This document shows, piece by piece, positions 1-59,258 of a DNA stretch of 59,258 nucleotides. Every line of letters begins with the position of its first letter. Within the stretch, counting starts at the first letter, position 1. Source of the DNA: an uncultured bacterium (GTDB taxonomy: Bacteria > Hinthialibacterota > Hinthialibacteria > Hinthialibacterales > JAKPRU01); assembly GCA_964612675.1 (NCBI GenBank), contig CAZTDD010000026.1:1-59258 (forward strand), in the 5' to 3' direction. A program made the position numbers and the translations under genes. The notes beneath the pieces are model-generated. The model did not search any database, had not been told where the DNA came from, and worked only from the letters and a program-made list of their open reading frames with translations.

Positions 1-169
1 CCGAAGATCGGGGGAGGTTAGGAGGGGGTTGAAATCCGTATCCCAGACTTTTTGCAACCTCGTCGAGATTGGGGGAGAAAACGCTGCAGACACGCTCGTT
101 TTTTTCCTCCCCCGAGACCGGGGGAGGTGTAGGAGGGGGTTGAAATCCGTATCCCACACTTTTTGCGAC
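1..169. repeat. two ~58-bp direct repeats (period 110 bp), purine-rich CGGGGGAGGT-TAGGAGGGGGTTGAAATCCGTATCCCA-ACTTTTTGC
   Basis: Copy 1 at 1-58 and copy 2 at 111-169 differ by about 3 substitutions and 1 indel. A 52-nt unique spacer lies between them. The window edge truncates the context. Confidence 0.6.
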
Positions 170-220
170 GACGCTAAGTTTTGGGGTTACTTTGTTTTCA
201 ACAAACGTTACAATGTGCGT

Positions 221-814
221 ATGGCAAAAGACCCACTGAGTCGAAAGAAATCGGAAGCTCTTCTGAACCTGCACCTTCGCAAAGCCGAAGAAGAAACGTT
301 ACGAAATCCCGAAGTGCGCAAGATGGTGGAAGAGCTGCGCGAGATGTATCATAACGATCAAGAGGGAGTCTTCGCCGCCTTCGCCGTGACCGCACAAGAG
401 GACAAACCCAGCCAGAAGAGAGATCGCTCGAAACCTCCTCCGTCTAAGATCCCGCAGCTCCTGCTGATGCTATCCGAACTCTCTGAGCGCACTCCCGACA
501 TGTCCCCACCGTCGCACCCGAACGAACCCCAGCCGCTTCTGATGAGGGGTGGCGTTCCGACGGCTCCCCGGAAATCGTCACCAACAGAGAAGCCTCCTGA
601 GGATGAGCGACAACGGGAGCTAATCCAGAGAATTGAGGAAACAAAGCAACAGCTCGCGTCGATCAAAAAGGAAGAACCTCTCATTCGCGGCAAAAGGGGG
701 AAATACGGTCTTCCGGCGGAACGGCTGAAAGCCGAACGGATACTGCGAGAATTACCCGGACAGATCGCCCATATGGAGCATACCCTTCAGCTCATGCGGG
801 AAGGCGTTCTGTAA
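221..814 (+). CDS. hypothetical charged/Pro-rich protein (start uncertain)
   Basis: The ORF-track frame 29..814 begins with a TTG and reads through the upstream direct repeats. The first ATG is at 221 (MAKDPLSRKK...). No recognisable domain. Confidence 0.4.
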   Translation: MAKDPLSRKKSEALLNLHLRKAEEETLRNPEVRKMVEELREMYHNDQEGVFAAFAVTAQEDKPSQKRDRSKPPPSKIPQLLLMLSELSERTPDMSPPSHPNEPQPLLMRGGVPTAPRKSSPTEKPPEDERQRELIQRIEETKQQLASIKKEEPLIRGKRGKYGLPAERLKAERILRELPGQIAHMEHTLQLMREGVL

Positions 815-896
815 GGCGACCTTCCCCTTGAAGCGCCGGCCTTCGGATACCAAAATTACGATCGTTCACATTCATCATTAGGAGGTCATACAGAGC

Positions 897-1220
897 ATGC
901 CCGATGAAAGTCAAAAAGTAACGTTCCAGGATTTCATTTCTATGATATCGGGTTCCGCGATGGTCGGACTCGGGTTGATCCCCAACCCGATGACCAACAA
1001 GCAGGAAATCGATCTTCGGTCAGTCCAACACACAATTTCGATGTTGGAGATGATCCAAGAGAAAACCAAGGGCAATCTGACACAAGAGGAGGAAACGCTC
1101 CTCGAACAGATTCTGCATGAGTTACGGATGGGATATGTCTCGTTGCTCCAGCAGCAGGGCGGCACACCTCCCGAGCCTCCCGAAGAGGAAGAGAAACCGA
1201 GCCGGATTATCGTGCCGTGA
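897..1220 (+). CDS. DUF1844-family small protein
   Basis: ATG at 897 with an AGGAGGT RBS at 880-886. Motifs IPNPMTNKQEIDL..HTISMLEMIQEKTKGNL..EE..LLEQILHELRMGYV match my recollection of DUF1844. Confidence 0.55.
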   Translation: MPDESQKVTFQDFISMISGSAMVGLGLIPNPMTNKQEIDLRSVQHTISMLEMIQEKTKGNLTQEEETLLEQILHELRMGYVSLLQQQGGTPPEPPEEEEKPSRIIVP

Positions 1221-1272
1221 GAACGAGAACTCCGCATCAACTTTCTGAACTAATGACGGCCCTAAAGAGAGA

Positions 1273-2844
1273 TCATGATTCCGGGACAAACTCGTCCAGT
1301 CGCACCTTTGGGAGCTTCCGTAGAGTTGTATAGGTCGGGGGTTTCTCAGCCTCTATCTTGATCTCTTCGAGACCACGTCGCCGTCGTACCCCCGTATAGA
1401 ACGAATAATCTAGCAGGTACGCTTCATGCGTCTCACCGATTTTGCCGGGGTTAATACTAGGGTGAATCAAGTGGACGAGTCGTAGATCAACCAATTTCTG
1501 AAGGAGTCTGTACCCAGGGTGTCTTGGGTCCTGACGAACAAGAAAAGAGTTCCATTTGTGATCATCGAGGACCAGTCTCTTCAATTTGTCCAAAGCAAAG
1601 CGCAATGATTCACCGTCCTCGGAAGCATCTTGTTCGAGTTCAGCAGATTTTTCTTCTCCAAACTCTCCCACAGCCATGTTCACTTCTTCTATTCCAACGC
1701 GTTTTCTCCTATGCTGGATGGCAAATCCCACCGACCGTTCGAATAGCTGGAGGAAATCTCGAGGGACGCCCGCTGAACACCACACCAACCGATCAATCGC
1801 CCGGTCATGCATAATTTGGTTCGTTCTGGAGAACCCGCACTCTTTCAAAAACTGCTTCAGAACGGAAACAAGGTGCTCGCGAGCCGAAGCCGGATCGACA
1901 AGTGTTAGGTCCAAATAAATGTGCTGAACGTCGCCGGGCTGCTGCAACCCCATTCGCTGTGCGGGTTGATATAGACAAATGAAATTCTTGACGCCGGCGA
2001 TTTTCAGGCATCCCCCTGTTCCTTTCAAGATAGAGTGCAGCAACTCGAACATCTGGGGCTGCAATGCAGAGTCCAGAAGGTGCGCATCGTCCAGAAAAAC
2101 GAAGAGATTTCTGCCTGTTCTCCGGGTGAATCCTCGCACAAGCCTCTTGAGCTCCGGCACAAGTTTGCGAATCGTTGCCACGGAAAGTCTCGACGGAGAA
2201 GAGTTCATCAGGTCTGTGACTTCCCTGTGACCATGGACGAACTCAAGTGGGGCCTCAGTACCATTCCTTTCAAAAGAATCTATACACTCGCCAAAAATCT
2301 CGGCCAGGACTTCTGATATCGCGACTGCGTCGTCTCTACCCTTGTAAGGCTGCAAATCAAGCCAGATAGGGAGATCATTGTTTTGAATCACTTTGCGATA
2401 CGCCGTCAAAATCAAACTTGATTTCCCGACCCCGCGTCGACCTAAGATCGCGTGGTTGACAGGTTGAATAACCTTTTGTTCCTCTCCAGCACGAAAAGGC
2501 ACGAACTCCACCGACACTCCCCTATCGAGGGCATCGCTGGTTATCCGAAGCGTTCGTGAGATGAGAGATCGAAGTAACTGAACCTCCATTGAAGAGATGA
2601 CGTTTGGCACCTTCTCAACCTCGAGACTCAGCCTTCCTCGATACGGATGATCCATCGGCAAGCGGTCATTTATCTCAGCGAGTGCACGTTTGTAAATCGG
2701 AGCGTCGCGCCCCACTCGGAAACGGAGAAACACCTCGGGTCCGGCACGTTCCTCGTCTGTGTCCACATCTCTTATGCCCGTGCGTGCCAGGAATTCACGA
2801 CGGATGTCTTCAACTGATTCCTGCAGAGCGGAGATATTATTCAT
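1273..2844 (-). CDS. AAA+/STAND-like P-loop NTPase (Walker A GRRGVGKSS, Walker B FVFLDDAH)
   Basis: 523 aa. Walker A is near residue 135 and an hhhhDD Walker B about 70 aa later. GAGGAG RBS present. The ATG overlaps the stop of the upstream HEPN gene (ATGA). Confidence 0.7.
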   Translation of the reverse strand: MNNISALQESVEDIRREFLARTGIRDVDTDEERAGPEVFLRFRVGRDAPIYKRALAEINDRLPMDHPYRGRLSLEVEKVPNVISSMEVQLLRSLISRTLRITSDALDRGVSVEFVPFRAGEEQKVIQPVNHAILGRRGVGKSSLILTAYRKVIQNNDLPIWLDLQPYKGRDDAVAISEVLAEIFGECIDSFERNGTEAPLEFVHGHREVTDLMNSSPSRLSVATIRKLVPELKRLVRGFTRRTGRNLFVFLDDAHLLDSALQPQMFELLHSILKGTGGCLKIAGVKNFICLYQPAQRMGLQQPGDVQHIYLDLTLVDPASAREHLVSVLKQFLKECGFSRTNQIMHDRAIDRLVWCSAGVPRDFLQLFERSVGFAIQHRRKRVGIEEVNMAVGEFGEEKSAELEQDASEDGESLRFALDKLKRLVLDDHKWNSFLVRQDPRHPGYRLLQKLVDLRLVHLIHPSINPGKIGETHEAYLLDYSFYTGVRRRRGLEEIKIEAEKPPTYTTLRKLPKVRLDEFVPES

Positions 2845-3341
2845 AGTCTCACTCCTCTTTGCCTAAGATAATCACGGCAAAGGCGAAGAAACTGCCGCGT
2901 CAGCCGTAAGGCGTCATCCGGTTCATGTATGATGTTTCGCCGGACGTCATGCCAAGGCTCATAATCGGCTATGTTCCGGTCTCGCCGCAAATCCGTTGCG
3001 AAACTCGACCATTGAGACCGCTCGGGAAAATCCTTCGGCAGGTCTCCTACTTCCTGGTGGTTATCCTTGACGCAGCCTTCGCTGCAATAGCGAACACTCT
3101 TTGAACTGTTGTATATCGCGTAATAGCAACGAGACAACATAGAGCGCCACTGCCTTCGTGAGCCAGACAGATGCTCGGCTGCCCGAAGGTGCTGCTGAGC
3201 GAGGCGAAACCATCTTTTCGAGATCTCATTTGCGGGTTCCTTTAGCCAGGAGAGATCCACCTCTCCCGCGTATCGAGACAAGATGCGATGGACTTTTTGA
3301 TGGTTTTCCAGCCCGAGAAACTCCGGTCGTTTGTCCCGCAT
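2841..3341 (-). CDS. HEPN-domain protein, paralog of the HEPN at 19965-20351
   Basis: 166 aa. Shares with the other HEPN ORF the blocks L.AAE.L...YYA, D..RxxxDY[ED] and A.[QE]FL...R.YL. The 4-nt overlap couples it to the downstream ATPase. Confidence 0.6.
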   Translation of the reverse strand: MRDKRPEFLGLENHQKVHRILSRYAGEVDLSWLKEPANEISKRWFRLAQQHLRAAEHLSGSRRQWRSMLSRCYYAIYNSSKSVRYCSEGCVKDNHQEVGDLPKDFPERSQWSSFATDLRRDRNIADYEPWHDVRRNIIHEPDDALRLTRQFLRLCRDYLRQRGVRL

Positions 3342-3546
3342 TTATTGCTCGCCTTTTCTGCCCGTCACCGAGATCAACATACAACAGGACGCGTAACTCA
3401 GAAAATCAGCAAGTCTTTCAAATTAACGTTCGCATGAGCGTTCAGTGTGTCGGCAATGGGCTCCGCCCGAAGGCCACACCGCGTGTATTGAAAACTCGCG
3501 AAATCAATGAACCTGGAACGCATCACCTTATTCACCCATCCACCGC

Positions 3547-4299
3547 CTACGCGGTCACGGCGGCCATTACCTCATCCGGTATATCAAAATTCGCGTAAAC
3601 ATTCTGCACGTCATCGTGCTCTTCCAGATACTCCATTAACTTGAGCATCGTTTCCGCATTCTTGCCTTCCAGCTGGATCGTATTCGCCGGGATCATGGTA
3701 ATCTCCGCCATTTCGGGAGTAATCCCCAGACCGGTTATGGCATCTTTGACCGATTCAAAGTCCGGCACTTCAGTAACAACCTCAAAAATGCCGTCTTCTT
3801 CCTTGACATCTTCCGCACCAGCCTCAATAGCTGCTTCCATCATCGCATCTTCATCCTGGACGGCGGATCGATTGAATGTGATAAGCCCTTTCCGGTTGAA
3901 GAGATAGGATACGCAGCCCGATTCCCCGAGGTTTCCACCGTATTTTGAGAAAAGGTGCCGAATCTCGGCGGTTGTCCGGTTTTTGTTGTCGGTGACCGCC
4001 TCAACAAACACGGCGACACCTCCGGGGCCGTACCCTTCGTAGCTGACCTCTTCGTAGCTGACGCCTTCAATTTCGCCGGTACCCTTTTTGATCGCGTTGT
4101 CGATATTCTTGGCGGGCATATTGGCGTTCTTCGCCGCGCCCATGGCGGTACGCAAACGCGGATTCATGTCCGGGTCGCCGCCGCCTTCACGTGCGGCAAT
4201 GGTGATCTCCTTAATGAGCTTAGTGAAGATCTTGCCACGCTGCGCATCCATCTTCGCCTTCTTATGCTTAATAGTGCTCCACTTCGAGTGCCCTGACAT
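3547..4299 (-). CDS. yebC: YebC/PmpR-family transcriptional regulator
   Basis: N-terminus [28 protein letters not shown] and full-length similarity to the DUF28/YebC family. Confidence 0.93.
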
Positions 4300-4430
4300 G
4301 GACCCGGAACCTCCTTTTACCTGTCATCGAGAACGATGAAGCACACCTGTCTCGTTCACTGATCCTAAATGTACCATAGCGCTGTCACGCGAACAAGCCG
4401 CAGACCAATTTGCTCAATAAATGCGACGTT

Positions 4431-5717
4431 CTACGCAAGAATTTGCGGCAACAAAAGCGAGATCTGAGGAAACACAACCAGAACCACAAGCGCCAAAAAC
4501 TCGGCGACTATAAACTTCACCACGGCCCAAGACACGCTTGCAACCGGCACACCGCATACCGAGGAGGCGACGAAGAGGTTTACCCCAACCGGCGGTGTGC
4601 TCTGGCCAATAGCCAGATTGACCACAACCATCACCCCAAAATGGACCGGATCGATCCCCAACGATCGAATGACCGGCAAGAAGATGGGTACAAAGATGTA
4701 GATCAACGATATCGCATCGATGAAACAGCCGGCGATCAGCAGAACCGCATTGACAAGCAGAAGAATCGCGTAGCGGTTCCCTGAAATGGATAGAGTCAGA
4801 TCCACAAGACTCTGCGTAAGGCCGGATGAATGCAAAACGAACGAAAAGAGAGACGCGCACGCCACAAGAAACAGTACCTGGGCCGAGGTTTTCGCTGCAT
4901 CATAAAAGGCACGCCCCAGCTCTCTCCATTTCATTTCCCGGTACCAGACCCATTCGAGCAGAAGGATGTACATGACAACAGCCGCCGCGGATTCCGTGGC
5001 TGTGAAGATCCCTCGGTAAATACCCCCAAGGATGATCAAAGGCGCCATCAGACCGCCCAGCGCACCAACACCGGCCTGAACCAACTCCCGAGCCGTTGTT
5101 TCTTTGCGACCCGCGCGCGCAGGGGCGCAGAACATGACGACGATGATGAGAACACCACTCACCAGAATTCCGGGAAGAATCCCCGCAAAAAACAATTTGT
5201 TGACCGATACTTCAGCCACCACACCGTACAAAATCAGCGCGATACTCGGCGGTACAATGATCCCGATGCCGCCTCCGACCGCCAGCAAGGCGGCGGCCGT
5301 CGAATTGGTGTAACCGGAAGCCACCAGAGGCGGATACAGGAGCATTCCCAAAGCGGCTACATCCGCAGGCCCGGAACCTGAGATTCCCGCGAATAGCAAC
5401 GATGCGACAACCGCAACGATTCCCATCCCTCCGCGCACGTTTCGGATCAGAAGGTCAATGAATCGGATCAGGCGGACGGAAAGTCCACTGGCACCAAGCA
5501 GACGGCCTGCAACCAGAAACAAAGGAACCGCAAGAAGAGTAAAAGAATCGTAGGCTCCGAGGATAGTGTGAGGAATAACGGTCAGTGGAGTAACCGGGTC
5601 GAAAATGACGAGGCAGAGTATGGCGGACAATGCCAAAGAAACGGCAATCGGGACCTCGCAGAAAAGCAAGGTCCCGAACGTACCGAATAGAACAATGGCT
5701 GTCAGTGTTTGAGACAC
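4431..5717 (-). CDS. dctM: TRAP transporter large permease (DctM family), orphan
   Basis: 428-aa polytopic membrane protein with DctM-like glycine-rich TM blocks. GTG start. No dctQ or dctP nearby. It sits 48 nt downstream of ilvC. Confidence 0.75.
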   Translation of the reverse strand: MSQTLTAIVLFGTFGTLLFCEVPIAVSLALSAILCLVIFDPVTPLTVIPHTILGAYDSFTLLAVPLFLVAGRLLGASGLSVRLIRFIDLLIRNVRGGMGIVAVVASLLFAGISGSGPADVAALGMLLYPPLVASGYTNSTAAALLAVGGGIGIIVPPSIALILYGVVAEVSVNKLFFAGILPGILVSGVLIIVVMFCAPARAGRKETTARELVQAGVGALGGLMAPLIILGGIYRGIFTATESAAAVVMYILLLEWVWYREMKWRELGRAFYDAAKTSAQVLFLVACASLFSFVLHSSGLTQSLVDLTLSISGNRYAILLLVNAVLLIAGCFIDAISLIYIFVPIFLPVIRSLGIDPVHFGVMVVVNLAIGQSTPPVGVNLFVASSVCGVPVASVSWAVVKFIVAEFLALVVLVVFPQISLLLPQILA

Positions 5718-5764
5718 TCAATTATAGCGGCAAACGCAGAATCCGGGGTTGTGAGTTTCCCTCG

Positions 5765-6793
5765 CTATTTCTCATCCATCTTGGCTTCACCAAGCGCGGA
5801 TCCTTTCTGCTTGATAAACGGCATCATGCCCCGGAGTTCGCGCCCGACTTTTTCTAGAAGCGAACGACGGTCTTTCTCACGGAGAGCGTTGAATACCGGC
5901 CGGTTGGCCTGATTCTCGAGAATCCACTCACGGGCGAACTCGCCGTTCTGGATCTCGGCAAGGATCTTGCGCATCTCTTTGCGAGTTTCTTCCGTAATAA
6001 CACGCGGTCCACGGGAAAGGTCGCCGTATTCGGCGGTATCCGAGACCGAATAACGCATCCCTGAAATCCCCGCTTCATAAATCAAATCGACGATCAGTTT
6101 TGTCTCGTGCAGGCATTCGAAATACGCCATCTCCGGCTGATACCCCGCTTCGACGAGCGTCTCAAAGCCGGCTTTGATCAATGCGCTGATGCCCCCGCAC
6201 AGGACAACTTGCTCGCCGAACAAATCGGTTTCGGTTTCTTCCTCGAAACTCGTCTCGATGACACCGGCGCGTGTTCCGCCGACTCCTTTGGCGTACGCCA
6301 ACGCCGTTTTCTTCGCGTCGCCGGAGGCATCCTGGTGGATGGCGATCAAACAAGGCACGCCACTTCCTTCGACATAGGTTTTTCGGAGCAGATGTCCCGG
6401 TCCCTTCGGAGCGACCATGATCACATCGATATCGTCCGGAGGCACGATCTGCCCGAAATGGATGTTGAAACCATGGGCGAAAAGCAGCGTCTGACCTTTT
6501 TTGAGGTTCGGGCCGATTTCCGCTTTGTACACAGCCGCCTGAACCTGGTCGGGAACCGCCATGGTCAGCACGGCCGCCTTCTTGGCCAGTTCCGATGCGG
6601 AGACCGGCTTAAAGCCGTGCGAAACGGCGAGCTCATAGTTCGGTCCCGGCACTTCCGCTACCATGACGTCGAGACCGCTGTCCCGAAGGTTCTGCGCATG
6701 CGCGTGGCCTTGGCTGCCGTACCCCACGATCCCAATGGTCTTTCCCTTCAACAAATTCAGGTCTGCGTCCTTGTCGTAATACATTGTTGCCAT
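5765..6793 (-). CDS. ilvC: ketol-acid reductoisomerase
   Basis: [20 protein letters not shown] Rossmann motif and full-length IlvC similarity. GAGGAG RBS. Confidence 0.96.
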
Positions 6794-6961
6794 CTTGTTT
6801 CTCCTCGAAGCGATATTAGAAAAACTATGCTCGGTTTCGCTACACTCGTCTAGAGCGGTAGTCGAATACGCGTTACTTTACAACGTGCATACCGGTGGTT
6901 GTAGACTCACGATCTTCGCGCAAATAAAGGTCTCCTCAAGAAGAACATACGCCAGCCAGCC

Positions 6962-7525
6962 TCATACTGCTTCTAGAACGGGCTCAGCGGTTTGCGCCTG
7001 ACCGTTTCGAAGCCCACGCGCCATCGCGACGCGACCGGACCGGGCAACCTCGACAACGTCGTAAGAACCCAGACACCGCAGCAAAGCCTCGATTTTTCCT
7101 TCAGCGCCGGTGCCTCTCAGAATCATTGAATCTTCGGACAGATCGACGATTTTCGCACGATAGACATCGGCAATTTGTAGGATCTCGTTACGCTCTCTCC
7201 CGTCCTTTATCGCTACCTTGATCAATATCAACTCGCGGTCCACGATGTCGCGCGTCTCGATCGAGAAATCATGGACCTCGTGAACGTCGATCAGTTTCCC
7301 CAGTTGTTTACGTACCTGGTCCATAATTCGATCATCGCCGCAAACAACGATCGTCATCCGAGAGACCTGCGGATCGTCAGTCTCTGCAACGGTCAGGCTC
7401 TCGATATTGAATCCCCGGGCCGAGAAAAGCCCCGCCACGCGGGCCAAGACTCCCGAGCGATTCTCCACCAGGACGAAGAAGATATGTCGAAGCATGTCTT
7501 GTTTGTTGTTTTTTGCGCTGCTCAT
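6962..7525 (-). CDS. ilvN: acetolactate synthase small (regulatory) subunit
   Basis: ACT domain HIFFVLVENRSGVLARVAGLFSARGFNIESL. GGAGGA RBS. Confidence 0.9.
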   Translation of the reverse strand: MSSAKNNKQDMLRHIFFVLVENRSGVLARVAGLFSARGFNIESLTVAETDDPQVSRMTIVVCGDDRIMDQVRKQLGKLIDVHEVHDFSIETRDIVDRELILIKVAIKDGRERNEILQIADVYRAKIVDLSEDSMILRGTGAEGKIEALLRCLGSYDVVEVARSGRVAMARGLRNGQAQTAEPVLEAV

Positions 7526-7543
7526 GATTTCCTCCAGACAAAA

Positions 7544-9304
7544 TCACGCCATGCCTTCCAGCATTTGGTTTAGTGAAGCGCCCGCGGGCACCATCGGATA
7601 TACGTTCTCTTCCCGAGCCACCCACACATCGATCAGGCAGGGAGAATCGTTACTGAATGCCTCCTGCAATGCCGGTTCGAGCTCGGATCGTGTTTTCACT
7701 TGTCTACCCCACGCCCCGTAAGCCTCCGCCAGCTTGGCAAAGTCCGGCAGATACTCCGCGTCCATCCACGAACCGTGGGACGACGCCCGCCGCGTCAGCT
7801 CCGTTGCGGAGTAATTCTTCTTGTAGAACAGATCCTGCCACTGCCTCACCATTCCCAGCCAGCCGTTGTTGGAAATCACGACTTTCACCGGCAGATTGTA
7901 GTAAACCGCAGTCGCCAGCTCTTGTATGGTCATCTGAAGCGACCCATCGCCCGCGATATCAATCACCATACGGCCGGGGTTGCCCGCCTGAGCGCCGATC
8001 GCCGCCGGGAACCCATATCCCATCGTTCCGAGACCGCCCGACGTCAAGAATGTACGAGGATAGCGGAACGTGTAGTACTGAGCCGTCCACATCTGATGTT
8101 GACCGACCTCGCTGGCCACAATCGCGTCCTCCGGTGCCAGTTTATTGACCATCTCGACCAGATACTGAGGCTTGATTTCGTCGCCTTCCATTCCGTTGTA
8201 CGCCAACGGATGTTGACGTTTCCATTCTTGAACCTGTTTGACCCATTCTTCCGTGTCGCACGGCTCCACGAGCTTGTTCAGATCTCCCAGGATATGCTTC
8301 ACATCGCCCACAAGATCGACATCCACCTTCACATTCTTGCTGATCGACGAGGGATCGATGTCCATATGGATAACTTTCGCATGTGGGGCGAACTCGTCGA
8401 TTTTCCCCGTCACCCGGTCGTCGAATCGCGATCCGGCTGCAATCAGAACATCGCACGCTTGGATCGCCTTGTTGGCATAGATTGTCCCATGCATGCCAAG
8501 CATGTGCACTGAGAGCGCGTGGTTCTCCGGAAACCCACCCAATCCCATCAGCGTGGTGGTCACAGGAATATTAGCTCGGGTAGCGAATAAAAAGAGATCG
8601 TCCGCCGCATTCGAGTTGATCACACCGCCACCCGCATAAACCAACGGCCGCTTCCCGTTTTTGATCAACTCCCACGCTTTTTGTACTTTGTCGAGAGACG
8701 CCGACATCTGCACGTGATAACCGGGAAGATCCGGTTCCGCCGGGTATTCATAATCTTCGAGCGTGCCTTTCTGCACATCTTTCGGAATATCGATCACCAC
8801 CGGCCCCGGTCTGCCCGTCCGGGCAATATGAAAGGCATTCTTAATGATCGGCGCCAATTCCTCCGTGGTTTTGACGAGGTAGTTGTGTTTTGTAACCGGA
8901 CGCGTAATGCCGACCACATCCGCCTCTTGGAACGCATCGTTCCCGATCAGCGGTGTCGGTACCTGCCCCGAAATCACCACAAGAGGAGTCGAGTCCATGT
9001 ACGCGTTCGCCAAACCGGTCACGGTGTTCGTGGCTCCCGGGCCGGATGTGACGAGAACCACACCAACCTTCCCGGTCGAACGCGCATATCCCTCGGCCAT
9101 GTGCATCGCGCCCTGCTCGTGACGAACAAGAATGAACTTTATCTTCTTCGACATGTTGATCTGGTCAAATACGTCGATGATGGCGCCTCCGGGAAAACCG
9201 AACACCACCTCGACGCCTTCCTTTTCCAGGGCGTCAATCACAATCTCGCATCCGCGCGCCGCACGCTTCGCATCCAGTTCTTGAGCAGTTTCCGTGGTTG
9301 CCAT
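7544..9304 (-). CDS. ilvB: acetolactate synthase large subunit (TPP-dependent)
   Basis: Full-length ALS/TPP enzyme similarity. The track start at 9310 has its RBS abutting the codon, so the second ATG (9304) was chosen. Confidence 0.93.
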   Translation of the reverse strand: MATTETAQELDAKRAARGCEIVIDALEKEGVEVVFGFPGGAIIDVFDQINMSKKIKFILVRHEQGAMHMAEGYARSTGKVGVVLVTSGPGATNTVTGLANAYMDSTPLVVISGQVPTPLIGNDAFQEADVVGITRPVTKHNYLVKTTEELAPIIKNAFHIARTGRPGPVVIDIPKDVQKGTLEDYEYPAEPDLPGYHVQMSASLDKVQKAWELIKNGKRPLVYAGGGVINSNAADDLFLFATRANIPVTTTLMGLGGFPENHALSVHMLGMHGTIYANKAIQACDVLIAAGSRFDDRVTGKIDEFAPHAKVIHMDIDPSSISKNVKVDVDLVGDVKHILGDLNKLVEPCDTEEWVKQVQEWKRQHPLAYNGMEGDEIKPQYLVEMVNKLAPEDAIVASEVGQHQMWTAQYYTFRYPRTFLTSGGLGTMGYGFPAAIGAQAGNPGRMVIDIAGDGSLQMTIQELATAVYYNLPVKVVISNNGWLGMVRQWQDLFYKKNYSATELTRRASSHGSWMDAEYLPDFAKLAEAYGAWGRQVKTRSELEPALQEAFSNDSPCLIDVWVAREENVYPMVPAGASLNQMLEGMA

Positions 9305-9690
9305 GATCATTCCTCCGGCCTTCTGAATACTTGAGGATAAACCTCCGTCCCTATAAATGAAAAAGGTCGCGGACGTCTTTTCGCCCGCGACCTTTGGGAT
9401 TGACTCTTGGCTCGACCTTTATCTCCCATCGGTCGCGGACGCACGTATGGATACAACAACGACGACCGCGCCGAGAGAAAGACTATGGGGAAGAAAGGCC
9501 GATGTTTCCATGATTACTGGCGATACTCTAACGAACGGGCTGAATCGAGTCAAGTTAGGGGGCTTGTTTTTGAAATTTGTCAAGCGTGCTGGACGCCGCG
9601 TTCGTTTTGACGGACAATTGCATCGGACAGTCCGAGACCGGATTCGGCTGTCTTTGTACATAAGCTCTGCGTCACAGGAGGAACCTGAAC

Positions 9691-10992
9691 ATGTCAAGAC
9701 GCGCTATCGTTTGTAGTGGGATCGTCATAGTACTCGCCGGGATGGTCACGGCCCAGCAGCTCGAGCCGGTCGTTGTGGTCACGGATACTGCGGGACCTCA
9801 GCAGTTTCCGGATATTGCGTACGGCAGCGTAGGCAACGAATTCCTCGTTGTCTGGGAACAGGTGGACGACAGCGACAACTACGACATCTACGGTCGTATG
9901 CTGGACGGAACCACCGGAGAACCAAAGGGAGATGTATTCCCGATTCTCGTCGACGATTCGGTCGATCTCGAAGCGCCCGAAGTCGCGTACAATCCCGATT
10001 CCGACCAGTTTATTGTGATCTGCCGTGTGGCAAGCACAATCGATGTCTACGGTCAGCTCGTGGCAAACGGGAAACGCGCGGGGACGGACTTCTTCATCGC
10101 AAAGTCATCCGGACCGACCTTCTTCGATCCGGCGGCGCGTGCACGGGTCGCTTCGATCAGCTATAAGCCCACGGGACAGGAGTGGTTTGTCGGATTGACG
10201 CCCAACGAGAGTGCGGCATACATGTTCTTGGCAAGCGATGGCGAACCGGTAACCGATCTAATTCAGAATCTCGGCAGCGGAACGAATCCGGCAACTGCGT
10301 GGAGCACCGGCAGCGACGTCGGGATCGTTGCGTACGAAGACCGTCGGTCGCGAGATACTGGAGCGGAGAACCTCTCGTGCTTCCTAACGGATGAGGCCGG
10401 GAATCCGCTTCACGATGAACCGATCCTGCTGCGCGATCAGGCCAACGCGGAAGAGTCCCCTCGGGTCGCGTACAACAGCGATGACGATCAGTTCCTGGTG
10501 ATCTGGGATGAGCGGCTCAGTTGGGCGGACGACAGCGGCGGAGCCCGCACGACGGACACGTTCGGCCAGATCGTTGGCACTGACGGAACGCTGATCGGCG
10601 AGCCGATCCCCATCGAAGCATCCACACCATACACCCTGAGACAAGATGTCGATTACAGTCCGCAGGCGGGCGTGTATCTCGTTGTCTGGAAAGGCGATGA
10701 CGTAAACAGTTTCGCATTTGCGGATATCAATGGTCGCATGGTGAATCGAGATGGATCGATGCCCGCCGAGAAGTTTTTGATTTACGACAGCGGCGATGAC
10801 GACACCTCCGATCCGGATAACGAACAATATTACGACGAATCCAAGCTACCGGTAGTCGCTGCAAATTCCGCCGGTGAGTTCTTTGTCGTGTGGGAGGAAG
10901 GCGGAACGAATCGAGATCCACAGGACAGGGACATCATGGGCCGGTTTGTCAGCACGCAGAGCGGGGTCGTGGGCTGGGAACTGTTGAAGTGA
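9691..10992 (+). CDS. secreted protein with at least 4 internal repeats ([VA]AYN.D.DQF.V.WE)
   Basis: Signal peptide MSRRAIVCSGIVIVLAGMVTAQQ. Repeated blocks are PDIAYGSVGNEFLVVWEQ, PEVAYNPDSDQFIVICR, PRVAYNSDDDQFLVIWDE and PVVAANSAGEFFVVWEE. AGGAGG RBS. Confidence 0.7.
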   Translation: MSRRAIVCSGIVIVLAGMVTAQQLEPVVVVTDTAGPQQFPDIAYGSVGNEFLVVWEQVDDSDNYDIYGRMLDGTTGEPKGDVFPILVDDSVDLEAPEVAYNPDSDQFIVICRVASTIDVYGQLVANGKRAGTDFFIAKSSGPTFFDPAARARVASISYKPTGQEWFVGLTPNESAAYMFLASDGEPVTDLIQNLGSGTNPATAWSTGSDVGIVAYEDRRSRDTGAENLSCFLTDEAGNPLHDEPILLRDQANAEESPRVAYNSDDDQFLVIWDERLSWADDSGGARTTDTFGQIVGTDGTLIGEPIPIEASTPYTLRQDVDYSPQAGVYLVVWKGDDVNSFAFADINGRMVNRDGSMPAEKFLIYDSGDDDTSDPDNEQYYDESKLPVVAANSAGEFFVVWEEGGTNRDPQDRDIMGRFVSTQSGVVGWELLK

Positions 10993-11070
10993 AAAGGTTG
11001 TGAAACAGGAAGGCACAAAGGAGATACGAAGACACGAAAAGGCAAGGAAACCGACTCGAAAAAAGGCCGG

Positions 11071-11321
11071 ATGACATATACAGTCAAAATAACAAACCGG
11101 GCGAAAAGAGACCTGAAGTCAATCCCCGCAAGGGATAGAGATGTCATCGCTGAAGGAATCGACGGACTCGGAACCGATCTTCGTGGGAACGTCAAACGGT
11201 TGACCCGTTATAGCTTTGAGTATCGATTACGGATCGGTGACTATTGAGTACTATTTGACGTTGAGAACAGCGTTATCATTATTCACAGGATTGCGTTGCG
11301 TCGAGACTTATACCAAGGGCT
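11071..11321 (+). pseudogene. RelE/ParE-family toxin disrupted by an in-frame TGA (codon 59) and a lost native stop
   Basis: MTYTVKITNRAKRDLKSIPARDRDVIAEGIDGLGTDLRGNVKRLTRYSFEYRLRIGDY-stop-VLFDVENSVIIIHRIALRRDLY matches the RelE/ParE N- and C-terminal consensus. TGA at 11245-11247. The frame then runs on past the antitoxin ATG. Confidence 0.65.
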
Positions 11322-11335
11322 GATGGAGGCAGACC

Positions 11336-11629
11336 ATGAGAAAACTGGAATTGACTCCGAGGGTTTTGGAAAAAGACGGCAAGAAGATGTTTGTTGTTTT
11401 GCCTTACGAACAGTTCACTGAATTGGCGGAGCGCCTGGAGGAATTGGAAGACCTGTGCGACTTGAGAGAGGCAAAACTGGAGGCTGTCGGCGAGGATTAC
11501 CTCTCATGGGAGAGTGTGAAAGAGGAATTGGCAATTGGAACGGGTGATGCACAGAATATTAAAGTCACCAGTCAGAGTTTCTACATAGGTAAGTATGAGG
11601 TGACGCAGGCGCAATGGGAACTGGGCTGA
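11336..11629 (+). CDS. Phd/YefM-family antitoxin with a C-terminal fragment of an FGE-sulfatase domain
   Basis: KMFVVLPYEQFTELAERLEELEDL..SWESVKEEL resembles the Phd/YefM family. The last ~20 aa (KVTSQSFYIGKYEVTQAQWE) are a divergent copy of VTISKPFYIGKYEITQAQWK from the FGE gene at 46098-46934. Confidence 0.6.
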   Translation: MRKLELTPRVLEKDGKKMFVVLPYEQFTELAERLEELEDLCDLREAKLEAVGEDYLSWESVKEELAIGTGDAQNIKVTSQSFYIGKYEVTQAQWELG

Positions 11630-11658
11630 TTGACATCCTTTATCTCCCGATAGATAAT
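11630..11658 (+). promoter_or_regulatory. sigma70-like promoter TTGACA-N17-GATAAT(CCT) for the vapBC pair
   Basis: TTGACA at 11630-11635, GATAAT at 11653-11658. AAGGAGGG RBS at 11744-11751 before the ATG at 11761. Confidence 0.5.
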
Positions 11659-11760
11659 CCTAATTGTTGATTTTCAATTTAACGAGTTTTCTTCGGGGGA
11701 TTGTGTGTGCATTGCCGACGCGGTTTCATGATAGACAAAGACTAAGGAGGGAATAGGATC

Positions 11761-12195
11761 ATGCCAATTAGAGTCTTGTTGGACATACCTGAGAGCGCGT
11801 TCTCACTGTTTTCCGGAGACGCGGACGAGTTCGTTCGGGAGATGCGGATTGCAGCGGCTGTGAAATGGTTCGAGATGGGGAAACTCTCCGAGTCGAAAGC
11901 GGCGGAGCTGACTGGAATGAGTCAGGAGGAGTTTGTCCATACTCTGCGTCGGTACGGTGTGTCGCCATTCCAAAGCGATTCGGTGGGAGAAACGCGGGAA
12001 GAAAACTCCAGCCAATTTCCGCATGACTTCTGGCAATCGCCGACTATCGAGGAATTGGCCGCTGCGCAAGGAGTGGGACCTGTTCAAGATGTCGGGTCAC
12101 TCAGTGGAACCTGGCCGGGAGAACCTAACGACGGTTTCGAAGAAACCATCGGGGATCTCCGGCAGGAAGACGTGATGCGAGAAAGCCGCCCATGA
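11761..12195 (+). CDS. UPF0175-family VapB-like antitoxin with a C-terminal extension
   Basis: IRVLLDIPESAF...AVKWFEMGKLSESKAAELTGMSQEEFVHTLRRYGVSP fits the UPF0175 signature. 4-nt ATGA overlap with the downstream PIN gene. Confidence 0.7.
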   Translation: MPIRVLLDIPESAFSLFSGDADEFVREMRIAAAVKWFEMGKLSESKAAELTGMSQEEFVHTLRRYGVSPFQSDSVGETREENSSQFPHDFWQSPTIEELAAAQGVGPVQDVGSLSGTWPGEPNDGFEETIGDLRQEDVMRESRP

Positions 12196-12608
12196 GCGTC
12201 TCCAGGATTATCCTCGATACGAATGTAGTGAGTTACCTTATGCGTGGCGGACTGATTGCGGAGGCATACGGAAAACGTGTACAGGGCCGCGTCGCAGCCA
12301 TATCGTTTATCACCGTCGGTGAGCTGTATTACGGTGCGGAGAACGCGAACTGGGGTGCAGATAAGAGGCAGCAGTTGGAGGAGACTCTCCAGAATTTCGT
12401 TGTCGTTCCCTTCGATAACGAGATCGCGCGCGCCTATGGTAGGATCACCGTTCAGAGAAAGCGAGCCGGAAGGCCGATCTCTTTACATGATGCCTGGATT
12501 GCGGCCTGTGCCGTAAGGCATGATCTGCCGTTGCTAACACACAATCCTAGAGATTTTCAACACATCAGCCACCTGCAGGTAGTAACCGAAACGATCCAGG
12601 CACATTGA
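12192..12608 (+). CDS. vapC: PIN-domain ribonuclease toxin VapC
   Basis: ILDTNVV N-terminal acidic motif and PIN fold residues (D at 9, E ~43, D ~100). Confidence 0.85.
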   Translation: MSVSRIILDTNVVSYLMRGGLIAEAYGKRVQGRVAAISFITVGELYYGAENANWGADKRQQLEETLQNFVVVPFDNEIARAYGRITVQRKRAGRPISLHDAWIAACAVRHDLPLLTHNPRDFQHISHLQVVTETIQAH

Positions 12609-12816
12609 GAATTGATGGATCGAAAGCGAAGTGTACCCCGGCGATCGGCGTCCGAATACTATCTGAATCCGGATGGTCCGGATGGAAGGCTATTCGGGTC
12701 AAATTTTCTCCAGGGGCGTTGCCCTGGCTATCGTACTTCACCCCGTTGGGGTGAAACACAAGAAATCCCGCCTCTTGTGCGTTTCGCACGCGGGTAACGA
12801 TCCATTACACCGCAAC

Positions 12817-12854
12817 TCTTCTGAAATATCCTATGTCTTCTGAAATAGCCTATT
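12817..12854. repeat. tandem 19-bp direct repeat TCTTCTGAAATA[TG]CCTAT overlapping a -35 element
   Basis: Two adjacent copies immediately upstream of, and overlapping, TTGACA at 12853. Confidence 0.6.
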
Positions 12855-12882
12855 GACACGCTGCATCCGGGGGAGGGATAAT
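12853..12882 (+). promoter_or_regulatory. near-consensus sigma70-like promoter TTGACA-N18-GATAAT(CCT)
   Basis: TTGACA 12853-12858 and GATAAT 12877-12882. The same GATAATCCT extended -10 occurs at 11653. Confidence 0.5.
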
Positions 12883-12897
12883 CCTACTGTCATCGAG

Positions 12898-13040
12898 TTG
12901 AGCAAGTAGCGAGTTCGCTGCTGGGAGGGCGAGCCTCCCGGCGAGCCGAAAAGCATACTTTGTTGGGAGGGCGAGCCTCCCGGCGAGCCGGACAGTATCC
13001 GAAACTCGGCTCAGCAGGAGCTTCGCCCTCCCGACTCAAT
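12898..13040. mobile_element. MITE-like ~143-bp element carrying three GGGAGGGCGAGCCTCCCGGCGAGCCG hairpin units (two direct, one inverted), flanked by 9-bp direct repeats G[TA]CATCGAG
   Basis: Hairpin units at 12923-12948, 12965-12990 and, inverted, 13007-13032. Flanking direct repeats at 12889-12897 and 13041-13049. The same unit family recurs at 41262-41476. Confidence 0.45.
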
Positions 13041-13151
13041 GACATCGAGGATAATCCTGCAATTGGATTTCTGTCTTACCCGGAAGCGTTTTCTCAGAGG
13101 GTTGTGTGCTGTTCTGCCTCTGCCTTCCAGATCGTAGGTTTTCCTCCCGCT

Positions 13152-13199
13152 GGTCCAGGAGTTGAACACCTGGACCTGTTTCTCTTTGTTCTTTTTCTG
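13152..13199 (+). terminator. intrinsic terminator (GGTCCAGG-9nt-CCTGGACC + T-tract)
   Basis: 8-bp GC-rich stem followed by TGTTTCTCTTTGTTCTTTTTCTG. Plus-strand only. Confidence 0.55.
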
Positions 13200-13337
13200 T
13201 GCTTTCGCGGCTCTTTCGTGTCTTCGTGTTTCAAGATTCTTCCGGTCTGTGTCGTTGTGCTGCCGCGCACTCTCAATTCCTCTGCACAAAGATCGGTTTG
13301 TCAATCCGTGCCTGTCGGCTCCCAAAAACGTGGTACC

Positions 13338-14015
13338 CTATTTCTCTTCTTTACTGTGCGCTTTCAGGACGCTTTTGCCCACAGGGCTTGTGCCTTCACC
13401 CAAGGAATACCGAAAGACTTCCTTTACCGCTCCTCTGACTTTTGGGTGATACCAATGCTCCCGCGTGACTTTGACTGTGCCTTCTCCACCGTCGCGGACA
13501 AACGAAATCGTCTCATCTCTTTTGACATGCATGCAATTCTCAAACTTGCCCGCAGGGACCTCCAGCGTAACGTCGTCCACCCGTTTCGCCTTGATTTTCT
13601 GGGTAAAGGTGCGCCCTTCTCCCATCATAAAGCGCGACTCGAATTCCTTCTCCTCGCCGGGCTTCAAATTCATATTGTATACGGGGTACGCAGGTTCTAT
13701 ACGTACGGTCGTGTCGCCGACTTCGATTCGATCGCACATACCGCTCTTATTCAGGTATAGCGTCGCCGGGCGATCGTCATTTTCCCCCCATTCGTCTCGT
13801 ATCAACCAGCGCTTCTCTTCTGCTTCTCCCTGAATCGAGACTACTTCCAGAACTCGATTGCCGACAATTTCCCGGTCGGGAGGCCGCCACGGCATCGGAC
13901 CTTCATGTTCGTAGACCCATTTTTCACCAACAACCCACTCATCGGCTGCATCGACTGCAATCACTGCGGTTCCTGCGATCAGAATCCCAAGAAGGAATAC
14001 TGTTAGCCTTTGCAT
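13338..14015 (-). CDS. secreted hypothetical protein
   Basis: Signal peptide MQRLTVFLLGILIAGTAVIAVDA. AGGGAGA RBS. Upstream in-frame Ms lack an RBS. Confidence 0.6.
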   Translation of the reverse strand: MQRLTVFLLGILIAGTAVIAVDAADEWVVGEKWVYEHEGPMPWRPPDREIVGNRVLEVVSIQGEAEEKRWLIRDEWGENDDRPATLYLNKSGMCDRIEVGDTTVRIEPAYPVYNMNLKPGEEKEFESRFMMGEGRTFTQKIKAKRVDDVTLEVPAGKFENCMHVKRDETISFVRDGGEGTVKVTREHWYHPKVRGAVKEVFRYSLGEGTSPVGKSVLKAHSKEEK

Positions 14016-14266
14016 ATCTCCCTGACTCCCTTCTTGTTTGTTCGTCGCCCATAAAAACCGCACGGTTCTCAGGTCGAAGCGATAACGAAGTAGCACGACG
14101 TACGTGGAAGACTAACACAAATGGAGGACGCTGCCGACGGGATGTGACTGCGATTTTCTCCAGATTCCTGTCGTTCCGTAATTGACAATGTTCGACAATA
14201 CAAGGCACAATAGCGAAGGCTGCAAACGGCAGAAGTTCATATCCAGCCAGGAGGGAACATAGAACC

Positions 14267-15880
14267 ATGGGAACAATGAAACGCTGCGCACACTTTTTCC
14301 ACAACCTACGGACCGTTTTGCCAATGATCCTTGTGGTAGCCATGACAACAGGAACCGTCTTCGCACAGCAGACGCAGATAAAGTGGCGGGCTTTATTCGA
14401 TCAGACCCAGGGCCAAACCGGCACCTGGACGCCATTCCCGTTTCCCGGTCTGCCCGACGACTGGAGTGGCAGCCTGGCCCAATCGTTCGAGGTCAGTGAG
14501 CCCTTCATGGGCGTAGGCATCAGCAGCCCGACCTGGAACGGCCAGGGCGCAGGCTACTGGATGGCGCTCTACGAATGGACAGGAGACTACGCCTCCTCCG
14601 TCGAGGGCATTCCGATTATGGAGAAGGAGTTCTCCGACCTGGCCGACAACGCCGTCAATACCATGACATGGGACGAACCAGCCCCGCCGGGGCAGTATCT
14701 CCTTGTAACGGATGGACCGGTGCCATCCGACACAGGGAACGTGGGGCACTGGGGCTGGGTCAACTCCTCCTTCGCCACCGGTGATTTCCCTGCCGCGTTT
14801 CAAAACGGGGATTATCTCGACCTGGTTTATGAAGCCCCAACATTGGATGTCCGCGTCGGCTATGTGAGCATACGTACATTCACCGTGGTCGAGGAATTCT
14901 ACACAATGCAGGGAGACGACCACTCGCCGATCGATCTGTTGGGTGGAAGACATGTTGGACAACGATTCGCCGCCACTGCTCCTTTCGAAGGAGTAGAGGT
15001 TCACGGCCCGACATGGTCGGTCGACGGACAAAAGGGTATGACGATACGTTTGTGGTCCTGGGCGGGCTCGTATCAGGCAACCGTCGACCAGGACCCGTTG
15101 GCGGTTTCGGTTCTCGAACAACTGGACGATAACGATTGGTTCCCATGTGTGGCCGACACAACATTGGAACCGGGTGTCTATTTCTGGGAAGCGTCGGAGC
15201 CGACCAACCCCTTCAACCCAGACGATCGCCAAATCGGCGTTTGGCTCTCAAATCAGAGTCTCTATGCGGATGGGGAAGCCTATATTAACGGTGAACCCGC
15301 TCAAGAAGTCAGCGCTACGTGGGTTCGTCTGTTCGGTGGGCCAGACCAATCCGGTACGTGGACACCTTTCCAGTTTCCCGGCCTGCCGGACGATCGATCC
15401 GGAAGCCTGGCCCAGAATTTCGAGGCAACTGAACCGTTCGTCGGTGTCGGTATTCTCAGTCCAACGTGGAACGGTGCCGGTGCCGGGTATCGGATGACAC
15501 TGTTTGAATGGACAGGCGACTATGAGTCCTCCGTCGCCGGAGAGGTTCTCGCCCGGCAAACGTTCAACAACATCACCGACAACGGCCGCAACGACCTCGT
15601 GTGGGATGCACCTCTCGAGCCGGGGCAGTATTTGCTGGTGACGGATAATCCCGTCCCGTCCGACACCGGTCTGGTCGGGCACTGGGGCTGGGTGTTTTCA
15701 CCGTACGCCGTCGGCGATGTCCCGGCAGCGTTTGAAAACGGATGGTTTGCGGACGAGATTTACGAAACGCCCAGTTTAGACGTGTATCTCGCGGTTCCGA
15801 GCGAGCAGGCGACAGGAAAGGACTTTGAATCGAGGTCCATTATTGATGAAACGAGTATTGGCTCGTGGTCGCTCTATTAA
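14267..15880 (+). CDS. secreted protein made of two tandem ~170-aa homologous modules
   Basis: Signal peptide. TGTWTPFPFPGLPDDWSGSLAQSFEVSEPFMGVGISSPTWNGQGAGYWMALYEWTGDYASSV is repeated as SGTWTPFQFPGLPDDRSGSLAQNFEATEPFVGVGILSPTWNGAGAGYRMTLFEWTGDYESSV. ...QYLLVTD.PVPSDTG.VGHWGWV... is also duplicated. Confidence 0.75.
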   Translation: MGTMKRCAHFFHNLRTVLPMILVVAMTTGTVFAQQTQIKWRALFDQTQGQTGTWTPFPFPGLPDDWSGSLAQSFEVSEPFMGVGISSPTWNGQGAGYWMALYEWTGDYASSVEGIPIMEKEFSDLADNAVNTMTWDEPAPPGQYLLVTDGPVPSDTGNVGHWGWVNSSFATGDFPAAFQNGDYLDLVYEAPTLDVRVGYVSIRTFTVVEEFYTMQGDDHSPIDLLGGRHVGQRFAATAPFEGVEVHGPTWSVDGQKGMTIRLWSWAGSYQATVDQDPLAVSVLEQLDDNDWFPCVADTTLEPGVYFWEASEPTNPFNPDDRQIGVWLSNQSLYADGEAYINGEPAQEVSATWVRLFGGPDQSGTWTPFQFPGLPDDRSGSLAQNFEATEPFVGVGILSPTWNGAGAGYRMTLFEWTGDYESSVAGEVLARQTFNNITDNGRNDLVWDAPLEPGQYLLVTDNPVPSDTGLVGHWGWVFSPYAVGDVPAAFENGWFADEIYETPSLDVYLAVPSEQATGKDFESRSIIDETSIGSWSLY

Positions 15881-15957
15881 CCCATCGCGAGCCCCATACC
15901 GTCGTTGCCGGCGATTTGAGCAAGAAAGGGCGCGCTTGAGGAACAAAGGGGCACGCT

Positions 15958-15995
15958 GGTCCAGGAGTTGAACTCCCGGACCGGCAATTTCCTTC
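15958..15995 (+). terminator. hairpin (GGTCCAGG-AGTTGAACT-CCCGGACC) downstream of 14267-15880, same family as 13152
   Basis: Shares 28/30 nt with the hairpin at 13152. Weaker T-tract. Confidence 0.4.
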
Positions 15996-16019
15996 TAACG
16001 AGCAGTAGAGAGATCGTTT

Positions 16020-16646
16020 ATGCGAAAAACGAATGCGTTCACGTTGATCGAACTTCTAATCGTTGTTGCGATTATTGGTGTTTTGGCCGCGATTGCTGTG
16101 CCGAATTTCCTGAACGCGCAGACAAAGGCAAAGATCACACGGGCTGCGGCGGACATGCGCAACATCAGCGTTGCTTTCGGCGCGTACATGGCCGACCATA
16201 ATGAGTTTCCCATGGGGATTATCATGGGCCACGATCCTCGGGAACGCTGGGGATGGGGATTCCTGCCTGAATCGTTAAGCACACCTGTGTCCTACCTGAC
16301 CACATTGCCCATCGATAAGTTCAACGTGGATTACAAAATCTTCGGTCAAAAACAGGGACTTGGCGATCAGGAAGGAAGTCCGCATACACGCTACCGAACT
16401 CGACGGCGCGCTCCCTACGATGGCCCCAACCCGGCAATGACGCCTCAAGACCACCTGAACGACTGGAACAAGATGTTGATGCGAACAGGTATCGATGGGG
16501 CGTACGTCCTTGTAAGTCCCGGTCCCGACAAGACGGAGGATATCCTTCCGAGCTATAACCCGCACGTCTATGCGATCTCCAACGGTCTCATCAGCAGCGG
16601 AGATATCGTGCTAAGCGATGGAGGCGTTGTCGGGATTGGTTCGTAG
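16020..16646 (+). CDS. prepilin-type N-terminal cleavage/methylation domain protein (type II/IV pseudopilin, PVC-style)
   Basis: MRKTNAFTLIELLIVVAIIGVLAAIAVPNF is a class III signal. C-terminal ...SSGDIVLSDGGV resembles a DUF1559-like tail. Confidence 0.85.
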   Translation: MRKTNAFTLIELLIVVAIIGVLAAIAVPNFLNAQTKAKITRAAADMRNISVAFGAYMADHNEFPMGIIMGHDPRERWGWGFLPESLSTPVSYLTTLPIDKFNVDYKIFGQKQGLGDQEGSPHTRYRTRRRAPYDGPNPAMTPQDHLNDWNKMLMRTGIDGAYVLVSPGPDKTEDILPSYNPHVYAISNGLISSGDIVLSDGGVVGIGS

Positions 16647-16725
16647 GAGAATTCATTAAAGGCGGAGCCCCACGAGTATATCCGTGGGGCTCCATTTGTT
16701 CATTGGATTCGGCAGAGCCGTCTGC

Positions 16726-17952
16726 TTACTTCTTTTCTTCGCCCGTCGCTGCCCGGTGGAGTTTGACCTCGACCCTTTCGTCGTCTTTCAGACCACCGTA
16801 ATAAGCACGAAGGATCTCGAGTACTTCCGGCCGACTGAAGTCTTCCGGAACCTCGCCGCCTTCCGAGAGGGTCTTCCGAAGCACCGTTCCGCTCAGCAGG
16901 AGACGATCGTCTTTTCCGTGCGGGCAAGTCTTCATGGACGCCATGCCGCGGCACTTGAAGCAATAGAATGTCCAGTCGATCTTGAGAGGCCGTGTCTTCA
17001 ATGCGTCTTCCGAAATTTCATCGAAGATATCCTGTGCGTCGAATGGACCGTAATAGTCGCCGACGCCGGCGTGGTCGCGTCCGACGATCAAATGGCTGCA
17101 TCCGTAGTTCTGACGGAACACTGCGTGCAGGAGCGCTTCGCGCGGGCCACCATAGCGCATTTCCATCGGATATCCGCCACACATAACCGTATCTTTTACG
17201 AAGTAATTATCCACGAGTGTGTTGATGCATTTGACACGAACGTCAGCAGGAATATCGCCCGGTTTCAGTTTTCCGACCAGCTGATGAATGTAGAGCCCGT
17301 CGCAAACCTCGATAGCAATCTTCGCAAGATACTCGTGCGAACGGTGCATGGGATTTCGCAGCTGCAATGCCGCAACCCGGCTCCAGCCCTTATCTTCGAA
17401 CATCTTCCTACTTTCGGCGGGCCGCTGATATATTTCTTTGAATTCCTGCGGGTAATAGCTTTCACTAACCACTTTCACCGGTCCGGCCAGGTTCCACTCC
17501 GCCTGATCCATGACCTTGGCGACGCCGGGATGTTCCATGTCGTCCGTCCGGAACACCTGCGTGCATTCGTATTTCTTATCGATCTGGTACTTTTCGGTCA
17601 CTTTCATCGTGCCCATGATCGCGTCGGTATCACCGTCCACGAGGGCGACTTCCGAACCTTCGTTGATCGATCCAGCCACTTCCGGCGAAGCGGAAAGTGT
17701 AATCGGTATGGGCCAAAACACCCCATTCGACATTTTGTACTCGGCGCAGACGCCTTTCCAATCATCATGCCCCATGAATCCATCCAGAGGTGTAAACGCC
17801 CCGATACCCATCATGATCAAGTCGGAGGTTTCCCGGCTTGTCATGAGCACTTTTGGAAGGCTCTCCGCCTTCTTCATTTCCTGTTCCCGTTCCTGTCCAC
17901 TAAGAAGTAGTGGCTTTAATTGATCCGATCCGTGCGGTTGTACCAGAGCCAT
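16726..17952 (-). CDS. sat: sulfate adenylyltransferase (ATP sulfurylase)
   Basis: [11 protein letters not shown] and GRDHAGVG motifs. Full-length similarity to homo-oligomeric Sat. Confidence 0.9.
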
Positions 17953-18264
17953 CGCGTTCCTCCACCAAGCCGTTTGTTCCCAACCGATTCTTATGATTGA
18001 TTGGTTTTTTAGTGATCCTCGCCCATGGCGAAACTTTCACTTTGTGTTGGAAATGATGCCAGACCGGAACCACGCGGACAAGGGATCTTGGAAAAGAGAT
18101 CGTCACCGTGCAACCATTCAGACACGTTAGTTGTATATCTATGCGAATCAATTGGTTACCATTCACGACTCACTCCAGATACTCCGCTCCGAAGAAAAGG
18201 GCACCATGACCGTCATTGCGATCGAATCCGTCATTCCGAGGAGCGGACCGTCGTTCCGAGTCCC

Positions 18265-18406
18265 GGACCGTCGGAGCCGGTGATTTGGGAAAGAAAACGC
18301 GATCTCCGTTGCCGTCATGGCGAGCGAAGCGTGGCCATCTCGTTTTTCCGGTTCAACGGTGAGATTCCCACGTCGCTTCGCTCCTCGGAATGACGGATTC
18401 GGGAGC
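18265..18406 (+). repeat. 142-nt nested-hairpin element, copy 1 (partner at 53394-53535)
   Basis: About 90 % identical to copy 2. Outer stem GAGCGAAGCGTGG/CCACGTCGCTTCGCTC, inner stem ATCTCG/[CT]GAGAT. Ends 84 nt upstream of the radical SAM gene. Confidence 0.7.
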
Positions 18407-18489
18407 GTTTTCTCACAAGGCCCTTAGGATCAAAAACCCTGCCATCGCTGTCCCGTCCCCTGGTACACTTCCTGTAGAGGAGAAAGTCG

Positions 18490-19917
18490 ATGCGAGTTTT
18501 GCTACTGAACCCCCCGGGAGATCGGCCTTATCTGCGCGACTACTATTGCAGCCATTCCGCGAAGGCGCGTTATTTCTGGCATCCTTACGATCTCCTGGTA
18601 CAGAGCGGCATCCTGTCGCGCCGTCACGAGGTGTTCGGCCTGGACGCCAATGTTCATGGTCTCAGCTTCGAGGAGGCACGGCGGCGGGTGGGTGAACTTG
18701 GCCCGGATGCAATCTTATTGCTCACCGGCGCGGCCAGCTGGCAGAACGATTCCGCTTTCATGAAGCAACTCGAATTCCCGGGACCTGTCATCGGTACCGG
18801 CGATGTGATGCTGGTCAATGGAAAGGAACACATTCAGCGATTGGATTGGCTCACAGCAGTCTTGCAGGATTTCACCTCGGATTCGGCATCGCGGTATCTC
18901 GATGTCTTAGACCCAAAAACCAACGCCCCTGTTAACGGAGAGGTTCCGCTGCCCGACATGCTATACAGCCACGGCGATGAGATTATCGAAGGACCGCGAT
19001 CTCATGAGAAGTCCTTCCGTTTTCCCCTGCCCCGCATCGATATCTTCCCGATGAACCGGTACCGCATCCCTCACGGCATGTATCGAAAATTCTGGTCAAC
19101 CCTGACGGACTTTGGATGTCCGTTTCGGTGTAGCTTCTGTGTGAGCGGAACGTTGCCTTACAAAACAAGAGACATCGACAACGTGATCCGCGAGCTGCGG
19201 TATGCGCGTGATTTGGGTTACAAGGAAGTCTGGGTAAAAGACGTCACCTTTGGTGTCAGCCGAAAACACACGCGTGAGTTCCTTGACGCTTTGGAGAAAG
19301 AAAAACTCGGCCTGAAATGGGTTGCGCTTTCTCGTGTGGATGTAATGAACGAAGAGATTCTAGAGAAAATGGCGCGGACCGGCTGCCACACGATCCAACT
19401 CGGTGTCGAGTCGGCGGATGAGGCGATACTCGAGTCCATCGGTAAGCGAATCAAACCGCAGCGGGTAAAGGAAATTTTTGACACATGCCGAAGGACGGGT
19501 ATCCGAACACTGGCGCACTTTATTATCGGCCTGCCGGGCGAAACCGAGGAAAGCGCGCGGAAGACAATCGAATTCTCTAAGGAATTGGATCCGGATTTTG
19601 CTTCCTTCAACATCGCAACACCGAAAATCGGCACACCTCTCCGCACTGAGGCGGTTGAGAAAGGCTGGACCGATCCGCGAGTCGATGTCCTCGACAATTC
19701 GACCGCGTTTCCGGTGATGGAAATCGGAACATTGTCATCCCAGCGCGTTTGGGAATTACGCAACCAGGCTATCCGGGAATTTCATCTCCGGCCTCAGTAT
19801 ATACTGCGAAAGATAACGGGCATCCGGACACCGTGGGAGTTTTACCGATCGATTCAGAACGCAGCGACGCTGCTGAGATCCACAATGAACACGCCGAAGG
19901 GAGTGGAGATGGAGTGA
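18490..19917 (+). CDS. B12-binding domain radical SAM protein
   Basis: N-terminal B12-binding-like domain, then the CPFRCSFC radical SAM cluster motif. GAGGAG RBS. Confidence 0.85.
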   Translation: MRVLLLNPPGDRPYLRDYYCSHSAKARYFWHPYDLLVQSGILSRRHEVFGLDANVHGLSFEEARRRVGELGPDAILLLTGAASWQNDSAFMKQLEFPGPVIGTGDVMLVNGKEHIQRLDWLTAVLQDFTSDSASRYLDVLDPKTNAPVNGEVPLPDMLYSHGDEIIEGPRSHEKSFRFPLPRIDIFPMNRYRIPHGMYRKFWSTLTDFGCPFRCSFCVSGTLPYKTRDIDNVIRELRYARDLGYKEVWVKDVTFGVSRKHTREFLDALEKEKLGLKWVALSRVDVMNEEILEKMARTGCHTIQLGVESADEAILESIGKRIKPQRVKEIFDTCRRTGIRTLAHFIIGLPGETEESARKTIEFSKELDPDFASFNIATPKIGTPLRTEAVEKGWTDPRVDVLDNSTAFPVMEIGTLSSQRVWELRNQAIREFHLRPQYILRKITGIRTPWEFYRSIQNAATLLRSTMNTPKGVEME

Positions 19918-19964
19918 AGTTCTAACTCCGAAAGTTGTTTGACGGTGAAATGGGCTCAAAATCA

Positions 19965-20351
19965 TCAATCTGTTAAAGATTCCAGGTATTTCCTGGCGGC
20001 CATCAGAAACTCACGAGCCTGTTCGAGCATGATCGTGACTGTCTCAGCATCAATGTCCATCTCAGCGTCATAGTCCCCTTTCAGCCTCCGGTCGAACGCA
20101 TCAAGCATCCAGCGATGGAACTTCGGATCGAGAATGCCCGCCTTAGCGAAATGCTCACCATAAGCCGAGTGAACACCGGAGTGTTTGCGATACGTTAGGT
20201 CATGTTGGCGCAGGAGTCCCTGCGCAACATGAAGCATAGCGTAATAAGCACGACCGGCAGCGAATTCTGTATCTCCGTTGTCGTACAGAATCTCGGCGGC
20301 AGCGAGAGCACGTTCGGCTTTCTCCAGAAACCTGCGAGACTCGTATTTCAT
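19965..20351 (-). CDS. HEPN-domain toxin of an MNT-HEPN pair
   Basis: 128 aa, all-alpha. Motif RRLKGDYD. 4-nt overlap with the upstream nucleotidyltransferase. Confidence 0.8.
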   Translation of the reverse strand: MKYESRRFLEKAERALAAAEILYDNGDTEFAAGRAYYAMLHVAQGLLRQHDLTYRKHSGVHSAYGEHFAKAGILDPKFHRWMLDAFDRRLKGDYDAEMDIDAETVTIMLEQAREFLMAARKYLESLTD

Positions 20352-20677
20352 GCTGATATCGCTTCTCCTCGTACGTTCTGGAGAAACATCGTGCCCTCAG
20401 TGTTCCATTGCTGCTCCGAAGTGAAAACCCGGCTGATACTCCTGCCAAATCTCAGTGAAAGTGACGCAATAATGGTGCTTGTCGAGTCGATCTCACGAGA
20501 GTAACTTTCCACACGGTCCAGCACAATCACGACGTCTACGTCAGATTCCCGGCCGGCTTCGTTCCGCGCGCAGGACCCAAACAGATAGACACCCTTCAGC
20601 CGGTCACCATAAACCAGGATAAGCTGCTTTTTGAGTTCATCGAGCAATTGTCGGATCTCTTCATTCATCTGTTCCAT
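20348..20677 (-). CDS. minimal nucleotidyltransferase (MNT) antitoxin
   Basis: GSCARNEAGRESDVDVVIV is the polymerase-beta-type hG[GS]x9-13Dh[DE]h motif. Confidence 0.85.
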   Translation of the reverse strand: MEQMNEEIRQLLDELKKQLILVYGDRLKGVYLFGSCARNEAGRESDVDVVIVLDRVESYSREIDSTSTIIASLSLRFGRSISRVFTSEQQWNTEGTMFLQNVRGEAISA

Positions 20678-20991
20678 CTCCCGAAAAGTCTCGTTTCTCC
20701 AGTTCCCAGCGCACCCCGCTCACTGTATATGCTAGCTGTGAAAAAGTATACCATAACTGCAACACTGCGACTGGGAAAAACTTACAGAATTTCTCATAAG
20801 GAATCTACAAACGAACTGACAGAAAGCATACACCATCAACTTCTTCAGTTTTCGCATCTCTTTTGTAGGTTCCTTTTAAGAGAACGGTTTCCATCCGTAG
20901 AATTCACAAAATCGTCTGCCTACTGTATTCTCCAATACTGCGGTGCCTCCACGTACAAGAACTTGATTCAGGAACCGACAAAACGCGAGGA

Positions 20992-23016
20992 GTGGTTTTC
21001 ATGTATAAGCAAGCCAAAGTAATCGGAATCATCGTAGCATTGACTGGGACGATTCTATCATTGCCTTCTGAGGCTCAGGTCAGCCTCGTGCGGGACGGCA
21101 AAGCGCGTGCGATCATTGTCACTTCTGATGAGCCTGCCGAAACCGCGCGTTACGCCGCGGAAGAACTTATCAGCCACCTGAAAAAGGCAACGGGCGTCAC
21201 CCTGAAAGTCGTGTCGGAATCCGAAACGCCCACAGAACCGCACACCCGAGTCTACATCGGTGAAACAGAAACAGGCATCCACAATGGCATTGATCCAAGC
21301 TGTCTACAGCGGGAAGAGTATGTCATGCGCTCCGTTGGAAACGATCTCTTCATCGTCGGACAAGACGGCGACGAGAATCCTCTGCTACAAAACAACCCGA
21401 ACGTCGGCACACTGTTCGGCGTGTATGAATTTCTAGAACGCTATCTCGGCGTCCGCTGGCTCTGGCCGGGAGATCTCGGTACATACATCCCGAAAACCGA
21501 CACGGTCGAGTTTTGGTCGGTCAATGAAACACATGCACCGGCACTGGCGTTCCGATTGCTGGTCTGGTCGCGTATCCGCGCCATCGCTGTTGGCGGTCGA
21601 GATCTCAGTAAAGAAGATGAGCGGCTGGGATTCAGTCAACCGGGAGCGAAGCGCTACGGCGAGGCGTTGCAAGTTTTGCTGCGCCGCCACCGCCTGGGCG
21701 GCAGAGACGCCGAACCGCCCACGGGTCACGCATTCAGTGGATGGTGGCAACGCTACGGCCAGGAACACCCCGAGTGGTTTGCCCTGCGCCGCGATGGGAC
21801 ACGCGGTCATCCGGACAAAGATTATGCCCATGTCTCCATGTGTGTCTCTAACGAAGAACTACAGGATTTCATCATCGAACAATGGGACGGGGAAAGCGTC
21901 CTTCGGCTTGGCCCCGTAGATCGGCCGGGACGGTGTATCTGTGAGAAATGCCGTTCCTGGGACGGACCGCAGCCGGAAGATCCGCCCTGGTTCGCCGAGC
22001 GGGTATACGCAACCGATCACCGGGCGCAGGAGCACTTTGCGGGCGTAACATCAGACCGCTATGCCCGGTTCTGGAAGATCATGCAAAAGAAAGCGGCGAA
22101 ACGCAATCCGCACGCCCTCGTGTCGGTATCCTACATCTATGAAAATGAATTCCCGGCACCGGTGACGGATATTGACTTGAACAAGAACATCTTCGCCGAG
22201 TTTGTACAGTGGCAGGACCCGCACCTCCGGTGGTTCCCTATGCCGGATGAAGCGTATAAGTGGATCAAAGAACAGTGGCTGGGCTGGAGAGAAACCGGAA
22301 TTCGGATGGCCTACCGGCCCAACTACTTGCATGACGGTTACGTGATGCCCCATTTCGACACTCGGCAATCGGGCGGTTTCTTCAAGTTTGCATATGAGCA
22401 CGGGATGGAAGGCGCCCGCTTCGATTCGCTAACCGGTCAATGGGCAGCGCAGGGACTCAGACTCTATATGCACATGCGTTTAATGAATAAACCCGAATTG
22501 GAAATCGAGACAATCCGTGACGAGTATTTCTCTGCGTTCGGGCCTGCCGCAACAACGATGGAGCAGTATTTTGATTATTGGGAGGATTACGCATTCGACA
22601 ACCGAATGCGGTTCATCGAGTTGTATTGGGACGTGGGCTGGCGATACAGCAACTACGTGCGCTGCGCTCATCTCGCATTTCCCGATGAATGTTTCGAACC
22701 AGCGGAAGAACTACTCGAAGAGGCCCTGGCGAAAGCGCGCAAGGATCCGCTCCCTGAGTTTGCCGAACGTGTGCGATTTATTCAGACCGGTCTTGAGCAT
22801 GCTCGGTTGGCATGCGATCTCGCGGCTGTATATGACGGCAACGAAGTGGTTCCCGCAGGTCGAGTGGAGGAAGCCAAAGAAGCGCTACGTAAACTCGTGA
22901 AGTTCCGCAAGGAGAACGAACATACCTATTTCTCGGATCTTTTGCACGTCACCAACTTCTGGGAACGCCCGCGGTTGAATGTGGAGGAACTCGTTGGGAT
23001 GCTCGCCGGGGAGTAA
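20992..23016 (+). CDS. secreted DUF4838-like (glycoside-hydrolase-associated) protein
   Basis: Signal peptide. N-terminus VRDGKARAIIVTSDEPAETARYAAEELISHLKKATGV is typical of DUF4838, as I recall it. Confidence 0.45.
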   Translation: MVFMYKQAKVIGIIVALTGTILSLPSEAQVSLVRDGKARAIIVTSDEPAETARYAAEELISHLKKATGVTLKVVSESETPTEPHTRVYIGETETGIHNGIDPSCLQREEYVMRSVGNDLFIVGQDGDENPLLQNNPNVGTLFGVYEFLERYLGVRWLWPGDLGTYIPKTDTVEFWSVNETHAPALAFRLLVWSRIRAIAVGGRDLSKEDERLGFSQPGAKRYGEALQVLLRRHRLGGRDAEPPTGHAFSGWWQRYGQEHPEWFALRRDGTRGHPDKDYAHVSMCVSNEELQDFIIEQWDGESVLRLGPVDRPGRCICEKCRSWDGPQPEDPPWFAERVYATDHRAQEHFAGVTSDRYARFWKIMQKKAAKRNPHALVSVSYIYENEFPAPVTDIDLNKNIFAEFVQWQDPHLRWFPMPDEAYKWIKEQWLGWRETGIRMAYRPNYLHDGYVMPHFDTRQSGGFFKFAYEHGMEGARFDSLTGQWAAQGLRLYMHMRLMNKPELEIETIRDEYFSAFGPAATTMEQYFDYWEDYAFDNRMRFIELYWDVGWRYSNYVRCAHLAFPDECFEPAEELLEEALAKARKDPLPEFAERVRFIQTGLEHARLACDLAAVYDGNEVVPAGRVEEAKEALRKLVKFRKENEHTYFSDLLHVTNFWERPRLNVEELVGMLAGE

Positions 23017-23111
23017 TGCATTCGTCTAGCAGAAGTGTCAGAATCCTAAGAGAGATACTGGCTGGGGAATCGCTTTAGGAGCGAGCTCCGAATACGCGCG
23101 TGAGGCATTCA

Positions 23112-24401
23112 ATGAAACAAAACAAACTGAATCGACGGGAATTTGCCGAGAAAACACTCGCCTACGGGACAACACTGGGGGCAACCTCCTTCGTTCCGAC
23201 GGATGTACGCGGTGCCAACGACAAGGTGGTTATCGGCGCGATGGGAATCGGACGCCGTGGCGGTGTCTTGCTGTCCTCATTCCTGCGTCAAAAAGACGTC
23301 TCTGTCGCCGCGGTCTGCGACATCGACGAAAGACACCTTGCGGAAGGCATCGCTCGAACCGACGGCAAAGCCAAAGGCTATCACGATTTTCGCAACATGC
23401 TCGGACAAGAGGACATCGACGCGATCCTCATCGGCACGCCCGATCACTGGCACGCACTCCCAACGGTTCAGGCGTGTCGAGCGGATAAAGATGTTTACGT
23501 CGAGAAACCGTTATGTCACAACGTTCGCGAAGGACAAGTTATACTGGAAACCATGCAAGAGACCGGGCGTATTGTGCAGATGGGAACACAGCAGCGGAGC
23601 CAATCCCACTGGCAGCAGGCCGTTGAGATCGTGAAATCCGGACAACTCGGAACTATCGCAGAAATACGCGTTTGGAATAACTTCCGGTATAGAAACCTGG
23701 GCAATCCGCCCGACGGGACTCCGCCGAAAGAAGCAGACTATGATTTCTGGCTCGGCCCTGCTCCGAAACGGCCGTTCAATCCGAACCGCTTTCATGCCAC
23801 CGCGTTGTATTTCTGGGATTATGCCGGGGGATGCGTCACATCATGGGGAGTGCATCTGTTGGATGTGGCCTATTGGGCGCTCGATCTGGATGGACCGACA
23901 AGCGTCGCGGCGGCCGGCGGCAAATTCTGTATCGATGACAACCGCGAAACACCAGACACGTTCAGCGCAGTCTATGAATATCCCGGCCTGACAATGACCT
24001 ATATGCTGCGGCACTGGAACGGACTCACAAGACCGTTGGGGCGATTCGGCAAATCGAATCACGGCATCGAATTCCATGGAACCGATGCGTCCCTCTACAT
24101 CGACCGGCGCGGATTCGAACTTTGTCCCGTAGGCGACCAACCGCAGGCACAGAGCGTGGAAGGCGGGAACGGTACAGAGGCCCACATACGGAACTTCATC
24201 GATTGTGTGAAGAGTCGAAACAAACCCAATTCGAGCGCCGATTTTGGCCATCCGCCGAGTGTAGCAACGTTTCTTGGTAACATCTCCTATCGAACCGGAA
24301 GGAAGATCCACTGGGATCCCGACACCGAAACGATCATCGGAGACGCGCAAGCAAGTGACTATCTCTCGCGTGAGTACAGAAAGCCGTGGACGCTGACATA
24401 G
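23112..24401 (+). CDS. Tat-exported Gfo/Idh/MocA-family oxidoreductase
   Basis: Twin-arginine signal NRREFAEKTLAYGTTLGA. Rossmann block VVIGAMGIGRRG. The ATG at 23112 has a GAGG RBS; the track start at 23100 is a GTG. Confidence 0.85.
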   Translation: MKQNKLNRREFAEKTLAYGTTLGATSFVPTDVRGANDKVVIGAMGIGRRGGVLLSSFLRQKDVSVAAVCDIDERHLAEGIARTDGKAKGYHDFRNMLGQEDIDAILIGTPDHWHALPTVQACRADKDVYVEKPLCHNVREGQVILETMQETGRIVQMGTQQRSQSHWQQAVEIVKSGQLGTIAEIRVWNNFRYRNLGNPPDGTPPKEADYDFWLGPAPKRPFNPNRFHATALYFWDYAGGCVTSWGVHLLDVAYWALDLDGPTSVAAAGGKFCIDDNRETPDTFSAVYEYPGLTMTYMLRHWNGLTRPLGRFGKSNHGIEFHGTDASLYIDRRGFELCPVGDQPQAQSVEGGNGTEAHIRNFIDCVKSRNKPNSSADFGHPPSVATFLGNISYRTGRKIHWDPDTETIIGDAQASDYLSREYRKPWTLT

Positions 24402-24557
24402 CTATCGTGGTCGGAAACGATACATTCAACCGAGCCCCCAAGTTGGAACTGGGTGTGACTCCCGCTTGGTCTGTCTACGAGGACGATTAATCAAGTTGCG
24501 TGGACAATCCAGACGACTGTTCAGGCCGTTGACTCACCCTACAGCTCGCATTGGGTT

Positions 24558-25427
24558 CTAATCGGAAGCCTCGCTTTTCACGCCGCGTCGTTCCCGCCAC
24601 TCTTCCATAATCGATTCATCGAGAGAGTAGCTCTCATCCAGTGTCGGAAATCCGCTCTCTCTCACTTCGGAGGCGTATTCCTTGAAAGCGTCCGACATGT
24701 CTTCAGCCAGGTGGGCGAATCGGCGAACAAACTGCGGTTTGAATGCGGTGAACAAACCGAGCAGGTCCGGCGTAACCATCACTTGTCCGTCACAGTACGG
24801 TCCGGCACCGATCCCGATGGTGGGAATGCTCACAGACCGGGTGATCTCTCGAGCGACAGGCCACGGAACCGCTTCGATAACAATCGAGAACGCGCCGGCT
24901 TCTTCTACGGCCCGAGCGTCTTCAAGGAGTTGGCCTATCGCCTCAACGGTCTTGCCTTGAACCTTGTGCCCGCCAATCGCACGGCAGGACTGTGGCGCCA
25001 ATCCAACATGACCCATCACGGGAATACCGGCTTTCGACAAAGCCGAAACGACAGGAACGACATTCGAGCCGCCTTCGAGTTTGACCGCCGTCGCCCCGCC
25101 CTCTTTCAGCATCCGACCAGAATTATGCAGGGCTTCCTCCACCGAGGTCTGGTAGGACATGAATGGCAAATCGGCAATCACCATGGCGCGGCTAACCCCC
25201 CTGCAGACCGCACGTGTATGGTAAACGACCTCGTCGACCGTAACCGGCAGCGTGGTCTCCTGTCCCTGAAACACCATTCCCAGCGTATCGCCAACAAGAA
25301 TCGCATCCACACCGGACTCGTCCAGAAGCCGTGCAGTCAGATAGTCATACCCTGTCAGCATGACAATCTTCCTTCCGTCATCCTTCATCTTCTGGAAAGC
25401 CGGTACGGTTACCTTCTTCATATTCAT
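24558..25427 (-). CDS. panB: 3-methyl-2-oxobutanoate hydroxymethyltransferase
   Basis: Full-length PanB similarity (TGYDY..ILVGDTLGMV...). The ATG at 25427 has a GGAGGA RBS; the track start is a TTG. Confidence 0.9.
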   Translation of the reverse strand: MNMKKVTVPAFQKMKDDGRKIVMLTGYDYLTARLLDESGVDAILVGDTLGMVFQGQETTLPVTVDEVVYHTRAVCRGVSRAMVIADLPFMSYQTSVEEALHNSGRMLKEGGATAVKLEGGSNVVPVVSALSKAGIPVMGHVGLAPQSCRAIGGHKVQGKTVEAIGQLLEDARAVEEAGAFSIVIEAVPWPVAREITRSVSIPTIGIGAGPYCDGQVMVTPDLLGLFTAFKPQFVRRFAHLAEDMSDAFKEYASEVRESGFPTLDESYSLDESIMEEWRERRGVKSEASD

Positions 25428-25539
25428 TACGAACCAATTCCTCCTATGTTCATACAAATGAAATGATTATAAAATCCAAATCTCCGCCCGGAATAAATCC
25501 GGGCGCTAAATCTCATTTTCATTGAAATGAACTGAATGA

Positions 25540-25574
25540 AGGACTACTGTCCTCTTTAGAAGGACTACTGTCCT
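25540..25574. promoter_or_regulatory. two AGGACTACTGTCCT (GGAC-N4-GTCC) sites spaced 21 bp, in the divergent panB/TPR-gene intergenic region
   Basis: 20-bp direct repeat GAAGGACTACTGTCCTCTTT at 25538-25557 and 25559-25578. Each copy contains a 5-bp inverted repeat. Confidence 0.4.
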
Positions 25575-25724
25575 TTTTCGATTGTAGAACGCTGAAGATC
25601 CAGCACGTTCCATCATAATCAAGTATATCAAAACAGTCGAGAATGGTTGAGAGAAGATCGTACGCTTTCGTCGTATTATTCGTTAGACTATTGAGTAGAG
25701 ACAAAAGTTGATGGAAAGAAAACC

Positions 25725-27122
25725 ATGATACGAACACGAGTTCAGAATACCATTTGCGTGACATTCCTATTGACGCTGGCGCTGCTCATGAATCCGTCGG
25801 TTACCAGCTGTGCCGACGATGACGAAACACAGGCAACAGGAACCACTGTCGAAGAGTCGACCTCCACTGTATCTTCACCGCTCCTGAAGGTCACTCAACC
25901 GCTCATTCGTGGGCGAGAATACGAGCAACGCGGACATCTTCAGCTCGCAGCGGAGGCCTATCGAGAAGTGGTATCGGCCAGCCCCGCTTATGTGGAAGGG
26001 CATCACAGACTTGGCAACGTCCTGCGCCGTATCGATCCCCAGAGTGTCGAGGCATTGCAGCATTTGGAGTATTGTGTCCAAGCGAGACCGAGTCATCCCG
26101 GCTACCGTATGGAATTGGCAAATGCGTATATCGCCGCTGATAAGGAAGCGAAAGCGATAGAACAATATGAAGCCCTCGTCCGAATGCGGCCGAAAGACCC
26201 GCAGCTGGTCAATCGCCTTGCCAACCTGTACATGGAACAGGGCAACGACCGTCGCGCGGCTCAACTCTACAACACGCTCATGGAACAGCACCCCAACCAG
26301 GTAGCGCCGATGGTCAATCTTGCACAGATTCATCGCGAGCAAGGCAACTACGAGCAGGCGTTGTCGCTGCTTAATCGGTCGCTATCGAACGATCCCGACA
26401 ATTACTACGCCCTTGTCGAGCGCGGAAAGGCCATGATGGCGATCGGCAACGCCACTTCAGCGGCGCAGGATCTGGAAACCGCACTCAGGTCGAACCCGTT
26501 GAATCCCGACACGTACAGATTGCTGGCCCAAGCCCGCCTGCAGAGCGGCAACCGGGAGGGCGCTCGCCAGGCATCGAAAATGGCCGAGACGTTCTCCGAG
26601 TTACCACCGGCTCAAGCCCAGCAGCTGTACAGGCTTTACCAAAAACCGCGCCGAACACCGCGTGAAAACATCTATCTCGGCACACAACTTTCCCAGCTCG
26701 GCAGGCTGGACCTTGCGCAGAATTTCCTTGAGCAAGGCCTGCAACGGAATTACGGGAACCGATCTGCGTGGTACCTTCTGGGCTTGCTCCGATACCAACA
26801 GCGCGATTTCCAAGGAGCGGTCCAGGCGTTTGAGAATTCCGGATCCTATCTCAACCGTCAGGGCGTCGATCAATACCGCTACATGTCCTCCGCGCTGTTG
26901 AATGCCGGCGAGTACCGAAAGGCACGCAAGTATGTGCGTGAAGGATTGAAGAGTTACCCCAACGACCAGGCGCTCTTGCGTACCCGGGAAGCAATTCAAG
27001 CCGCACAGCAACCAAAACCTGAGATGACCGCAAATGAGCGCGAACGAATCGAGGACATGAGAAAACGTCAGCGCTATATCGAGGAAATGCGCGAAAAAGG
27101 CCTTCTTGACGTTGTCGACTAG
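25725..27122 (+). CDS. secreted TPR-repeat protein
   Basis: Signal peptide plus at least 8 TPR-like 34-aa repeats (A.Y..G......A). Confidence 0.8.
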   Translation: MIRTRVQNTICVTFLLTLALLMNPSVTSCADDDETQATGTTVEESTSTVSSPLLKVTQPLIRGREYEQRGHLQLAAEAYREVVSASPAYVEGHHRLGNVLRRIDPQSVEALQHLEYCVQARPSHPGYRMELANAYIAADKEAKAIEQYEALVRMRPKDPQLVNRLANLYMEQGNDRRAAQLYNTLMEQHPNQVAPMVNLAQIHREQGNYEQALSLLNRSLSNDPDNYYALVERGKAMMAIGNATSAAQDLETALRSNPLNPDTYRLLAQARLQSGNREGARQASKMAETFSELPPAQAQQLYRLYQKPRRTPRENIYLGTQLSQLGRLDLAQNFLEQGLQRNYGNRSAWYLLGLLRYQQRDFQGAVQAFENSGSYLNRQGVDQYRYMSSALLNAGEYRKARKYVREGLKSYPNDQALLRTREAIQAAQQPKPEMTANERERIEDMRKRQRYIEEMREKGLLDVVD

Positions 27123-27251
27123 ACACGATTTCCGCCGACTCGTGCGGATCCGGCTCCCCCACCCGGGACAAAATGGAATGATTCCGTTAGGATTTCCGCC
27201 GTTTTCAACAATTCGAACAGCCTTCACACGACCTTGAGGAGAGTGTTCACA

Positions 27252-28520
27252 ATGGCGAACTCCGAGAAATTGGCAATCGACGGCGGGACTCCGGTCTGCG
27301 CCGAGAGAATCTCAAACAGCCTACATGGCGTCGAACAGATCGGCGAGGCGGAAAAGCAGGCGGTTCTCAATGTATTGGAGAAACGTCGGCTGTTCCGTTT
27401 TTATGAAGACGGTCTCGACCAATCCGAAGCAGCGCGGCTCGAAGCGCGCTACGCGGAGCGTCTCGGCGTGAAACACACCCTGGCAGTCAATTCGGGCACC
27501 TCAGCGCTCATCGCCGCGTTGGCGGGATTGGATTTGGACCCGGGCGACGAGGTCATCATACCCGCGTACACATTCATCGCCTCCGCCGCCGCAGTAATCG
27601 CCGTACGGGCAATTCCCATTCTGTGCGAAATCGACGAATCGCTGACGATGGATCCGGAACATGTACGGAAATGCATTACACCGCGAACCAAGGCGATCAT
27701 GCCCGTTCACATGCGCGGATTTCCCTGCAGGATGGATGAGATCCTTGCCATCGCAAGAGAATACAACCTGAAGATCATCGAAGACGTCGCACAAGCGAAC
27801 GGGGCGACCTACAAAGGACGACCGCTCGGTTCGATGGGCGAGGTAGGATGTTTCAGTTTTCAACAGTACAAAATCATTACCGCAGGCGAGGGCGGCCTGC
27901 TGTGTACGGATGACGAATGGCTCTACGGCCGCGCTCGGACACAGCATGATTGCGCCGCGCGTTACTGGCTGCGCAGGAATGAGGAGATCTACGATATCGC
28001 CGGGGAAGACTACAGGCTTTCGGAGCTCAGTGCGGCGCTTGTCCTGGTCCAGATGGACCGGCTCGATCCCCTGCTGAGCCACTTTCGGCATTGCAAAAAG
28101 CGCATCGTCGACGGGATTCAAGATCTCGATGGTATCGAGGTGGCCCCCAGTCCCGATCCGGAAGGGGACGCAGGAATTGCGATCATGTTTTATACAGAGA
28201 GCGAAGATACTTCCCGCCGGTTTGCCCAGGCGCTCGACGCCGAAGGAGTCGAGTGCGGAACAATGTACAACCAGGGAATTCCCGACCGACACATCTATTG
28301 CTACTGGCCTTTCGTGAACCGGCCACAGTCCGATGAGAAGATCTGCCCCTGGACCTGCGGATGCCGGGATACGGAAATTCGGTACAGCCGGGACATGTGT
28401 CCAAAAACATTAGACTATCTCGGCCGGGCGATCAGCATCGGTATCCACCAGAAGCTTACGGACAGCCAGTGCGATCAGATGATCGAGGCAATCCGCAAAG
28501 TAGCAGGTGCCCTGTTTTGA
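27252..28520 (+). CDS. DegT/DnrJ/EryC1/StrS-family PLP-dependent aminotransferase
   Basis: Fold-type I motifs and a conserved lysine region. The ATG at 27252 has a GAGGAG RBS. Confidence 0.85.
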   Translation: MANSEKLAIDGGTPVCAERISNSLHGVEQIGEAEKQAVLNVLEKRRLFRFYEDGLDQSEAARLEARYAERLGVKHTLAVNSGTSALIAALAGLDLDPGDEVIIPAYTFIASAAAVIAVRAIPILCEIDESLTMDPEHVRKCITPRTKAIMPVHMRGFPCRMDEILAIAREYNLKIIEDVAQANGATYKGRPLGSMGEVGCFSFQQYKIITAGEGGLLCTDDEWLYGRARTQHDCAARYWLRRNEEIYDIAGEDYRLSELSAALVLVQMDRLDPLLSHFRHCKKRIVDGIQDLDGIEVAPSPDPEGDAGIAIMFYTESEDTSRRFAQALDAEGVECGTMYNQGIPDRHIYCYWPFVNRPQSDEKICPWTCGCRDTEIRYSRDMCPKTLDYLGRAISIGIHQKLTDSQCDQMIEAIRKVAGALF

Positions 28521-28587
28521 AGGACGGGTTGCTTGCCTGAAGGCAAGCTCACGGCCATAATCAGCATACATTTTCCGAAAGATAACA

Positions 28588-29409
28588 GTGAGGCTTTCGT
28601 TGGACGGGACAACCAATTCCGTGTCTGTACTCGACAATCTGCTCCTGAAAGTGACCGGTCCGCTCGTGTATGTAGCGAGACTCTGGTCGCTTTTTGCGCA
28701 GACGATTTACTGGATTGTCGCGGTGTTTTTCAAGCCATCGCAGCGGATCCGCCGGGCTGAGGTTTTCAAGCAGATGGTCGAGGGCGGCGTGAACTCGATC
28801 CCCATCCTTTTCTTGATCATCTTCCTCATCGGTCTGATTCTGGCGATGCAAAGTGCGTATCAGCTGCAGAAGTTCGGAGTAACTTCGCTTGTGGCGTCGC
28901 TTGTGGGAGTCACCATCACACGCGAAGTGGGACCGCTGATCGCCGCCATTATTATTTCAGCGCGTGTCGGAGCAGCCATCACGGCTGAACTCGGAACGAT
29001 GGTCGTGTCTGAAGAAATTATGGCGCTCGAGACCATGGCGGTCCGGCCGGTGCCGTTTCTTGTTGTTCCCCGGTTCATCGCCCTGATGGTCATGCTTCCC
29101 TGCCTGACAATTCTTGCGGACATTGTTGGTATTCTCGGTGGGTTTTGTGTAGGAGTCGGCAACCTGGAGATCAGCGCCGGAGCGTATATCAACAACACAT
29201 TAGAAGGGCTTGCGAATCAGGATATCATCACAGGCCTGATCAAGAGCGTCGGATTTGCCGCGGTCATTGCGATTGTGGCATGTCACGAAGGACTGTCTGT
29301 CAGAGGCGGTCCGGAAGGTGTCGGCACAGCGACAACACGCTCCGTTGTCATGGCGATACTCCTTATTATCCTTACCGATCTCATGTTCACCATAATCTTT
29401 TACTTGTAG
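28588..29409 (+). CDS. mlaE: MlaE-family ABC transporter permease
   Basis: YrbE/MlaE similarity across 6 TM helices. Confidence 0.85.
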   Translation: MRLSLDGTTNSVSVLDNLLLKVTGPLVYVARLWSLFAQTIYWIVAVFFKPSQRIRRAEVFKQMVEGGVNSIPILFLIIFLIGLILAMQSAYQLQKFGVTSLVASLVGVTITREVGPLIAAIIISARVGAAITAELGTMVVSEEIMALETMAVRPVPFLVVPRFIALMVMLPCLTILADIVGILGGFCVGVGNLEISAGAYINNTLEGLANQDIITGLIKSVGFAAVIAIVACHEGLSVRGGPEGVGTATTRSVVMAILLIILTDLMFTIIFYL

Positions 29410-29414
29410 AGACG

Positions 29415-30236
29415 ATGATCGAGGAATCGCAATCGACGAACAACAACATAATTCGGGTCGAAGGCGTGGTGAAGCGGTTCGGACCGCGCACTGTGCTGAA
29501 TGGACTCCGCTTTCCGATTCAGCGCGGCAAGACAACTGTGATTCTCGGCGGCAGCGGTTGCGGAAAATCCACGTTGTTAAAAATCCTGGTCGGGTACCTG
29601 AAGCCGGATGAAGGCAGCGTCTATTATGACGACCTGGATATCGTCCCTTTGGATGAAGAAGGCCTCGATCCGATTCGGAAACGATTTGGCATTCTTTTTC
29701 AATACGGAGCACTGCTGAATTCGATGACGGTCGGCGACAATGTCGCATTGCCGCTAGTCGAGCACACGAATCTCGATCCCAAGATCATCCAGATGATCGT
29801 CAAGATGAAGTTGGAGCTGGTCGGATTGCGCGGTTTCGAAGATCTGAAACCGTCGCAGATATCCGGCGGAATGTGCAAACGCGTCGGTCTCGCGCGGGCC
29901 ATCGCACTGGATCCGGAAATCGTCTTTTATGATGAACCGTCGGCCGGTCTGGATCCGGTAACGTCAGCGGTCGTCGACCAGCTGATGATGGATTTATCGC
30001 ACAAACTGAAGATTACATCGGTCGTTGTCACGCATCACATGGACAGTGCGTTCAAAATCGCCGATTACATGGTCATGCTTCACAAAGGAGAAATCCTCGT
30101 GCAAGGAAGCCGCGACGACATCCGGAACTGCGATAATCCAGTCGTTCAACAATTCATCAAAGGCGAACCGGACGGTCCCGTGCCGCTGACACGAGTCGCG
30201 GACGATTACATCAAAGATCTATTGGGTACGGAATAA
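29415..30236 (+). CDS. mlaF: MlaF-family ABC transporter ATP-binding protein
   Basis: Walker A GGSGCGKST, signature ISGGMCKRVGLARA, Walker B VFYDEP. The track ORF starts upstream (29145); M91 was chosen. Confidence 0.88.
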   Translation: MIEESQSTNNNIIRVEGVVKRFGPRTVLNGLRFPIQRGKTTVILGGSGCGKSTLLKILVGYLKPDEGSVYYDDLDIVPLDEEGLDPIRKRFGILFQYGALLNSMTVGDNVALPLVEHTNLDPKIIQMIVKMKLELVGLRGFEDLKPSQISGGMCKRVGLARAIALDPEIVFYDEPSAGLDPVTSAVVDQLMMDLSHKLKITSVVVTHHMDSAFKIADYMVMLHKGEILVQGSRDDIRNCDNPVVQQFIKGEPDGPVPLTRVADDYIKDLLGTE

Positions 30237-30270
30237 GAGATTTGAAAATATCGATACAAACGAGGTCTCG

Positions 30271-31380
30271 ATGCGTATTTTCACCAATGAAGTCAAAGTC
30301 GGATTGATTGTTGTCATTTCGGTCGGCTTCTTCGTCGCCTTGGTTTCCGCAGTCGGTAATTTCGGCAAGATGTGGGGGACGGAAGAGGTCCAGGTACGGA
30401 TGGAATCCGCCGCCGGTCTAACGAACTACGCATCGGTGACCTTCGCCGGAAAGAAGATCGGCGTAGTCGAGAAGATCGAGCTGGAACGGATAGGAAACAA
30501 AACGTGGGCGATGTTGACATGCTCGATTCACGAGCCCGCACACATCGTGTTGGATTCCACAGCGCATGTTGCCCAATCGAGTTTGCTCGGCGAAGCGTAT
30601 CTCGAACTTTCGGAGGGCAAGAGCCGTGTATGTATCACGGACGCCACAACAAAACCCCACGTATTGAACGGCGTTCCCGTAACCACCTTCGACCAGGTGT
30701 TTGCAGCGGTCAACCGGATTAGCGCGCAAGTGGAAGACATTCTTCAGGACGTGAAGCAGATCAGCGGTAATGAAGACATCCATTCAAGCCTGCAGGGGAC
30801 ATTCGTTCGTATCGAAGAGGCTGCGGTAGAGATTCGCAACGCCGCCGTGGCGGTCCGGGCCGCGATAGGGGACGCGACCGGCGACCTGAGATATGTTCTG
30901 GAACGAGGCAAACGGGCAGCCGATAACCTGGACGCTGCATTTGCAAAGATGCGTGAGGGAGCCGACAATGTTCCCGACCTGGTGGCCGATCTACGAACGA
31001 GAGTGAAGACAGTGACCGAACAAGCAACGAAACTGTTGGCCGCGGGCGAAAAACTCCTCAGCGACTCGAAGCCGAAAGTCGACTCGACGTTGGACAACAT
31101 TTCCGAACTGGCTGCGCAGTTGCGCACGGATGCGGAAGTGCTTATCGCGGATATACGCGGTCTCGCCGCCGACCTGGATGGCGTGGTTGTCGAAAACAGG
31201 GGAGATATCCGTATTCTGCTGGATGAATTGCGCGTCGCGGCGGGTCACCTGGCGTCCATTGCGCGGCAACTGGATGAACATCCGTGGCGGGCGATCTGGA
31301 AAACCGAAGGACGCCTGGAACCGCCCTCGGAAACACCCGAGTGGAAACCGGACATGGAGAAAGGATCCTCGCAAGAATAG
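30271..31380 (+). CDS. mlaD: MlaD/MCE-family substrate-binding protein
   Basis: N-terminal TM then an MCE domain, followed by a long coiled-coil tail. Confidence 0.8.
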   Translation: MRIFTNEVKVGLIVVISVGFFVALVSAVGNFGKMWGTEEVQVRMESAAGLTNYASVTFAGKKIGVVEKIELERIGNKTWAMLTCSIHEPAHIVLDSTAHVAQSSLLGEAYLELSEGKSRVCITDATTKPHVLNGVPVTTFDQVFAAVNRISAQVEDILQDVKQISGNEDIHSSLQGTFVRIEEAAVEIRNAAVAVRAAIGDATGDLRYVLERGKRAADNLDAAFAKMREGADNVPDLVADLRTRVKTVTEQATKLLAAGEKLLSDSKPKVDSTLDNISELAAQLRTDAEVLIADIRGLAADLDGVVVENRGDIRILLDELRVAAGHLASIARQLDEHPWRAIWKTEGRLEPPSETPEWKPDMEKGSSQE

Positions 31381-31393
31381 TCGTGCTGAGATC

Positions 31394-32086
31394 TCAGCCG
31401 CTTTGCGCGATGGTTGCGATACATTGATCCTCGCGTACAACCTTCCGGGGACCGCCGTCGTATCCGGTTGACCAATCGTGCGGCGCGGCGATTTCGGTCA
31501 ATCGATCCAGCATGCCGATTGCCTTTGCACGGTCATAGATCAACTGCCAACCACACTCGAGATCCGGATTCACTTCACATTTCCCATCGCGGGAACCTCC
31601 ACACGGACCATTGAACAACCGTTTGGCGCAGCGGCTGATCGGGCAAATTCCCGCGAATTCTCCGAGTCGGCAATTGCCGCAACCGACACACTTCTCGGTC
31701 CAAACGCCTTGCGATTCGAGAATCCCGATGAATTGCGTATTGAGGCCCGGATAAACCGGGGTTTGCGGAAAGCGCTCTGCCAGCGCCTGAACCCCCGCCC
31801 CGCAACCCAATGAGCAGATTGCGTCGTACCCGGCGGCCCGCTGGGCCAGAATATCGATAAATGCGTCTTCGCATTGGCGTTCAATAGTACATTCGTCTAC
31901 AACAACATTTCCACGACCGGCCAATTTCAGGGACATGCGTAACGCCGCCCCCAGGATATTTGTTTCACGTTCCCCGCCGGCCAAACAGACCGTAACACAG
32001 GTACCGCATCCGACAAGCAACACCCGGTTGTGGTCTTTGACCATATCGCGAATTTCCGGAACTGTTTTTCGATCCGCAACAATCAT
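31394..32086 (-). CDS. MetV-like Cys-rich protein (MTHFR C-terminal-type domain)
   Basis: Cys clusters GCGTCVTVC, CGAG, CVGCGNC and NGPCGG...CE resemble the acetogen MetV family. Confidence 0.55.
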   Translation of the reverse strand: MIVADRKTVPEIRDMVKDHNRVLLVGCGTCVTVCLAGGERETNILGAALRMSLKLAGRGNVVVDECTIERQCEDAFIDILAQRAAGYDAICSLGCGAGVQALAERFPQTPVYPGLNTQFIGILESQGVWTEKCVGCGNCRLGEFAGICPISRCAKRLFNGPCGGSRDGKCEVNPDLECGWQLIYDRAKAIGMLDRLTEIAAPHDWSTGYDGGPRKVVREDQCIATIAQSG

Positions 32087-32165
32087 AGAATTTCTCCAAA
32101 AAGGAATTCCCAGCGATGAATCGCTGGGCTATTATCGTTCGTCCATCGGACGGTCCGTCAGGCTT

Positions 32166-32612
32166 TTAGTCTGGGACCGAAATTGCTTCCACCTCTTCGT
32201 GCCCTTTCGGTATGGGACTGGGTCCCAGTCGGGCGACACGTTCGCTCATTTCAGTCACGATTTCAGCGAACCGCCCACCCTCCGCAGAAGAAAGGTTGAA
32301 CATTTCGAGACGTTCGGGTTCTAGACCGATTTCTTCAAGAAGCTTTTTGGCGCGTTCGACCCGTCGACGTGCACGCAGGTTCCCTTCGAGGAAGTGACAA
32401 CCGCCTTCGAGACAACCGGCAACCATCACAGCGTCTGCGCCGCGTTCGAATGCAGCCAGGATATGATTGATCTCGACTTTTCCCGTACACGGTAGCCTCA
32501 ACACCCGCACGTTCTGCGGGTATTGGAGGCGCATCGAGCCTGCCAGGTCCGCAGCCGCGTAGGCGCAATAATGACAACAGAAAGCGAGTATCAGCGGTTC
32601 TTTTTCTGCCAT
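32166..32612 (-). CDS. mvhD: MvhD/FlpD-family iron-sulfur protein
   Basis: FCCHYCAY...CTGKV...GADAVMVAGC.EGGCHF.EGN signature. Confidence 0.85.
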   Translation of the reverse strand: MAEKEPLILAFCCHYCAYAAADLAGSMRLQYPQNVRVLRLPCTGKVEINHILAAFERGADAVMVAGCLEGGCHFLEGNLRARRRVERAKKLLEEIGLEPERLEMFNLSSAEGGRFAEIVTEMSERVARLGPSPIPKGHEEVEAISVPD

Positions 32613-32618
32613 TCGACT

Positions 32619-35600
32619 TTATCCTTTGTGCCAGCGCGGCGGGGCGACTCCCACAAGTTCAGGGTAAGCCAATTCCGTTTCCTCTTTTCTCGCGCCGAGC
32701 AAGCTGTTTACCGCCCCCAGGATTTGCGCGTTCATGTAGTGACGCAGTTGAATTGCCCTGGCGGGACACTCTGCGGTGCAACTCCCACACCCCATACAAA
32801 CCGCCTGTTGAATGACCGCTTTGTTGTCCTGACCGACGGTTGGGGCCATGTATGGGCAAACATGAACGCAGGTCATACAGGAGATGCATTGGTCGGGATC
32901 GACCCATGCGATTTGCGCACTGACCGGCATTTCCTTCTTTGAGAGGATGGAGGCGGCACGCGCGGCCACCGCGTTCGCCTGAGAAATCGTCTCAGTGATG
33001 AATTTCGGCGCATGAGCGGTACCACAGAGGAAGAGTCCTTCGCTCGCGAAATCGACCGGACGCAGTTTCATATGGGCTTCGAGGAAGAAACCATCTGCGT
33101 TTAGCGGTACCCGAAGCAATTCCGACAATTCTTCTCGATCCGCTCGTGGGACCATCGGTGCGGCAAGAACAACCGTGTCCGGATGGATTTCCATTTGGCT
33201 GTTGAGAGAAGGTTCATTAAACCGAAGACAGATGCGTTGTCCTTCGACCGTCAACTCGGGAGGAGTTTCCTGCTCGTAACGAACGAAGAGTACACCTTTT
33301 TCACGCGCCTCGCGGTATGCCGCCTCACGGAATCCGTAGGTGCGCATGTCGCGGTATAGGATCACGATCCGCGCCTTGGGATACCGCTCCAGAAGCAACA
33401 GAGCGTTCTTAACGGCAGTTGTACAACAAACACGACTGCAATACGGATGCTCGTCGTTACGCTGCTCGACACACTGAATCATCGCAATCGTGGGCTCTTC
33501 CGGGATTCCCAGATCCTGCCGCGCCATCCGGTCGGTCAGTTCGAGCTGTGTCACCACACGATTGCTCTTACCGTAACCGAATGAAGACGGCTTCTTTTCC
33601 GTCGCGCCGGTCGCAACCACCACAACGCCGTGTTCAACCTCTTCGACATTCCCGTTCGAACTCAACTGCGAGGTGAATTCGCCAATGTGTCCGTCAACCT
33701 TGTCGATATGTGTATTGAGGTGAACCGTGATCAGCGGGTTTTTCTTTACATTCTCAACGGTATGGGACAGGAATTTCTGAATGTCGTCGCCATCGAGAGT
33801 ACGGTGGATCTGTTGAGCAGTGCCTCCAAGGCGTTCGCCTTTCTCGACCAGATGAACCGGAAATCCCTGCTCCGCCAATGCCAAAGTCGCTGTCATTCCC
33901 GCAATGCCTCCACCGACCACAAGGGCGGCATTGTTGATAGGAACGGTTTCCTCCTCCAGAGGCTGGAGGTTTGCAGCGCGACCGACAATCATACGAATGA
34001 GGTCAATCGCCTTCTCTGTGGCTTTCTGCGGATTGTCGGAATGAACCCAGGAACATTGATCGCGAATGTTCGCCATCTCCAGAAGGTACGGATTCAAACC
34101 GGCGTCCCGTAATGTGTCACGGAAGATCGGTTCATGGGTTCGGGGTGTACAGGAAGCGATAACCACGCGATTGAGGTGCTCATCACGGATGATTTTCTTG
34201 ATTTGATCCTGCGTATCGTCCGCGCAGGTATAGACACTGTGATCCGCGAAAACCACGTTCGGTAGTCCTCGTGCGCGTTCAACAACCTTTTCGATATCGA
34301 CCACGGAGGCGATGTTGCTGCCGCAGTGACAGATGAAAACACCGACTCTCGGCGGCTCGTCCGTGATGTCTCGTTCCTGTGGATAGGATTTCGTACGGAC
34401 TTCCGTGCCCCGTGCCGCTGAAAGCAACGCCATTGCGCGGGCCGCCGATCCGGTTGCCTGCATCACCGTATCGGGGATGTCTTTCGGCTCCTGAAAAACC
34501 CCGCCCACAAAGACACCCGGACGGGAAGTCTCGAGCGGAGCCAGTTCACGGGTTTTCGCGAAGCCCCATTGGTTTAGTTCGACGCCAATCTTTGCCGCTT
34601 GCTCCCGAATCGACTCGCTCGGTTCCAAGCCGAGTGAGAGGATAACCATGTCGAACTCTTCTTCGACCTGCTTTAGGTCGGAGCTGAAGTAATTCAACCG
34701 AAGGTTATGCGTGCCGGGCATTTCGTAGGTCCGAGAGACAAAAGACCGGACATAATGAATGCCCATTTTCTTTGCGCGCTCGCAGTAGCGGTCAAAGTCC
34801 TTGCCGAAAGCACGCAGATCGAGAAAGAACACCGTCATGTCCAGATCCGGCTCGTGCTCTTTCGCCAGGATGGCCTCTTTTGTTGCCGCCATACAGCAAA
34901 TCGACGAACAGTAATCGTTACCGCATCCGTTGTCGCGCGAACCGACACATTGAATGAACGCCAATCGTTTGGGTTTCTTGCCGTCGGATGGTCGGACGAT
35001 GTGCCCTTCGGTCGGTCCGGAAGCGGACAGGATTCGTTCAAACTGCACATTCGTGACAACGTTGGGAGCAAATCCGAAACCGAACTCGCCCCTGCGCGTT
35101 GCATCGAACGCATCGAAACCCGGTGTGAGCAAGACCGCACCAACGTCTAGATCGAAAGACTTCTCAGGTTCGAAATGATTGATCGCCCCGGCCTGGCAGG
35201 CTTCCACACACAGCATGCATTCCGCGCACCCCGCACATGCCAGACAACGCCGCGCTTCCGCCTGCGCTTCGTCTTCACTGTATGTCGCTTCCACCTCCCG
35301 AAAGTCCGATAGCCGTTCGACAACAGGGACTTCCTGATGTGGAACGCGAGGAGCGCGTTTTGTTCTCTTTTTGATTTTTGCGAGTTCCTCATCCGAAAGT
35401 GGGTTCAACCGTTTCTCGCGCTTCGAGAGTCCCTCTTGAACCGGCCTTTCGGCAAGATAGTTGTCGATAGCCTGTGCCGCCTGTTTCCCGTGCGCGATTG
35501 CGTCGATCACGCTTGACGGGCCGACGACCACATCGCCTCCGGCAAAGACATTCTCACGTGATGTAACCATCGTGACCTCATCGGTCTCGATGGTCCCCCA

Positions 35601-37145
35601 GCGCGATGTTTTCAGTTCGAAAAGCTGTGCGAGTTTCTGGTCGGCCGATTGACTAACCGCCGGAATGAGAGTGTCTGCCTCAATTGTGAACTCGGAACCT
35701 TCGACCGGCACCGGACGTCGGCGGCCGCTTTCATCGGGTTCGCCCAATTCCATGCGGATGCATTCGATGGCGGATACACGATTGTTCTCGGATCGAACTT
35801 TCGTAGGCGCTGCGAGATAGTGGATTTTGATATCCTCAGCCAAGGTAGCGTCGATTTCCGATTCGTCGGCAGGCATCTCTTGGCGCGTACGTCGATACAC
35901 AATAGTGACTTCGTCCGCTCCGAGCCGTTTCGCCGTTCGCGCAACGTCGACCGCCGTGTTGCCGCCCCCGATAATCACAATTCGTTTCCCTGCCCCTGTC
36001 GGTTCACCGAGGGTGTGTTTTCGGAGGAAATCGACACCGTGGACAACTCCCTCGGTATCCTCTCCTGGAATCCCGAGTTTTCGACTGTGATGAGCCCCCG
36101 TCCCCACGAAGATCGCATCGAATTGGCTCTCCATTTGTTCGACGGAAATGCCGTCGCCAACAGGAGTCGCCGTCTTGAATTCGACACCGAGAGATCGAAT
36201 CCCGTCGAGATCCCGCTTCAGGATATCGGGTGGAAGTCTGTATTGGGGGATTCCGACTGCCAACATTCCCCCCAGAACGGGCAGCGCCTCGAAAACGGTA
36301 ACGTTATGGCCCTTAAGAGCCAATGAGTGGGCCGCTGCCAGCCCTGCTGGTCCGGAGCCGACAATCGCAACCGATTTGCCGGTCGATTGAATTCCTTCAG
36401 GTGGTTCGCTTGAAGGATACAGATCCATTGCAAACCGTTTCAGGCCGCGAATATTGACCGGTTCGTCGATCGCGCCTCGATTGCATTCACTCTCACAGGG
36501 GTGAAAACAGACACGCCCGCAGATCGAAGGAAGAGGATTCTCGCGGCGAATTACTTCAGCGGCCTCTTTGAATTTTCCGTCGCCGATAAGAGCAACGTAG
36601 GCTTGGACACTGTGATCGATGGGACAGCCCGAACTGCAGGTCGCACGACCGTTTTTCTGGATGACATTCGCATTCGGAGCCGCCTGGGCGTATACACGAT
36701 CGATTGCCTTCCGTGTCCCGAGACCGGCGTCGAACTGACTCGGAAGATCCACGGGACATACTTTTGTACAGTCGCCGCATGCCGTACATTTATCGACGTC
36801 GATAAAACGCGGCCGTTGACGAATCGTGGCTTTGAAATTCCCTTGGTCTCCTTCAAGTCCGTCCAACTCCGCCATTGTATAAACGTCGATGTTGTGATCC
36901 CTCAAACATTCGACGAGTTTTGGTGAAATAATACAGGTAGCGCAGTCGCCGGTTGGGAACGTTTTATCGAGGCGGGACATGCCTCCACCGACAGCCGCGT
37001 TCTGCTCAACGAGATAAACACGAAACCCGGCCGCCGAAAGATCCAGGGAAGCCTGTATCCCGGCGACGCCCGCACCGGAGACCAACACCGCGCCGCGCGG
37101 TTCTTTGCCATTTGTCGAGGATGTCTTCTGCTGGACTTCACTCAT
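32619..37145 (-). CDS. 1508-aa HdrA-family fusion: HdrA(N) + ferredoxin + GltD/NfnB-like NAD(P)H-FAD module + ferredoxin + HdrA(C) + second complete HdrA-like module + ferredoxin
   Basis: GAGVAGIQASLDL and TFPTGDCATCII (HdrA). ICGRVCFHPCESEC with GSGPAGLAAAH and RMELGEPDESGRRRPV (GltD-like). CVGSRD..YCSSICCM (HdrA core). A second AALVVGGGIAGM..CVEQRNDEHPYCSRVCC module follows. Stop/start overlap with hdrB. Confidence 0.85.
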   Translation of the reverse strand: MSEVQQKTSSTNGKEPRGAVLVSGAGVAGIQASLDLSAAGFRVYLVEQNAAVGGGMSRLDKTFPTGDCATCIISPKLVECLRDHNIDVYTMAELDGLEGDQGNFKATIRQRPRFIDVDKCTACGDCTKVCPVDLPSQFDAGLGTRKAIDRVYAQAAPNANVIQKNGRATCSSGCPIDHSVQAYVALIGDGKFKEAAEVIRRENPLPSICGRVCFHPCESECNRGAIDEPVNIRGLKRFAMDLYPSSEPPEGIQSTGKSVAIVGSGPAGLAAAHSLALKGHNVTVFEALPVLGGMLAVGIPQYRLPPDILKRDLDGIRSLGVEFKTATPVGDGISVEQMESQFDAIFVGTGAHHSRKLGIPGEDTEGVVHGVDFLRKHTLGEPTGAGKRIVIIGGGNTAVDVARTAKRLGADEVTIVYRRTRQEMPADESEIDATLAEDIKIHYLAAPTKVRSENNRVSAIECIRMELGEPDESGRRRPVPVEGSEFTIEADTLIPAVSQSADQKLAQLFELKTSRWGTIETDEVTMVTSRENVFAGGDVVVGPSSVIDAIAHGKQAAQAIDNYLAERPVQEGLSKREKRLNPLSDEELAKIKKRTKRAPRVPHQEVPVVERLSDFREVEATYSEDEAQAEARRCLACAGCAECMLCVEACQAGAINHFEPEKSFDLDVGAVLLTPGFDAFDATRRGEFGFGFAPNVVTNVQFERILSASGPTEGHIVRPSDGKKPKRLAFIQCVGSRDNGCGNDYCSSICCMAATKEAILAKEHEPDLDMTVFFLDLRAFGKDFDRYCERAKKMGIHYVRSFVSRTYEMPGTHNLRLNYFSSDLKQVEEEFDMVILSLGLEPSESIREQAAKIGVELNQWGFAKTRELAPLETSRPGVFVGGVFQEPKDIPDTVMQATGSAARAMALLSAARGTEVRTKSYPQERDITDEPPRVGVFICHCGSNIASVVDIEKVVERARGLPNVVFADHSVYTCADDTQDQIKKIIRDEHLNRVVIASCTPRTHEPIFRDTLRDAGLNPYLLEMANIRDQCSWVHSDNPQKATEKAIDLIRMIVGRAANLQPLEEETVPINNAALVVGGGIAGMTATLALAEQGFPVHLVEKGERLGGTAQQIHRTLDGDDIQKFLSHTVENVKKNPLITVHLNTHIDKVDGHIGEFTSQLSSNGNVEEVEHGVVVVATGATEKKPSSFGYGKSNRVVTQLELTDRMARQDLGIPEEPTIAMIQCVEQRNDEHPYCSRVCCTTAVKNALLLLERYPKARIVILYRDMRTYGFREAAYREAREKGVLFVRYEQETPPELTVEGQRICLRFNEPSLNSQMEIHPDTVVLAAPMVPRADREELSELLRVPLNADGFFLEAHMKLRPVDFASEGLFLCGTAHAPKFITETISQANAVAARAASILSKKEMPVSAQIAWVDPDQCISCMTCVHVCPYMAPTVGQDNKAVIQQAVCMGCGSCTAECPARAIQLRHYMNAQILGAVNSLLGARKEETELAYPELVGVAPPRWHKG

Positions 37146-38029
37146 TGCGATTCAACTCCACAAGCCGCTGTCTTATTTCCGAACAAAGGTTCCGCACTCA
37201 CAGTCAGCGCTGTTAGACCGAGTTCCTCTGAGGACAGTCCCAACGCGAGTCCTAGAAGCTGTGTTATATAAAGCACGGGCGTATCGGAGATACCGCCGTG
37301 AGCTTGTCTCATGTCCGATTGCCGTAGGTCGAGATTGGCCTGACATAACGGACACGCAACTACCAAACAATCTGCGCCGGCCTCACGCGCCATAGTGAGG
37401 AGTCTGTAGCCAAGACGGCTTACGACATCGGAATTCGTCAGCGACAGCCCTGCACCGCAGCATTCGGTTTTGTAAGGCCAAGAGACGGAAAAAGCTCCGA
37501 CCGCCTCAACCAGCTCGTCCATACACGTCGGATTCTCCGCATCGTCGAACGCAACCACTTCCGGTGGCCGCGACAAGAGACAACCATAATAGCTCGCGAC
37601 ACGCAAACCTTTCTGAGAAGCAGTGACCTTCCTGCGAATCACGTCCGGTCCGATATCGTTCATTAACACATCGAGGATATGGCGCACTGCCACGCTACCG
37701 TCATAGGAACGGCCCACGATGCGGTTGGTTCGCTCTCGCTCTTCGGGATTGTTCTTGACCTTGTAATTGGCTGTCCGAAGACGCGCATAACAGGAGGCAC
37801 AAGCGGTCAGCACATCGAGCCCCATGGTTTGAGCCTTTTGGAGGTTCATCACAGGCAGCGCCACCGCGAGAGAAGCGTTGCTGGTATGCGCGGGAGTCGA
37901 TCCGCAACACACCCAGTCCGGTATTTCCTCGAGCTCAATATCCAAAGCCCGGCATAGCGCTCGGGTCGAGCGATCGAAATCCCAAGCCGTCGATTCAAGA
38001 CTACAACCGGGATAATAAGCGTATTTCAC
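37142..38029 (-). CDS. hdrB: heterodisulfide reductase subunit B (two CCG domains)
   Basis: Duplicated C..CCG..C...C motifs (WVCCGSTP and TECCGAG). Confidence 0.9.
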   Translation of the reverse strand: MKYAYYPGCSLESTAWDFDRSTRALCRALDIELEEIPDWVCCGSTPAHTSNASLAVALPVMNLQKAQTMGLDVLTACASCYARLRTANYKVKNNPEERERTNRIVGRSYDGSVAVRHILDVLMNDIGPDVIRRKVTASQKGLRVASYYGCLLSRPPEVVAFDDAENPTCMDELVEAVGAFSVSWPYKTECCGAGLSLTNSDVVSRLGYRLLTMAREAGADCLVVACPLCQANLDLRQSDMRQAHGGISDTPVLYITQLLGLALGLSSEELGLTALTVSAEPLFGNKTAACGVESQ

Positions 38030-38592
38030 CGCTTCCTCTCCTCTTCTTGGGCTCGGCGAAAGACCTCTCTAACCTCGCCCGCGCTTCCGCTGCGCGATGG
38101 GAGAAGAGAGAGTTTTCCTTTCGAGAACATTTTCGGTGCTTTGTCTACGTCGGAAAAGAAGTCGCCGGATCGGATTTTGTAGGCGGTCAACATGCCCAGT
38201 TCGAAAACGCGCCCGTGACGGCGAACGCTCTGCAGAAACGAACGATTGAACCGCTCTCCGCGCGAGTCGGGAACCGACACTTTTCGCTCAACCGCCATCA
38301 TCCGCAGTGTGTCCATGACGGCGGCGATGTCAATTCCCATAGGGCAGCGCGTTGTACAGGCTTCACACGACGCACACAGCCAGATAGCGCGCGATTCGAG
38401 AGCCTTCGATTCCTCGCCGAGATGAATCAGACGCATAATCTGACTGGACAGAAAATCCATTTCCGGAGCAACCGGGCAGCCGGTTGAACACTTGTGGCAT
38501 TGGAAGCACGCACTAACCGGAGTGCCGCTGCGGCGTTCCACCTCGTGCAAAAAGCGAGTCTCTTTCCATTCAACTGTTGAAGTCATCTTCAT
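38026..38592 (-). CDS. hdrC: heterodisulfide reductase subunit C (2x[4Fe-4S])
   Basis: CFQCHKCSTGCP and CASCEACTTRCP. Confidence 0.88.
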   Translation of the reverse strand: MKMTSTVEWKETRFLHEVERRSGTPVSACFQCHKCSTGCPVAPEMDFLSSQIMRLIHLGEESKALESRAIWLCASCEACTTRCPMGIDIAAVMDTLRMMAVERKVSVPDSRGERFNRSFLQSVRRHGRVFELGMLTAYKIRSGDFFSDVDKAPKMFSKGKLSLLPSRSGSAGEVREVFRRAQEEERKR

Positions 38593-41261
38593 TCACTCAA
38601 TAATTCAAAATCGGGTTCCGGCTCTTCCTGTGCCATGGCGCTGGGAACGACTTTCCGATACACCTCGAATGGTTTCCGCAACACGCCATCGACAGTCAAA
38701 AGGTCTCGTTCGATCTCTATACCGAACAGACGCTCGTTCTCTCGCAGATAGGGTAGTATCAATTTCCAGTCTTCGGCTGTAAGCGATTGGTACGCTCCGG
38801 CGTTGAGCTGTTCCTGCACAAGCGTGCGATGCGGATCGCGAACGTAAATCGCGCCTCCGGAGGCCAGAGAAAGCAGATTGCTGCCCGGGTAAGGCAAATC
38901 CAGAGGAACGACACGGCCGTTCTCATCGAATCGGATACCATTCACAATTGCGAATCCGCCTCCCTTGAGTGGGTCGCCCGCCATGAACGACTCCGCCAGG
39001 AAATCGAGAGCGGTTCCGTTAATCACCACCCGGGGTTTCCCGACAGCGTTGATCATCGGCCTCCCGGCGGCGTTCCCCATGACATAGAATTCCCCGCCCT
39101 TCGCACCGTAAAGAAACGTCTGACCGACGTCGCCGTAAATCACGATTTTGCCTCGTTTGGCAATTTGGCAGAGCTGATCCTGCGCGTTGCAATGAACAAG
39201 CGCTTCGAGACCGTCTAGACCGGACCCGAGATAATCGCCGGGATTGTCATAACAATCCACACGAAGCCCGTCGGAGCTGGGACCGAAACCGGCCGCGTGA
39301 AAACGCGTCCCCCGCGTGTTGTAATGGATCAACCATTTCCAGCCGAGCTGGTAGGCATCGACCGCGAGTTTCGCGTCGCACGTCGGACCTTCGGGTGTAA
39401 AACCTCTCGCGTCAATCAAAAGGACTCTTTCGCCCGGGCGAGGTTCGCGGAGATCTTCACGTATCTCCCAATTCACTCTGCGACATGTTGACTCCGCTGT
39501 ATCGGTAAGAAGCGGTTGGCTCTCGAAAATCTTTCCAAGCCCGTCACGCAGAATGGTCAGAATGGAACTTCGCTTTTTCTCTCCGGTTGGATACTGACGG
39601 TCTAAACAAAGGGTCAATGCCTGGATACCGAGAAGCGGGTTGCTCTCTCCGCTTCGTTTTGCCGTTTCATCGACAAACCACCGAAGGCGGTCGTATGTCA
39701 TTTCCGCGAGAGAATCGCGAAAATACTCAAAAATGACTACAGGATTGTTACTCTCAATCGCACGTTGAATTTCCGCAGCGTCTCGCTCGCGTTCCTGCTC
39801 GGAAGGGGTCTTTAGTTCGGCGGTTGGTTTGTAAGCAACCTGATTTTGAGGCACCGTTACAGGAAGGCCGAACTTATTCGTCACTTGCATCGAGTAATGA
39901 CCGTTGCTGCCCGCAGAGCCGTTCGACGGGACAACATTCATCGCAAATGCCCCACCGTCCGAGTAACTTCCACCGCGCGCGTTCCAGTACATATCCGCAA
40001 CAGGCCGGAAACGGTTGTCTTCGGACGACAAACTGGCCAACGTCGCATCAATCGCCTGTTTTTCGGAACAGATCAACCCGGTAGAGACTTCGCCTTCCTG
40101 TAACGCGAAAACTTGCGGCCGCAGCATCGCTGTATCCGTGATTCCAACCAATTGATAGCCGGCTTCTTTTCCGAGATTGCGCGCAATGATGAAAAACCAC
40201 GGACCGTCGGGCGATCCGTGCATATGTGCCGCCTGGATTTGACGATAAATCCGACGCTTGTCCGCAGCCAACCGGTCGAAGTCCAGTTCGGTAGTCGGTG
40301 CGAGCGCTTCGATGATGTATTCCAGGGGATACTTGTATGTCCGGTTCATTAAATCGAAAAGAAGTACCGAGACTTCAGTATCTGTAATAAACAATGGAAA
40401 TAGATTCCGCTGCGCAAGATACTCGCTGACCGAAACATAATTGGCAAAGTCGCCGTTATGTACCAGCGCTTCGTTCATCCCAATGAACGGGTGGGCTCCG
40501 CCGGGATGCCATACACGACCACGCGTTGGATAGCGCTGGTGAGCGATCCACACATGGGCACGTAAATCCGGCATCCGGTAATACTGAACCGCAGCCTCGG
40601 CGTATCCCACGATTTTAATGATAAAGAGATTCCGAGCGTGCGAGAGAACGAAAGCCCGCTTCTCGCCCAAAGAAGAATAGAATTCCGTATTCAACAGAAA
40701 CGAATTCTGAAAAACAAATTCATCCTCGATTTCGCGTTCGGGAAGATGAGTCAGTCCTTTTTCCTGAGCGAACTGTGCGAGGACGTCCGACTTCACACGA
40801 ACGAAATACCGGGCGACTTCCGGGGGTTTGATCTCCAGCAATGGTACGTCCCGGTAATCGTCGACAGTTGGAATCACCCCTCCCTGATGAATATCGAAGT
40901 ATGGCTCGATACGGCTCTTTTCGACATCCTTCTGCGCCTCAGGATCCAAGAGGGCGATTTGGAGGATATAGTCTTCGTCGATCTCTTTTTGCGTGACGCC
41001 CAGATCCTCGGGCACAATCCCGCATGCGGCAATTCCGCCTCCCCGTCCGTTTCCGCGATTCCGCATTTGGATGGAGGGCTCGTAGATGTGACGGCCCCCG
41101 ACAGGGACGGTACAAGCGAATCCCGTCACACCGCAGCCGCCCTCGGCTTCCGTGGGTTTTGGGAACCAGGATTCGCCCTCTTTAGGCCGCAGATGGGATC
41201 GCGACCGAATCAGCATATTGGCCCGATTCAAGTTATTGATTTCCATTGTCTTTGAACTCAT
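38589..41261 (-). CDS. glutamate-synthase-like fusion: class-II glutamine amidotransferase (GltA-like) + GXGXG domain (GltC-like)
   Basis: The GGCGVTGF Ntn-type Cys is preceded by ~40 aa. C-terminal IVIYGDVGQTFLYGAKGGEFYVMGNAAGRPM...NGTALDF GXGXG repeats. Confidence 0.75.
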   Translation of the reverse strand: MSSKTMEINNLNRANMLIRSRSHLRPKEGESWFPKPTEAEGGCGVTGFACTVPVGGRHIYEPSIQMRNRGNGRGGGIAACGIVPEDLGVTQKEIDEDYILQIALLDPEAQKDVEKSRIEPYFDIHQGGVIPTVDDYRDVPLLEIKPPEVARYFVRVKSDVLAQFAQEKGLTHLPEREIEDEFVFQNSFLLNTEFYSSLGEKRAFVLSHARNLFIIKIVGYAEAAVQYYRMPDLRAHVWIAHQRYPTRGRVWHPGGAHPFIGMNEALVHNGDFANYVSVSEYLAQRNLFPLFITDTEVSVLLFDLMNRTYKYPLEYIIEALAPTTELDFDRLAADKRRIYRQIQAAHMHGSPDGPWFFIIARNLGKEAGYQLVGITDTAMLRPQVFALQEGEVSTGLICSEKQAIDATLASLSSEDNRFRPVADMYWNARGGSYSDGGAFAMNVVPSNGSAGSNGHYSMQVTNKFGLPVTVPQNQVAYKPTAELKTPSEQERERDAAEIQRAIESNNPVVIFEYFRDSLAEMTYDRLRWFVDETAKRSGESNPLLGIQALTLCLDRQYPTGEKKRSSILTILRDGLGKIFESQPLLTDTAESTCRRVNWEIREDLREPRPGERVLLIDARGFTPEGPTCDAKLAVDAYQLGWKWLIHYNTRGTRFHAAGFGPSSDGLRVDCYDNPGDYLGSGLDGLEALVHCNAQDQLCQIAKRGKIVIYGDVGQTFLYGAKGGEFYVMGNAAGRPMINAVGKPRVVINGTALDFLAESFMAGDPLKGGGFAIVNGIRFDENGRVVPLDLPYPGSNLLSLASGGAIYVRDPHRTLVQEQLNAGAYQSLTAEDWKLILPYLRENERLFGIEIERDLLTVDGVLRKPFEVYRKVVPSAMAQEEPEPDFELLSE

Positions 41262-41476
41262 ATCCGTCTCGGCTCGGCGGGAGCCTCGCCCTCCCGGGCC
41301 TGTCGCCTTCTGAATTTGGCTCCCCTAGTCCTTCTCGGCTCGGCAGGAGCCTCGCCCTCCCGGGCCTGTCGCCTTCCGGATTTGTCTCACCTAGTCCTTG
41401 AACTCATGTTCGTCTCGGCTCGGCGGGAGCCTTGCCCTCCCGGGCCTGTCGCCTTCCGGATTTGTCTCACCTAGTT
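41262..41476. repeat. three tandem 66-80-bp units, each with a GGGAGGGCGAGGCTCCCGCCGAGCCG hairpin (minus-strand sense), between two operon genes
   Basis: Units start near 41267, 41333 and 41413. Each also duplicates the first ~14 nt (ATGAGTTCAAG) of the downstream gene start. Confidence 0.75.
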
Positions 41477-43039
41477 TTGCGGAGAGCCTTCGTAATCTAA
41501 ATGCGTTAGTAAATCGGTCCGCCCGCGAAGGGCCTGTACTGAGTCGAGTCCCAGGCGATACAAGATGTCGATCAACATCTCGCGCCAGGCGTTGTACATG
41601 TTCACGAGTCTCTGGGTACACCAATCGATGGTGACCATTTCCAGAAGTTCCGGGTCCGTCGTTGCGATTCCGCGTGCACAGCCTCGCCCGCTCTCACAAC
41701 AACCGCATCGGATACAGCCCAGAGCGACAAGTTCCGCCGTGCCGATAATGACGCCATCCGCTCCCAGGGCGATCGATTTCGCAATATCGTCAGGCGTCCG
41801 TATGCCGCCGCTGACCATCAGACTCACTTCATCGCGGACCCCTTCATCCACGAGGAAGCTATGTACCATGTTGATGGCATACTCGATCGGCATCGCAATG
41901 TTCTTTTTCGCGATGTTCGGCGCGGCTCCGGTCCCTCCGTAGCTTCCATCCAGATGAACAATGTGCGAGCCCGCACAATACGATCCGACTGCTACCATAT
42001 CCACATCGGCGGGAGTCGAGACTTTCGTCGAAAGAAGCGCCCGCGGATTGATGTGGGCTATCCAATCGAGATGTTTCTTATGATCTTCGATGGAGTAGAC
42101 ACTGTGAAATGGAAACGGCGAGAAAAGAGACGTACCGACAACCGCCTCGCGCATCCTCGCGACATCGGGAGTATTCTTGTCGCCGAGAAGGTGTCCGCCG
42201 AGGCCCGGCTTGGCACCCTGTGCGTACTTGAATTCGACGATTCGTGCACGTTGAATGGTCTCTTCCCGTACTCCGAATAGTCCGGTGGCGACCTGGGTGA
42301 TCATGTGATCCGCGTAAGGAATCATCCGGTCGGGATATCCGCCTTCTCCCGTGCAGCTGAACGAATTCCAGGCTTTCGCCGCCCGCGCCTTCGCCAACAA
42401 AGCCCGCAGGTTGGTCGACCCGTACGACATCCCGCCACCGTACCACGGAATATCGATTTTCACTCTCGGACGCGAGTCGTTGCGCCGATTCAGTACCAGT
42501 TCCGTAGAAATATCTTCGCGCCGTAAATCCGCAGGCGGAGAGTCCGGGAACAGAAATCGGAGACGATCGAAACCGCCACCGGATGCGCCGATTGCACTTT
42601 CAAGATGGGGCGGCGGCACCTCACCGGTCTCGGCCATCATCCATGTAGCAACCAGCAAATCCGCCGGCCATCGATGATCGCCCATGGTATCGAACGCCGG
42701 ATTTCGGCTGAGGGAGAGCGCACCGACCGGACAAGTATCGATGCAGTAATGGTCCGTCTTGGCACAGTCAAAGCCGATACAACGATAGTCAAACGGACGC
42801 GTCATACGGCGGTATCCCTCGGGACGGACATGCACCTCGTGAGGGCAGGTTTCGACGCATTTTCCACAAGCGATACAGTTGGACGCCCGGAACAGGCTGA
42901 ACTTGCCGATCTCGTTCCGGTAACGTGGCGGCGCGGGATTCAATTCTCTTGAGACCTTTGCGTACTCGGGCTTTGACGCGAATTCATCGCCGCGTTGCGG
43001 GTGAATCGTGGATACATCGGCTGCCGGTGTTGCGTTCAT
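41471..43039 (-). CDS. archaeal-type glutamate synthase FMN-binding (GltB-like) subunit with N-terminal 2x[4Fe-4S]
   Basis: CIACGKCVETCP..CIGFDCAKTDHYCIDTCP, then MVSGGIRTPDDIAKSIALGADGVIIGT FMN barrel, then CIRCGCCESGRGC. Confidence 0.8.
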   Translation of the reverse strand: MNATPAADVSTIHPQRGDEFASKPEYAKVSRELNPAPPRYRNEIGKFSLFRASNCIACGKCVETCPHEVHVRPEGYRRMTRPFDYRCIGFDCAKTDHYCIDTCPVGALSLSRNPAFDTMGDHRWPADLLVATWMMAETGEVPPPHLESAIGASGGGFDRLRFLFPDSPPADLRREDISTELVLNRRNDSRPRVKIDIPWYGGGMSYGSTNLRALLAKARAAKAWNSFSCTGEGGYPDRMIPYADHMITQVATGLFGVREETIQRARIVEFKYAQGAKPGLGGHLLGDKNTPDVARMREAVVGTSLFSPFPFHSVYSIEDHKKHLDWIAHINPRALLSTKVSTPADVDMVAVGSYCAGSHIVHLDGSYGGTGAAPNIAKKNIAMPIEYAINMVHSFLVDEGVRDEVSLMVSGGIRTPDDIAKSIALGADGVIIGTAELVALGCIRCGCCESGRGCARGIATTDPELLEMVTIDWCTQRLVNMYNAWREMLIDILYRLGLDSVQALRGRTDLLTHLDYEGSPQN

Positions 43040-43042
43040 TTC

Positions 43043-44437
43043 CTACTGTGCTCCAACCTGGACCTTCCTCTTTCCAAAGATACGTCCGAATGTGTTGCGT
43101 TCAAGATCCTCAAAGAACATACAGCGGCCTGTTTCGCCGCGCAGACGACGAACCTCACGGATCCCCATAGCGCCCAGCATCTCCAACAGCTGGCTATGCC
43201 ACGCGCTCATCAGATTGACAATCCTCTGGACGGCGTATTCAGGATCGGCTTCGTCCAGCGCGACAGGACACATCTCGCCGTGCTCGCATTCGCCGCAGAG
43301 TCTGCATTCCAATGCGACAATGAGGGGAACATCGATAGCGATCAGGTCCGCTCCGCATATCACCGCTTTGGCCATGTGCTCGGCTAGAGCGATTCCCCCG
43401 GAGGCAATGATGGTTACCTCGTCGCGTGAGCCTTCCTTGACCAATGCGCCGTGTACATCCCGCAAGACATCGCGCATATGTCTCGGATCGGGCGCAACAT
43501 CCTCTTTTCCGTGGATATCGAACCGAATATGAATCACCTCAACGCCTGCCCGGGTCAATTCGAGGACTCGATCCGTGACTCGCGGAGTCGCGAAGAGGCG
43601 TACGGCGACAACCTGGCTGGGGTTCTTTTCTTTCAGTGCTTGACATGTGGAGGAAATGTCGTCCCGCTCCGGTACCATGACCATCGGCGCGGAGGCGAAT
43701 GTCTCGACCTCCGACGGGTCGGAAACCAGTGGAATAATATGTCCTCCGAGCGTCTCTTCAATGATCTCGCTCTCTCGTAAAACGGCCATTGTGCCGATTT
43801 CCGCGGCCGCTTTGGCAACCGACCGTACCACAGGGCCTCTGCACCAATGGTCCGGAATGATGTCGAAAATCAACGGAAGCGGCGTCTCCAGCAACGGGGG
43901 AAAGGGATCATCCTGTCGATCGTCTTGAAAAGTCAGGTGAGACAGTTTTCGGCCGATATCGACGCTTGTGTTGATGTATTCCCGGCCGTGGATACCGTCC
44001 CGGGTGGGCCGCACGATCTCGGACATGTCCGTCCACATGGAATCGAATCCCGAGCCACTGAACGGTCCGCCGTAGCCCGCGCCGGTCACGGGGATTTTGC
44101 CGGTTTCCGCCTGGAACCACGTTGTAAGGATAGTGTCTGGAGTATAATAGTGGTCCCCGAGCCGCCGGTATTCAGGATTCACAACGCGGGTCAGAATCCC
44201 CTTCGTACAGTCCTGAACACAGTTCAGGCAGCCTTTGCACTGATAGATATAGTCGAGATACCCGAGTTCATCGCGCAAGGTATCGGCTTCTTCGCGATAG
44301 AAACCGTAAACACAGCTTCGTTTGACACAATTATGACAGCTGGAGCAGTCTTCCCGCCAATCCACGATTCCGAGTTTGCCGACGGGTCGTGTGCGGGGAG
44401 AGACCGGAACGGGATGGATTGTGTACTTTATTGGCAC
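43043..44437 (-). CDS. second GltB-like FMN-domain paralog with N-terminal ferredoxin
   Basis: CSSCHNCVKRSC..CKGCLNCVQDC, then IIASGGIALAEHMAKAVICGADLIAID, then CRLCGECEHGEMC. Confidence 0.7.
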   Translation of the reverse strand: MPIKYTIHPVPVSPRTRPVGKLGIVDWREDCSSCHNCVKRSCVYGFYREEADTLRDELGYLDYIYQCKGCLNCVQDCTKGILTRVVNPEYRRLGDHYYTPDTILTTWFQAETGKIPVTGAGYGGPFSGSGFDSMWTDMSEIVRPTRDGIHGREYINTSVDIGRKLSHLTFQDDRQDDPFPPLLETPLPLIFDIIPDHWCRGPVVRSVAKAAAEIGTMAVLRESEIIEETLGGHIIPLVSDPSEVETFASAPMVMVPERDDISSTCQALKEKNPSQVVAVRLFATPRVTDRVLELTRAGVEVIHIRFDIHGKEDVAPDPRHMRDVLRDVHGALVKEGSRDEVTIIASGGIALAEHMAKAVICGADLIAIDVPLIVALECRLCGECEHGEMCPVALDEADPEYAVQRIVNLMSAWHSQLLEMLGAMGIREVRRLRGETGRCMFFEDLERNTFGRIFGKRKVQVGAQ

Positions 44438-44439
44438 GG

Positions 44440-45372
44440 CTAATCGATCCTTAGTCCTGTTTTTTGAATCACTTCCAGTGTCGCATCTTCATCGCCGCAG
44501 ATCTCGAATCCCCGCAACCCCTCAATCGATGAGAGCCGCTGAATGGCCTCCACAGCGATGTCGATTCCCGCAGAACGCTGCGCCGTCTCCTCGGTTTGTG
44601 ACTGGATGCGCTCAATGAGAGCATCCGGCACTCTTGGCGATGGACGTTTGGCTGCAAATTCTCTGGCGGACTGCGCATCCGTCAGGATATGGATACCCGC
44701 CAGTATAGCAGTCTTCTTATGGACACCGGTCTCAGCGACCTGTTTCCACCAGATGTCGAAGCGGTCTATGTCGAAAACCGGCTGAGTAATCAGAAACTGA
44801 GCCCCTGCGTTCACTTTCTTCACGACCCGCATCACCTGCAGTTCCATCGGGTCCGCGAAGGGGGAGGCGACAGCACCGAGACAGAACGGACCTGCACCAT
44901 TCAATTGCTCTTGCCCAACAATCGACGCATCGGATTCGATCCTCGAAATTGCCTGGATCAACTGAGTTGAATCGATGTCGAAAACGTTTTTCGCGGCTCG
45001 CGAACGTCCCAAGGTTTGGTGAGCGCCGGTATTGGAGAGAACGTTCCGAATGTTGAGGGCAGCGGCCCCAAGGATGTCGGATAGAAGTGCGATACGGTTT
45101 CTGTCGCGTGTGACCATGTGGAGGATCGGCTCCACACCTTCAGCGTTGAGCAGCGAAGCTGCTGCGAGAGCCGACATCGTGACCCCGTCCCGGTTGTCGC
45201 TCACACCGACGGCATGCACTTTGCCGCTGAGTTTCTTGGCTGCGTTTCGAATCGGTTCGGGATCGGCGCTCGACGGGGGCGCTATCTCGGCAACGACAAT
45301 TGATTGCCCCGATTGGATTCGTTTATGAAGTGCTGTTTTCGCTTTGTCCATTGTCCTCAACCTGTCATACAT
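44440..45372 (-). CDS. metF: 5,10-methylenetetrahydrofolate reductase (acetogen-type MetF)
   Basis: MTHFR TIM-barrel similarity (SIVVAEIAPP..., ...LITQPVFD...). Immediately upstream of the glt-like and hdr genes with a 2-nt gap. Confidence 0.75.
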   Translation of the reverse strand: MYDRLRTMDKAKTALHKRIQSGQSIVVAEIAPPSSADPEPIRNAAKKLSGKVHAVGVSDNRDGVTMSALAAASLLNAEGVEPILHMVTRDRNRIALLSDILGAAALNIRNVLSNTGAHQTLGRSRAAKNVFDIDSTQLIQAISRIESDASIVGQEQLNGAGPFCLGAVASPFADPMELQVMRVVKKVNAGAQFLITQPVFDIDRFDIWWKQVAETGVHKKTAILAGIHILTDAQSAREFAAKRPSPRVPDALIERIQSQTEETAQRSAGIDIAVEAIQRLSSIEGLRGFEICGDEDATLEVIQKTGLRID

Positions 45373-45437
45373 CGAAATGGAATCGGCCGGCTGTTCTGCA
45401 GTGCGTCGTGAGTCGTAAATTCACTCGACAACTTCTG

Positions 45438-45857
45438 TTATTCAGCTCTGAGGAGCGGACTATCACCTAATTCTGCAAACCGGGAAACCGCAGAACGAAT
45501 CTCGTTCTCAAGCTTCTCGGGAGCATCCTCAGGAGAACACTCAAGTAATCGGACCCGGTCGGGTTCAATTCCGATTTCCGAGAGAAGCCGCTGAACAGTA
45601 TGAGTCCGCACCTCCGCTCGATAGTTGCCCTGCGCCAGTCGACATTCGCCTTTCGGACACGCGACAACGCAAACACCGCGTCCGCCTCCTTCAAGAGCAT
45701 GAAAGAGATATTGGATATCGATTTTGCCGCTGCACGGGATCTCCTGGACGCGCACATGTACGTCGTCCTGCTTCCATTGACGGGGGACCTTTGCCCCGTG
45801 AGGTACGCAGTTGTGGCAGACATAAACCAGTACATCGGGACACACAGGATTCGTCAT
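45438..45857 (-). CDS. second MvhD/FlpD-family protein (first gene of the operon)
   Basis: VYVCHNCVP...PCSGKID..LFHALEGGGRGVCVVACPKGECRLAQGN. The ATG at 45857 has an AGGTG RBS; the track start at 45953 lacks one. Confidence 0.75.
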   Translation of the reverse strand: MTNPVCPDVLVYVCHNCVPHGAKVPRQWKQDDVHVRVQEIPCSGKIDIQYLFHALEGGGRGVCVVACPKGECRLAQGNYRAEVRTHTVQRLLSEIGIEPDRVRLLECSPEDAPEKLENEIRSAVSRFAELGDSPLLRAE

Positions 45858-46018
45858 TGGGTTAGCCACACCTACTTTTCTCTTCGATATGGGGTACGTA
45901 CCTCGAATATCGACAAAGGGTACCAAACGGCCTTTGCGGACCGCTGGTCTCATGTATCGAATCCGAGCAACAAGAGAGAGAAATGTTTACTCTGCCAGCT
46001 GGAACCTGTCAACCCTAG

Positions 46019-46038
46019 TTTGGCAATAGATTGCCAAA
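46019..46038. promoter_or_regulatory. perfect palindrome TTTGGCAAT-AG-ATTGCCAAA upstream of the redox operon
   Basis: 9-bp arms and a 2-bp spacer. About 65-160 nt upstream of the first operon start codon, and 60 nt downstream of the FGE gene. Confidence 0.45.
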
Positions 46039-46097
46039 AAAGAGGCGCCTACACAACACTGGGCTTCCTATCGATTCGTTGAGAAACCTCTCGCGCA

Positions 46098-46934
46098 TTA
46101 TGTTGCAGAATGAATCGCCCCTGCGACGCGGAATCCGACATAGTAATAGGAGTTCTCCGGCTTATCCCGATTCCGAAACGCGGACCGGCAACGCCAGGCA
46201 AAACTCACCGCGGTTCCCCCACGCAGTACACGTTCCTCGCCGCTCGCCGGGCCGATCGGATCGATCTGCGGCTTCGCGGGATATATACCGTATAGGTCAT
46301 AACACCATTCGTAAACATTCCCGGCCATATCGTAGAGCCCCCACGCATTGGGTTTCTTGCGCCCAATGGGCTGAATGGTCATCGGTCTGTTGATCTCGCG
46401 GTACCACGCGTACTGTGCGATCTGAAGGTCGTCCGGATCTTCGCCCCAATAATACGCCGTCTCGGTTCCAGCACGGCATGCGTATTCCCATTCGGCCTCC
46501 GTCGGCAGCCGAAATGTGCCAAAGCCCCTTCCATTCAACCGCTGGATGAATGATTGGCAGTCGTTCCAGCTCACGTTGTAGACCGGGACGTTGTTCCCTT
46601 CCCCGTAGTCCCGCGCAGGGTTCGATCCCATCACGCTTTTCCACTGGGCCTGCGTGATTTCATACTTGCCGATGTAGAACGGCTTGGAAATCGTAACCTT
46701 GTGTCGGGGACCTTCTCTTTCGAAATGCCCTTGTTCGCTGGAAGACGACCCCATAATGAAGGTGCCCGCCGGAATCGAGACCATGACGAGCGGCGTCGCC
46801 TCCTCCGGGAGACCCGCGAGTTGGATCGCAACTTCCTTACGCCCGGAGTGTGGATTGACTCCGAGACCGGTTAGCTCCTGTCCCCGGCAGGGCAAAACAA
46901 ATACCAACAACAGTAGTCCGCAAATCCACATCAT
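46098..46934 (-). CDS. formylglycine-generating-enzyme (SUMF1/FGE)-family protein, secreted
   Basis: FYIGKYEITQAQW, RLPTEAEWEYACRAG, GNVYEWCYD and LRGG motifs. Signal peptide from MMWICGLLLLVFVLPC. The track start is a TTG further upstream. Confidence 0.85.
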   Translation of the reverse strand: MMWICGLLLLVFVLPCRGQELTGLGVNPHSGRKEVAIQLAGLPEEATPLVMVSIPAGTFIMGSSSSEQGHFEREGPRHKVTISKPFYIGKYEITQAQWKSVMGSNPARDYGEGNNVPVYNVSWNDCQSFIQRLNGRGFGTFRLPTEAEWEYACRAGTETAYYWGEDPDDLQIAQYAWYREINRPMTIQPIGRKKPNAWGLYDMAGNVYEWCYDLYGIYPAKPQIDPIGPASGEERVLRGGTAVSFAWRCRSAFRNRDKPENSYYYVGFRVAGAIHSAT

Positions 46935-47053
46935 CGTCTTATCGCGCACCAGTCCACTAGCCACGTAATATGTGTCCGTCCTAGTATAGCGGAACCATAC
47001 CAGTTCGATGAAAGTACGCAAGATCTTTGCACATCGGAAAGGAGCCGATCGGC

Positions 47054-48250
47054 ATGTCTGAAGGGATGGAACAATTATATCAGGAACGGCTCAAGCGCTA
47101 CGTCACCGCGATGCGCAACGAGAAACCGGATCGAATTCCCATTCGACCGTTTGTGGCGGAATTTGCCGCGAAATACGCGGGATACACCTGTCAGGAAGTT
47201 ACGCACGACTATGAGAAGGCATTTGCCGCCGCGCGGAAATGTGCCGCCGATTTCGATTGGGACGCGGTGGTCGGAAACATGGTGTATGTCTGGACCGGAC
47301 TGACTCAGGCCATCGGTCTCAAATATTACGCAGCACCCGGGATTGAGATACCGGCCGAGACTGGGTTCCAATACGTCGAACCGCCTGAAGAAGAAGCATT
47401 TATGAAACCGGACGAATACGATCGTCTTATCGCCGATCCAACAGAGTTCCTATTCAACGTTTGGCTGCCCCGAGTGTCGACAGACGTTGCCGCCGAGGGA
47501 GAGCCCACATCGTACAGAAACAACCTTTCCTTCCTCAAAGGCGGCATGGCGATGCTGTCTTACTTCATGGCCTTCGGAACACAAAACGCGCGGCTCCGGT
47601 CGGAATCCGGAACCGTCCCTGCGATTGCGGGGATCTTGAAAGCACCGTTCGACATCTTGGCGGATAAGTTGAGAGGGTATATCGGTCTGTCCATGGATTT
47701 ATTCGAGCGACCCGAAAAGGTTCTTGCTGCATGCGAAGCGCTCGCCCCACACTTGACACACATCGCTCTCGCGGGGGCGGATCCCGAGAAAAACGTGCCG
47801 ATCTCCATTTGGATGCATCGCGGCTGCGTACCTTTCGTAGGGCCGGACCAGTTCAGTCGGTATTACTGGTCCACACTTAAGCCGATCATTCAGGAAATCT
47901 GGAACAACGGACATCAAGTGTTGTTCTACGCCGAAGGCGACTGGAATGCCCACTTGGAATCATTCGCCGAATTGCCCGACGCGAGTATTATCTACCATGC
48001 CGACAAGGCGGACATTTTCGAGATCCACAAAAAACTCGGACACAAATTCTGTATCAGTGGAGGAATTCCGAACACATTACTGAATTTCAACACGCCGGAT
48101 GAAGTCCGAGAACGCTGTAAAGAGGTTATTGACGGCGTGGCGAAAGACGGTGGCTATATCATGGATGCCAGCGCCATTATTCAAAACGACGCCAAAGTGG
48201 AAAATATCCAGGCGTTGACCGATTTTACACGTGAATACGGAGTATACTGA
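47054..48250 (+). CDS. uroporphyrinogen-decarboxylase (URO-D) family protein, likely a methyltransferase-like paralog
   Basis: URO-D/MtaA-like fold similarity. The ATG at 47054 has an AAGGAG RBS. Confidence 0.6.
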   Translation: MSEGMEQLYQERLKRYVTAMRNEKPDRIPIRPFVAEFAAKYAGYTCQEVTHDYEKAFAAARKCAADFDWDAVVGNMVYVWTGLTQAIGLKYYAAPGIEIPAETGFQYVEPPEEEAFMKPDEYDRLIADPTEFLFNVWLPRVSTDVAAEGEPTSYRNNLSFLKGGMAMLSYFMAFGTQNARLRSESGTVPAIAGILKAPFDILADKLRGYIGLSMDLFERPEKVLAACEALAPHLTHIALAGADPEKNVPISIWMHRGCVPFVGPDQFSRYYWSTLKPIIQEIWNNGHQVLFYAEGDWNAHLESFAELPDASIIYHADKADIFEIHKKLGHKFCISGGIPNTLLNFNTPDEVRERCKEVIDGVAKDGGYIMDASAIIQNDAKVENIQALTDFTREYGVY

Positions 48251-48760
48251 ACGAAGAACCTCGAAATGCGTTTACTGAATTATTCGGAGGAAGTGCCATA
48301 ATGAACGAAAACACCGAACAGAAACCAAAGCCGGGAATCTGTATACCATGGGAAGAAAAACTGAAAGAAATTCCCGAGATCCAAGGCGATCATGAAATCG
48401 TTAAACAAAAATGGGAAGAAAACGAGTTTTTTGCACACCTGTATGTGTGGCATTGTCTTGTCTCGTTTTAATGAGGATTTTGATTCCGTCACAAGCCCAC
48501 GCGAAACGTGGTAATCGTAGGGTCGGCTCACGGGCGTTATATCGGAACATTCCTTCCGACTCATTATCACGTAAGCCCGTAGCCCACCACTATCTGTTCG
48601 GAATTCGCACCAAGCAACCGGTTGGTGGGCTACGGGCTCCAGTAGACATTAACCGGACACCGCAGCGCGATACGACGCCCGTGAGCCCACCCTACAGCCG
48701 TCCACCAGACTTCTTGCCCCCCGTCAGATTTTGGCGGTCCCGCAAAAAGTCCGGAGCGTT

Positions 48761-48970
48761 CTTCTCCCTCTCCCTCTGGGAGAGGGCCGGGGTGAGGGAA
48801 CGTTGCATTTTCCGGTGACGTTCCATTGTACGTGACAGACCCCTGTCATCATCCAACCCCTTTGCCGCTGATTCATTTGCTGTCTCTGACGAATACACAG
48901 GCTAGTCATGATAAACGAACCCGATGCAATTAACGCCCCTCACCCTACCCCTCTCCCGGGGGGAGAGGGA
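48761..48970. repeat. inverted pair of CCCTCACCC..CCCTCTCCC-N3-5-GGGAGAGGG palindromic units flanking ~135 bp
   Basis: Units at ~48761-48797 (reverse orientation) and ~48938-48970. The same family occurs at 59093-59258. Confidence 0.6.
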
Positions 48971-49025
48971 ACTTCCGATGCCAACTTTCGACTTTTTGCG
49001 ACGGCATCAGATTCTGGCGAAAAGA

Positions 49026-49070
49026 ACGACCCCGTCCGGAATCGCAGTCCGAACGGGGTCGTTTCTTGTC
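49026..49070 (-). terminator. bidirectional intrinsic terminator downstream of the encapsulin gene
   Basis: 15-bp stem ACGACCCCGTCCGGA/TCCGAACGGGGTCGT, 7-nt loop, T-tracts on both strands. Confidence 0.65.
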
Positions 49071-49151
49071 GGTGGAGAGAAAAACAGCTGCAGCATCGAG
49101 ATTCCGATAATGCTCGCTGTCCTATCGCATCATATTTGTAAATATTCCTTT

Positions 49152-49961
49152 TTACGAACCGGCTTTCAACTGAACGACAGCCGCCGGCTCGATAACGCGG
49201 AACGTGAAACTTTCGGTTAAATACAGCTCGACTTTATCCCGATCGTGGCTCGCATATCCGATGGAAATATCCTGACCAACCGCCATTTCAAAATCGCCGC
49301 CGCGTTTCGATATTAGGACTCCGCCCTTCAAAACAGGACTCCACAAGATATCGCCCTGGGTAATGTCCTTGATGAAACGACGGATTGGGTAGCCTCGATG
49401 CATGGTTTGATCGAGACCGTGATACGGATTCGATCCGAGAACCAGGTCATACGGTCCCCCGATGCCTTTCAGGCGCATCATTTTCACGCCTTCTGCAACG
49501 ACAGAAGGGTATTTCTCGGCATCCTTGCCAAGTGGAAGCGCTTTGTGATCGCTTGATTGGAGGAGACCCTTGATGCCTGCTTTGTCAAACCCGTCATAAA
49601 GTACCGACTCTTCGAAACGGGCCAGTTTATCGGCGGAGTCCGTGACTGGTTCCAGATCGGCGTCGGCGGCACCGCGCGTAATCGAATCCAGTTCCATTTG
49701 ATCCAATGTAAACGGGATACGGGCTTCAATCAGTGGAAGGACTTCGCGAATGCCCCATGTCACTCCGTTGGTCTCGTGTTTATCGGGGATATGGAGCCGG
49801 CCTGCGTTGACCGCGCCAAGTTCCCAACCGTGCGGTCCACTGAAATCCACGATTCGCCGTGCGGAGAGTCGTGGCTTTAGTGTCCGGTTCGCTTCCTCTT
49901 CGATCTCTTTCCAAGCCTCTTCGGTAATCGGTGCTAATGAACGTCTCAGTATATCGCCCAT
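49152..49961 (-). CDS. family-1 encapsulin shell protein (linocin M18/CFP29-like)
   Basis: MGDILRRSLAPITEEAWKEIEEEA N-terminus and HK97-fold-length similarity. AAGGAG RBS. The track start at 49967 is a TTG. Confidence 0.88.
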   Translation of the reverse strand: MGDILRRSLAPITEEAWKEIEEEANRTLKPRLSARRIVDFSGPHGWELGAVNAGRLHIPDKHETNGVTWGIREVLPLIEARIPFTLDQMELDSITRGAADADLEPVTDSADKLARFEESVLYDGFDKAGIKGLLQSSDHKALPLGKDAEKYPSVVAEGVKMMRLKGIGGPYDLVLGSNPYHGLDQTMHRGYPIRRFIKDITQGDILWSPVLKGGVLISKRGGDFEMAVGQDISIGYASHDRDKVELYLTESFTFRVIEPAAVVQLKAGS

Positions 49962-49967
49962 GGTCAA

Positions 49968-50348
49968 TTACTCCTTGTCGCTCATGTTGCCAATGCCAAG
50001 ACTTTCTCCGGAAGAAGAAGTCCCAGCTTCCTGTGAGTTCTCGTTGCCTCCCTCAGCCTCTTCCTCCACCGCAGTGATGGGAGCGGAGGTGAACAGGTAT
50101 GTTCGCAGTTCCTCGTCAAACTCCGGAATTCTCCTGCGCAGCCACTCCAGAGCCATCGCCGCATGTTCAATTTCCTCGTTGCGGTTGTGAATCAGGATGT
50201 CCCTCAGCGATTCGTCGGCGGTAACATCCGCTCGCTGGTTGTACCAGTCGACCGCTTCCAATTCCTCGATCAAACTGGCCAACGCACGGTGAACGTTTTG
50301 CGCCTCCGCCGAAATGTCAGCATACGGCTCGTGATACGTTGTGCTCAT
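49968..50348 (-). CDS. encapsulated ferritin-like cargo protein with a C-terminal targeting peptide
   Basis: Ferritin-like E..H motifs (EIEHAAMALEW) and a C-terminal ...SGESLGIGNMSDKE resembling the SLGIG-type encapsulin cargo tag. AAGGAGG RBS. Confidence 0.8.
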   Translation of the reverse strand: MSTTYHEPYADISAEAQNVHRALASLIEELEAVDWYNQRADVTADESLRDILIHNRNEEIEHAAMALEWLRRRIPEFDEELRTYLFTSAPITAVEEEAEGGNENSQEAGTSSSGESLGIGNMSDKE

Positions 50349-50639
50349 TATGCAGCCTCCTTATCCATGCAATCCGAACTCGCGGGGATACGAAAACACC
50401 GAACCCGTGTGAATCTGTTAACGATAATCCACTGGTGCCAACGTTATCTACAATCTATACGATTCCGATTTTTTCAAATCGGCCCCCAGCCACATAGGAG
50501 AGCAAATCCTGTGCAGCTACTCTACTAAGAGCTATCCAGTAGGTATTCTGATGTCAAGTGGCGTGCCCTCAGCCCAAACCTTCCGTAGCGAGTGGTAAAC
50601 AAAAAAGGCGCTGGGCTTCTCTCATTCGAATTCCCTCGG

Positions 50640-51188
50640 CTAGAACAAGGCATCGTAGGTCACAATTACGAAGATCACCGCACCAATCAGTAATTTTGCC
50701 ACCATCGCCAACACATGCCCGATCATTGCCGCTCTTCCCACTTCAAAGGGCTGCTGTGCCGTACCGCCTTTCCACGACTGCCCGAAGGCGCCTCCAAGGA
50801 ATGCGCCGACTCCGCCGCCGACAAGGGCGCCGAGTATCGGCCCGAAAAAGAAAATCGGCAGCAGGATCACCGCTCCTACGGTGGCTCCTGCAAAACCGCC
50901 GACCACGGCGAGAATCGCCGCCCGTCGGCTCGCACCACTCTTGAACGCTCCTACAGGCCCCCCGCTCAATTCGATCAACTCCCCGACAGCTGCAAGTGCT
51001 GTAATCACGCCGACAGTAGCCCATCGAATTCCCAAACCGTCTTCAGCGGAGAACCCCCACGCGAAGAGTGCCGTCACAACCACCATGATCCAGTTGCCCG
51101 GAATCATCAGCAACGAGGTGCACCAGGCGGCAAAATTCAATACCAGAAGCAGCATCACCCAAAGATAGTACGTCCAACTTATGTCCAT
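50640..51188 (-). CDS. DUF456-like small membrane protein
   Basis: 4 TM helices with Gly-rich GG.VGAFLGGAFG segments. Confidence 0.45.
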   Translation of the reverse strand: MDISWTYYLWVMLLLVLNFAAWCTSLLMIPGNWIMVVVTALFAWGFSAEDGLGIRWATVGVITALAAVGELIELSGGPVGAFKSGASRRAAILAVVGGFAGATVGAVILLPIFFFGPILGALVGGGVGAFLGGAFGQSWKGGTAQQPFEVGRAAMIGHVLAMVAKLLIGAVIFVIVTYDALF

Positions 51189-51322
51189 GAAAGATCCCTA
51201 TGATGTTTGTAAGGAGTCTAAAGCTGAATAGTGTCGCTTCCAACCAACCTCCCTGTCCGCTAAGGGCGTATCATTCTATCTTGAAAAAACCAACGTTGTT
51301 TGTCCGTATGGAGTGAAAAACT

Positions 51323-53287
51323 ATGCCGTACCGATCCCGCTTTCTTTTCTTCTCTCTCGCGTTTCTGCTTGTTTCCGGTTCCTCGTTGAGCTTGTGCACA
51401 TTCGGGGCGGAGGTACCGACATATGACGCGGACACCAAGGGTGTGTACCTTCGTGAATGGCTTCTGTGCGGGCCGTTTCCCAACAGCCTCAGCACCGATG
51501 TAACCGATTACATGCACGGTGAACGATGCATTGGCTTTGAGCGGGATTACCTGGTCGGCATTGGCGGAGAACAGCACGCCGATCCCCGCCCCGGCCAGAC
51601 CGTTGAAATCGAAGATCTCAAACTAAAACATGATTGGTTCACGTTCGAGTCGGAAACCGACGAGGTCCGTTTGAACGATGTATTCTCACCCAACGATCTT
51701 GTCGTCGGGTACGCATTCTGCCATCTCCAATCGAAAAAGAAACAAAGAGTAATGTTGTCCGTCGGCAGCAACGACGGAATCAAGATATGGCTCAACGGCG
51801 AGCTGGTTCATCGTTTCCATGTGCCGCACGGACGCTGGCTGCAGAAAGATGATGACTACGTCCCGGTGGAACTGCAACAAGGCGTGAACCGTTTGCTCTT
51901 AAAGATCGACGAGGGCAGTGGAGATTTCGGTTTCGTGGTTCGTCTTCTGGATTACAAAGAGACAGTCACGAACCTTCGTACACACATGGACGAACACAAA
52001 CACCTATCGGTGATTACACGGGAAGACGAAGTCGTCGTCACATTCGGCACGCCGCACCGAATTGAAGCGCTGTCACCCGGAAACCACGTAAAGATCGATA
52101 TTGTCGATGAGACCGGTGAGATTGTCGATACACAATCGGGAACGCCCGGTTTCGAGCAAGTCTTCCCCTTGGACAAGGTCCCGGAAGGACGTTTCACAGT
52201 AAGGGCGGAATTCGCGCTATCGGACGGCGAGAAAATCGTCTCGGAAAAAGAGCATTTCAAAGGCTTACTTCCCAGACACCCACTGCCCAAGCGACTCGGT
52301 GCGGACCTCGCAATGCGGAATGCTGAAGGGAAGCCATTTTTCCCGATTGGAACGTACGGTGCCCCTGTCGATCAGTATGAGCGAATTCGCCAGGCCGGAT
52401 ACACATTTGTCGTGGGCGGCACGGGGTCGCTCGATGCCGCTGAAGCCGCAGGCTTGAAAATGGGCGTTTCAATCCATGGACACGGAGCCGATTGGCTGGA
52501 TGAAATTCGCGAGACGGTTCGGGCTCACCGCGATCATCCCGCCCTCTTATTTTGGATGCTGTTCGACGAACCCGGTTACAACAAAGCCGATTTGATGCTG
52601 ATCCACGACGCGTACAATTTGATTTATGACGAGGATCCCGTCCATCCGGTGTACCTCGTGATTACGAATCCGAAAGTCTACGAGACATTTGGACGATGCT
52701 GCGATGTTCTGGCAGTCGATACCTATCCGATTTCACGCAGCGACATATCGAAAGTCCCCGAAAACATCGCTAGGGCCTACCGTGTTTCGGACGGCGACCA
52801 ACCGGTTTGGCATTGCGGACAGCTGTTCAGCTGGCCGGCGGACCGCTACCCGACTCCTAAGGAACACCGCCTGATGACCTATTCCGCGATTCAGGCGGGA
52901 ACAAAAGCTATGCTTTGGTATACCTATTCATGGCGGGGCGATGCGTTGCCGGAAACCGTACCAGTCCTTTGGGAAGAACATCTACAAATAATGGCCGAAC
53001 TCAAAGAACTGGAACCGGTAATCGTTTATCCGGGACTCGGCGAGAATCTCGGAACCGGCCATCACTCGCTGCGAGCTACCGCAAAACGCGGCCCGGATAA
53101 TTCGCTTACGGTTTTTGCAGTGAATGTCTCGGAAGAAAAAACAGTCACATCGCGGATACAATTACCGACAACCTTTACGGGCGATATCGAAGTCCTTTTT
53201 CAAAACCGCAGTCAACACATTGAAAACGGATTATTATGCGATCGGTTTGCACCATTGGATGTGCACATCTATCGATTGAATCCTTGA
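51323..53287 (+). CDS. secreted two-domain protein: N-terminal beta-sandwich (PA14/CBM-like) + C-terminal TIM-barrel glycoside-hydrolase-like domain
   Basis: Signal peptide. FWMLFDEPGY resembles the GH NEP catalytic-acid block. Confidence 0.45.
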   Translation: MPYRSRFLFFSLAFLLVSGSSLSLCTFGAEVPTYDADTKGVYLREWLLCGPFPNSLSTDVTDYMHGERCIGFERDYLVGIGGEQHADPRPGQTVEIEDLKLKHDWFTFESETDEVRLNDVFSPNDLVVGYAFCHLQSKKKQRVMLSVGSNDGIKIWLNGELVHRFHVPHGRWLQKDDDYVPVELQQGVNRLLLKIDEGSGDFGFVVRLLDYKETVTNLRTHMDEHKHLSVITREDEVVVTFGTPHRIEALSPGNHVKIDIVDETGEIVDTQSGTPGFEQVFPLDKVPEGRFTVRAEFALSDGEKIVSEKEHFKGLLPRHPLPKRLGADLAMRNAEGKPFFPIGTYGAPVDQYERIRQAGYTFVVGGTGSLDAAEAAGLKMGVSIHGHGADWLDEIRETVRAHRDHPALLFWMLFDEPGYNKADLMLIHDAYNLIYDEDPVHPVYLVITNPKVYETFGRCCDVLAVDTYPISRSDISKVPENIARAYRVSDGDQPVWHCGQLFSWPADRYPTPKEHRLMTYSAIQAGTKAMLWYTYSWRGDALPETVPVLWEEHLQIMAELKELEPVIVYPGLGENLGTGHHSLRATAKRGPDNSLTVFAVNVSEEKTVTSRIQLPTTFTGDIEVLFQNRSQHIENGLLCDRFAPLDVHIYRLNP

Positions 53288-53393
53288 GAAGGCTGAATCG
53301 AAAGTTCTTGTAAGCATAAAGCCGAGGAAATCGGCGATTTAAAAAGAAAATGTGAGTGTTTGCATCCGGTTACTTTGCCGTCATCGGGAGCCA

Positions 53394-53535
53394 CGGACCG
53401 TCGGAGCCGGTGATTTGAGGAAGAAACCGCGGTCCCCGTTGCCGTCATGGCGAGCGAAGCGTGGCCATCTCGTTTTGTCCGATTCAACAGCGAGATTCCC
53501 ACGTCGCTTCGCTCCTCGGAATGACGGATTCGAGC
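53394..53535 (+). repeat. 142-nt nested-hairpin element, copy 2
   Basis: Same length and about 90 % identity to 18265-18406. A partial extra arm lies at ~53374-53393. Ends ~100 nt upstream of the SDR gene. Confidence 0.7.
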
Positions 53536-53637
53536 GCGTAGGGTGGGTTAGCGACGATCTGTCTGCAGACACTCCCGACGCGCACTTCAGAGGAGCGTAA
53601 CCCACCGAAACCACTTTATCGCTTAAGAAAAAAAACA

Positions 53638-54375
53638 ATGTCCGACACATCAAAAAAAGCCGTAATCATCGGCGCAACATCGGGTATCGGAAGAGCAGTC
53701 ACCGAACACCTTATCGAACAGGGGTTCTATGTAGGAATCACAGGAAGACGAGAGGAACTTCTTAAAGAGTTCTTCGCCCGCCACCCGGAACGTACCTATT
53801 TCAAGAAAATGGATGTGGGTCAACCATCGGAAGCCGTTCAATTGTTGATCGAGTTGATTGACGAGTTGGGCGGCATGGATCTGATTGTCATCAGCGCGGG
53901 TATCGGACTCCTGAATCCCAGCCTGAAATGGGCCGGCGAGAAACAGACAATCGACGTCAATGTATCCGGGTTCACCGCCCTTGCCGACACCGCGATGCTT
54001 CATTTTTTCAAGCAAGGGCACGGTCACCTGGTCGGGATCAGCTCCATCGCCGCATTCAGGGGATACGGTGACGCACCCGCTTATTACGCATCCAAAGCGT
54101 ATATGTCGAACTACCTGGATGGTCTTCGGTTCAAAGCAACGAAATCGAAAGTCCCGATTTACGTAACCGATATCAAACCCGGCCTTGTCGACACACCCAT
54201 GATCAAAGGTCAGGAGGGAATGTTTTGGGTGGCCACTACGGAGACAGCCGCCAAACAGATATTCCGCGCGATACAGAAAAAGAAGAAACGGGCATACGTC
54301 ACAAGACGTTGGCGTATCATCGCGTGGATGATGAAAATGATGCCCGATTTTCTTTACCAACGTTTTTGGCAATAA
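53638..54375 (+). CDS. SDR-family oxidoreductase
   Basis: GATSGIGRA cofactor motif and YxxxK (YYASK) catalytic motif. Confidence 0.88.
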   Translation: MSDTSKKAVIIGATSGIGRAVTEHLIEQGFYVGITGRREELLKEFFARHPERTYFKKMDVGQPSEAVQLLIELIDELGGMDLIVISAGIGLLNPSLKWAGEKQTIDVNVSGFTALADTAMLHFFKQGHGHLVGISSIAAFRGYGDAPAYYASKAYMSNYLDGLRFKATKSKVPIYVTDIKPGLVDTPMIKGQEGMFWVATTETAAKQIFRAIQKKKKRAYVTRRWRIIAWMMKMMPDFLYQRFWQ

Positions 54376-54405
54376 GAATTCCGGTCTTTTACTACGATGC
54401 GTGTT

Positions 54406-55110
54406 CTATTTGTCAAAAGGAACTTCGGAATAGACGCCAAAATCCTGGAAACACGCCCATCGGTCCGCTCCGGCTTCACCTCCGTGCGTGAACACTCCCA
54501 CCCTGGGTCGAGGGCTCATCGGAAACTCGGCCTTTCCCATCACAGTATGTTTCTCATCATCCCAAATGTGGACAGTGAGTTCTTCGTCGTTAAATTCCAT
54601 CCCCACTGAAGCGGACTTTTGAGGTCTCGGAACCTTTCCCAATACCTTTGCGGCCGCATCAACCTCAACAACGAGCACGATATTGTGTTCCTCCCCCACC
54701 CTTTCCAGAACAAGTTTGACGTAGTTGTCGTCATCGCGATACAGAATCATACCGGCCTGTTCATATTGAACCTTGTGATCGGCCGCGACATGCACCGAAA
54801 CGAATTTCGCCTCTTCTGGCAACGGCCGGACGAGTATATTCCTGACACCTCGTCCCCCACCCATCAAACTGCCCGAAGCGATCTTGATTTCCAGGCCCTT
54901 CTCGCTTGAACGATGCGCAGCGGGATCTTCCCGGATCCACTTCCACGGTTCCTTTGGAGGCTCCTGAAACGAATCAAAGAATAGCGCGTCTTCGGGCGAT
55001 ATCACGGTCTCGCTTTTCTCCTTTCCATCCGCCACGGATATCCCTGCACCCAACAATGTGGCCGCAAGAAGACAGATCATGACACGTACCGTCCTGTTCT
55101 TTTTCAGCAT
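54406..55110 (-). CDS. secreted concanavalin/LamG-like (DUF1349-like) protein
   Basis: Signal peptide. W.WIREDP and QAGMILYRDDDNYVKL blocks. Confidence 0.4.
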   Translation of the reverse strand: MLKKNRTVRVMICLLAATLLGAGISVADGKEKSETVISPEDALFFDSFQEPPKEPWKWIREDPAAHRSSEKGLEIKIASGSLMGGGRGVRNILVRPLPEEAKFVSVHVAADHKVQYEQAGMILYRDDDNYVKLVLERVGEEHNIVLVVEVDAAAKVLGKVPRPQKSASVGMEFNDEELTVHIWDDEKHTVMGKAEFPMSPRPRVGVFTHGGEAGADRWACFQDFGVYSEVPFDK

Positions 55111-55420
55111 GATTCGGCTCCTTCAACACTACAGGATTCGTCTGTCGCTCGTTTGAATTGTAATGGCGGATCGCCGGAGAGCAACCGCTCTGCCCTGAGC
55201 GTGCCATGAGAACGATAGCAGGAGGTCTGCCCGTGGATCAAAGGCTTTTGAGAATCTGCTGAGACTACCGTGGAGAGCGGCGAGCGATCCGATCCGGACC
55301 GGAGAAACTCGCAGTTGACATAAAACGAATTCGTGCAACGATTGCGGACCGAACAAACCGGAAGACTGAATGCTGTTTTTCAGGACGCAGACAATACAAT
55401 CCTATCCGAGGAGTCGTCAC

Positions 55421-55585
55421 CATGAGGCAAATGACCAGACGAGATTTCATTCGAGAAACCGGATTGGGAGCGGCCGGATTGAGTGTGACTCGCTGGACCC
55501 GGAGAAAGTGAACGAACTTGAACGGATGTGGCTGGATTGGGCACATCGGGCCAATGTTTTGCCCTGGCCGTGGGATAAAGAATAG
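55421..55585 (+). pseudogene. gene remnant: intact RBS + Tat signal (MRQMTRRDFIRETGLGAAGL) that stops after 29 codons, then an out-of-frame C-terminal tail (...MWLDWAHRANVLPWPWDKE)
   Basis: GAGGAG RBS 9 nt before the ATG at 55421. Twin-arginine motif. No mature domain follows, so an internal deletion is implied. Confidence 0.45.
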
Positions 55586-55851
55586 GGGAAACGTGACATA
55601 CATATGCCGGCATCGCGGCTCCGAAAGACGCAATGCCGGCCGACTTGGCGTGTTAGCCGTGAGATCGAATGTCGCGTGCAAGTATCTCACGCGAGAACCG
55701 GGTTTGCGGTATCGGAAGGACGATACATGGCCAATCCCAGCTGATCGCCGGTGTGGTGTGAAATGAGGATTAAATCGTTAGCGGCATCGTAGTCGACACA
55801 CTTGTTACGTCGGAATCCAGCAAACGTACGTCTATGGAATAACAAGCAGAA

Positions 55852-57072
55852 TTACAGGGAATATTGCGGTATCTTCATCGTTTCACCGTCCTTCATCGAG
55901 GACAGGTGCGCATAATAGCCGGGAACCGTCATGTTCAGTGCGTCGATGACATCCACCCTCGGTTTCCGACCGCGCAGAATGGCGTCGATGAAGTCGTCAC
56001 CGAGGTATCCATGAGAACCGCCGTGTCCCCCGGGGCGGACTCCCGGCGGTAAGGGGTACTTCTTCATCTTCAGGCCACCTTTGATGGCCTCGTCGTAACG
56101 TTTTCTGCCGGTTTTGTCACCGGTAAACGTTTTGTTGAATCCGGCATATTCGCCTCTGATCCGTCCCGCTTCGAGATACTCCCCCTGCGAGTGGCATATG
56201 ATCATCCGAGAAAGCCCTCCTTCCGCGGTACGGAACAGGCCGACCTCCGAATCAAATATGTTTCCGATCGCGTTGGGAACCTGCAACTCCTTGTCAAAAT
56301 GAGGAGTGCCCAGACAGGAGACCTCAAGCAAGGGTTTGTGCGTAATACCAACATAGTAGGCCGTCGCGTGAGTCGGATACCACATCGGGCATCCCTTCTT
56401 TCGCCAGTCCTTGTAGGAACCCAGCGCAGGCGCCCCAATCGAATGCGGATGACAATATTCCCCCTCGGAATAGACGAGACGGCCAAACACTCCGGCGGCA
56501 TAGAGTTTTTCCATCGCAAAGAGATCGTCATGAAAACACGATGTTTCGAACATCGCGTACACCAGTCCTTTGTTCTTCTTGCAGCAGTCGAGGAGCCTGT
56601 CGGCATCTTCGATATCGCCACGGAACGCAGGAACCGCGGTCGCGACGTGCTTGCCGTGTTCCATGCACAGGATCGCGTGTTTGGCGTGGGATGGCGCGTC
56701 CGTGGCGCAATAGATGGCCTCGATGGAATCGTCTTTGACCATCTCCTCCAGCGATGGGTACGTCTTCTCGCATTTCGCCTTTCGAGCCATGTCGGCACAA
56801 CGGTCCGGGAACAGATCGCTGACCGCAACCAGTTCGACGTTGGGATGATGCTGGAGATCGAATTGCAGACCGAATTGGCAAACGCCGTGGCCGACAATTC
56901 CGAGCCGGACTTTGCGGTCGGTAAACGGCTCCCAGACTTGGTCTTTGTCAACGTCGGTTCCCGTCTGGTCAAAACCGGGAATATCTTCGGTAGCCCGAGC
57001 GGAACAAAGCATGGAACTTCCCGATGCAGCGGCGGAAACGGATAAAAACGTTCTACGTGAGAGTTTCGACAT
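55852..57072 (-). CDS. Tat-exported Gfo/Idh/MocA-family oxidoreductase (second paralog)
   Basis: SRRTFLSVSAAASGSS Tat signal. VRLGIVGHG Rossmann block. Confidence 0.85.
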   Translation of the reverse strand: MSKLSRRTFLSVSAAASGSSMLCSARATEDIPGFDQTGTDVDKDQVWEPFTDRKVRLGIVGHGVCQFGLQFDLQHHPNVELVAVSDLFPDRCADMARKAKCEKTYPSLEEMVKDDSIEAIYCATDAPSHAKHAILCMEHGKHVATAVPAFRGDIEDADRLLDCCKKNKGLVYAMFETSCFHDDLFAMEKLYAAGVFGRLVYSEGEYCHPHSIGAPALGSYKDWRKKGCPMWYPTHATAYYVGITHKPLLEVSCLGTPHFDKELQVPNAIGNIFDSEVGLFRTAEGGLSRMIICHSQGEYLEAGRIRGEYAGFNKTFTGDKTGRKRYDEAIKGGLKMKKYPLPPGVRPGGHGGSHGYLGDDFIDAILRGRKPRVDVIDALNMTVPGYYAHLSSMKDGETMKIPQYSL

Positions 57073-57305
57073 GGCGGTACACTCCTTCGTGGCGATGAGA
57101 ACTCGCTCTTTCTCAGAGTTCGCAACTGAGCGCCGTTCTCGTACTCATAGGAGAATTCTCTATCAGTTGCACAGTAGTAGTCAACGGCACGGTTTGCAGA
57201 CTTTCCGAACCGGCTGTCTTTTGCGTGCGTTTCCACCAAATGAAGTATTGTCCGTCGGAATTTCTTCAACGGTTCATGGAGATGTTGGAGGTGGAGGTGG
57301 TGAGA

Positions 57306-59246
57306 TTACATTCCACCGATCCTCCCATTCAGCTTTAAATCATTCACCAACACGGATGATTCTACTCCAGGCCCACCATTCTGAACGACGCAGAGAACAG
57401 GAAACGCTGGATTCTCGGCGGTGAATCCGCCACCGATGGTCACCTCCTGGAATTCAGCACCCGCTAATCCTGCGTTGTTTACGAAGACACCGACGTTGCC
57501 GTTTCCGTTTGTCATTACCAACGCCGTTACGCCACCCTCTCCATCGAACAATCGCGCATCGACCGATGCCTGAAGCATATGTGGAAAACCGCCCTGGAGC
57601 TGACTCGCGAAGGCGCCGATATTCGCGGCGTCATTCGTTTGCGTGAGTGACAATAGGAAATTGTTCCCGCCTTGTGCATCCGGGAACGGAAGCGCTGTTC
57701 CGCCATTTTCGGCCATTACATTCTTTAATAAACCGGACGTATCTCCGTCAAACGAACCATCGACATCCAGCGTGACATTTTCAAATGGAAATTCCGGCAA
57801 TTCGGAAATAACCAGATTATCGAAATACACTTTTACCGGTCCCGCTGCCGATTCCGGCAAAGCGACTTGAAGTCCAGGCTGAAGCGCGTCCGAAGGCGGA
57901 TCATAAATGAGAACGAATTTGCCCCACTCGCCGACAGGCACATCCGCACCACTTGCGTTCGAATACCCCAGCTGTCCATCAATCGGCGAATTGAGTGCGG
58001 CTAACGCCGCTGAACAACCTTCGCCATCGGCTCGCACATTTACGGACAACAACACTGCACCGTCGCCCGTCGAGATCGGCACGGTCGAAATCGCCAATGT
58101 GCCCTGGCCCGGTTGAGCTTCGATAATCAAGCCACGGCCGTCCGTGCCTGGACCTGCTGGAACGTCACCGACGGAAATTGCCGCTGCGTCAAATCCGGTT
58201 GCGGGACTATACACAAATCCTGCTTCTTCGACTGTTGCTTCCGAGAAATCGATCTGAGCGAGAACATTCTGCGGAGCCGGCGTTGGTGTCGGCTCGTCGC
58301 CACCCTCAAGCGGTCGATAATATTTTCCGCGATTGTCCGCGTATGCTACATTACCGAGCGTGTCGACCGCTTGGACAAAAAACTCGATACCGGCGACTTT
58401 CGTTAATTCGCCTTGCCAGATCAATGGATTCGAAGACAACTGGTCAAGATCAACTGGGTTCCATTCGCCGGTTCCGTCCGTCCATAACGCGACAACTCGA
58501 TACAACGGATCGCCGTCGACATCTTCCGCTTCAACAGTAATCAAAACGCGTTCGCCCTGAACGATTACGGACGGATCGCTGACAGTCGGTGGTGTTTCGC
58601 TGGATTCGCTGCCTGTGTAATACGTGCTGTAGCGAAGTTCTTCGTACAGGCGCTCCTGCTTCGTTTGATCGTTGTATTGACCCGCAACGAAGACGAAACG
58701 TTGAAGCGGAGGCAGGCCGCCCTGCGCCGCAATTGTATTCACCGTAAACGGTATCGCAGGGAAGAAGCCTTGTTTATCGAAAATTCCTTCTTGGGCTTCG
58801 CCCGCTCCCCATTGCGAACCTTCGATGACAGGGTCGAAATTGTCGATTACTTCGTATTTCGCATACTCAAGGACAGCACCTTTCGGGAAGAAGCCTTCAG
58901 TGCCGGTGATATAGCCTGCGCGCGGCTGGACCGGTTCATTGACGTTGGCCTGAGTGATTCCATTAAATGCATAGAAAATCCCGGATTCGGTTTCGTGTTT
59001 TTCGAGGAATTGTTTGTCAATCAATTCGATACGCTGGCTGCGGAGGAGTCCTTCTCCGACGGCGTTCGGTTCTGCCCAGAGGATATTTTCCCTCACCCTA
59101 ACCCTCTCCCAGAGGGAGAGGGGACTGGTTGTCTTTGGCAGCAAGTCTTCTTTTCTTTCTGTGACGGAGAGCGGACTCTCCGTTTCTGCAAGTAGTTTCT
59201 TCTCCCTCTCCCAGAGGGAGAGGGGACTGGTTGTCTTTGGCAGCAA
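57306..59246 (-). CDS. large secreted/surface hypothetical protein (5' end uncertain, N-terminus reads through repeats)
   Basis: Long ORF with Gly/Asp-rich beta-type composition. The first ~55 codons are translations of the CCCTCTCCC/GGGAGAGGG repeat, so the true start or upstream extension is unresolved at the window edge. Confidence 0.5.
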   Translation of the reverse strand: MLPKTTSPLSLWEREKKLLAETESPLSVTERKEDLLPKTTSPLSLWERVRVRENILWAEPNAVGEGLLRSQRIELIDKQFLEKHETESGIFYAFNGITQANVNEPVQPRAGYITGTEGFFPKGAVLEYAKYEVIDNFDPVIEGSQWGAGEAQEGIFDKQGFFPAIPFTVNTIAAQGGLPPLQRFVFVAGQYNDQTKQERLYEELRYSTYYTGSESSETPPTVSDPSVIVQGERVLITVEAEDVDGDPLYRVVALWTDGTGEWNPVDLDQLSSNPLIWQGELTKVAGIEFFVQAVDTLGNVAYADNRGKYYRPLEGGDEPTPTPAPQNVLAQIDFSEATVEEAGFVYSPATGFDAAAISVGDVPAGPGTDGRGLIIEAQPGQGTLAISTVPISTGDGAVLLSVNVRADGEGCSAALAALNSPIDGQLGYSNASGADVPVGEWGKFVLIYDPPSDALQPGLQVALPESAAGPVKVYFDNLVISELPEFPFENVTLDVDGSFDGDTSGLLKNVMAENGGTALPFPDAQGGNNFLLSLTQTNDAANIGAFASQLQGGFPHMLQASVDARLFDGEGGVTALVMTNGNGNVGVFVNNAGLAGAEFQEVTIGGGFTAENPAFPVLCVVQNGGPGVESSVLVNDLKLNGRIGGM

Positions 59247-59258
59247 GTCTTCTTTTCT
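59093..59258. repeat. two copies of the 55-bp unit CCCTCTCCCAGAGGGAGAGGGGACTGGTTGTCTTTGGCAGCAAGTCTTCTTTTCT, 96 bp apart, running into the window edge
   Basis: Copies at ~59108-59162 and ~59204-59258. An internal palindrome CGGAGAGCGGACTCTCCG lies between them. Confidence 0.65.

Follow-up and report, generated by a model that had tools for sequence, protein, structure and literature searches.

A ten-gene cluster that may encode an NAD(P)H-fed glutamate synthase supplied with electrons by an Hdr-type module

The window (the whole 59,258-nucleotide [nt] stretch of DNA that was analyzed) contains, by its open reading frames (ORFs), ten co-directional minus-strand genes at positions 31394-45953, in the order MvhD'-MetF-GltB2-GltB1-GltAC-HdrC-HdrB-HdrA*-MvhD-MetV. 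The sequence-only reading had described an eleven-gene cluster; the cluster is real and its order is as given there, but the ORFs number ten, as do the genes in that reading's own list. Each of its domain calls was upheld by a Pfam scan. The features, from upstream to downstream, are as follows.

46019-46038, no strand assigned: inverted repeat TTTGGCAATAGATTGCCAAA, that is, TTTGGCAAT-AG-ATTGCCAAA (9+2+9), a candidate operator upstream of the promoter-like site
45984-46012, minus strand: putative promoter read from the sequence, TTGACA-17 nt-TAAACA, with a weak -10 hexamer
45438-45953, minus strand: MvhD', a second MvhD paralogue of the FlpD family (Pfam FlpD, 88.8 bits)
44440-45372, minus strand: MetF-like flavoprotein with the methylenetetrahydrofolate reductase (MTHFR) fold (Pfam MTHFR, 99.7 bits)
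43043-44437, minus strand: GltB2, paralogous to the FMN subunit of glutamate synthase but degenerate (Pfam partial Glu_synthase, 58 bits; Fer4_9)
41471-43039, minus strand: GltB1, the glutamate-synthase FMN/Fe-S synthase subunit (Pfam full Glu_synthase, E = 1.2e-86; Fer4)
41262-41470, minus strand: spacer with three copies of a tandem repeat of about 66 to 80 nt
38589-41261, minus strand: GltAC, in which an Ntn (class II) glutamine amidotransferase is fused to a GXGXG beta-helix (Pfam)
38026-38592, minus strand: HdrC, a 2x[4Fe-4S] dicluster protein (Pfam Fer4_8/17)
37142-38029, minus strand: HdrB, with two CCG domains (Pfam CCG, two stretches)
32619-37145, minus strand: HdrA*, an HdrL-type HdrA/GltD/HdrA fusion of 1508 amino acids (aa) (Pfam and NCBIfam)
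32166-32612, minus strand: MvhD, the [2Fe-2S] adaptor of HdrA (Pfam FlpD, 172.6 bits)
32109-32128, minus strand: terminator-like hairpin CCCAGCGA-TTCA-TCGCTGGG followed by a T-run, in the MvhD/MetV spacer
31394-32086, minus strand: MetV, DUF5981, an MTHFR C-terminal Fe-S/zinc-ribbon protein (Pfam, 123.9 bits)

Stop/start overlaps of 4 nt occur in the window only at GltAC/HdrC, HdrC/HdrB, and HdrB/HdrA; four had been claimed, but the pair at 45438 is separated by 65 nt. The gaps of 2 nt (MetF/GltB2) and 3 nt (GltB2/GltB1) were read correctly, and the remaining gaps measure 6 nt (HdrA/MvhD), 79 nt (MvhD/MetV), and 209 nt (GltB1/GltAC). The ten genes might well constitute a single operon that encodes a large cytoplasmic enzyme with flavin and iron-sulfur cofactors, whose subunits would form a complex. 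The repeat in the 209-nt spacer duplicates the ribosome-binding and start region of gltAC and is lineage specific: at this junction, 14 other loci have a 4-nt overlap, and others have unrelated repeats. The MvhD/MetV spacer is missing from the nearest relatives, in which the two genes overlap by 4 nt. Its hairpin is possibly an attenuator, and the opposite strand (32109-32152) gives a borderline match to Rfam Acido-Lenti-1 (37.6 bits versus a gathering score of 37). The 209-nt spacer and the hairpin preceding metV could split transcription in the genome from which the window derives.

The Glt core retains the motifs with which glutamine-dependent glutamate synthases carry out catalysis. GltB1, which begins with a 2x[4Fe-4S] ferredoxin-like domain, aligns to residues 879-1170 of the Azospirillum brasilense GltS alpha subunit (E = 4e-47). 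It contains QGAKPG, Arg, SPxPxHxxYSIED, and cluster Cys motifs; conservation includes the Lys, Arg, and SPxPxH motifs aligned with the GltS synthase domain, and 61 of 63 orthologues carry the QGAKPGLGGHLLG motif. GltB2 shares 29% identity with GltB1; a ferredoxin-like domain lies at its N terminus and an Fe-S motif at its C terminus. It has no substrate-binding motifs, and the GEGG and QGAKPG region is missing. GltAC scores 39.7 bits for GXGXG and 24.6 bits, under the cut-off, for GATase_6. The sequence EAEGGCGVTG is invariant in a 14-sequence GltAC alignment, and, of 76 orthologues, 73 carry the Ntn Cys motif EGGCGV.G and all carry HQR[YF]PT[KR]G...HNGD. The C terminus of GltAC matches FwdC and the C-terminal domain of GltS.

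The Hdr-type proteins are likewise recognizable by domain and motif. HdrA* matches HdrA2 over four stretches (965 bits) and PRK12771 above its cut-off (579 bits). An HdrA N-terminal piece is followed by a GltD-like insertion (approximately residues 160-640) of the NAD(P)H/FAD/2x[4Fe-4S] type, the remainder of HdrA, and a second HdrA-like unit ending in a ferredoxin domain; the HdrA Cys signature occurs twice in the protein, the dinucleotide-binding GxGxxG motif three times, and the CxxCxxCxxxC motif four times. In support of the NAD(P)H link proposed from the sequence, the NAD(P)H-binding module is built into HdrA. Among relatives this insertion is exchangeable, being GltD-like, NuoE+NuoF-like, or, as in L031, absent. 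HdrB scores 199 bits against the NCBIfam HdrB model, under the cut-off of 345, and by eye both of its Cys motifs appear intact; HdrC scores 66 bits, also under the cut-off, against the NCBIfam model of CoB-CoM heterodisulfide reductase C. MvhD' is 33% identical to MvhD and keeps the five conserved Cys. Its FlpD match starts at residue 41 of the long ORF, and the true start is most likely the ATG at 45857, with AGGTG upstream, giving a product of 139 aa.

GltAC relatives are encoded in at least 437 species-level genomes, all of those found being metagenome-assembled genomes (MAGs) of uncultured organisms; the closest 80 loci were examined, so the synteny percentages hold for this subfamily only. 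Within these 80, the interleaved gene order recurs in species-level genomes of more than 12 phyla. The 53 loci with enough upstream flank contain GltB2 (53), GltB1 (52), MvhD-like (49), and MetF (48), and GltB2 adjoins GltB1 in 53 of 53; the 45 with enough downstream flank contain HdrA-like (42), MetV (41), and HdrC and HdrB (36 each). Junctions of 10 nt or less occur between MetF and GltB2 in 48 of 55 loci and between GltAC and HdrC in 41 of 53. Such tightness across module borders favors a single unit over neighboring operons. The neighborhood check also supports the single-unit claim: the glt-like genes lie between metF and metV in the same interleaved order in many phyla. Median identity across phyla is highest for MetV (81%) and MvhD (80%) and lowest for the MetF-like protein and MvhD' (56 to 58%). 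Subunits are 70 to 80% identical between Planctomycetota, Geobacteraceae, Binatia, Fibrobacterota, and others, and the cluster seems to move between phyla as a unit. A literature search found no published description of a Glt and Hdr-type combination.

Across the variants, GltB2, GltB1, and GltAC form an invariant core, and MvhD-like, MetF, MetV, HdrBC, and the NAD(P)H module are each lost or swapped in some. MetF is missing from four loci (L067, L069, L074, and L080) and HdrBC from six (L008, L018, L028, L034, L049, and L063). Six minimal variants (L067, L069, L070, L072, L074, and L078) consist of Glt and MvhD alone, or with MvhD-MetV(-MetF), and have no Hdr genes nearby.

Genes of nitrogen assimilation recur beside the cluster in relatives, with none adjoining it in the window itself. 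Upstream lie amt-glnK-glnA in L074, where they directly adjoin the cluster; glnA at 134 nt in L080, with an additional Glu_synthase-like gene and a sigma-54 activator farther upstream; and glnA in L078, which also has carAB and a purF-like gene, carAB being downstream of the cluster, as it is in L010. The flanks contain gdhA in L003 and L049 and amt in L001 and L024, and genes for NrpR-type regulators lie 35 to 45 nt from the cluster in L049 and L060. The adjacent glutamine synthetase (GS) genes score 551 and 548 bits, over the GlnA type I cut-off of 429. No C1 or methionine genes are recurrent in the flanks of relatives. These neighbors run counter to the initial view of an MTHFR enlarged by Glt, and, combined with the invariant core, they put the emphasis on a glutamate synthase that receives its electrons through an Hdr-type module.

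Our preferred reading, tentative and at somewhat less than even odds, is a glutamate synthase of the HdrA type that is fed by NAD(P)H, probably bifurcates electrons, and derives from a Moorella-type MetFV-HdrABC-MvhD module. Its catalytic heart would be a split, archaeal-type, glutamine-dependent glutamate synthase in which GltAC hydrolyzes glutamine and serves as the scaffold of the complex, GltB1 reduces 2-iminoglutarate at FMN, and GltB2 is probably an Fe-S wire. Electrons from NAD(P)H, here probably NADPH, would enter through the GltD-like module in the tandem HdrA and be carried by the HdrA/HdrBC/MvhD/MetV module inherited from the Moorella-type complex. The HdrA flavin would split the electron pair: the high-potential electrons would pass via MvhD', GltB2, and GltB1 to the strongly exergonic conversion of 2-oxoglutarate and glutamine to two glutamates, and this branch would pull the others, via the HdrA ferredoxin domains, onto a low-potential acceptor such as ferredoxin or flavodoxin. 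The MetF-like protein of this lineage, without its pterin-binding Asp, would more probably relay electrons through its flavin or play a structural part than reduce methylene-tetrahydrofolate (methylene-THF). That the subunits form a physical complex, that it bifurcates, which low-potential acceptor it uses, and what HdrBC and MetF/MetV do are our inferences. Low-potential electrons are not required for making glutamate, and a plain NADPH-dependent GltD/GltB enzyme would suffice, so bifurcation is an argument from economy, not from necessity. Counting against this reading, HdrBC (with intact CCG motifs) and the strongly conserved MetV are left without a role in the model. The MetF-like protein, about 56% identical across phyla and with its Glu28 and Gln183 equivalents retained, must have a specific role, and residual or altered folate chemistry is possible. 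The absence of adjoining nitrogen genes in the window, the spacer and hairpin that could split transcription, and the departures of GltB1 from canonical GltS given below also weigh against it.

A different and unlikely account is a working type IV MTHFR (MetFV-HdrABC-MvhD) with a glutamate-synthase-like module built in permanently as its second redox partner, and with NAD(P)H electrons split or joined, in obligatory coupling, between methylene-THF and the Glt FMN/Fe-S site. None of the Moorella-type genes is missing, HdrC-HdrB-HdrA-MvhD-MetV are adjacent, MetF (in 48 of 53 loci) lies 2 nt from GltB2, and, in agreement with the sequence-only reading, the literature up to 2026 names no second partner for the Moorella enzyme. 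The equivalents of Glu28 and Gln183 are also kept, and a minority of relatives retain the pterin-binding Asp of MetF (Escherichia coli Asp120): L065 in a full cluster and L070, L072, and L078 in minimal clusters. However, this Asp is replaced by Ala (NTGAHQ) in the window, and none of the 115 motif-matched nearest MetF homologues has it, the residue there being T, S, A, V, N, I, or K. In E. coli MTHFR, D120N lowers kcat/Km to about 0.01% (PMC11094777). The loss of this Asp makes methylene-THF reduction, to which the machine had originally been proposed to be coupled, doubtful at this locus. The four MetF-less variants and the lack of recurrent C1 or methionine genes in the flanks also argue against a working MTHFR, and a small biosynthetic C1 flux tied one-to-one to a large glutamate flux would be physiologically awkward. 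Moreover, methylene-THF and the Glt site are both relatively high-potential acceptors, and a bifurcation could use neither as its endergonic branch. The literature value of E0' for methylene-THF is -200 mV.

Slightly less probable still is a nonbifurcating NAD(P)H glutamate synthase in which the Hdr, MvhD, MetV, and MetF-like proteins are a linear wire or a regulatory or structural scaffold, with no second acceptor. GltD-like modules normally feed GltB directly, the Glt catalytic motifs are intact, and nitrogen genes adjoin the cluster in relatives; the HdrA of L031, without an NAD(P)H insertion, and the six loci without HdrBC show that module content is flexible, which also favors such an enzyme. 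Two subunits would do, however, where six extra redox subunits are kept at 56 to 81% identity in more than 12 phyla; HdrA is the bifurcating flavoprotein in the characterized HdrA complexes known to us, and the CCG motifs of HdrB, being intact, point to a further catalytic site.

There is a slim chance that the Glt-like module performs another amidotransfer and flavin-dependent imine reduction, of the N-methylglutamate-synthase type or with another 2-oxo acid, the altered MetF-like subunit possibly handling a one-carbon unit or pterin for it. GltB1 has PGLGGH where canonical GltS has PGEGGQ, and an extra Cys at its cluster site, from which a substrate other than 2-oxoglutarate is possible; GltAC matches amidotransferase models weakly, the MetF-like protein and MetV are nearly always co-encoded, and N-methylglutamate synthase, a three-part GltB-like enzyme, offers a precedent. 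Against this stand the conserved Lys, Arg, and SPxPxH motifs, the absence of gmaS or mgd-type genes, the type I scores of the adjacent GS genes, and neighbors (amt, glnK, gdhA, carAB, and NrpR) that suggest ammonium, glutamine, and glutamate metabolism. Least probable of all is that two or three enzymes share an operon but act independently, with no physical complex: a glutamate synthase of the ferredoxin type, an Hdr/MvhD oxidoreductase, and a MetFV pair. The minimal variants without Hdr genes and the window's 209-nt spacer and internal hairpin might suggest this, but the interleaved order, with MetF and MetV at opposite ends and Glt between MetF and HdrC, is kept across phyla, the module borders are bridged by stop/start overlaps or by gaps no longer than 10 nt, the MvhD-type adaptor, to our knowledge known only as a partner of HdrA, stays with the Glt genes even in minimal variants, and the cluster, its subunits 70 to 80% identical, apparently moves between phyla as a unit.

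The inverted repeat at 46019-46038 had been called a perfect 20-bp palindrome; its 9-bp arms are perfect, but the 2-bp center is not self-complementary, so 18 of the 20 bases pair. It occurs once in the window, with a match in 2 of 100 shuffles, and lies 6 nt upstream of the TTGACA-17-TAAACA site, which scored under the threshold in a promoter scan. Its GGCAAT-N2-ATTGCC core is found in one relative only, L060, 108 nt upstream of the cluster.

The cluster comprises ten co-directional ORFs on the minus strand between 31394 and 45953, one fewer than the eleven genes announced in an earlier sequence-only reading, whose own list likewise names ten. Pfam and NCBIfam scans confirmed each of the domain assignments made in that reading, as listed here in gene order.

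MvhD', minus strand: second MvhD paralogue, Pfam FlpD, 88.8 bits
MetF-like, minus strand: Pfam MTHFR, 99.7 bits
GltB2, minus strand: ferredoxin-like N-terminus and the C-terminal half of Glu_synthase
GltB1, minus strand: ferredoxin-like N-terminus and full Glu_synthase (Pfam, 291.7 bits, E 1e-86)
GltAC, minus strand: 890 aa, weak class II amidotransferase and GXGXG
HdrC, minus strand: Pfam Fer4_8/17
HdrB, minus strand: two Pfam CCG domains
HdrA*, 32619-37145, minus strand: 1508 aa, containing a GltD-like NAD(P)H module as an insert
MvhD, minus strand: Pfam FlpD, 172.6 bits
MetV, minus strand: Pfam DUF5981, 123.9 bits

Three gene pairs overlap by 4 nt (GltAC/HdrC, HdrC/HdrB, and HdrB/HdrA) rather than the four originally counted, and the gaps of 2 nt (MetF/GltB2) and 3 nt (GltB2/GltB1) stand as first described. 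The mvhD gene begins 6 nt downstream of the HdrA* gene, and the longer gaps within the cluster measure 65, 79, and 209 nt.

Because GltAC is the most distinctive protein of the cluster, it was chosen as the search probe. It matched more than 7,600 protein clusters, the best 120 of which are all at least 66% identical, and searching one genome per species brought up a relative in at least 437 species-level genomes. The loci examined are the 80 closest of these at least 437 matches, all from metagenome-assembled genomes (MAGs), some bins of which may be contaminated; the bin of one locus, L065, is labelled Bathyarchaeia. Carriers among the closest 80 include Planctomycetota, Omnitrophota, Binatia, Sumerlaeota, Hydrogenedentota, Nitrospirota, Myxococcota, Geobacteraceae/Desulfuromonadaceae, Armatimonadota, Fibrobacterota, Spirochaetota, Gemmatimonadota, Lentisphaerota, Bacteroidota, Ignavibacteriota, and Desulfobacterales. 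When the ten window proteins were searched against these loci with tblastn, the interleaved gene order proved common to almost all of them. Among the 53 loci whose upstream flank was long enough, GltB2 was present in 53, GltB1 in 52, an MvhD-like gene in 49, and MetF in 48; among the 45 with a sufficiently long downstream flank, an HdrA-like gene was present in 42, MetV in 41, and HdrC and HdrB in 36. At the module borders, the distance did not exceed 10 nt in 48 of 55 loci for MetF/GltB2 and in 41 of 53 for GltAC/HdrC. Median subunit identities across phyla in the closest loci range from 56 to 81%, being highest in MetV and MvhD (80 to 81%) and lowest in the MetF-like protein and MvhD' (56 to 58%). 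Conservation of an interleaved order over more than 12 phyla at such identities argues for one functional unit that moves as a unit, and against independent enzymes that happen to share an operon. The single-unit claim of the sequence-only reading is thus borne out by gene neighbourhoods, with the glt genes lying inside the metF-to-metV interval across more than 12 phyla, and the locus probably encodes one multisubunit system in which a GltS-type core is linked with an Hdr/MvhD module.

A type IV methylene-THF reductase, MetFV-HdrABC-MvhD, was reportedly described from Moorella thermoacetica by Mock et al. in 2014. All six of its subunit families (MetF, MetV, MvhD, HdrA, HdrB, and HdrC) are encoded together in the cluster, and the adjacency hdrC-hdrB-hdrA-mvhD-metV is shared, as judged from Moorella's consecutive accessions. 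In contrast to Moorella, the cluster has three glutamate-synthase-type genes and a second mvhD between metF and hdrC, and whereas Moorella is an acetogen, the carriers among the closest 80 are of heterotroph type (e.g., Planctomycetota, Hydrogenedentota, Sumerlaeota, and Fibrobacterota). A further resemblance is that Moorella HdrA contains more than one FAD and oxidises NADH (PMC5861303, PMC13040438); the second redox partner of the enzyme was still unresolved in 2026, as it had been since 2014.

The shared subunits favour the model of the sequence-only reading, in which methylene-THF reduction is coupled to the Glt-like module, but the MetF-like subunit itself speaks against it. In an alignment with E. 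coli MetF and 56 orthologues from the related loci, the equivalents of Glu28 and Gln183 are conserved, and the equivalent of Asp120 is Ala in the window protein (NTGAHQ) and mostly Thr, Ser, Asn, or Tyr in the orthologues. The folate-binding triad Glu28/Asp120/Gln183 of the E. coli enzyme, expected of a type IV methylene-THF reductase, is therefore incomplete, and the loss of the pterin-binding Asp is a further difference from Moorella. Only seven orthologues keep Asp: three from clusters of a minimal type (L070, L072, and L078) and four others (L008, L017, L059, and L065). The SGDHQ motif of the Asp-type orthologues agrees with the E. coli sequence used, as does a HMMER alignment with human MTHFR, which places ALRGD opposite LSNTGA. 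Among the best 120 MetF homologues in a large protein collection, 115 gave motif matches, none of them with Asp at this position (T in 96, S in 9, A in 3, V in 3, N in 2, I in 1, and K in 1). Asp120 is hydrogen-bonded in bidentate fashion to the pterin, and with Asn in its place Km goes up more than 40-fold and kcat drops to 0.3% (PMC11094777). Judged by these residues, the MetF-like protein of the window's lineage is unlikely to reduce methylene-THF efficiently, which undercuts the proposed coupling to methylene-THF. The subunit is still under selection.

The glutamate-synthase part looks catalytically competent from its motifs. Over about 290 residues, GltB1 is roughly 40% identical to the synthase domain of Azospirillum brasilense GltS (residues 879-1170, E 4e-47, PDB 2vdc/1ea0), and it retains QGAKPG and the Arg that comes after it, SPxPxHxxYSIED, and the Cys residues of the cluster site; the GltB1 motif QGAKPGLGGHLLG occurs in 61 of 63 orthologues. 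In GltAC, the presumptive nucleophile of EAEGGC43GVTG (14 of 14 aligned sequences) follows a propeptide-like leader of about 42 residues, and the orthologues preserve EGGCGV.G (73 of 76) and HQR[YF]PT[KR]G...HNGD (76 of 76). Amidotransferase profiles match GltAC weakly (GATase_6, 24.6 bits, under the cut-off of 27; GlmS/PurF, E 1e-6 to 1e-8), and an AlphaFold2 model built from a 14-sequence alignment had a mean pLDDT of 44, too poor for fold comparison; the motifs support an Ntn amidotransferase fold. The C-terminus of GltAC is a GXGXG beta-helix (Pfam, 39.7 bits against a cut-off of 32.5), whose profile also shows similarity to FwdC and to the C-terminal domain of GltS from Synechocystis. GltB2 is missing the segment with the substrate motifs but still has its ferredoxin-like domain, FMN-phosphate region, and CxxCxxCx5C; it is probably a structural or electron-transfer paralogue.

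Set beside the reference glutamate synthases, i.e., the NADPH-dependent GltBD of A. brasilense (PDB 1EA0/2VDC/6S6S) and the split archaeal-type GltS, the cluster shares the FMN synthase domain, the Ntn amidotransferase motifs, the GXGXG domain, and the GltD-like NAD(P)H module. Unlike them, it fuses the amidotransferase and GXGXG domains (890 aa), has the FMN domain as a separate subunit with a ferredoxin-like N-terminus, includes a degenerate second paralogue of that subunit, and carries its GltD-like module inside HdrA instead of attached to GltB. GltB1 also reads PGLGGH instead of PGEGGQ and has an additional, fourth Cys at the cluster site. The two deviations of GltB1 would suit a non-GOGAT amidotransfer reaction, whereas the retained catalytic motifs lead us to favour, with moderate confidence, a true glutamate synthase.

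Gene neighbours of related loci bear on the same choice. Nitrogen-assimilation genes (glnA, glnK, amt, gdhA, carAB, or NrpR) lie beside the cluster in 10 of about 79 related loci, as follows.

L074: amt-glnK-glnA immediately upstream
L080: glnA 134 nt upstream; farther upstream, a sigma-54 activator and a third, 521-aa Glu_synthase-like gene
L078: glnA upstream; carAB and a purF-like gene downstream
L010: carAB downstream
L003 and L049: gdhA
L001 and L024: amt
L081: a PII gene
L049 and L060: NrpR-type regulator genes 35 to 45 nt from the cluster

The neighbouring glutamine synthetase genes exceed the GlnA type I cut-off. No flanking gene recurs broadly among the related loci, and C1 or methionine genes show no recurrence in their flanks. 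The 59-kb window itself has no nitrogen genes of these kinds and no Wood-Ljungdahl genes. The context in relatives suggests a link to nitrogen rather than C1 metabolism. One redox-neutral variant of the non-GOGAT reading is N-methylglutamate synthase, MgsABC, a three-part GltB-like enzyme with amidotransferase-like, GXGXG, and FMN subunits, all of which have counterparts in the cluster. Unlike MgsABC, the cluster bears redox-input modules that such a synthase would not need; the N-methylglutamate pathway was set aside as the lead reading, since neither gmaS nor mgdABCD recurs in the flanks and the adjacent glutamine synthetases are GlnA type I.

The electron-input side of the system is built on HdrA*, which scores 965 bits against the NCBIfam HdrA2 model and 746 bits against HdrA, both below the equivalog cut-offs. 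It is a tandem protein with two HdrA Cys signatures (CVGSRD..C..CSSICC at residues 733-751 and C..C...CC at 1225-1241), three GxGxxG motifs, and four CxxCxxCxxxC ferredoxin-type motifs, and its GltD-like insert covers residues 160-669 (PRK12771, 579 bits against a cut-off of 516). HdrA has the same backbone in all full clusters, but the module inserted after residue ~130-160 varies: the window and about 18 loci carry a GltD-like one, about 35 loci carry a NuoE+NuoF-like one, and L031, with an insert-free HdrA at 14129-17230, carries none. We know of no description of such a modular design, in which HdrA accepts exchangeable NAD(P)H modules. The NuoE+NuoF-like variants are often called as several ORFs (e.g., L001, 14200-20260). 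Minimal clusters of the form MvhD-(MetV-(MetF))-GltB2-GltB1-GltAC have no Hdr genes nearby (L070, L072, L078, L074, L067, L069, and L080); they belong to Desulfobacterales, Bacteroidota-like, and other MAGs in the group at 56 to 60% identity, keep the Asp of SGDHQ in MetF where that gene is present, and in several cases sit in glnA/glnK/amt or carAB/purF surroundings. GltB2/GltB1/GltAC is the sole invariant core of the examined loci; an MvhD-type adaptor joins it in 49 of 53, and the NAD(P)H input, HdrBC, MetF, and MetV vary.

In architecture, HdrA* corresponds to HdrL of Desulfobacterium autotrophicum HRM2, a large fusion of HdrA with a glutamate-synthase small subunit that has an NADH-binding site and is followed by mvhD, as is HdrA*; it was considered unique to that species, at loci beside dsr, fdh, and other genes (PMC2702500). 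In contrast to the cluster, the described HdrL loci are not beside glt-like or metF genes, and the fusion architecture seen here is widespread, with an insert exchangeable for NuoEF-like modules.

In the mechanism that we propose, NAD(P)H would be oxidised at the GltD-like module, probably as NADPH to judge by a YRR motif that follows the second Rossmann strand, whereas NADH would serve the NuoEF-type variants. The electron pair would reach the HdrA flavin; from there, MvhD' and the ferredoxin-like domains of GltB2 and GltB1 would pass the high-potential electrons to the GOGAT reaction at the GltB1 FMN, and the remaining electrons could be driven through the HdrA ferredoxin domains to ferredoxin or flavodoxin. 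With NAD(P)H, the GOGAT reaction is exergonic by tens of kJ/mol. HdrBC and the MetV/MetF-like subunits would be inherited from a Moorella-type ancestor and might now serve as a disulfide site, a second outlet, or a relay and scaffold. A linear NAD(P)H-GOGAT, with every electron passing to the synthase, is a rival. The parts of an HdrA-type complex are all present in the window (the thioredoxin-reductase-like FAD domain of HdrA and its ferredoxin domains, two FlpD, two CCG, and one HdrC). Bifurcation to a low-potential acceptor by the cluster enzyme, argued from family membership and thermodynamic reasoning, is offered only tentatively. Similarly tentative is the general proposition of a widespread, unrecognised bifurcating glutamate synthase whose HdrA flavin uses GOGAT energy to lift NAD(P)H electrons to the ferredoxin level. 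If it were true, nitrogen assimilation would also supply low-potential reductant in anaerobic and microaerobic heterotrophs, and the type IV MetFV-Hdr module would be a general plug-in bifurcation unit with a swappable exergonic partner, methylene-THF in acetogens and glutamate synthesis in the cluster.

HdrA with MvhD and HdrBC-like proteins forms a plug-in bifurcating unit in MvhADG-HdrABC of methanogens and in the class II benzoyl-CoA reductase BamB-I of Geobacter, the latter also having NuoEF-like modules. The cluster resembles both in attaching an HdrA/MvhD/HdrBC-like unit to a catalytic enzyme and differs in that its catalytic module is a glutamine amidotransferase/FMN synthase pair; to our knowledge, no such module has been reported in an Hdr-type complex. 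For a GltS core with a swapped electron-input module there is a precedent in the F420-dependent, FrhB-linked GltS of methanogens and ANME, although the input there is an FrhB-type F420H2 oxidase and not HdrA/HdrBC/MvhD/MetFV (PMC9012536). A survey of bifurcating enzymes reports MetFV-MvhD-HdrABC in only 25 genomes without mention of Glt genes, a review of Fe-S flavoenzymes centred on GltS brings in Hdr solely as a distinct bifurcating family, and a summary of the Hdr family is available (PMC5861303). Full-text searching and targeted reading found no description of a glt-hdr-metF cluster, in keeping with the original remark of not being aware of the combination as a described complex.

The cluster can be viewed from one side as a glutamate synthase fed by an Hdr-type module and from the other as an Hdr/MetFV module joined to a new catalytic partner. 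Nitrogen enters biomass mainly through glutamate synthase, and a form wired to a bifurcating Hdr-type module would be both a new electron-input class for this enzyme and a new catalytic partner for Hdr complexes. Relatives occur in at least 437 species-level genomes, which belong to many little-studied phyla living in peat, sediment, and groundwater. In databases, the parts carry separate names, "glutamate synthase" and "methylenetetrahydrofolate reductase." Since annotation splits the cluster among these and heterodisulfide reductase, metabolic reconstructions of these MAGs are probably wrong in two respects, crediting a methylene-THF reductase that may not be one and missing a possible ferredoxin-generating step. 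The cluster also offers a genetically defined system for asking what the Moorella-type MetFV-HdrABC-MvhD couples to.

Upstream of the first gene, the sequence-only reading placed a perfect 20-bp palindrome; the location (46019-46038) and perfect 9-bp arms hold, and the 2-bp centre is not self-complementary. It lies 6 nt upstream of a promoter-like TTGACA-17-TAAACA. Just two clusters have the core GGCAAT-N2-ATTGCC upstream of them, that of the window (46022-46035) and that of L060, a Polyangia locus (3981-3994), against a chance expectation of about 0.08 exact matches in 1.3 Mb; the other upstream regions are at background level in a comparison that omits the nearest relatives P0002 and P0005, whose contigs are cut off upstream. 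In L060, the cluster is followed 35 nt downstream by the NrpR-type regulator gene (18235-19173). Since no homologue of NrpR is encoded in the window, a link between palindrome and NrpR is speculative. Reading the palindrome as a sigma-54 site (TGGCA-N-TTGC) was rejected because its spacing is one base short of TGGCAC-N5-TTGC.

Two of the longer spacers contain distinctive elements. The GltB1/GltAC spacer (41262-41470, minus strand) holds three copies of a unit of roughly 66 to 80 nt, found nowhere else in the window, each containing GGCGACAGGCCCGGGAGGGC together with a hairpin, GGGAG...CTCCC; in the first copy the start of gltAC (ATGAGTTCAAGG...) is duplicated, giving a 6-codon mini-ORF. This junction spans 209 nt in the window, as opposed to a 4-nt overlap in 14 other loci, and is occupied in still other genomes by unrelated REP-like repeats; the spacer is not conserved across loci. 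The MvhD/MetV spacer (32087-32165) has a GC-rich hairpin (32109-32128) and a T-run just before the metV ribosome-binding site and could, from its sequence, act as an attenuator or terminator inside the cluster. The nearest relatives (L082-L084) have an MvhD with 13 additional residues and a 4-nt overlap with MetV, indicating that the MvhD/MetV spacer of the window is a recent insertion. A search of the spacers for a riboswitch or leader RNA returned from Rfam only a borderline Acido-Lenti-1 match, on the opposite strand of the MvhD/MetV spacer (37.6 bits against a gathering score of 37), and this candidate was rejected.

The genes flanking the cluster in the window are unrelated to it: FGE-sulfatase and URO-D family genes upstream and an Mla-type transporter operon downstream. 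The URO-D family, which includes uroporphyrinogen decarboxylase and methylcobamide/THF methyltransferases, is represented by a divergent gene for a 407-aa protein two genes upstream of the cluster (47027-48250, plus strand), and its position beside the cluster is not conserved in other loci. Elsewhere in the window, two 408-aa ORFs overlap fully on opposite strands (16684-17910, plus, which has no Pfam match, and 16726-17952, minus). The window also encodes prepilin-type N_methyl, GFO/IDH/MocA, DUF4838, and FGE-sulfatase proteins, and the biosynthetic genes ilvB, ilvH, ilvC, and panB (5765-9310 and 24558-25457, both minus), a combination hinting at a Planctomycetota-like heterotroph, as well as an encapsulin shell protein (Linocin_M18, E 2e-86) at 49152-49967 on the minus strand.

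What the first reader, a model, noticed from the sequence alone, without database searches (positions are those of the whole stretch)
38589..44437. Glutamate-synthase-like module with a duplicated FMN subunit and a GltA+GltC fusion carrying a ~40-aa pro-sequence
**Seen in sequence.**
- There are two paralogous FMN-barrel (GltB-like) proteins. Each has an N-terminal 2x[4Fe-4S] ferredoxin and a C-terminal C..C..C...C cluster.
- A single protein fuses the Ntn amidotransferase (GGCGVTGF) to the GXGXG domain.
- The catalytic Cys of the amidotransferase is ~40 residues downstream of the annotated start.

**Established knowledge.** Ntn glutaminases need Cys1 at the mature N-terminus.

**Inference.** Either a long propeptide is removed, the real start is different, or the amidotransferase is non-catalytic and the module is a pure redox (GltS-like, non-GOGAT) enzyme. 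The latter is consistent with its embedding in an Hdr operon.
Basis: partly seen in the sequence, partly recalled or inferred. Interest (0 to 1): 0.55.

Follow-up and report, generated by a model that had tools for sequence, protein, structure and literature searches.

The report
Glutamate synthase inside an Hdr–MetF operon
The three genes look like a working but unusually built glutamate synthase (the enzyme that puts nitrogen into amino acids), and in many uncultured anaerobes they sit in one operon with a folate reductase and heterodisulfide-reductase-type electron carriers, a link I found in no paper.

Summary
Window 38589-44437 (minus strand) encodes three proteins:
- GltB' (464 aa).
- GltB (522 aa).
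- A glutaminase + GXGXG fusion, GltAC (890 aa), whose catalytic-type Cys is residue 43.

- Cys43 and every glutamine-binding residue are invariant in 80-82 relatives.
- The N-terminal domain models confidently as a GltS-type glutaminase.
- A 26-42-residue extension ending in E-G-G|C is conserved in all relatives, and no start codon lies next to the Cys.
- E. coli GltB also has a pre-Cys peptide.

So this is most likely a propeptide-processed, active enzyme. GltB keeps all FMN and 2-oxoglutarate motifs. GltB' is a decayed paralog that keeps only its 12 cysteines.

The more interesting result is context. The GltB'-GltB-GltAC triad is invariant across about 80 species of more than 10 phyla. MetF lies directly upstream in 48 of 53 loci and MvhD in 41 of 44. 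In this window the triad sits inside a complete MetF...HdrCBA-MvhD-MetV ("type IV MTHFR") operon. Variants without MetFV sit next to glutamine synthetase and an ammonium transporter.

Best reading: a distinct glutamate synthase lineage fed through an Fe-S/MvhD/Hdr hub. How it couples to MetF is unresolved.

The parts
45438..45953 (-). MvhD1: MvhD/FlpD-like small Fe-S protein, first gene of the operon
   Evidence: PF02662 FlpD, 88.8 bits. An MvhD gene lies upstream of the triad in 41/44 evaluable relatives. A TTGACA-N17-TAAACA promoter-like site and a palindrome lie just upstream.
44440..45372 (-). MetF: methylenetetrahydrofolate reductase catalytic subunit
   Evidence: PF02219 MTHFR, 99.7 bits, full length. 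The E. coli Glu28 and Gln183 equivalents are conserved; the Asp120 position is Ala here. MetF lies directly upstream of GltB' in 48/53 relatives.
43043..44437 (-). GltB': degenerate paralog of the GltS FMN subunit. It keeps three 4-Cys motifs and has lost the substrate/FMN motifs.
   Evidence: PF01645 at 58.1 bits, C-terminal half of the profile only, and no NCBIfam hit. 29% identical to GltB. 12 Cys conserved in 59-60/60 relatives, while barrel core aa 161-335 is only 36% conserved. Present in 58/58 relatives.
41471..43039 (-). GltB: GltS synthase (FMN) subunit with an N-terminal 2x[4Fe-4S]-type domain and a C-terminal CxxCxxCx5C motif
   Evidence: PF01645 at 291.7 bits. E=4e-47 to A. brasilense GltS alpha residues 879-1170. 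The motifs KYAQGAKPGLGGHLLGDK, SPFPFHSVYSIEDH, GGTGAAP and SGGIR are >=98% conserved. 12 Cys conserved in 58/58.
41263..41475 (-). Three tandem copies of a 66-80 bp GC-rich unit filling the GltB-GltAC spacer. The first ATG of GltAC lies inside the last copy.
   Evidence: 3 matches against 0 expected; found nowhere else in the window.
41136..41261 (-). Codons 1-42 of GltAC: conserved N-terminal extension (putative propeptide) ending E-A-E-G-G
   Evidence: An extension of 26-42 codons with conserved motifs is present in 77 relatives. E40, G41 and G42 are invariant. Predicted helix aa 2-20, with pLDDT about 94 for aa 11-20.
39927..41135 (-). GltAC aa 43-445: GltS-type Ntn (class II) glutaminase domain beginning at Cys43
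   Evidence: C43, R69, R243, T246, N269, G270 and D294 are invariant. They align to GlmS R73/T76/N98/G99/D123. AlphaFold pLDDT 89.8; best Foldseek hits are GltS alpha subunits 7mfm_G, 6s6s_A, 1ea0_A and 1ofe_A, E 1e-12 to 4e-11.
39345..39926 (-). GltAC aa 446-639: poorly conserved linker containing a confidently predicted helical bundle (about aa 488-581). No counterpart was identified.
   Evidence: 38% mean conservation. pLDDT about 90 for aa 490-620 in the full-length model. No Pfam hit.
38589..39344 (-). GltAC aa 640-890: GXGXG beta-helix domain (GltS domain 3 / FwdC-like), up to the stop codon
   Evidence: PF01493 at 39.7 bits, above the cut-off of 32.5. BLASTP E=5e-4 to E. coli GltB 1325-1472. 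Foldseek hits to GltS alpha and FwdC. 72% conserved.
38026..38592 (-). HdrC-like 2x[4Fe-4S] subunit (4-nt overlap with GltAC)
   Evidence: PF13183 and TIGR03290. Immediately downstream of GltAC in 31/37 type-1 relatives.
37142..38029 (-). HdrB-like CCG-domain subunit
   Evidence: PF02754 CCG x2; TIGR03288 at 199 bits.
32619..37145 (-). HdrA with an inserted GltD-like NAD(P)H/FAD/2x[4Fe-4S] module ('HdrL' type), 1508 aa
   Evidence: HdrA2 model at 964.8 bits in 4 stretches. PRK12771 NAD(P)-binding at 579 bits, above its cut-off, for aa 160-669. The HdrL concept comes from PMC2702500. HdrA follows the triad in 32/32 type-1 relatives; the NAD(P)H module is GltD-like, NuoEF-like or absent.
32166..32612 (-). 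MvhD2: canonical MvhD
   Evidence: PF02662 at 172.6 bits.
31394..32086 (-). MetV: Fe-S partner subunit of MetF, last gene of the operon
   Evidence: PF12225 (MTHFR C-terminal / DUF5981) at 123.9 bits. 70-85% identical copies sit at the same position in type-1 relatives.

Best explanation
GltB and GltAC form the catalytic core of a genuine glutamine-dependent glutamate synthase (GOGAT) of a separate, previously uncharacterised lineage. GltB' and MvhD1 are its electron-entry subunits.

Proposed mechanism:
1. GltAC is made as a precursor. Its 37-42-residue N-terminal peptide is cut at G42|C43, probably autocatalytically and possibly only after assembly, which exposes Cys43 as the Ntn nucleophile.
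2. Glutamine is hydrolysed at that site.
3. Ammonia passes to the FMN site of GltB. The fused GXGXG beta-helix plays the structural role it has in canonical GltS.
4. Ammonia adds to 2-oxoglutarate, and the 2-iminoglutarate is reduced by FMNH2 to glutamate.
5. FMN is re-reduced one electron at a time through a chain of up to six [4Fe-4S]-type clusters, three in GltB and three in the catalytically dead paralog GltB', plus MvhD1.

In this window the chain is plugged into a MetFV-HdrABC-MvhD ('type IV MTHFR') assembly whose HdrA carries a GltD-like NAD(P)H module. NAD(P)H oxidised on HdrA would then supply both reductases, MetFV (methylene- to methyl-THF) and the GltS module.

Shown: the domain anatomy, residue conservation, fold and gene linkage.
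Inferred: the processing step, the activity, the order of the electron path, and that MetFV and GltS are parallel acceptors rather than donor and acceptor.
For: Glutaminase is intact.
- C43, R69, R243, T246, N269, G270 and D294 are invariant in 80-82 sequences spanning 53-84% identity.
- They align to the GlmS glutamine-site residues.
- The model of aa 1-480 (pLDDT 89.8, pTM 0.91) matches GltS glutaminase domains (E about 1e-12, TMq 0.5-0.6) better than GlmS or PurF (E about 1e-7).

Propeptide.
- It is conserved in length and motif in 77 loci, and E-G-G|C-G is invariant.
- E. coli GltB also has a pre-Cys peptide.

Synthase site.
- GltB aligns to A. brasilense GltS 879-1170 at E=4e-47.
- The QGAKPG Lys, the ARxR Arg, the SPPPHHDIYSIED-like and GGTGA motifs and the three [3Fe-4S] ligand positions are all kept, and are >=98% conserved.
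- GltB is the most conserved protein of the module, at 60-66% identity between the two cluster types.

Nitrogen context.
- L040 reads GlnA-Amt-MvhD-GltB'-GltB-GltAC-CPSase.
- GlnA passes the type-I GS equivalog cut-off and lies upstream in L059, L064 and L068.
- Amt follows the cluster in L001.

Interchangeable redox partners, as in other GltS classes.
- MetFV only (type 2), MetFV + Hdr (type 1), a GlcD/GlcF-like FAD dehydrogenase (L070), and giant single-chain fusions of FAD-oxidase + Fer4 + GltB + GltAC.

Operon unity.
- The genes have 4-nt overlaps.
- MetF and MetV, which form a tight MetVF heterodimer in characterised enzymes (PMC8760232), bracket the whole 14.5-kb operon.

The canonical GltS mechanism and domain roles are taken from PMC8097209.
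Against: - No biochemical or expression data exist for any member, and I found no paper on this module.
- Sequence similarity of GltAC to canonical GltS is very low. PF00310 does not hit, PF13522 is below its cut-off, and BLASTP to E. coli GltB detects only the beta-helix.
- A profile alignment to the E. coli GltB N-terminus failed, so the residue mapping rests on GlmS and on the fold.
- Some Desulfobacterota relatives carry a canonical gltB/gltD-like pair 6-8 kb away (L061, L064). There the module is not the only GOGAT and may have a specialised role.
- Both proposed acceptors, methylene-THF and 2-oxoglutarate + Gln, have a higher potential than NAD(P)H. The need for Hdr-type bifurcation machinery is therefore not explained by this model.
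- In type-2 clusters no NAD(P)H or Hdr module is encoded nearby (0/34).
- The GltB position equivalent to Gln978 of Fd-GltS is His. The residue numbering is from my own memory of the literature, and the offset is derived.
Confidence: 0.5

Rival explanations
1. Direct coupling. MetFV is the electron donor, not a parallel acceptor. Methyl-THF is oxidised to methylene-THF at MetF, and the electrons run through MetV, MvhD and GltB' to GltB, where they reduce 2-iminoglutarate. The enzyme would be a methyl-THF:2-oxoglutarate/glutamine oxidoreductase. Glutamine-driven glutamate synthesis would act as a high-potential sink that pulls the thermodynamically awkward methyl-THF oxidation. The glutaminase and propeptide parts are as in the best explanation.
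For: - The type-2 unit (MvhD-MetV-MetF-GltB'-GltB-GltAC) has no other conserved neighbour and no Hdr or NAD(P)H module. The only two substrate-level redox sites encoded are the MetF flavin and the GltB FMN.
- It occurs in Desulfobacula, Desulfosarcinaceae, Desulfatiglandales and similar MAGs.
- Own knowledge: complete-oxidising sulfate reducers run the Wood-Ljungdahl pathway oxidatively.
- Thermodynamics, from my own estimate and textbook values: methylene-/methyl-THF is about -200 mV, and 2-OG + Gln / 2 Glu is roughly -70 mV, so the reaction is downhill.
Against: - Nitrogen assimilation can absorb only a small share of a catabolic methyl flux.
- Module variants without any MetFV exist (L040, L045, L062, L070), so MetF cannot be the obligatory donor.
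- In type-1 clusters an NAD(P)H-binding HdrA is always present (32/32).
- The MetF Asp120 equivalent is not conserved (Ala in the window), which leaves its catalytic efficiency uncertain.
Confidence: 0.2
2. The GltS-like proteins have lost glutamate synthase chemistry and serve only as an FMN/Fe-S electron-transfer scaffold for the MetFV-Hdr complex. This would be analogous to RnfC2 or HdrABC in other MTHFR types. The glutaminase and GXGXG parts would be structural relics.
For: - The triad is tightly and widely linked to MetF, MetV and MvhD (48/53 and 41/44).
- One paralog, GltB', has demonstrably decayed into an Fe-S-only protein.
- The Cys is not N-terminal in the primary translation product.
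- GXGXG domains do act purely structurally in formylmethanofuran dehydrogenase FwdC (Foldseek hits; the role is from own knowledge).
Against: - A relic would not keep every glutamine-binding and oxyanion-hole residue, the nucleophile and the cleavage-site motif invariant across more than 10 phyla.
- It would also not keep the 2-oxoglutarate and FMN motifs of GltB at >=98%, when GltB' shows how quickly such motifs decay once unused.
- Glutamine synthetase and Amt neighbours of MetFV-less variants point to nitrogen assimilation.
Confidence: 0.12
3. The module is a GltS-like enzyme acting on a different amide or amine. The precedent is N-methylglutamate synthase (MgsABC), which is built from GltB1-, GltB3- and GltB2-like subunits. 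It could, for example, make or break an N-methylated glutamate derivative whose methyl group is exchanged with the folate pool through MetF.
For: - MgsABC shows that the three GltS domains can be used for a non-GOGAT reaction (PMC6237917).
- The link to a C1-folate enzyme is suggestive.
- A URO-D-family (methyltransferase-like) gene lies divergently next to the operon in the window.
Against: - No gmaS-type (type III) synthetase and no mgdABCD-like genes occur in the window or in 81 loci.
- The glutamine synthetases that are adjacent pass the type-I equivalog cut-off and fail the type-III one.
- The URO-D gene is not conserved in any relative.
- MgsC-type proteins are described without the ferredoxin-like extension seen here (442 aa).
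Confidence: 0.06
4. Annotation artefact. The true start lies just before the Cys, and the 'pro-sequence' is untranslated leader.
For: - The first ATG lies inside a tandem repeat.
- The NCBI gene call uses a different ATG, five codons later.
Against: - No ATG, GTG or TTG is conserved within the last 20 codons before the Cys.
- The upstream 20-30 codons are conserved at the protein level across phyla, in frame and without stops.
- The extension is predicted as a confident helix.
Confidence: 0.02

Closest known systems
Bacterial NADPH-GltS (GltB/GltD) and ferredoxin-GltS
   Same: - A PurF-type Ntn glutaminase with a pre-Cys peptide.
- An FMN synthase barrel with the same substrate motifs.
- An Fe-S cluster at the same position next to FMN.
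- A GXGXG beta-helix.
- A GltD-like NAD(P)H module is present in the operon, embedded in HdrA.
   Different: - The domains are split and permuted: glutaminase and beta-helix are fused, and the FMN domain is a separate protein.
- There is no central domain.
- A 4-Cys motif replaces the 3-Cys cluster motif.
- The FMN subunit has an extra 2x[4Fe-4S]-type domain.
- There is an extra degenerate paralog, GltB'.
- Sequence identity to the canonical alpha subunit is near the detection limit for GltAC.
Archaeal-type split glutamate synthase (separate ORFs for GltS domains 1, 2 and 3, e.g. the M. jannaschii MJ1351 type; reviewed in PMC8097209) and the putative F420-dependent GltS (PMC9012536)
   Same: - The FMN domain is a stand-alone protein of about 500 aa with an N-terminal ferredoxin-like domain.
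- There is no central domain.
- The electron donor module is exchangeable.
   Different: - Here domains 1 and 3 are fused through a helical linker of about 190 aa.
- A second, inactive domain-2 paralog and an MvhD are obligatory partners.
- I could not obtain the archaeal reference sequences, so no direct alignment was made.
Type IV methylene-THF reductase MetVF-HdrCBA-MvhD (Moorella thermoacetica type; Mock et al. 2014 as summarised in PMC8760232)
   Same: - The window operon contains hdrC-hdrB-hdrA-mvhD-metV in the Moorella order, plus metF.
- HdrA carries an NAD(P)H-binding module.
   Different: - metF is moved to the 5' end, and three GltS-like genes plus a second mvhD are inserted between metF and hdrC.
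- In Desulfobacterota the GltS genes accompany MetVF-MvhD without any Hdr.
N-methylglutamate synthase MgsABC
   Same: It is built from GltB1-, GltB3- and GltB2-like polypeptides, which sets the precedent for GltS-like modules with another function.
   Different: - There are no gmaS or mgd genes nearby.
- Fe-S domains and external electron partners are present here.
- Neighbouring GS genes are type I.
HdrL of Desulfobacterium autotrophicum (HdrA/GltD-like fusion)
   Same: The 1508-aa HdrA of the window has the same HdrA + GltD-like NAD(P)H module architecture and is followed by mvhD.
   Different: - In D. autotrophicum, HdrL loci were described next to dsr and other genes, not next to a GltS catalytic module.
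- In relatives of the window, the NAD(P)H insert is replaced by NuoE/NuoF-like genes or is missing.

Membership tests
Glutamate synthase (GltS/GOGAT) catalytic core | PurF-type (class II, Ntn) glutaminase domain with nucleophilic Cys and glutamine-binding Arg / Asn-Gly / Asp | tested here: met
   C43, R69, R243, T246, N269, G270 and D294 are invariant. They align to GlmS. The fold matches GltS glutaminase domains best.
Glutamate synthase (GltS/GOGAT) catalytic core | The Cys is the first residue of the mature protein | not testable with these tools
   The primary product has 37-42 residues before the Cys, conserved in all relatives. E. coli GltB has 11. Processing has to be shown by protein chemistry.
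Glutamate synthase (GltS/GOGAT) catalytic core | FMN-binding synthase barrel (PF01645) with 2-oxoglutarate/FMN motifs | tested here: met
   GltB scores 291.7 bits and E=4e-47 to PDB GltS, and its motifs are >=98% conserved. GltB' does not meet this feature.
Glutamate synthase (GltS/GOGAT) catalytic core | [3Fe-4S] cluster bound by three Cys (C1102/C1108/C1113 in A. brasilense) | tested here: not met
   The three ligand positions are conserved, but a fourth invariant Cys restores CxxCxxCx5C in GltB (C442/445/448/454) and CxxCxxCx5C in GltB' (C378/381/384/390). A [4Fe-4S] cluster is therefore expected; the cluster type itself cannot be tested here.
Glutamate synthase (GltS/GOGAT) catalytic core | C-terminal GXGXG beta-helix | tested here: met
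   PF01493 at 39.7 bits, above the 32.5 cut-off. BLASTP E=5e-4 to E. coli GltB 1325-1472.
Glutamate synthase (GltS/GOGAT) catalytic core | Central domain (PF04898) and the single-chain order glutaminase-central-FMN-beta-helix | tested here: not met
   There is no separate central domain: the only hit is 21.8 bits, below the cut-off, and lies inside the GltB barrel. The domains are split and permuted.
Glutamate synthase (GltS/GOGAT) catalytic core | Glutamine + 2-oxoglutarate + 2 e- -> 2 glutamate activity | not testable with these tools
   Only contextual support: GS, Amt and CPSase neighbours in variants.
Archaeal-type split GltS | Domain-2 protein with an N-terminal 2x[4Fe-4S] ferredoxin-like domain; domains 1 and 3 as separate proteins | tested here: inconclusive
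   The ferredoxin-like N-terminus is present in GltB, with 8 invariant Cys. Domains 1 and 3 are fused, not separate.
Type IV MTHFR (MetVF-HdrCBA-MvhD) | metF, metV, hdrA, hdrB, hdrC and mvhD in one cluster | tested here: met
   All six are identified by Pfam and NCBIfam in one co-directional, tightly spaced operon at 31394-45953.
Type IV MTHFR (MetVF-HdrCBA-MvhD) | MetF catalytic residues (E. coli Glu28, Asp120, Gln183) | tested here: inconclusive
   Glu28 is conserved in 50/50 and Gln183 in 47/50. The Asp120 column is Ala in the window and D/T/S in relatives, and the alignment is uncertain in that loop.
Type IV MTHFR (MetVF-HdrCBA-MvhD) | The complex consists of those six subunits only | tested here: not met
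   Three GltS-like genes and a second mvhD are inserted, in all 28-37 type-1 loci that reach far enough on the side in question.
N-methylglutamate synthase (MgsABC) | Genetic linkage to gmaS (type III GS-like) and mgdABCD | tested here: not met
   Neither is present in the window or the loci. Adjacent GS genes score 541-546 bits on the type-I model (cut-off 429) and 309-324 bits on the type-III model (cut-off 470).
HdrL (HdrA/GltD-like fusion) | HdrA domains interrupted by a GltD-like NAD(P)H/FAD module, followed by mvhD | tested here: met
   NCBIfam HdrA2 matches in 4 stretches, and PRK12771 scores above its cut-off on aa 160-669. MvhD2 lies downstream. The family definition is from PMC2702500.

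The most novel reading that the evidence does not exclude
The GltS module is a built-in, strongly exergonic acceptor branch of an HdrA-based flavin electron-bifurcating complex.
- NAD(P)H oxidised on HdrA would be split between glutamine-dependent 2-oxoglutarate reduction (and/or methylene-THF reduction) and ferredoxin reduction.
- The roughly 48 kJ/mol normally wasted by GOGAT would then be partly conserved as reduced ferredoxin.
- This would be the first energy-conserving (bifurcating) glutamate synthase.
- It would also offer a concrete candidate for the 'second, still unknown electron acceptor' of type IV MetVF-HdrCBA-MvhD enzymes (PMC8760232).
- In the Hdr-less Desulfobacterota version, the alternative is a direct methyl-THF-driven GOGAT.
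Probability: 0.2. Interest if true: 0.85.

Novelty: new variant of a known kind. Interest (0 to 1): 0.6.

Why it matters
Glutamate synthase is the main entry point of nitrogen into biomass. Its known electron donors are NAD(P)H through GltD, ferredoxin, and putatively F420.

This module would be a fourth wiring scheme. It has an MvhD plus a polyferredoxin-like dead paralog as the entry port, and it docks to Hdr-type, MetFV-type or 2-hydroxyacid-dehydrogenase-type partners.

It is not a curiosity of one genome:
- More than 7,600 database proteins match at E<=1e-5.
- The gene order is conserved in Omnitrophota, Planctomycetota, Hydrogenedentota, Kiritimatiellia, Fibrobacterota, Spirochaetota, Desulfobacterota and others.

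These are abundant, mostly uncultured anaerobes whose carbon and nitrogen budgets are inferred from annotation alone.

The finding also bears on an open question in acetogen and sulfate-reducer bioenergetics: what the Hdr-linked methylene-THF reductases couple to. For annotation, it shows that 'glutamate synthase' labels on these genes hide a ten-gene redox complex, and that GltB' should not be counted as a second FMN subunit.

Tried and rejected
- The full-length AlphaFold model of GltAC, from 39 close homologs, was poor in the glutaminase core (mean pLDDT 65), and its fold search recovered only the beta-helix part of GltS. I replaced it with a model of aa 1-480 built from a more diverse alignment.
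- hhalign of the family N-domain profile against the E. coli GltB N-terminus gave nothing. BLASTP and hhalign of GltAC against E. coli GltB found only the GXGXG region. Residue mapping therefore relies on GlmS and on the fold.
- The look-up of encoding contigs found no record for the window's own protein.
- Nine literature searches combining glutamate synthase/GltB/GXGXG with Hdr, MvhD, MetF, MetV or Desulfobacula found no description of this module. The hits concerned GltD/Nfn, HdrL or ordinary GOGAT.
- I found no paper stating the GltS propeptide lengths, so I used the RefSeq E. coli gltB sequence instead. My remembered '42-aa E. coli propeptide' belongs to an older, longer gene model and was dropped.
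- A sigma-54 promoter search as a test of nitrogen control gave no more matches than chance, and none upstream of the operon.
- The palindrome TTGGCAATAGATTGCCAA upstream of mvhD1 is not found in any relative.
- The sigma-70 and terminator scans were at chance level.
- The neighbouring URO-D-like and FGE-sulfatase genes were considered as parts of the system and rejected: they are absent from, or not syntenic in, the 81 loci.
- I considered whether the adjacent 'GlnA' genes could be GMAS-type. Rejected by NCBIfam cut-offs.

Full report
**1. What is there**

On the minus strand, window 31394-45953 carries ten co-directional genes, tightly spaced and several with 4-nt overlaps.

| Gene | Coordinates | Evidence |
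|---|---|---|
| mvhD1 | 45953-45438 | PF02662 |
| metF | 45372-44440 | PF02219 |
| gltB' | 44437-43043 | 464 aa |
| gltB | 43039-41471 | 522 aa |
| gltAC | 41261-38589 | 890 aa |
| hdrC | 38592-38026 | |
| hdrB | 38029-37142 | |
| hdrA | 37145-32619 | 1508 aa |
| mvhD2 | 32612-32166 | |
| metV | 32086-31394 | PF12225 |

The finding's coordinates (38589-44437) cover exactly gltB', gltB and gltAC.

**2. Checking the observation**

The two GltB-like proteins are paralogs: 29% identity, E=7e-24.

GltB is a good GltS synthase domain.
- PF01645 scores 291.7 bits.
- It aligns at E=4e-47 to residues 879-1170 of the A. brasilense alpha subunit.
- The alignment keeps the AQGAKPG, ARxR, SPxPxHxxYSIED and GGTGA motifs and the three [3Fe-4S] ligand positions.

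Across 58 orthologs those motifs are >=98% conserved. Twelve cysteines are invariant, arranged as three 4-Cys motifs:
- C55/58/61/65
- C87/92/99/103
- C442/445/448/454

GltB' keeps an equivalent set of twelve cysteines (59-60 of 60 sequences). Otherwise it has decayed.
- Its barrel core (aa 161-335) is only 36% conserved, against 80% for GltB.
- The substrate and FMN motifs are gone.
- Its Pfam match covers only the C-terminal half of the profile, and no NCBIfam model hits it.

So 'duplicated FMN subunit' should read 'one catalytic FMN subunit plus one Fe-S-only pseudo-enzyme paralog'.

The C-terminal motif of both proteins lies where canonical GltS has its 3-Cys [3Fe-4S] site. Here a fourth Cys restores CxxCxxC...C, so a [4Fe-4S] cluster is expected. 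That is an inference.

GltAC has three regions:
- An N-terminal region (aa 43-~445) with the class-II amidotransferase signatures HQRYPTRG...HNGDFANY...TDTE...LRPQ...SEKQA.
- A poorly conserved linker of about 190 aa that contains a helical bundle.
- A GXGXG domain, PF01493 at 39.7 bits.

Similarity to canonical GltS is very low.
- PF00310 is silent.
- BLASTP to E. coli GltB finds only the beta-helix.
- A search of 1.84 billion cluster representatives returns only 1213 hits at E<=1e-3.

An AlphaFold model of aa 1-480 built from a diverse alignment is confident (pLDDT 89.8, pTM 0.91). Its best structural matches are the glutaminase domains of glutamate synthases: 7mfm_G, 6s6s_A, 1ea0_A and 1ofe_A, with E from 1e-12 to 4e-11 and TMq 0.5-0.6. 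These rank ahead of GlmS and PurF at about 1e-7.

**3. The pro-sequence question**

I examined 77 relatives from more than 10 phyla.
- The Cys of CGVTGF is always preceded by an in-frame, stop-free extension.
- The extension's first ATG lies 26-42 codons upstream of the Cys.
- No start codon is conserved near the Cys.

The extension is conserved as protein:
- Type 1 reads ..R(S/A)R..LRP.G.WF..SPEAEGG|C.
- Type 2 reads ..ILASRG.LPH..TP.NKCDEEGG|C.
- E40, G41, G42, C43 and G44 are invariant.

The model predicts a confident helix for aa 2-20.

The glutamine-site constellation is invariant in 80-82 sequences. It comprises Cys43, Arg69, Arg243, Thr246, Asn269-Gly270 and Asp294. Apart from the early Arg69, these correspond to GlmS Cys1, Arg73, Thr76, Asn98-Gly99 and Asp123.

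A pre-Cys peptide is normal for this enzyme class. The RefSeq E. coli GltB begins MLYDKSLERDN|CGFG. From my own knowledge, B. subtilis PurF and A. brasilense GltB are also processed.

The extension is therefore best read as a propeptide. Its unusual length, structure and conservation suggest that it does more than wait to be removed, for example by delaying activation until the complex has assembled. That last point is an inference.

In this window the first ATG lies in the last of three tandem 66-80-bp repeats that fill the gltB-gltAC spacer. The NCBI call starts five codons later. Either start leaves at least 37 residues before the Cys.

**4. Context in relatives**

The family is large. More than 7,600 proteins match at E<=1e-5, and the best 120 are all about 870-960 aa and 66-84% identical. 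In one genome per species (GTDB), 143 stretches were confirmed as relatives. I analysed the best 80 loci, plus one locus found through a homolog look-up, 81 in all.

Linkage across all loci that could be evaluated:

| Feature | Count |
|---|---|
| gltB directly upstream of gltAC | 60/60 |
| gltB' upstream of gltB | 58/58 |
| mvhD upstream | 41/44 |
| metF directly upstream of gltB' | 48/53 |

Two arrangements exist.

*Type 1* (62-84% identity) occurs in MAGs labelled Omnitrophota, Planctomycetota, Hydrogenedentota, Kiritimatiellia, Fibrobacterota, Spirochaetota, Nitrospirales, Polyangia and one Bathyarchaeia.
- The triad is followed by hdrC-hdrB in 31/37 loci.
- hdrA follows in 32/32, then mvhD2 and metV.
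- This is the window's order.
- The second half of the operon is the Moorella-type hdrCBA-mvhD-metV arrangement.
- In L022, metF sits after metV, as it does in Moorella.

*Type 2* (about 56% identity) occurs in Desulfobacula and other Desulfobacterota, plus a few others.
- The order is mvhD-metV-metF-gltB'-gltB-gltAC.
- No Hdr is nearby (0/34).
- There is no other conserved neighbour.

The NAD(P)H module of HdrA varies. It can be a GltD-like insert, as in the window and in the 'HdrL' of D. autotrophicum (PMC2702500). It can be replaced by separate NuoE/NuoF-like genes. It can also be absent (L010, L017, L018).

**5. What the exceptions say**

The few loci without metFV are informative.
- L040 reads glnA-amt-mvhD-gltB'-gltB-gltAC-carbamoyl-phosphate synthase.
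- L045 is flanked by a glutamine-dependent NAD synthetase and by hisF.
- L070 has a GlcD/GlcF-like FAD dehydrogenase with an Fe-S domain directly upstream.

glnA also lies upstream of complete type-2 clusters in L059, L064 and L068. In L068 it is followed by a class-II aaRS-like core protein, which is possibly an AsnA-type asparagine synthetase.

An ammonium transporter follows the cluster in L001.

The glnA products pass the NCBIfam type-I glutamine synthetase cut-off and fail the type-III (GMAS-like) one.

Distant relatives of GltAC (30-38% identity) occur inside giant bacterial single-chain proteins of 1,600-3,150 aa. These combine FAD_binding_4/FAD-oxidase_C, ferredoxin domains, a Glu_synthase barrel and the glutaminase-GXGXG unit.

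Together these loci show a catalytic GltS unit with exchangeable electron-delivering partners, plus recurrent nitrogen-assimilation neighbours.

**6. Mechanism**

The parsimonious reading has five steps.
1. GltAC is processed at G42|C43.
2. Glutamine is hydrolysed.
3. Ammonia reaches 2-oxoglutarate at the GltB FMN site.
4. 2-Iminoglutarate is reduced to glutamate. Steps 2-4 follow the canonical chemistry reviewed in PMC8097209.
5. FMN is recharged through the clusters of GltB, GltB' and MvhD1.

I put about 0.75 on the GOGAT chemistry as such.

How electrons arrive, and why MetFV is the usual companion, is not settled. My preferred version (0.5 for the whole statement) is a shared redox hub. 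In it, NAD(P)H oxidised on HdrA supplies both MetFV and the GltS unit.

The main rival (0.2) is direct coupling, in which methyl-THF oxidised at MetF drives glutamate synthesis.
- The Hdr-less type-2 unit favours it.
- By my estimate it is downhill: about -200 mV for methylene-/methyl-THF against roughly -70 mV for 2-OG + Gln / 2 Glu. That figure is my own calculation from textbook equilibrium data.
- MetFV-less variants and flux arguments count against it.

The 'pure redox scaffold' reading (0.12) conflicts with the invariance of both active sites, when GltB' shows how fast unused sites decay. An MgsABC-like alternative substrate (0.06) lacks its expected genetic partners.

**7. Comparison with the known, and novelty**

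Here a type-IV gene set encloses a complete glutamine-dependent reductase. That makes a coupled or bifurcating GOGAT a testable idea, to which I give probability about 0.2. A caveat applies: 2-OG + Gln is a high-potential acceptor, so on its own it cannot be the low-potential branch of a bifurcation.

I found no paper describing this module or its linkage (nine searches; see 'tried and rejected'). Database names are only 'glutamate synthase', 'glutamate synthase domain-containing protein 1/3' or 'hypothetical protein'.

I file it as a new variant of a known kind: GltS chemistry with a permuted, fused architecture, a dead Fe-S paralog, and MvhD/Hdr/MetFV wiring.

The conserved operon context is the part worth following up.

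Noticed in passing
window 41263-41475 (minus strand; gltB-gltAC spacer): Three tandem copies (period 66-80 bp) of a GC-rich unit containing GGCGACAGGCCCGGGAGGGCGAGGCTCCCGCCGAGCCGAGA, found nowhere else in the window. Copies 1 and 3 end in ATGAGTTCAA(G/A)GAC, so the first ATG of gltAC is part of the repeat, and copy 1 opens a 5-codon mini-ORF. This could be a leader or regulatory element, or just a duplication.
   Followed up: partly
proteins P0151 (3016 aa), P0177 (3152 aa), P0220 (2526 aa), P0227 (2204 aa, Brocadiia MAG), P0208 (1606 aa, Omnitrophota MAG); locus L070 4139-5983: Giant bacterial single-chain proteins fuse a GlcD-like FAD-linked oxidase (FAD_binding_4 + FAD-oxidase_C), ferredoxin domains, a Glu_synthase FMN barrel and a GltAC-like glutaminase-GXGXG unit. 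In L070 the same dehydrogenase is a separate gene directly upstream of the triad. This suggests a 2-hydroxyacid-driven glutamate synthase.
   Followed up: partly
window 32619-37145 and loci L001, L002, L010, L012, L017, L018: The NAD(P)H-binding part of the HdrA in these operons is interchangeable. It is a GltD-like insert (window; HdrL type), or separate NuoE/NuoF/2Fe-2S genes between two HdrA fragments (L001, L002, L012...), or there is no insert at all (L010, L017, L018).
   Followed up: partly
window 44440-45372 (MetF), residue 117: The position aligned to E. coli MetF Asp120, which from memory matters for folate binding and catalysis, is Ala in the window. In relatives it is D/T/S/A (23/20/4/2), while Glu28 and Gln183 are conserved. 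The alignment in this loop is uncertain.
   Followed up: partly
window 46020-46037, with TTGACA-N17-TAAACA at about 46013-45985 (minus strand): A perfect palindrome, TTGGCAATAGATTGCCAA, lies immediately upstream of a promoter-like site in front of mvhD1. It is unique in the window (0.03 expected) but absent from all 85 loci. It is close to a sigma-54 -24/-12 element but not a canonical one.
   Followed up: yes
window 47027-48250 (+) and 46098-47021 (-): A URO-D-family protein (PF01208; a methyltransferase-like MtaA/MtbA-type fold) is divergently adjacent to the operon region, and an FGE-sulfatase-domain protein sits between it and mvhD1. Neither is syntenic in relatives.
   Followed up: partly
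window 49152-49967 (-): An encapsulin shell protein gene (PF04454 Linocin_M18, 290 bits) lies 3 kb from the operon. Its cargo was not looked for.
   Followed up: no
locus L068 3456-4688; also L059: Between glnA and the mvhD-metV-metF-gltB'-gltB-gltAC cluster lies a 410-aa protein. It consists only of a class-II (D/K/N) aminoacyl-tRNA-synthetase catalytic core (PF00152, 29.8 bits), the architecture of AsnA-type or archaeal asparagine synthetases. That makes another ammonia-handling neighbour.
   Followed up: partly
locus L036 (contig labelled Candidatus Bathyarchaeia): A complete type-1 operon, 70% identical to the window's GltAC, sits on a contig binned as an archaeon. This is either horizontal transfer or a binning error.
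   Followed up: no
window 32109-32128 (minus strand; between mvhD2 and metV): An 8-bp GC-rich hairpin (CCCAGCGATTCATCGCTGGG) followed by a T-rich stretch lies in the 79-nt gap before metV. The number of terminator-like sites in the region is at chance level.
   Followed up: no

Follow-up and report, generated by a model that had tools for sequence, protein, structure and literature searches.

The window, that is, the whole 59,258-nt stretch of DNA that we analysed, carries on its minus strand an operon whose genes are given below in the order of their transcription.

45438-45953, minus strand: MvhD/FlpD-like gene, the first of the listed genes in transcription order
44440-45372, minus strand: MetF
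43043-44437, minus strand: GltB-like FMN/Fe-S subunit
41471-43039, minus strand: GltB-like FMN subunit with a 4Fe-4S domain (PF01645), the gene upstream of the array; TAG stop at 41473-41471
38589-41261, minus strand: GltA/C-like fusion (GATase_6 plus GXGXG), the gene downstream of the array; candidate starts ATG 41261 and ATG 41246
38026-38592, minus strand: HdrC-like
37142-38029, minus strand: HdrB-like
32619-37145, minus strand: HdrA-like fusion, 1508 aa
32166-32612, minus strand: second FlpD-like gene
31394-32086, minus strand: MTHFR C-terminal domain DUF5981 gene

Five of the junctions checked (44437/44440, 43039/43043, 38589-38592, 38026-38029 and 37142-37145) are at most 4 nt wide or overlap. 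The repeat array studied here occupies the one open junction, among those checked, of this otherwise tightly packed operon. From the TAG at 41473-41471 to ATG 41261 the gap measures 209 nt, and the array consists of this gap plus 12 nt of the downstream ORF. Neither a sigma-70-like promoter nor an intrinsic terminator was detected in 40800-41900, which makes read-through transcription plausible. The array is probably transcribed within the operon mRNA, and GltA/C would be initiated de novo.

In mRNA sense, the spacer comprises three head-to-tail units (41248-41475). An earlier sequence-only reading had proposed three tandem units here, and these are real: Tandem Repeats Finder scored 41263-41399 at 232, and a repeat search returned three copies of 82 nt at spacings of 66 and 80. 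The unit lengths of about 66, 80 and 64 nt given by that reading describe the same array in another phase; read as mRNA, the units measure 80, 66 and 80 nt.

41396-41475, minus strand: unit A, 80 nt; begins with ACTAG, which includes the real TAG stop of the upstream gene, and ends in the decoy ATGAGTTCAAGG
41330-41395, minus strand: unit B, 66 nt; like unit A minus 14 nt (the equivalent of CGAACATGAGTTCA), and hence without the ATG
41250-41329, minus strand: unit C, 80 nt; ends in ATGAGTTCAAAG, which gives codons 1-4 of the long GltA/C ORF
41416-41441, minus strand: core copy of unit A, GGGAGGGCAAGGCTCCCGCCGAGCCG
41336-41361, minus strand: core copy of unit B, GGGAGGGCGAGGCTCCTGCCGAGCCG
41270-41295, minus strand: core copy of unit C, GGGAGGGCGAGGCTCCCGCCGAGCCG
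41387-41407, minus strand: decoy ORF of six codons (MSSRTR and stop), ATGAGTTCAAGGACTAGGTGA, made by the A/B junction

All three units begin with ACTAGG, which holds the real stop in unit A only. Units A and C end with ATGAGTTCAA(A/G)G, which in unit C is the start of the long GltA/C ORF. That is, the unit borders coincide with the stop codon of the upstream gene and with codon 4 of the downstream gene. Pairwise identities are 64/66 between units A and B, 72/80 between A and C, and 60/66 between B and C, and the borders of the duplicated segment share microhomology (GCAAA/ACTAGG on the left, TTCAAAG/ACAATGG on the right).

The decoy ORF reads ATG AGT TCA AGG ACT AGG TGA, with its TGA supplied by ACTAGGTGA of unit B. 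A decoy start followed by a stop had been described before and stands as such; the distance from the decoy ATG to ATG 41261 is 146 nt and not 140 nt. Whether the units copy the 5' end of the downstream gene, as also claimed, depends on the start codon of that gene. The database protein for the contig (P0001, 885 aa) begins at the second ATG (41246). P0002, an 84% relative, begins with MSS like the first ATG (41261). As read from these sequences, the start of GltA/C is ambiguous between 41261 and 41246.

Each unit contains one copy of a 25-nt core, GGGAGGGCRAGGCTCCYGCCGAGCC(G). The window holds six copies of the 26-nt core, three in the array and three at 12923-13032, versus 0.00 expected by chance. 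The core lacks stop codons in all six frames and is therefore able to seed spurious ORFs. ORFs that span the array contain the peptides RLGGSLALP, GSAGASPS and ARREPRPP.

The second locus carrying the core is the following.

12898-13040, plus strand: composite MITE-like element with two direct cores and one inverted core inside an outer inverted repeat

Its direct cores (12923-12948 and 12965-12990) are both of the C12/G19 stem variant, and the inverted core (13007-13032) is of the A11/T20 variant. The suggestion that this element was built from the same hairpin unit as the array was therefore correct. It folds with z = -6.7, and it also contains a tandem of core plus spacer, with a period of 42 nt. 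Its outer ends are inverted, and a 9-nt direct repeat may also be present.

The window is a metagenome-derived contig, and repeats are error-prone in short-read metagenome assemblies, so that the repeat might have been miscounted or chimerised. However, the units are shorter than a read and comparable arrays are present in many independent assemblies. Furthermore, the assembly path is fixed by the differences between the units, which amount to 2-8 positions and a 14-nt indel. We regard an assembly artefact as extremely improbable.

Outside the core, the flanks of the units (35 nt upstream and 20 nt downstream) had no further occurrence in the window, in 138 loci of the core family or in metagenome contigs. 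A search of metagenome contigs with the unit-specific flank likewise gave no match, and no strain with one or two units was found. The flanks of the cores at 12.9 kb are unrelated to those of the operon array. These results bear on the possibility that a mobile element of 66-80 nt that strongly prefers this site or its own copies entered here three times independently. HuH-Y1-type elements are able to insert beside existing copies, and clusters of cores are common in the family. However, the non-core part of the unit, such as the 35-nt 5' flank GACAAATCCGGAAGGCGACAGGCCC, would then be expected to travel with the element, and it is found nowhere else in the sequences searched, other family members have unrelated flanks, and the unit ends match the stop and start contexts of the two genes. 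Since the non-core flanks are repeated together with the core and are absent elsewhere, a triplication of the whole spacer accounts for the array and three insertions are very unlikely. The position of the unit borders, at the stop codon and at codon 4, likewise suggests that the ancestral spacer was triplicated in tandem as a whole. The proposal that a repeat family had colonised an intercistronic gap needs to be amended in this respect: the core does belong to a family and sits in the open junction of the operon, but its three copies do not represent three colonisation events.

The element can be written as Y-GGGAG-[GGC GA GSC TCCY GSC GA GCC]-G and measures 25-27 nt, with a 5' foot followed by a small hairpin. 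Covariation supported the pairs 6-25, 7-24, 8-23, 11-20, 12-19 and 13-18: 46 distinct sequences gave 18 double-change cells versus 3.0 ± 1.5 in shuffles (0/500), and sliding the pairing partners abolished the signal. In an enlarged set of copies, pair 11-20 was GC in 378, AT in 69 and CG in 4 cases, and pair 12-19 was GC in 429, CG in 23, TA in 2 and AT in 1; pair 8-23 included TA in 10. G9 A10 and G21 A22, which lie between the two stems, hardly vary and are predicted to make up a tandem G.A 2x2 loop. The foot GGGAG is present in more than 95% of the copies, and the loop TCCY is also nearly invariant. Folding of the 26-mer returns the supported hairpin as its minimum-free-energy structure, with -10 to -12 kcal/mol for RNA and about -5 for DNA.

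Two other stems were considered and rejected. The GGGAGG/CCTCCC-type stem-loop (GGGAG/CTCCY) around which the sequence-only reading had built its units showed no double change in the 46 distinct sequences; the stems of the supported hairpin are 6-8/23-25 and 11-13/18-20 instead. A GGCTC/GAGCC stem showed no covariation either, and the supported covarying changes break it.

We searched genome and metagenome collections for exact matches to the 25-mer with four degenerate positions. Matches were obtained in at least 118 genome stretches, at least 120 metagenome stretches and 15 viral contigs. Among the genome matches listed, 95 of the 118 (about 80%) carry Planctomycetota labels and the remainder belong to about ten other phyla. 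The latter include, again among the matches listed, Verrucomicrobiota (with a 462-kb contig), Armatimonadota (Chthonomonas), Ignavibacteria (1.76-Mb and 1.57-Mb contigs), Acidobacteriota, Nitrospirales, Binatia, Lentisphaerae, Zixibacteria, Thermodesulfobacteriota, Fervidibacter, and Alphaproteobacteria and Alcaligenaceae (198-kb and 220-kb contigs). These taxon labels are those of metagenome bins, and several of the non-planctomycete matches lie on contigs of 0.2-1.8 Mb. In a collection of plasmids, core matches occurred at chance level only. At gathering score, the sole Rfam 15 match in the whole window was Acido-Lenti-1 at 32109-32152, and in 41150-41600 a search up to E = 10 returned only a chance match to HgcE (13.9 bits). 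No paper containing the core string in either orientation was found in a full-text search of the literature.

Within the 254 loci examined (1.69 Mb), at least 463 core copies were present when up to four mismatches were allowed, and other contigs contain up to 7 copies in 14 kb. The core is thus an interspersed repeat that is not unique to the two loci of the window, in agreement with the mobile repeat family postulated earlier. The copies form 163 singletons, 117 convergent doublets, one divergent pair and 19 clusters of more than two copies, 16 of which have adjacent copies in the same orientation. In the convergent doublets the GGGAG feet are outermost, and the spacers of 2-84 nt are unrelated between loci. 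The arms differ at the stem-variant positions (11, 12, 19 and 20) in 29 of 63 doublets. Since each arm keeps its own pairing, the constraint acts on the hairpin of the single arm and not on a long arm-to-arm hairpin. Core flanks are unconserved except for a pyrimidine before (84%) and a G after the core (77%). Among 127 doublets, flanking direct repeats were no commoner than in shuffled left/right pairs, that is, target-site duplication was not detected, and an extension of the palindrome around doublets did not exceed the shuffled control.

Several loci contain direct arrays in which the core is repeated together with a spacer specific to that locus. We found periods of 44 nt (L001), 45 nt (L019), 40 nt (L036), 41 nt (L055, at least three copies), 58 nt (L103) and 27-33 nt (L118, at least four copies), and a further locus (L173) has four cores at a 35-nt period. 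With 66/80 nt, the operon array has the longest period among the family arrays seen. Judging from these sequences, local tandem amplification of the core with its neighbouring locus-specific spacer appears to be a recurrent property of the family. Candidate mechanisms are slippage at a stalled hairpin, unequal exchange and aberrant strand transfer by a nicking enzyme.

The strong conservation of the core might also reflect a function for the host at the DNA level, with the cores forming a putative protein-binding array and amplification strengthening the site. E. coli BIMEs bind IHF, gyrase or Pol I. Foot, loop and G.A positions of the core are near-invariant across phyla while the stems covary, which fits recognition by a protein, and the distribution is independent of orientation. 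Recognition by a transposase, however, predicts identical features. Copies are scattered in variable contexts that follow no positional rule, and we know of no candidate host protein that binds the core. By analogy such a function can be imagined, but we consider it quite improbable.

A further explanation sees the array as a regulatory intercistronic element. Sense hairpins like those of malE-malF would block 3'-5' exonucleases or attract endonucleolytic processing, and the decoy ORF and the spacer would uncouple translation, resulting in different levels of the MvhD/MetF/GltB-like and the GltA/C-HdrCBA halves. The location of the array in an operon whose other five checked junctions are closed and the plausible read-through fit this explanation, as do the cores themselves, which are sense-oriented and each fold to -10 to -12 kcal/mol as RNA; although the units have diverged by 3-10%, all of them have kept the core. 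Moreover, protective intergenic 3' structures are an established mechanism in E. coli (Dar & Sorek 2018, PMC5927463). However, the hairpins are of modest stability, and the operon array and its single units fold no better than shuffles (z = 0.11, 0.08, 0.28 and -0.80). Within the family, no orientation bias relative to flanking genes was detected (21 sense versus 15 antisense single-orientation clusters), which argues for an element acting at the DNA level over an RNA-level cis-regulator, where a bias would be expected. Clusters between genes were near-randomly distributed among co-directional (62), convergent (24) and divergent (19) pairs. These orientation and context statistics are weak evidence, since genes were called crudely, as the longest ORFs in G+C-rich DNA, and about one third of the clusters lie 'inside' long, possibly spurious ORFs.

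The same junction in relatives also speaks against a regulatory requirement. Named relatives of the GltA/C protein come from Thermoguttaceae, Sumerlaeota, Hydrogenedentes and Binatia. Among the relatives with 73-74% identity, two loci (L262, L263) have a 4-nt overlap of the GltB-like and GltA/C genes, and a third (L264) has 22 nt between them. One relative at 76% (L121) has a plain 52-nt spacer, and another (L123) has about 1 kb with nucleotidyltransferase (Polbeta) and HicB-like (UPF0150) genes. At 78% (L120), the junction holds 2.4 kb of PIN and HicAB-type toxin-antitoxin genes, and at 84% (L119) its gap of 412 nt is filled by two other repeat families. Since the junction may be anything between an overlap of 4 nt and 2.4 kb of foreign genes, no particular spacer is required. 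By this comparison of sequences, the GltB-like/GltA/C junction is a permissive landing pad that gathers foreign DNA in this clade, and in our window the array lies between two cistrons whose counterparts in more distant relatives overlap. Taken together, nothing in the analysis speaks specifically for a regulatory role of the array, which we consider unlikely, albeit worth keeping in mind.

We conclude that the array is best explained as a neutral or selfish local triplication of a spacer that carried a REP-like element, to which we assign a probability of roughly two in three. The ancestral GltB-like/GltA/C spacer of about 63 nt would have carried one copy of the widespread element. An 80-nt segment, from the stop-codon context to codon 4, would then have been duplicated head to tail twice, likely by slippage or unequal exchange at the flanking CAAA(G)AC microhomology, and one copy would afterwards have lost 14 nt. 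The microhomology at the borders of the operon array would be enough to explain the amplification. At the DNA level, the core family would act as selfish or neutral DNA. The triplication would have broken the stop/start coupling seen in more distant relatives. Ahead of GltA/C, the array places three hairpins of -10 to -12 kcal/mol and the decoy ORF of six codons. If mRNA stability or translation were affected, this would be a by-product rather than a demonstrated function. Neutrality is an absence-of-evidence argument. The divergence of 3-10% between the units means that the array either is old or has been maintained, so that selection may have played a part.

Which enzyme mobilises the core was addressed in several ways. 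A scan for ORFs with HuH and Y motifs in the 254 loci (1.69 Mb) around the 463 copies revealed no HuH-Y1 gene, and no ORF in any of these loci matched the class 3 tnpA_Y1 motif (NHVH ... YV[VI]xEQ). A phmmer search with an approximate E. coli RAYT query gave no match. All-against-all clustering of the ORFs of 118 loci yielded, as judged by eye, only common planctomycete families (DUF1501-like, DUF1549/1553-like, kinases and MoxR-like), which were dismissed as candidates. Genes between spaced cores in three loci (L005, L026 and L132) were ordinary. The class 3 hairpin of Legionella is present in L. adelaidensis records, where three inspected places were without a transposase. By analogy with described systems, the most likely mobiliser is a putative single-strand HuH-Y1 enzyme (RAYT or class-3-like) that acts in trans.

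For the operon, the meaning of the triplication is mostly deflationary: one local event at a junction that accepts almost any insert in the clade. The core is of wider interest, as a 25-nt sequence preserved base for base in Planctomycetota and about ten other phyla, with clean compensatory changes in its stems and no Rfam model. A more far-reaching proposal would be that the core represents an undescribed cross-phylum class of REP-like elements, defined by the GGGAG foot and the tandem-G.A hairpin, related to class 3, mobilised in trans and amplifying locally together with host sequence, and that the array was co-opted to uncouple or differentially stabilise the two mRNA halves of an electron-bifurcating complex of the MetF/GltB-like/GltAC/HdrABC type. 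As a whole, we regard this proposal as rather doubtful.

Several known systems resemble the array or its core in part. The intergenic REP hairpins of malE-malF reportedly act as protective structures (Newbury and co-workers, 1987). The array is similar in placing repeat-derived sense stem-loops between two cistrons of a multi-subunit operon; in contrast to malE-malF, its hairpins are small and its predicted stability equals that of shuffles. Convergent doublets resemble MITE-like elements (Correia/NEMIS, ERIC, RUP) in having what look like 25-nt terminal inverted repeats around a short spacer, but differ from MITEs in that target-site duplication in the core family does not exceed the control and the internal sequence is not conserved.

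Closer parallels exist with the classical REP, BIME and REPIN sequences of E. coli and Pseudomonas, which are associated with RAYT transposases (Di Nocera 2013, PMC3733652; Bertels & Rainey 2011 as cited there). Both kinds are short imperfect palindromes with an unpaired 5' tag. Like classical REPs, the core occurs as extragenic singletons, inverted doublets and clusters, lacks target-site duplication and can sit between cistrons. The tags of classical REPs are GT[AG]G or CGTC (PMC3733652), whereas that of the core is GGGAG, and the exact core 25-mer is common to about ten phyla while classical REPs are usually lineage-specific. Inverted doublets as in REPINs predominate in the family (117 convergent versus 1 divergent), but the operon array is all direct and contains no doublet. 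Unlike in REPINs, the two arms of a doublet are often different stem variants, and a long REPIN hairpin is not a conserved feature.

The best match is with the REP-like 'atypical secondary structures' that flank class 3 TnpA_Y1 (HuH-Y1) genes (Quentin et al. 2018, BMC Genomics 19:475, PMC6006769). Class 3 genes are found chiefly in Planctomycetes, Acidobacteria and Proteobacteria, and Solibacter has about 600 copies of the structure (PMC6006769); the taxonomic range of the core family overlaps theirs. Table S1 of that study gives the hairpins of Legionella (CCGAG-CCGC-GA-CC-GTAA-GG-GA-GCGG), Solibacter (CAGAG-CCGC-GA-CC-GTCA-GG-GA-GCG) and Planctopirus (ACGAG-CCG-GAA-GC-GTCA-GC-GA-CGG). Compared with these by eye, the core (GGGAG-GGC-GA-GGC-TCCY-GCC-GA-GCC) has a matching architecture: a GAG-terminated foot, an outer G+C stem of 3-4 bp, a symmetric GA/GA 2x2 internal loop, an inner stem of 2-3 bp and a tetraloop. 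Both kinds of hairpin are nearly identical across distant phyla (for class 3, Legionella and Solibacter). The core differs in its loop (TCCY versus GTNA), in its stem sequences and in its foot, which is GGGA(G) and not CnGA, so that only the ..GAG end is common with CCGAG, CAGAG, CGGAG and ACGAG. By this analogy the core looks like a class 3-type REP, the closest described kind, and since no class 3 gene was found near any of the 463 copies, the link is one of resemblance and not of demonstrated membership. Class 3 HuH-Y1 hairpins are poorly studied, and the core has their architecture. A link between the core and its enzyme would bring the PVC group into the REP/RAYT picture and could explain the repeated capture of neighbouring host sequence into short tandem arrays.

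In the window, the core family has a second locus, the composite element at 12898-13040, in which two direct cores and one inverted core lie between outer inverted ends of the form TTGAG(C)...(G)ACTCAA. We found this element bracketed by a 9-nt near-perfect direct repeat (GTCATCGAG at 12889-12897 and GACATCGAG at 13041-13049), with GGATAATCCT at both outer flanks (12876-12885 and 13049-13058). From its sequence, the interval 12875-13058 resembles a MITE-type insertion flanked by a target-site duplication, the REP-like cores being internal to it. Directly upstream, at 12817-12853, there are 1.9 copies of a 19-nt tandem repeat, TCTTCTGAAATAGCCTATG, and a VapBC-like UPF0175/PIN toxin-antitoxin pair (11761-12195 and 12192-12608) is located about 290 nt upstream of the element.

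Cores were also detected within a larger inverted arrangement. Locus L132, from the viral contig IMGVR_UViG_3300047160_025820, carries two inverted 130-nt arms (5030-5159 and 7723-7852, 89% complementary) with a core doublet inside each. They enclose 2.56 kb of sequence in which none of the three ORFs is transposase-like, and this arm-flanked segment may be invertible or composite. Within some family arrays, inspection by eye placed the join between units at GGGAG, for example at 845-982 of the core-bearing locus L001 and at 12923-13032 of the window. This motif forms the core's 5' foot and recurs within the loop of the reverse-complement copy (CGGGAGC), and the joins hint at breakage and rejoining at GGGAG in arrays of the family.

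Other repeat families are present as well. An interspersed repeat of about 160 nt (families D2 and D4), with no relation to the core, occurs in the window at 18248-18408 and 53378-53539, its copies being 35 kb apart and about 90% identical. In addition, we identified two more short repeat families, at the following positions.

Locations of the two short repeat families, GGGGGAGGTTAGGAGGGGGTTGA-type units and CCCTCTCCC(A)GAGGGAGAGGG hairpins
10-186, window
48759-48969, window
59089-59258, window
3640-3790, L119 (the 84% GltA/C relative; close variant)

In L119, the orthologous GltB/GltAC junction is filled by three copies of a close variant, GGGGAGGGTTAGGGTGGGGTTGA, adjoined by four tandem copies of cgtaRatgtgcttatttaa. 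The same operon junction contains toxin-antitoxin-type genes in two further close relatives: two PIN-domain genes (PIN and PIN_3) and a HicA/HicB pair in L120 (7642-9972), and a Polbeta nucleotidyltransferase gene with a HicB-like gene in L123 (8996-9703). The two halves of the operon are evidently separable by kilobases.

All six frames of the core are free of stop codons, and ORFs running through the array (window 41152-41634, both strands) encode RLGGSLALPG, GSAGASPSR and ARREPRPPG among other peptides. The core family is therefore likely to give rise to spurious 'hypothetical proteins' in genomes rich in G+C. By crude gene calls, about one third of the family clusters fell inside long ORFs. 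At the GltA/C start, the window holds two in-frame ATGs within 41244-41261, at 41261 and 41246. The contig's database protein (885 aa) starts at the second, while the protein of the closest relative begins MSS, matching the first.

The array is not alone in the operon. Another intercistronic gap holds a second structured element, at 32109-32152 (+), where the sequence matches the Acido-Lenti-1 RNA motif of Rfam with 37.6 bits (gathering score, 37). This gap is the 79-nt spacer that separates the DUF5981 gene (31394-32086) from the FlpD-like gene (32166-32612), and the match is oriented antisense to the operon.

Follow-up and report, generated by a model that had tools for sequence, protein, structure and literature searches.

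The window, a stretch of 59,258 nucleotides from an uncultured bacterium, carries on its minus strand an operon of two tightly linked genes. The upstream gene encodes an encapsulated ferritin (EncFtn) as cargo and the downstream gene encodes a family 1 encapsulin shell protein (Table 1). The initial annotation had described a two-gene encapsulin nanocompartment at positions 49026-50348, and both proteins indeed pass curated family models. All features described for the locus are present; the strand had been left unstated and is the minus strand. The cargo gene ends with a TAA stop codon at 49970-49968, the shell gene starts with an ATG at 49961-49959 and ends with its stop codon at 49154-49152, and the 6 nt that had been claimed to separate the two genes are there as TTGACC. 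The AAGGAG motif proposed as the ribosome-binding site of the shell gene is also found, 9 nt before the shell ATG. With a gap of 6 nt and a shell ribosome-binding site that lies inside the end of the cargo gene, the two genes are translationally close-coupled. The AAGGAGG motif of the cargo gene is conserved in L004, a locus of the closest sister lineage, and the AAGGAG of the shell gene is also kept there, despite the loss of the shell. The listing of open reading frames stretches the shell gene to a TTG at 49967; the model with the ATG start and 269 aa is found in the gene calls on two Logan contigs.

Table 1. Features of the encapsulin locus and its surroundings, in positions of the window.
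Feature	Position	Strand	Evidence or remark
EncFtn (encapsulated ferritin / Flp-TP) cargo gene, 126 aa	49968..50348	minus	Pfam, NCBIfam, PDB matches
C-terminal targeting peptide region, cargo residues 114-126 (GESLGIGNMSDKE), core SLGIGNM	49971..50009	minus	alignment to known localisation sequences
Family 1 encapsulin shell gene, 269 aa, ATG start	49152..49961	minus	Pfam, NCBIfam, PDB matches
Cargo ribosome-binding site AAGGAGG	50356..50362	minus	read from sequence; 7 nt before ATG
Shell ribosome-binding site AAGGAG	49971..49976	minus	read from sequence; equals the last two cargo codons (K125, E126)
Hairpin A, imperfect stem-loop followed by UUUUUCUCUCC	49079..49126 (about)	minus	-18.9 kcal/mol
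Hairpin B, strong near-perfect stem-loop	49018..49071	both	fold energy, inverted-repeat and terminator scans
Intergenic leader, DUF456 gene to cargo gene, 291 nt	50349..50639	minus	presumed promoter region
DUF456 gene	50640-51188	minus	PF04306 at 1.3e-12
Metabolic cluster: MetV-like, 1508-aa HdrA-like flavoprotein, HdrB-like (CCG), HdrC-like, glutamate-synthase-like, MetF, MvhD	31394-45953

Cargo, targeting peptide and shell

The cargo protein is matched by the Pfam family EncFtn-like (PF22277) at 1.2e-39 with 134.4 bits (cut-off 27) over profile positions 2-84 of 85, and by the NCBIfam model TIGR04535, 'encapsulin-associated ferritin-like protein', with 150.3 bits (cut-off 125). The profile scan that the initial annotation had proposed for a ferritin-like or EncFtn cargo therefore ends above the cut-offs of both models. 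Matches to solved structures are 7oe2 (1.1e-39), 33bf (5e-34), 5da5 (1e-29) and 3k6c (2.3e-28), and the identity to the EncFtn of Haliangium ochraceum is 57% in a full-length alignment. Against the full-length EncFtn of Rhodospirillum rubrum (33bf_A), the alignment runs ungapped through both helices at an offset of 3. The ferroxidase centre of R. rubrum EncFtn is built from Glu32, Glu62, His65 and Tyr39, contributed by two chains, and Glu31 and Glu34 form a second metal site (PMC5012862). A cargo lacking the di-iron ligands had been named at the outset as the observation that would speak against the assignment; every ligand defined in R. rubrum is present. E29, E59, H62 and Y36 of the cargo correspond to E32, E62, H65 and Y39 of R. 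rubrum, and the entry-site residues are conserved as well, with E28, E31 and W35 in place of E31, E34 and W38. The residues lie in the motifs LIEELEAVDWY and NEEIEH, both of which are found in 118 of the 120 closest homologues. The core of the cargo is under strong purifying selection, with a dN/dS of about 0.05 in comparison with L004, L012 and L014. The comparison with L006 was set aside, because an indel disrupts the ungapped codon pairing and makes its dN of 1.75 meaningless. A protein search, which reached its ceiling of 8000 scored candidates, finds at least 7998 homologues at E <= 1e-3, and the EncFtn/Flp cargo class has been reported from 23 bacterial phyla. The named EncFtn relatives, from Hydrogenedentes and Aminicenantes, are only 62-68% identical to the cargo of the window.

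The cargo open reading frame ends in SGESLGIGNMSDKE, directly followed by the stop codon. A flexible linker rich in Glu, Gly and Ser spans residues ~93-113 (VEEEAEGGNENSQEAGTSSS) and precedes the targeting peptide. HMMER places SLGIGNM on two localisation sequences, GSLGIGSLR from H. ochraceum and GSLGIGSLK from R. rubrum, and the tail, initially described as targeting-peptide-like, aligns with them residue for residue. Of the 120 closest homologues, most have tails of the xLGIG type, and tails containing SLGIGNM(T/S)K are common. Residue 115 of the cargo is Glu, while relatives mostly carry Gly or Asp before SLGIG. Glu115 probably has no effect on loading, as sequences with ESLGIG or DSLGIG exist among the homologues. 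Among all open reading frames of the window, to which the search for a second cargo was confined, no other shows a C-terminus resembling a targeting peptide.

The shell protein matches the Pfam family Linocin_M18 (PF04454) at 1.8e-86 with 290 bits (cut-off 24.3). It matches the NCBIfam equivalog NF041155, 'family 1 encapsulin nanocompartment shell protein', with 298.6 bits (cut-off 100) over model positions 1-261 of 261. A failure to match the encapsulin family, the outcome that had been named as arguing against the shell, is thus seen with neither model. Both proteins widely exceed the cut-offs, and a chance match to the encapsulin and EncFtn families is ruled out. The alignment with the shell of H. 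ochraceum (PDB 7odw; 3.2e-71, 44% identity) runs end to end with three gapped positions and no frameshifts. The T=1 shells of H. ochraceum, mycobacterial Cfp29 and Thermotoga maritima are among the strong PDB matches (E <= 1e-55), whereas larger shells match far more weakly, namely the T=3 shell EncA of M. xanthus at 1e-11 and the T=4 shell 6nj8 at 6e-8. We infer that the shell self-assembles as a 60-subunit icosahedron with T=1, because solved T=1 shells match far better than T=3 and T=4 shells. When genome contigs were searched with the shell, a single distant locus was found, in a Planctomycetaceae MAG (L002; 44% identity). A search with IlvC gave relatives at 81-84% identity, and its named hits, at about 72%, are spread across many phyla.

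Flanking sequences and genomic context

Two hairpins and not one lie downstream of the shell gene. The stronger, hairpin B, starts ~80 nt past the shell stop codon, and the weaker hairpin A is located between the two. The core of hairpin B consists of 16-nt arms (49025-49040 and 49048-49063) that are 94% complementary and enclose a loop of 7 nt. The fold is predicted at -35.1 kcal/mol for the minus strand and at -36.8 kcal/mol for the plus strand. The stem is flanked by A-rich sequence on its 5' side and U-rich sequence on its 3' side, with U-rich tails on both strands (tail UUCUUUUC), and it is scored as a terminator-like site on the minus strand. The 146-nt region folded here has a z-score of -5.5, and none of 200 shuffled sequences folds as well. 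Judged from these sequence features, hairpin B is likely the intrinsic (Rho-independent) terminator of the operon, and hairpin A may be a first, weak terminator. The strong terminator that the initial annotation had placed 80 nt downstream thus corresponds to hairpin B, a predicted terminator with a G+C-rich stem and a U-tract. Its description as bidirectional holds for its shape: the hairpin is symmetric enough to fold on both strands. There is no convergent gene nearby.

The palindrome-rich flank noted earlier is also recovered, as six inverted-repeat pairs were found in 48200-49200. A non-coding stretch of ~900 nt (48250-49150) consists of nested inverted repeats. A dispersed palindromic unit, CCCTCTCCC-NNN-GGGAGAGGG, is present in four copies in the window, including the stretch downstream of the shell gene, and both Logan contigs end within the repeat stretch, at window position 48980. 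The downstream repeat motif has no exact match among the retrieved loci. The antisense and flank open reading frames (49750-50190, 50163-50528, 49557-49880, 48411-48818, 48924-49220 and 48280-48570) gave no family matches and were treated as spurious.

In the leader upstream of the cargo gene, the sister locus L004 shows conservation of the final ~75 nt. A scan for the sigma-70 consensus found no site in 50349-50639. Rfam returned nothing credible for the whole window at gathering thresholds, nor for 48200-50700 at E <= 1. A GATAAC...ATTATC pair in the leader, faint by eye, was considered as a Fur box and rejected, as it is not conserved in L004.

The order of cargo gene followed by shell gene is kept in L002 and in L006-L011 amid unrelated neighbours. 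A desulfoferrodoxin gene lies upstream of the pair in L006 and L007, a DtxR-type repressor and FeoAB are located near it in L008 and L009, and a ZIP transporter follows it in L010 and L011. RND transporters are also among the neighbours of these more distant loci. The cargo-shell pair recurs with wholly different neighbours; therefore, the two genes form a conserved unit.

Further away in the window, a metabolic cluster contains the MetV-like gene at the end opposite to MetF. Modules of the type MetFV-HdrABC-MvhD are typical of strict anaerobes. The initial annotation had taken the host to be an anaerobe. We consider this plausible, as a MetF/MetV/HdrABC/MvhD-type cluster makes the reading reasonable.

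Strain variant and sister lineages

A strain variant of the locus, L015, is 99.87% identical, with 5 nucleotide changes and 1 amino-acid change in the 1191 coding nt of the two genes. The closest sister lineage is represented by L003, L004 and L005, which come from three independent assemblies, and its cargo protein is 88% identical to that of the window. The reading frame of this cargo ends in EAGTSAS, followed by a stop codon, GSLGIGNLSDKE and a second stop codon. A TAA here takes the place of the Gly codon immediately preceding the targeting peptide, which is itself still perfect. In this lineage, the shell gene is deleted after codon 12 (MSDILRRSLAPI), and what remains of it continues in frame into a metallophosphoesterase that carries a twin-arginine-like signal. 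Between the relic targeting peptide and that of the window, we count 4 synonymous and 2 non-synonymous differences, at a dS of ~1.5 between the lineages. Judged by these counts, the loss looks recent, because non-synonymous changes in the relic are few for such a dS. Three further loci, L012-L014, encode orphan EncFtn proteins of 101 aa with neither a targeting peptide nor a shell gene within 5 kb. The orphan proteins of L003-L005 and L012-L014, with lengths of 101-113 aa, resemble the s-FLP class (PMC11202242).

The closest sisters have neither shell nor targeting peptide, and therefore the system is dispensable in the clade. In principle, the system of the window could also be on its way out. 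The joint loss of shell and targeting peptide, with a ferroxidase core that stays under purifying selection, supports the view that targeting peptide and shell are functionally coupled. It also suggests one way in which free short EncFtn proteins come about, namely through losses of the kind seen in the sister lineages. Tentatively, and with the odds somewhat against it, the clade could be one in which the compartment is dispensable and the ferroxidase is not, with the window representing the ancestral state and its relatives having independently freed a short EncFtn. The route may have been a nonsense codon together with a shell deletion in L003-L005 and outright truncation in other relatives. 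If this held, short EncFtn proteins lacking a targeting peptide would arise through decay of encapsulin operons, and in anaerobes EncFtn would have a role that does not depend on the shell, such as soluble Fe(II)/O2 detoxification.

Assignment of the locus and comparison with known encapsulins

We conclude that the locus is very probably an intact, functional operon on the minus strand for a family 1 (classical) encapsulin with EncFtn as cargo, as judged from its sequence. The losses in the sister lineages raise the question of whether the operon is instead a decaying or non-functional remnant, with genes intact by chance and a compartment that is no longer assembled or used. Such a state would be in line with the nonsense codon and shell deletion of L003, L004 and L005 and with the shell-less 101-aa proteins of L012-L014. 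In the window, however, both open reading frames are of full length, the catalytic and targeting features are all there, and good ribosome-binding sites are kept. The alignment of the shell with solved shells spans its whole length and shows no frameshifts, and the changes in L015 leave all but one amino acid unaltered. A remnant is thus very unlikely. Even less probable, to the point of being hardly conceivable, is a shell gene that encodes the HK97-type major capsid protein of a prophage next to a ferritin-like gene by coincidence. Encapsulins share the HK97 fold and are often mistaken for phage capsids (PMC8346489). Against this stand the score with the NF041155 equivalog and the strong PDB matches, which are encapsulins and not phage capsids, as well as the finding of the cargo-shell pair in many unrelated contexts. 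No terminase, portal, protease, tail or other phage gene is found among the neighbours, where a Pfam scan of 25.7-59.2 kb gives metabolic and transport genes only. The phage-capsid reading and the historical 'bacteriocin' reading of the shell are both excluded by the equivalog match and the context.

The assignment as a two-gene operon also has to be weighed against a three-gene system, in which the DUF456 membrane protein would be co-transcribed and cooperate with the compartment, such as by delivering iron or through tethering to the membrane. The initial annotation had named this protein as a flanking element. The gene is indeed present, directly upstream on the same strand in the window, in the strain variants L001 and L015 and in the nearest sisters L003 and L004, and no terminator-like site is scored between it and the cargo gene. 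These are, however, the only loci in which it lies upstream of the cargo, and the functional link is unsupported: the DUF456 gene is absent from the more distant EncFtn-shell loci, which have the desulfoferrodoxin, FeoAB/DtxR, ZIP or RND neighbours described above instead. The gap to the cargo gene is 291 nt in the window and 386 nt in L004, where a palindrome is inserted. In L003 and L004, the DUF456 gene has stayed beside EncFtn after the loss of the shell, together with an unrelated 654-aa gene with which it travels, which argues for plain synteny. A role as third component is therefore unlikely, and DUF456 is probably outside the encapsulin system, a neighbour by synteny and not by function.

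For the two-gene operon, a mechanism can be proposed by analogy to R. rubrum, H. ochraceum and T. maritima. EncFtn would form annular decamers of D5 symmetry with di-iron ferroxidase centres at the dimer interfaces, and the shell protein would assemble into a T=1 icosahedron of 60 subunits and ~24 nm. Targeting peptides would dock on the shell's inner surface, so that a few EncFtn decamers become enclosed; this model of loading and decamers is drawn from PMC8791618 and PMC8346489. EncFtn decamers oxidise Fe(II) and cannot store the product (PMC5012862, PMC8791618, PMC8346489). Within the compartment, Fe(II) would pass the shell pores and be oxidised by EncFtn, and a ferric mineral would be laid down in the lumen. 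The outcome would be iron storage and protection from Fenton chemistry in a probable anaerobe that occasionally meets oxygen. For the T number, the stoichiometry of the cargo and the mineralisation of iron, this proposal draws on homology at 44-57% identity.

The system of the window is of the textbook Flp/EncFtn family 1 type, which is well known, widespread and structurally solved. Family 1 encapsulins loaded with EncFtn or Flp are the second most common type of classical encapsulin. Past its correct annotation, the operon matters little. With it, the list of hosts grows by one uncultured and probably anaerobic bacterium. There is modest value in the window as an intact reference for the natural loss of shell and targeting peptide in the sister lineages.

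The best PDB match for both proteins is the encapsulin:EncFtn system of H. ochraceum (PDB 7odw, 7oe2, 7oeu, 5n5f; Ross et al. 2022, PMC8791618). Both loci have the cargo gene upstream of the shell gene, the ferroxidase residues, and a linker with an xSLGIG targeting peptide. The shells are similar in length, with 269 aa in the window and 266 aa in H. ochraceum, and the targeting tail reads ESLGIGNMSDKE in the window compared with GSLGIGSLR in H. ochraceum. The hosts differ, as H. ochraceum is an aerobic myxobacterium and the window stems from an uncultured, probably anaerobic bacterium. At such moderate identity, the pore dynamics and the loading number of four decamers known for H. ochraceum may not carry over to the window.

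Seven ferroxidase-centre and entry-site residues of the EncFtn from R. rubrum (Rru_A0973; PDB 5da5; He et al. 2016, PMC5012862) are identical in the cargo of the window, and its tail GSLGIGSLK aligns with ESLGIGNMS. With 126 aa compared with 140 aa, the cargo of the window is the shorter protein, and it lacks the residues that R. rubrum carries beyond the targeting peptide. The encapsulin of T. maritima (maritimacin; PDB 3dkt, 7kq5) with its Flp cargo shares family 1 membership, a ferritin-like cargo and, probably, T=1 architecture and an anaerobic host. Its shell aligns over the full length at 1.4e-58 and is more distant from the window shell than those of H. ochraceum and mycobacteria. The s-FLP proteins, for example NE0167 of Nitrosomonas europaea (PDB 3k6c; PMC11202242), have the EncFtn core fold family in common with the cargo of the window. 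The latter is nevertheless not an s-FLP, as it has kept the linker, the targeting peptide and the adjacent shell gene.

Loss of shell and targeting peptide among relatives

In the closest sister lineage (L003, L004 and L005), the EncFtn gene carries a TAA stop codon exactly ahead of a targeting-peptide relic (...GTSAS-stop-GSLGIGNLSDKE-stop), which is itself intact and in frame past this stop. Only the first 12 codons of the shell gene are left and the rest is deleted; this remnant is fused in frame to a predicted Tat-signal metallophosphoesterase. The EncFtn core of this lineage is still under purifying selection, with a dN/dS of 0.045 in comparison with the window.

The 101-aa EncFtn homologues of three further relatives, L012–L014, show 80–86% identity over the core and end immediately past the helical core. 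Neither a targeting peptide nor its relic is found in these proteins, and no shell gene lies within 5 kb of their genes. The three loci have an SHMT/YbjQ neighbourhood in common. They therefore represent either a second, older loss or the class of short EncFtn-like proteins without targeting peptide (s-FLP; PMC11202242).

Coordinates of the features discussed
Feature	Position	Strand	Remark
Redox gene cluster, large	window 31394-45953	-	
28-nt inverted-repeat arm GTAGGGTCGGCTCACGGGCGTTATATCG	window 48517-48544 and 48668-48695		
Repeat sites outside 48250-49150	window 59102-59122 and 59204-59224		
654-aa protein gene	window 51323-53287	+	no Pfam match
EncFtn/shell-loss locus, closest sister lineage	L004:6504-7808; also L003:1018-2322, L005:239-1192		
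101-aa EncFtn homologues	L012:5001-5306, L013:2853-3158, L014:3602-3907		

Repeats and flanking regions

Nested inverted repeats make up the non-coding region of about 900 nt 3' of the shell gene (window 48250-49150), with arms of 34, 30, 28 and 16 nt. The palindromic unit CCCTCTCCC-NNN-GGGAGAGGG, with flanks GGGTGAGGG, occurs in 4 copies in the window versus 0 expected. Two independent short-read contigs, L001 and L015, both stop at window position 48980 within this region, which points to a dispersed, REP/MITE-like repeat. The 28-nt arm is matched with 87% identity over 38 nt at L003:2382-2419 and L004:7868-7905, and may be a conserved repeat at the rearrangement boundary. The sister-lineage copy is located just 3' of the metallophosphoesterase gene that took the place of the shell.

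On the DUF456 side, the 654-aa protein carries an apparent N-terminal signal sequence, and its counterpart in the sister genome (L004:3398-5362, 73% nucleotide identity) is syntenic with DUF456. The sister DUF456-EncFtn intergenic region (L004:6118-6503) holds an insertion of about 130 nt, including a long perfect palindrome (GGGTCGCCCTGATTGCT...AGCAATCAGGGCGAC), that is absent from the window equivalent (50349-50639).

Redox cluster and RNA match

Acido-Lenti-1 is the sole match over gathering score in an Rfam scan of the window (32109-32152, + strand), barely exceeding the cut-off of 37 with 37.6 bits. It sits between the genes for a MetV-like (DUF5981) protein and a fused, 1508-aa HdrA-like flavoprotein with several Fe-S domains. 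Both belong to the redox cluster, together with HdrB-like (CCG), HdrC-like, MetF (MTHFR) and MvhD (FlpD) members and three glutamate-synthase-like proteins with GXGXG and Glu_synthase domains. The cluster is similar to the MetFV-HdrABC-MvhD complexes of anaerobes, but differs from them by its additional GltB-like subunits.
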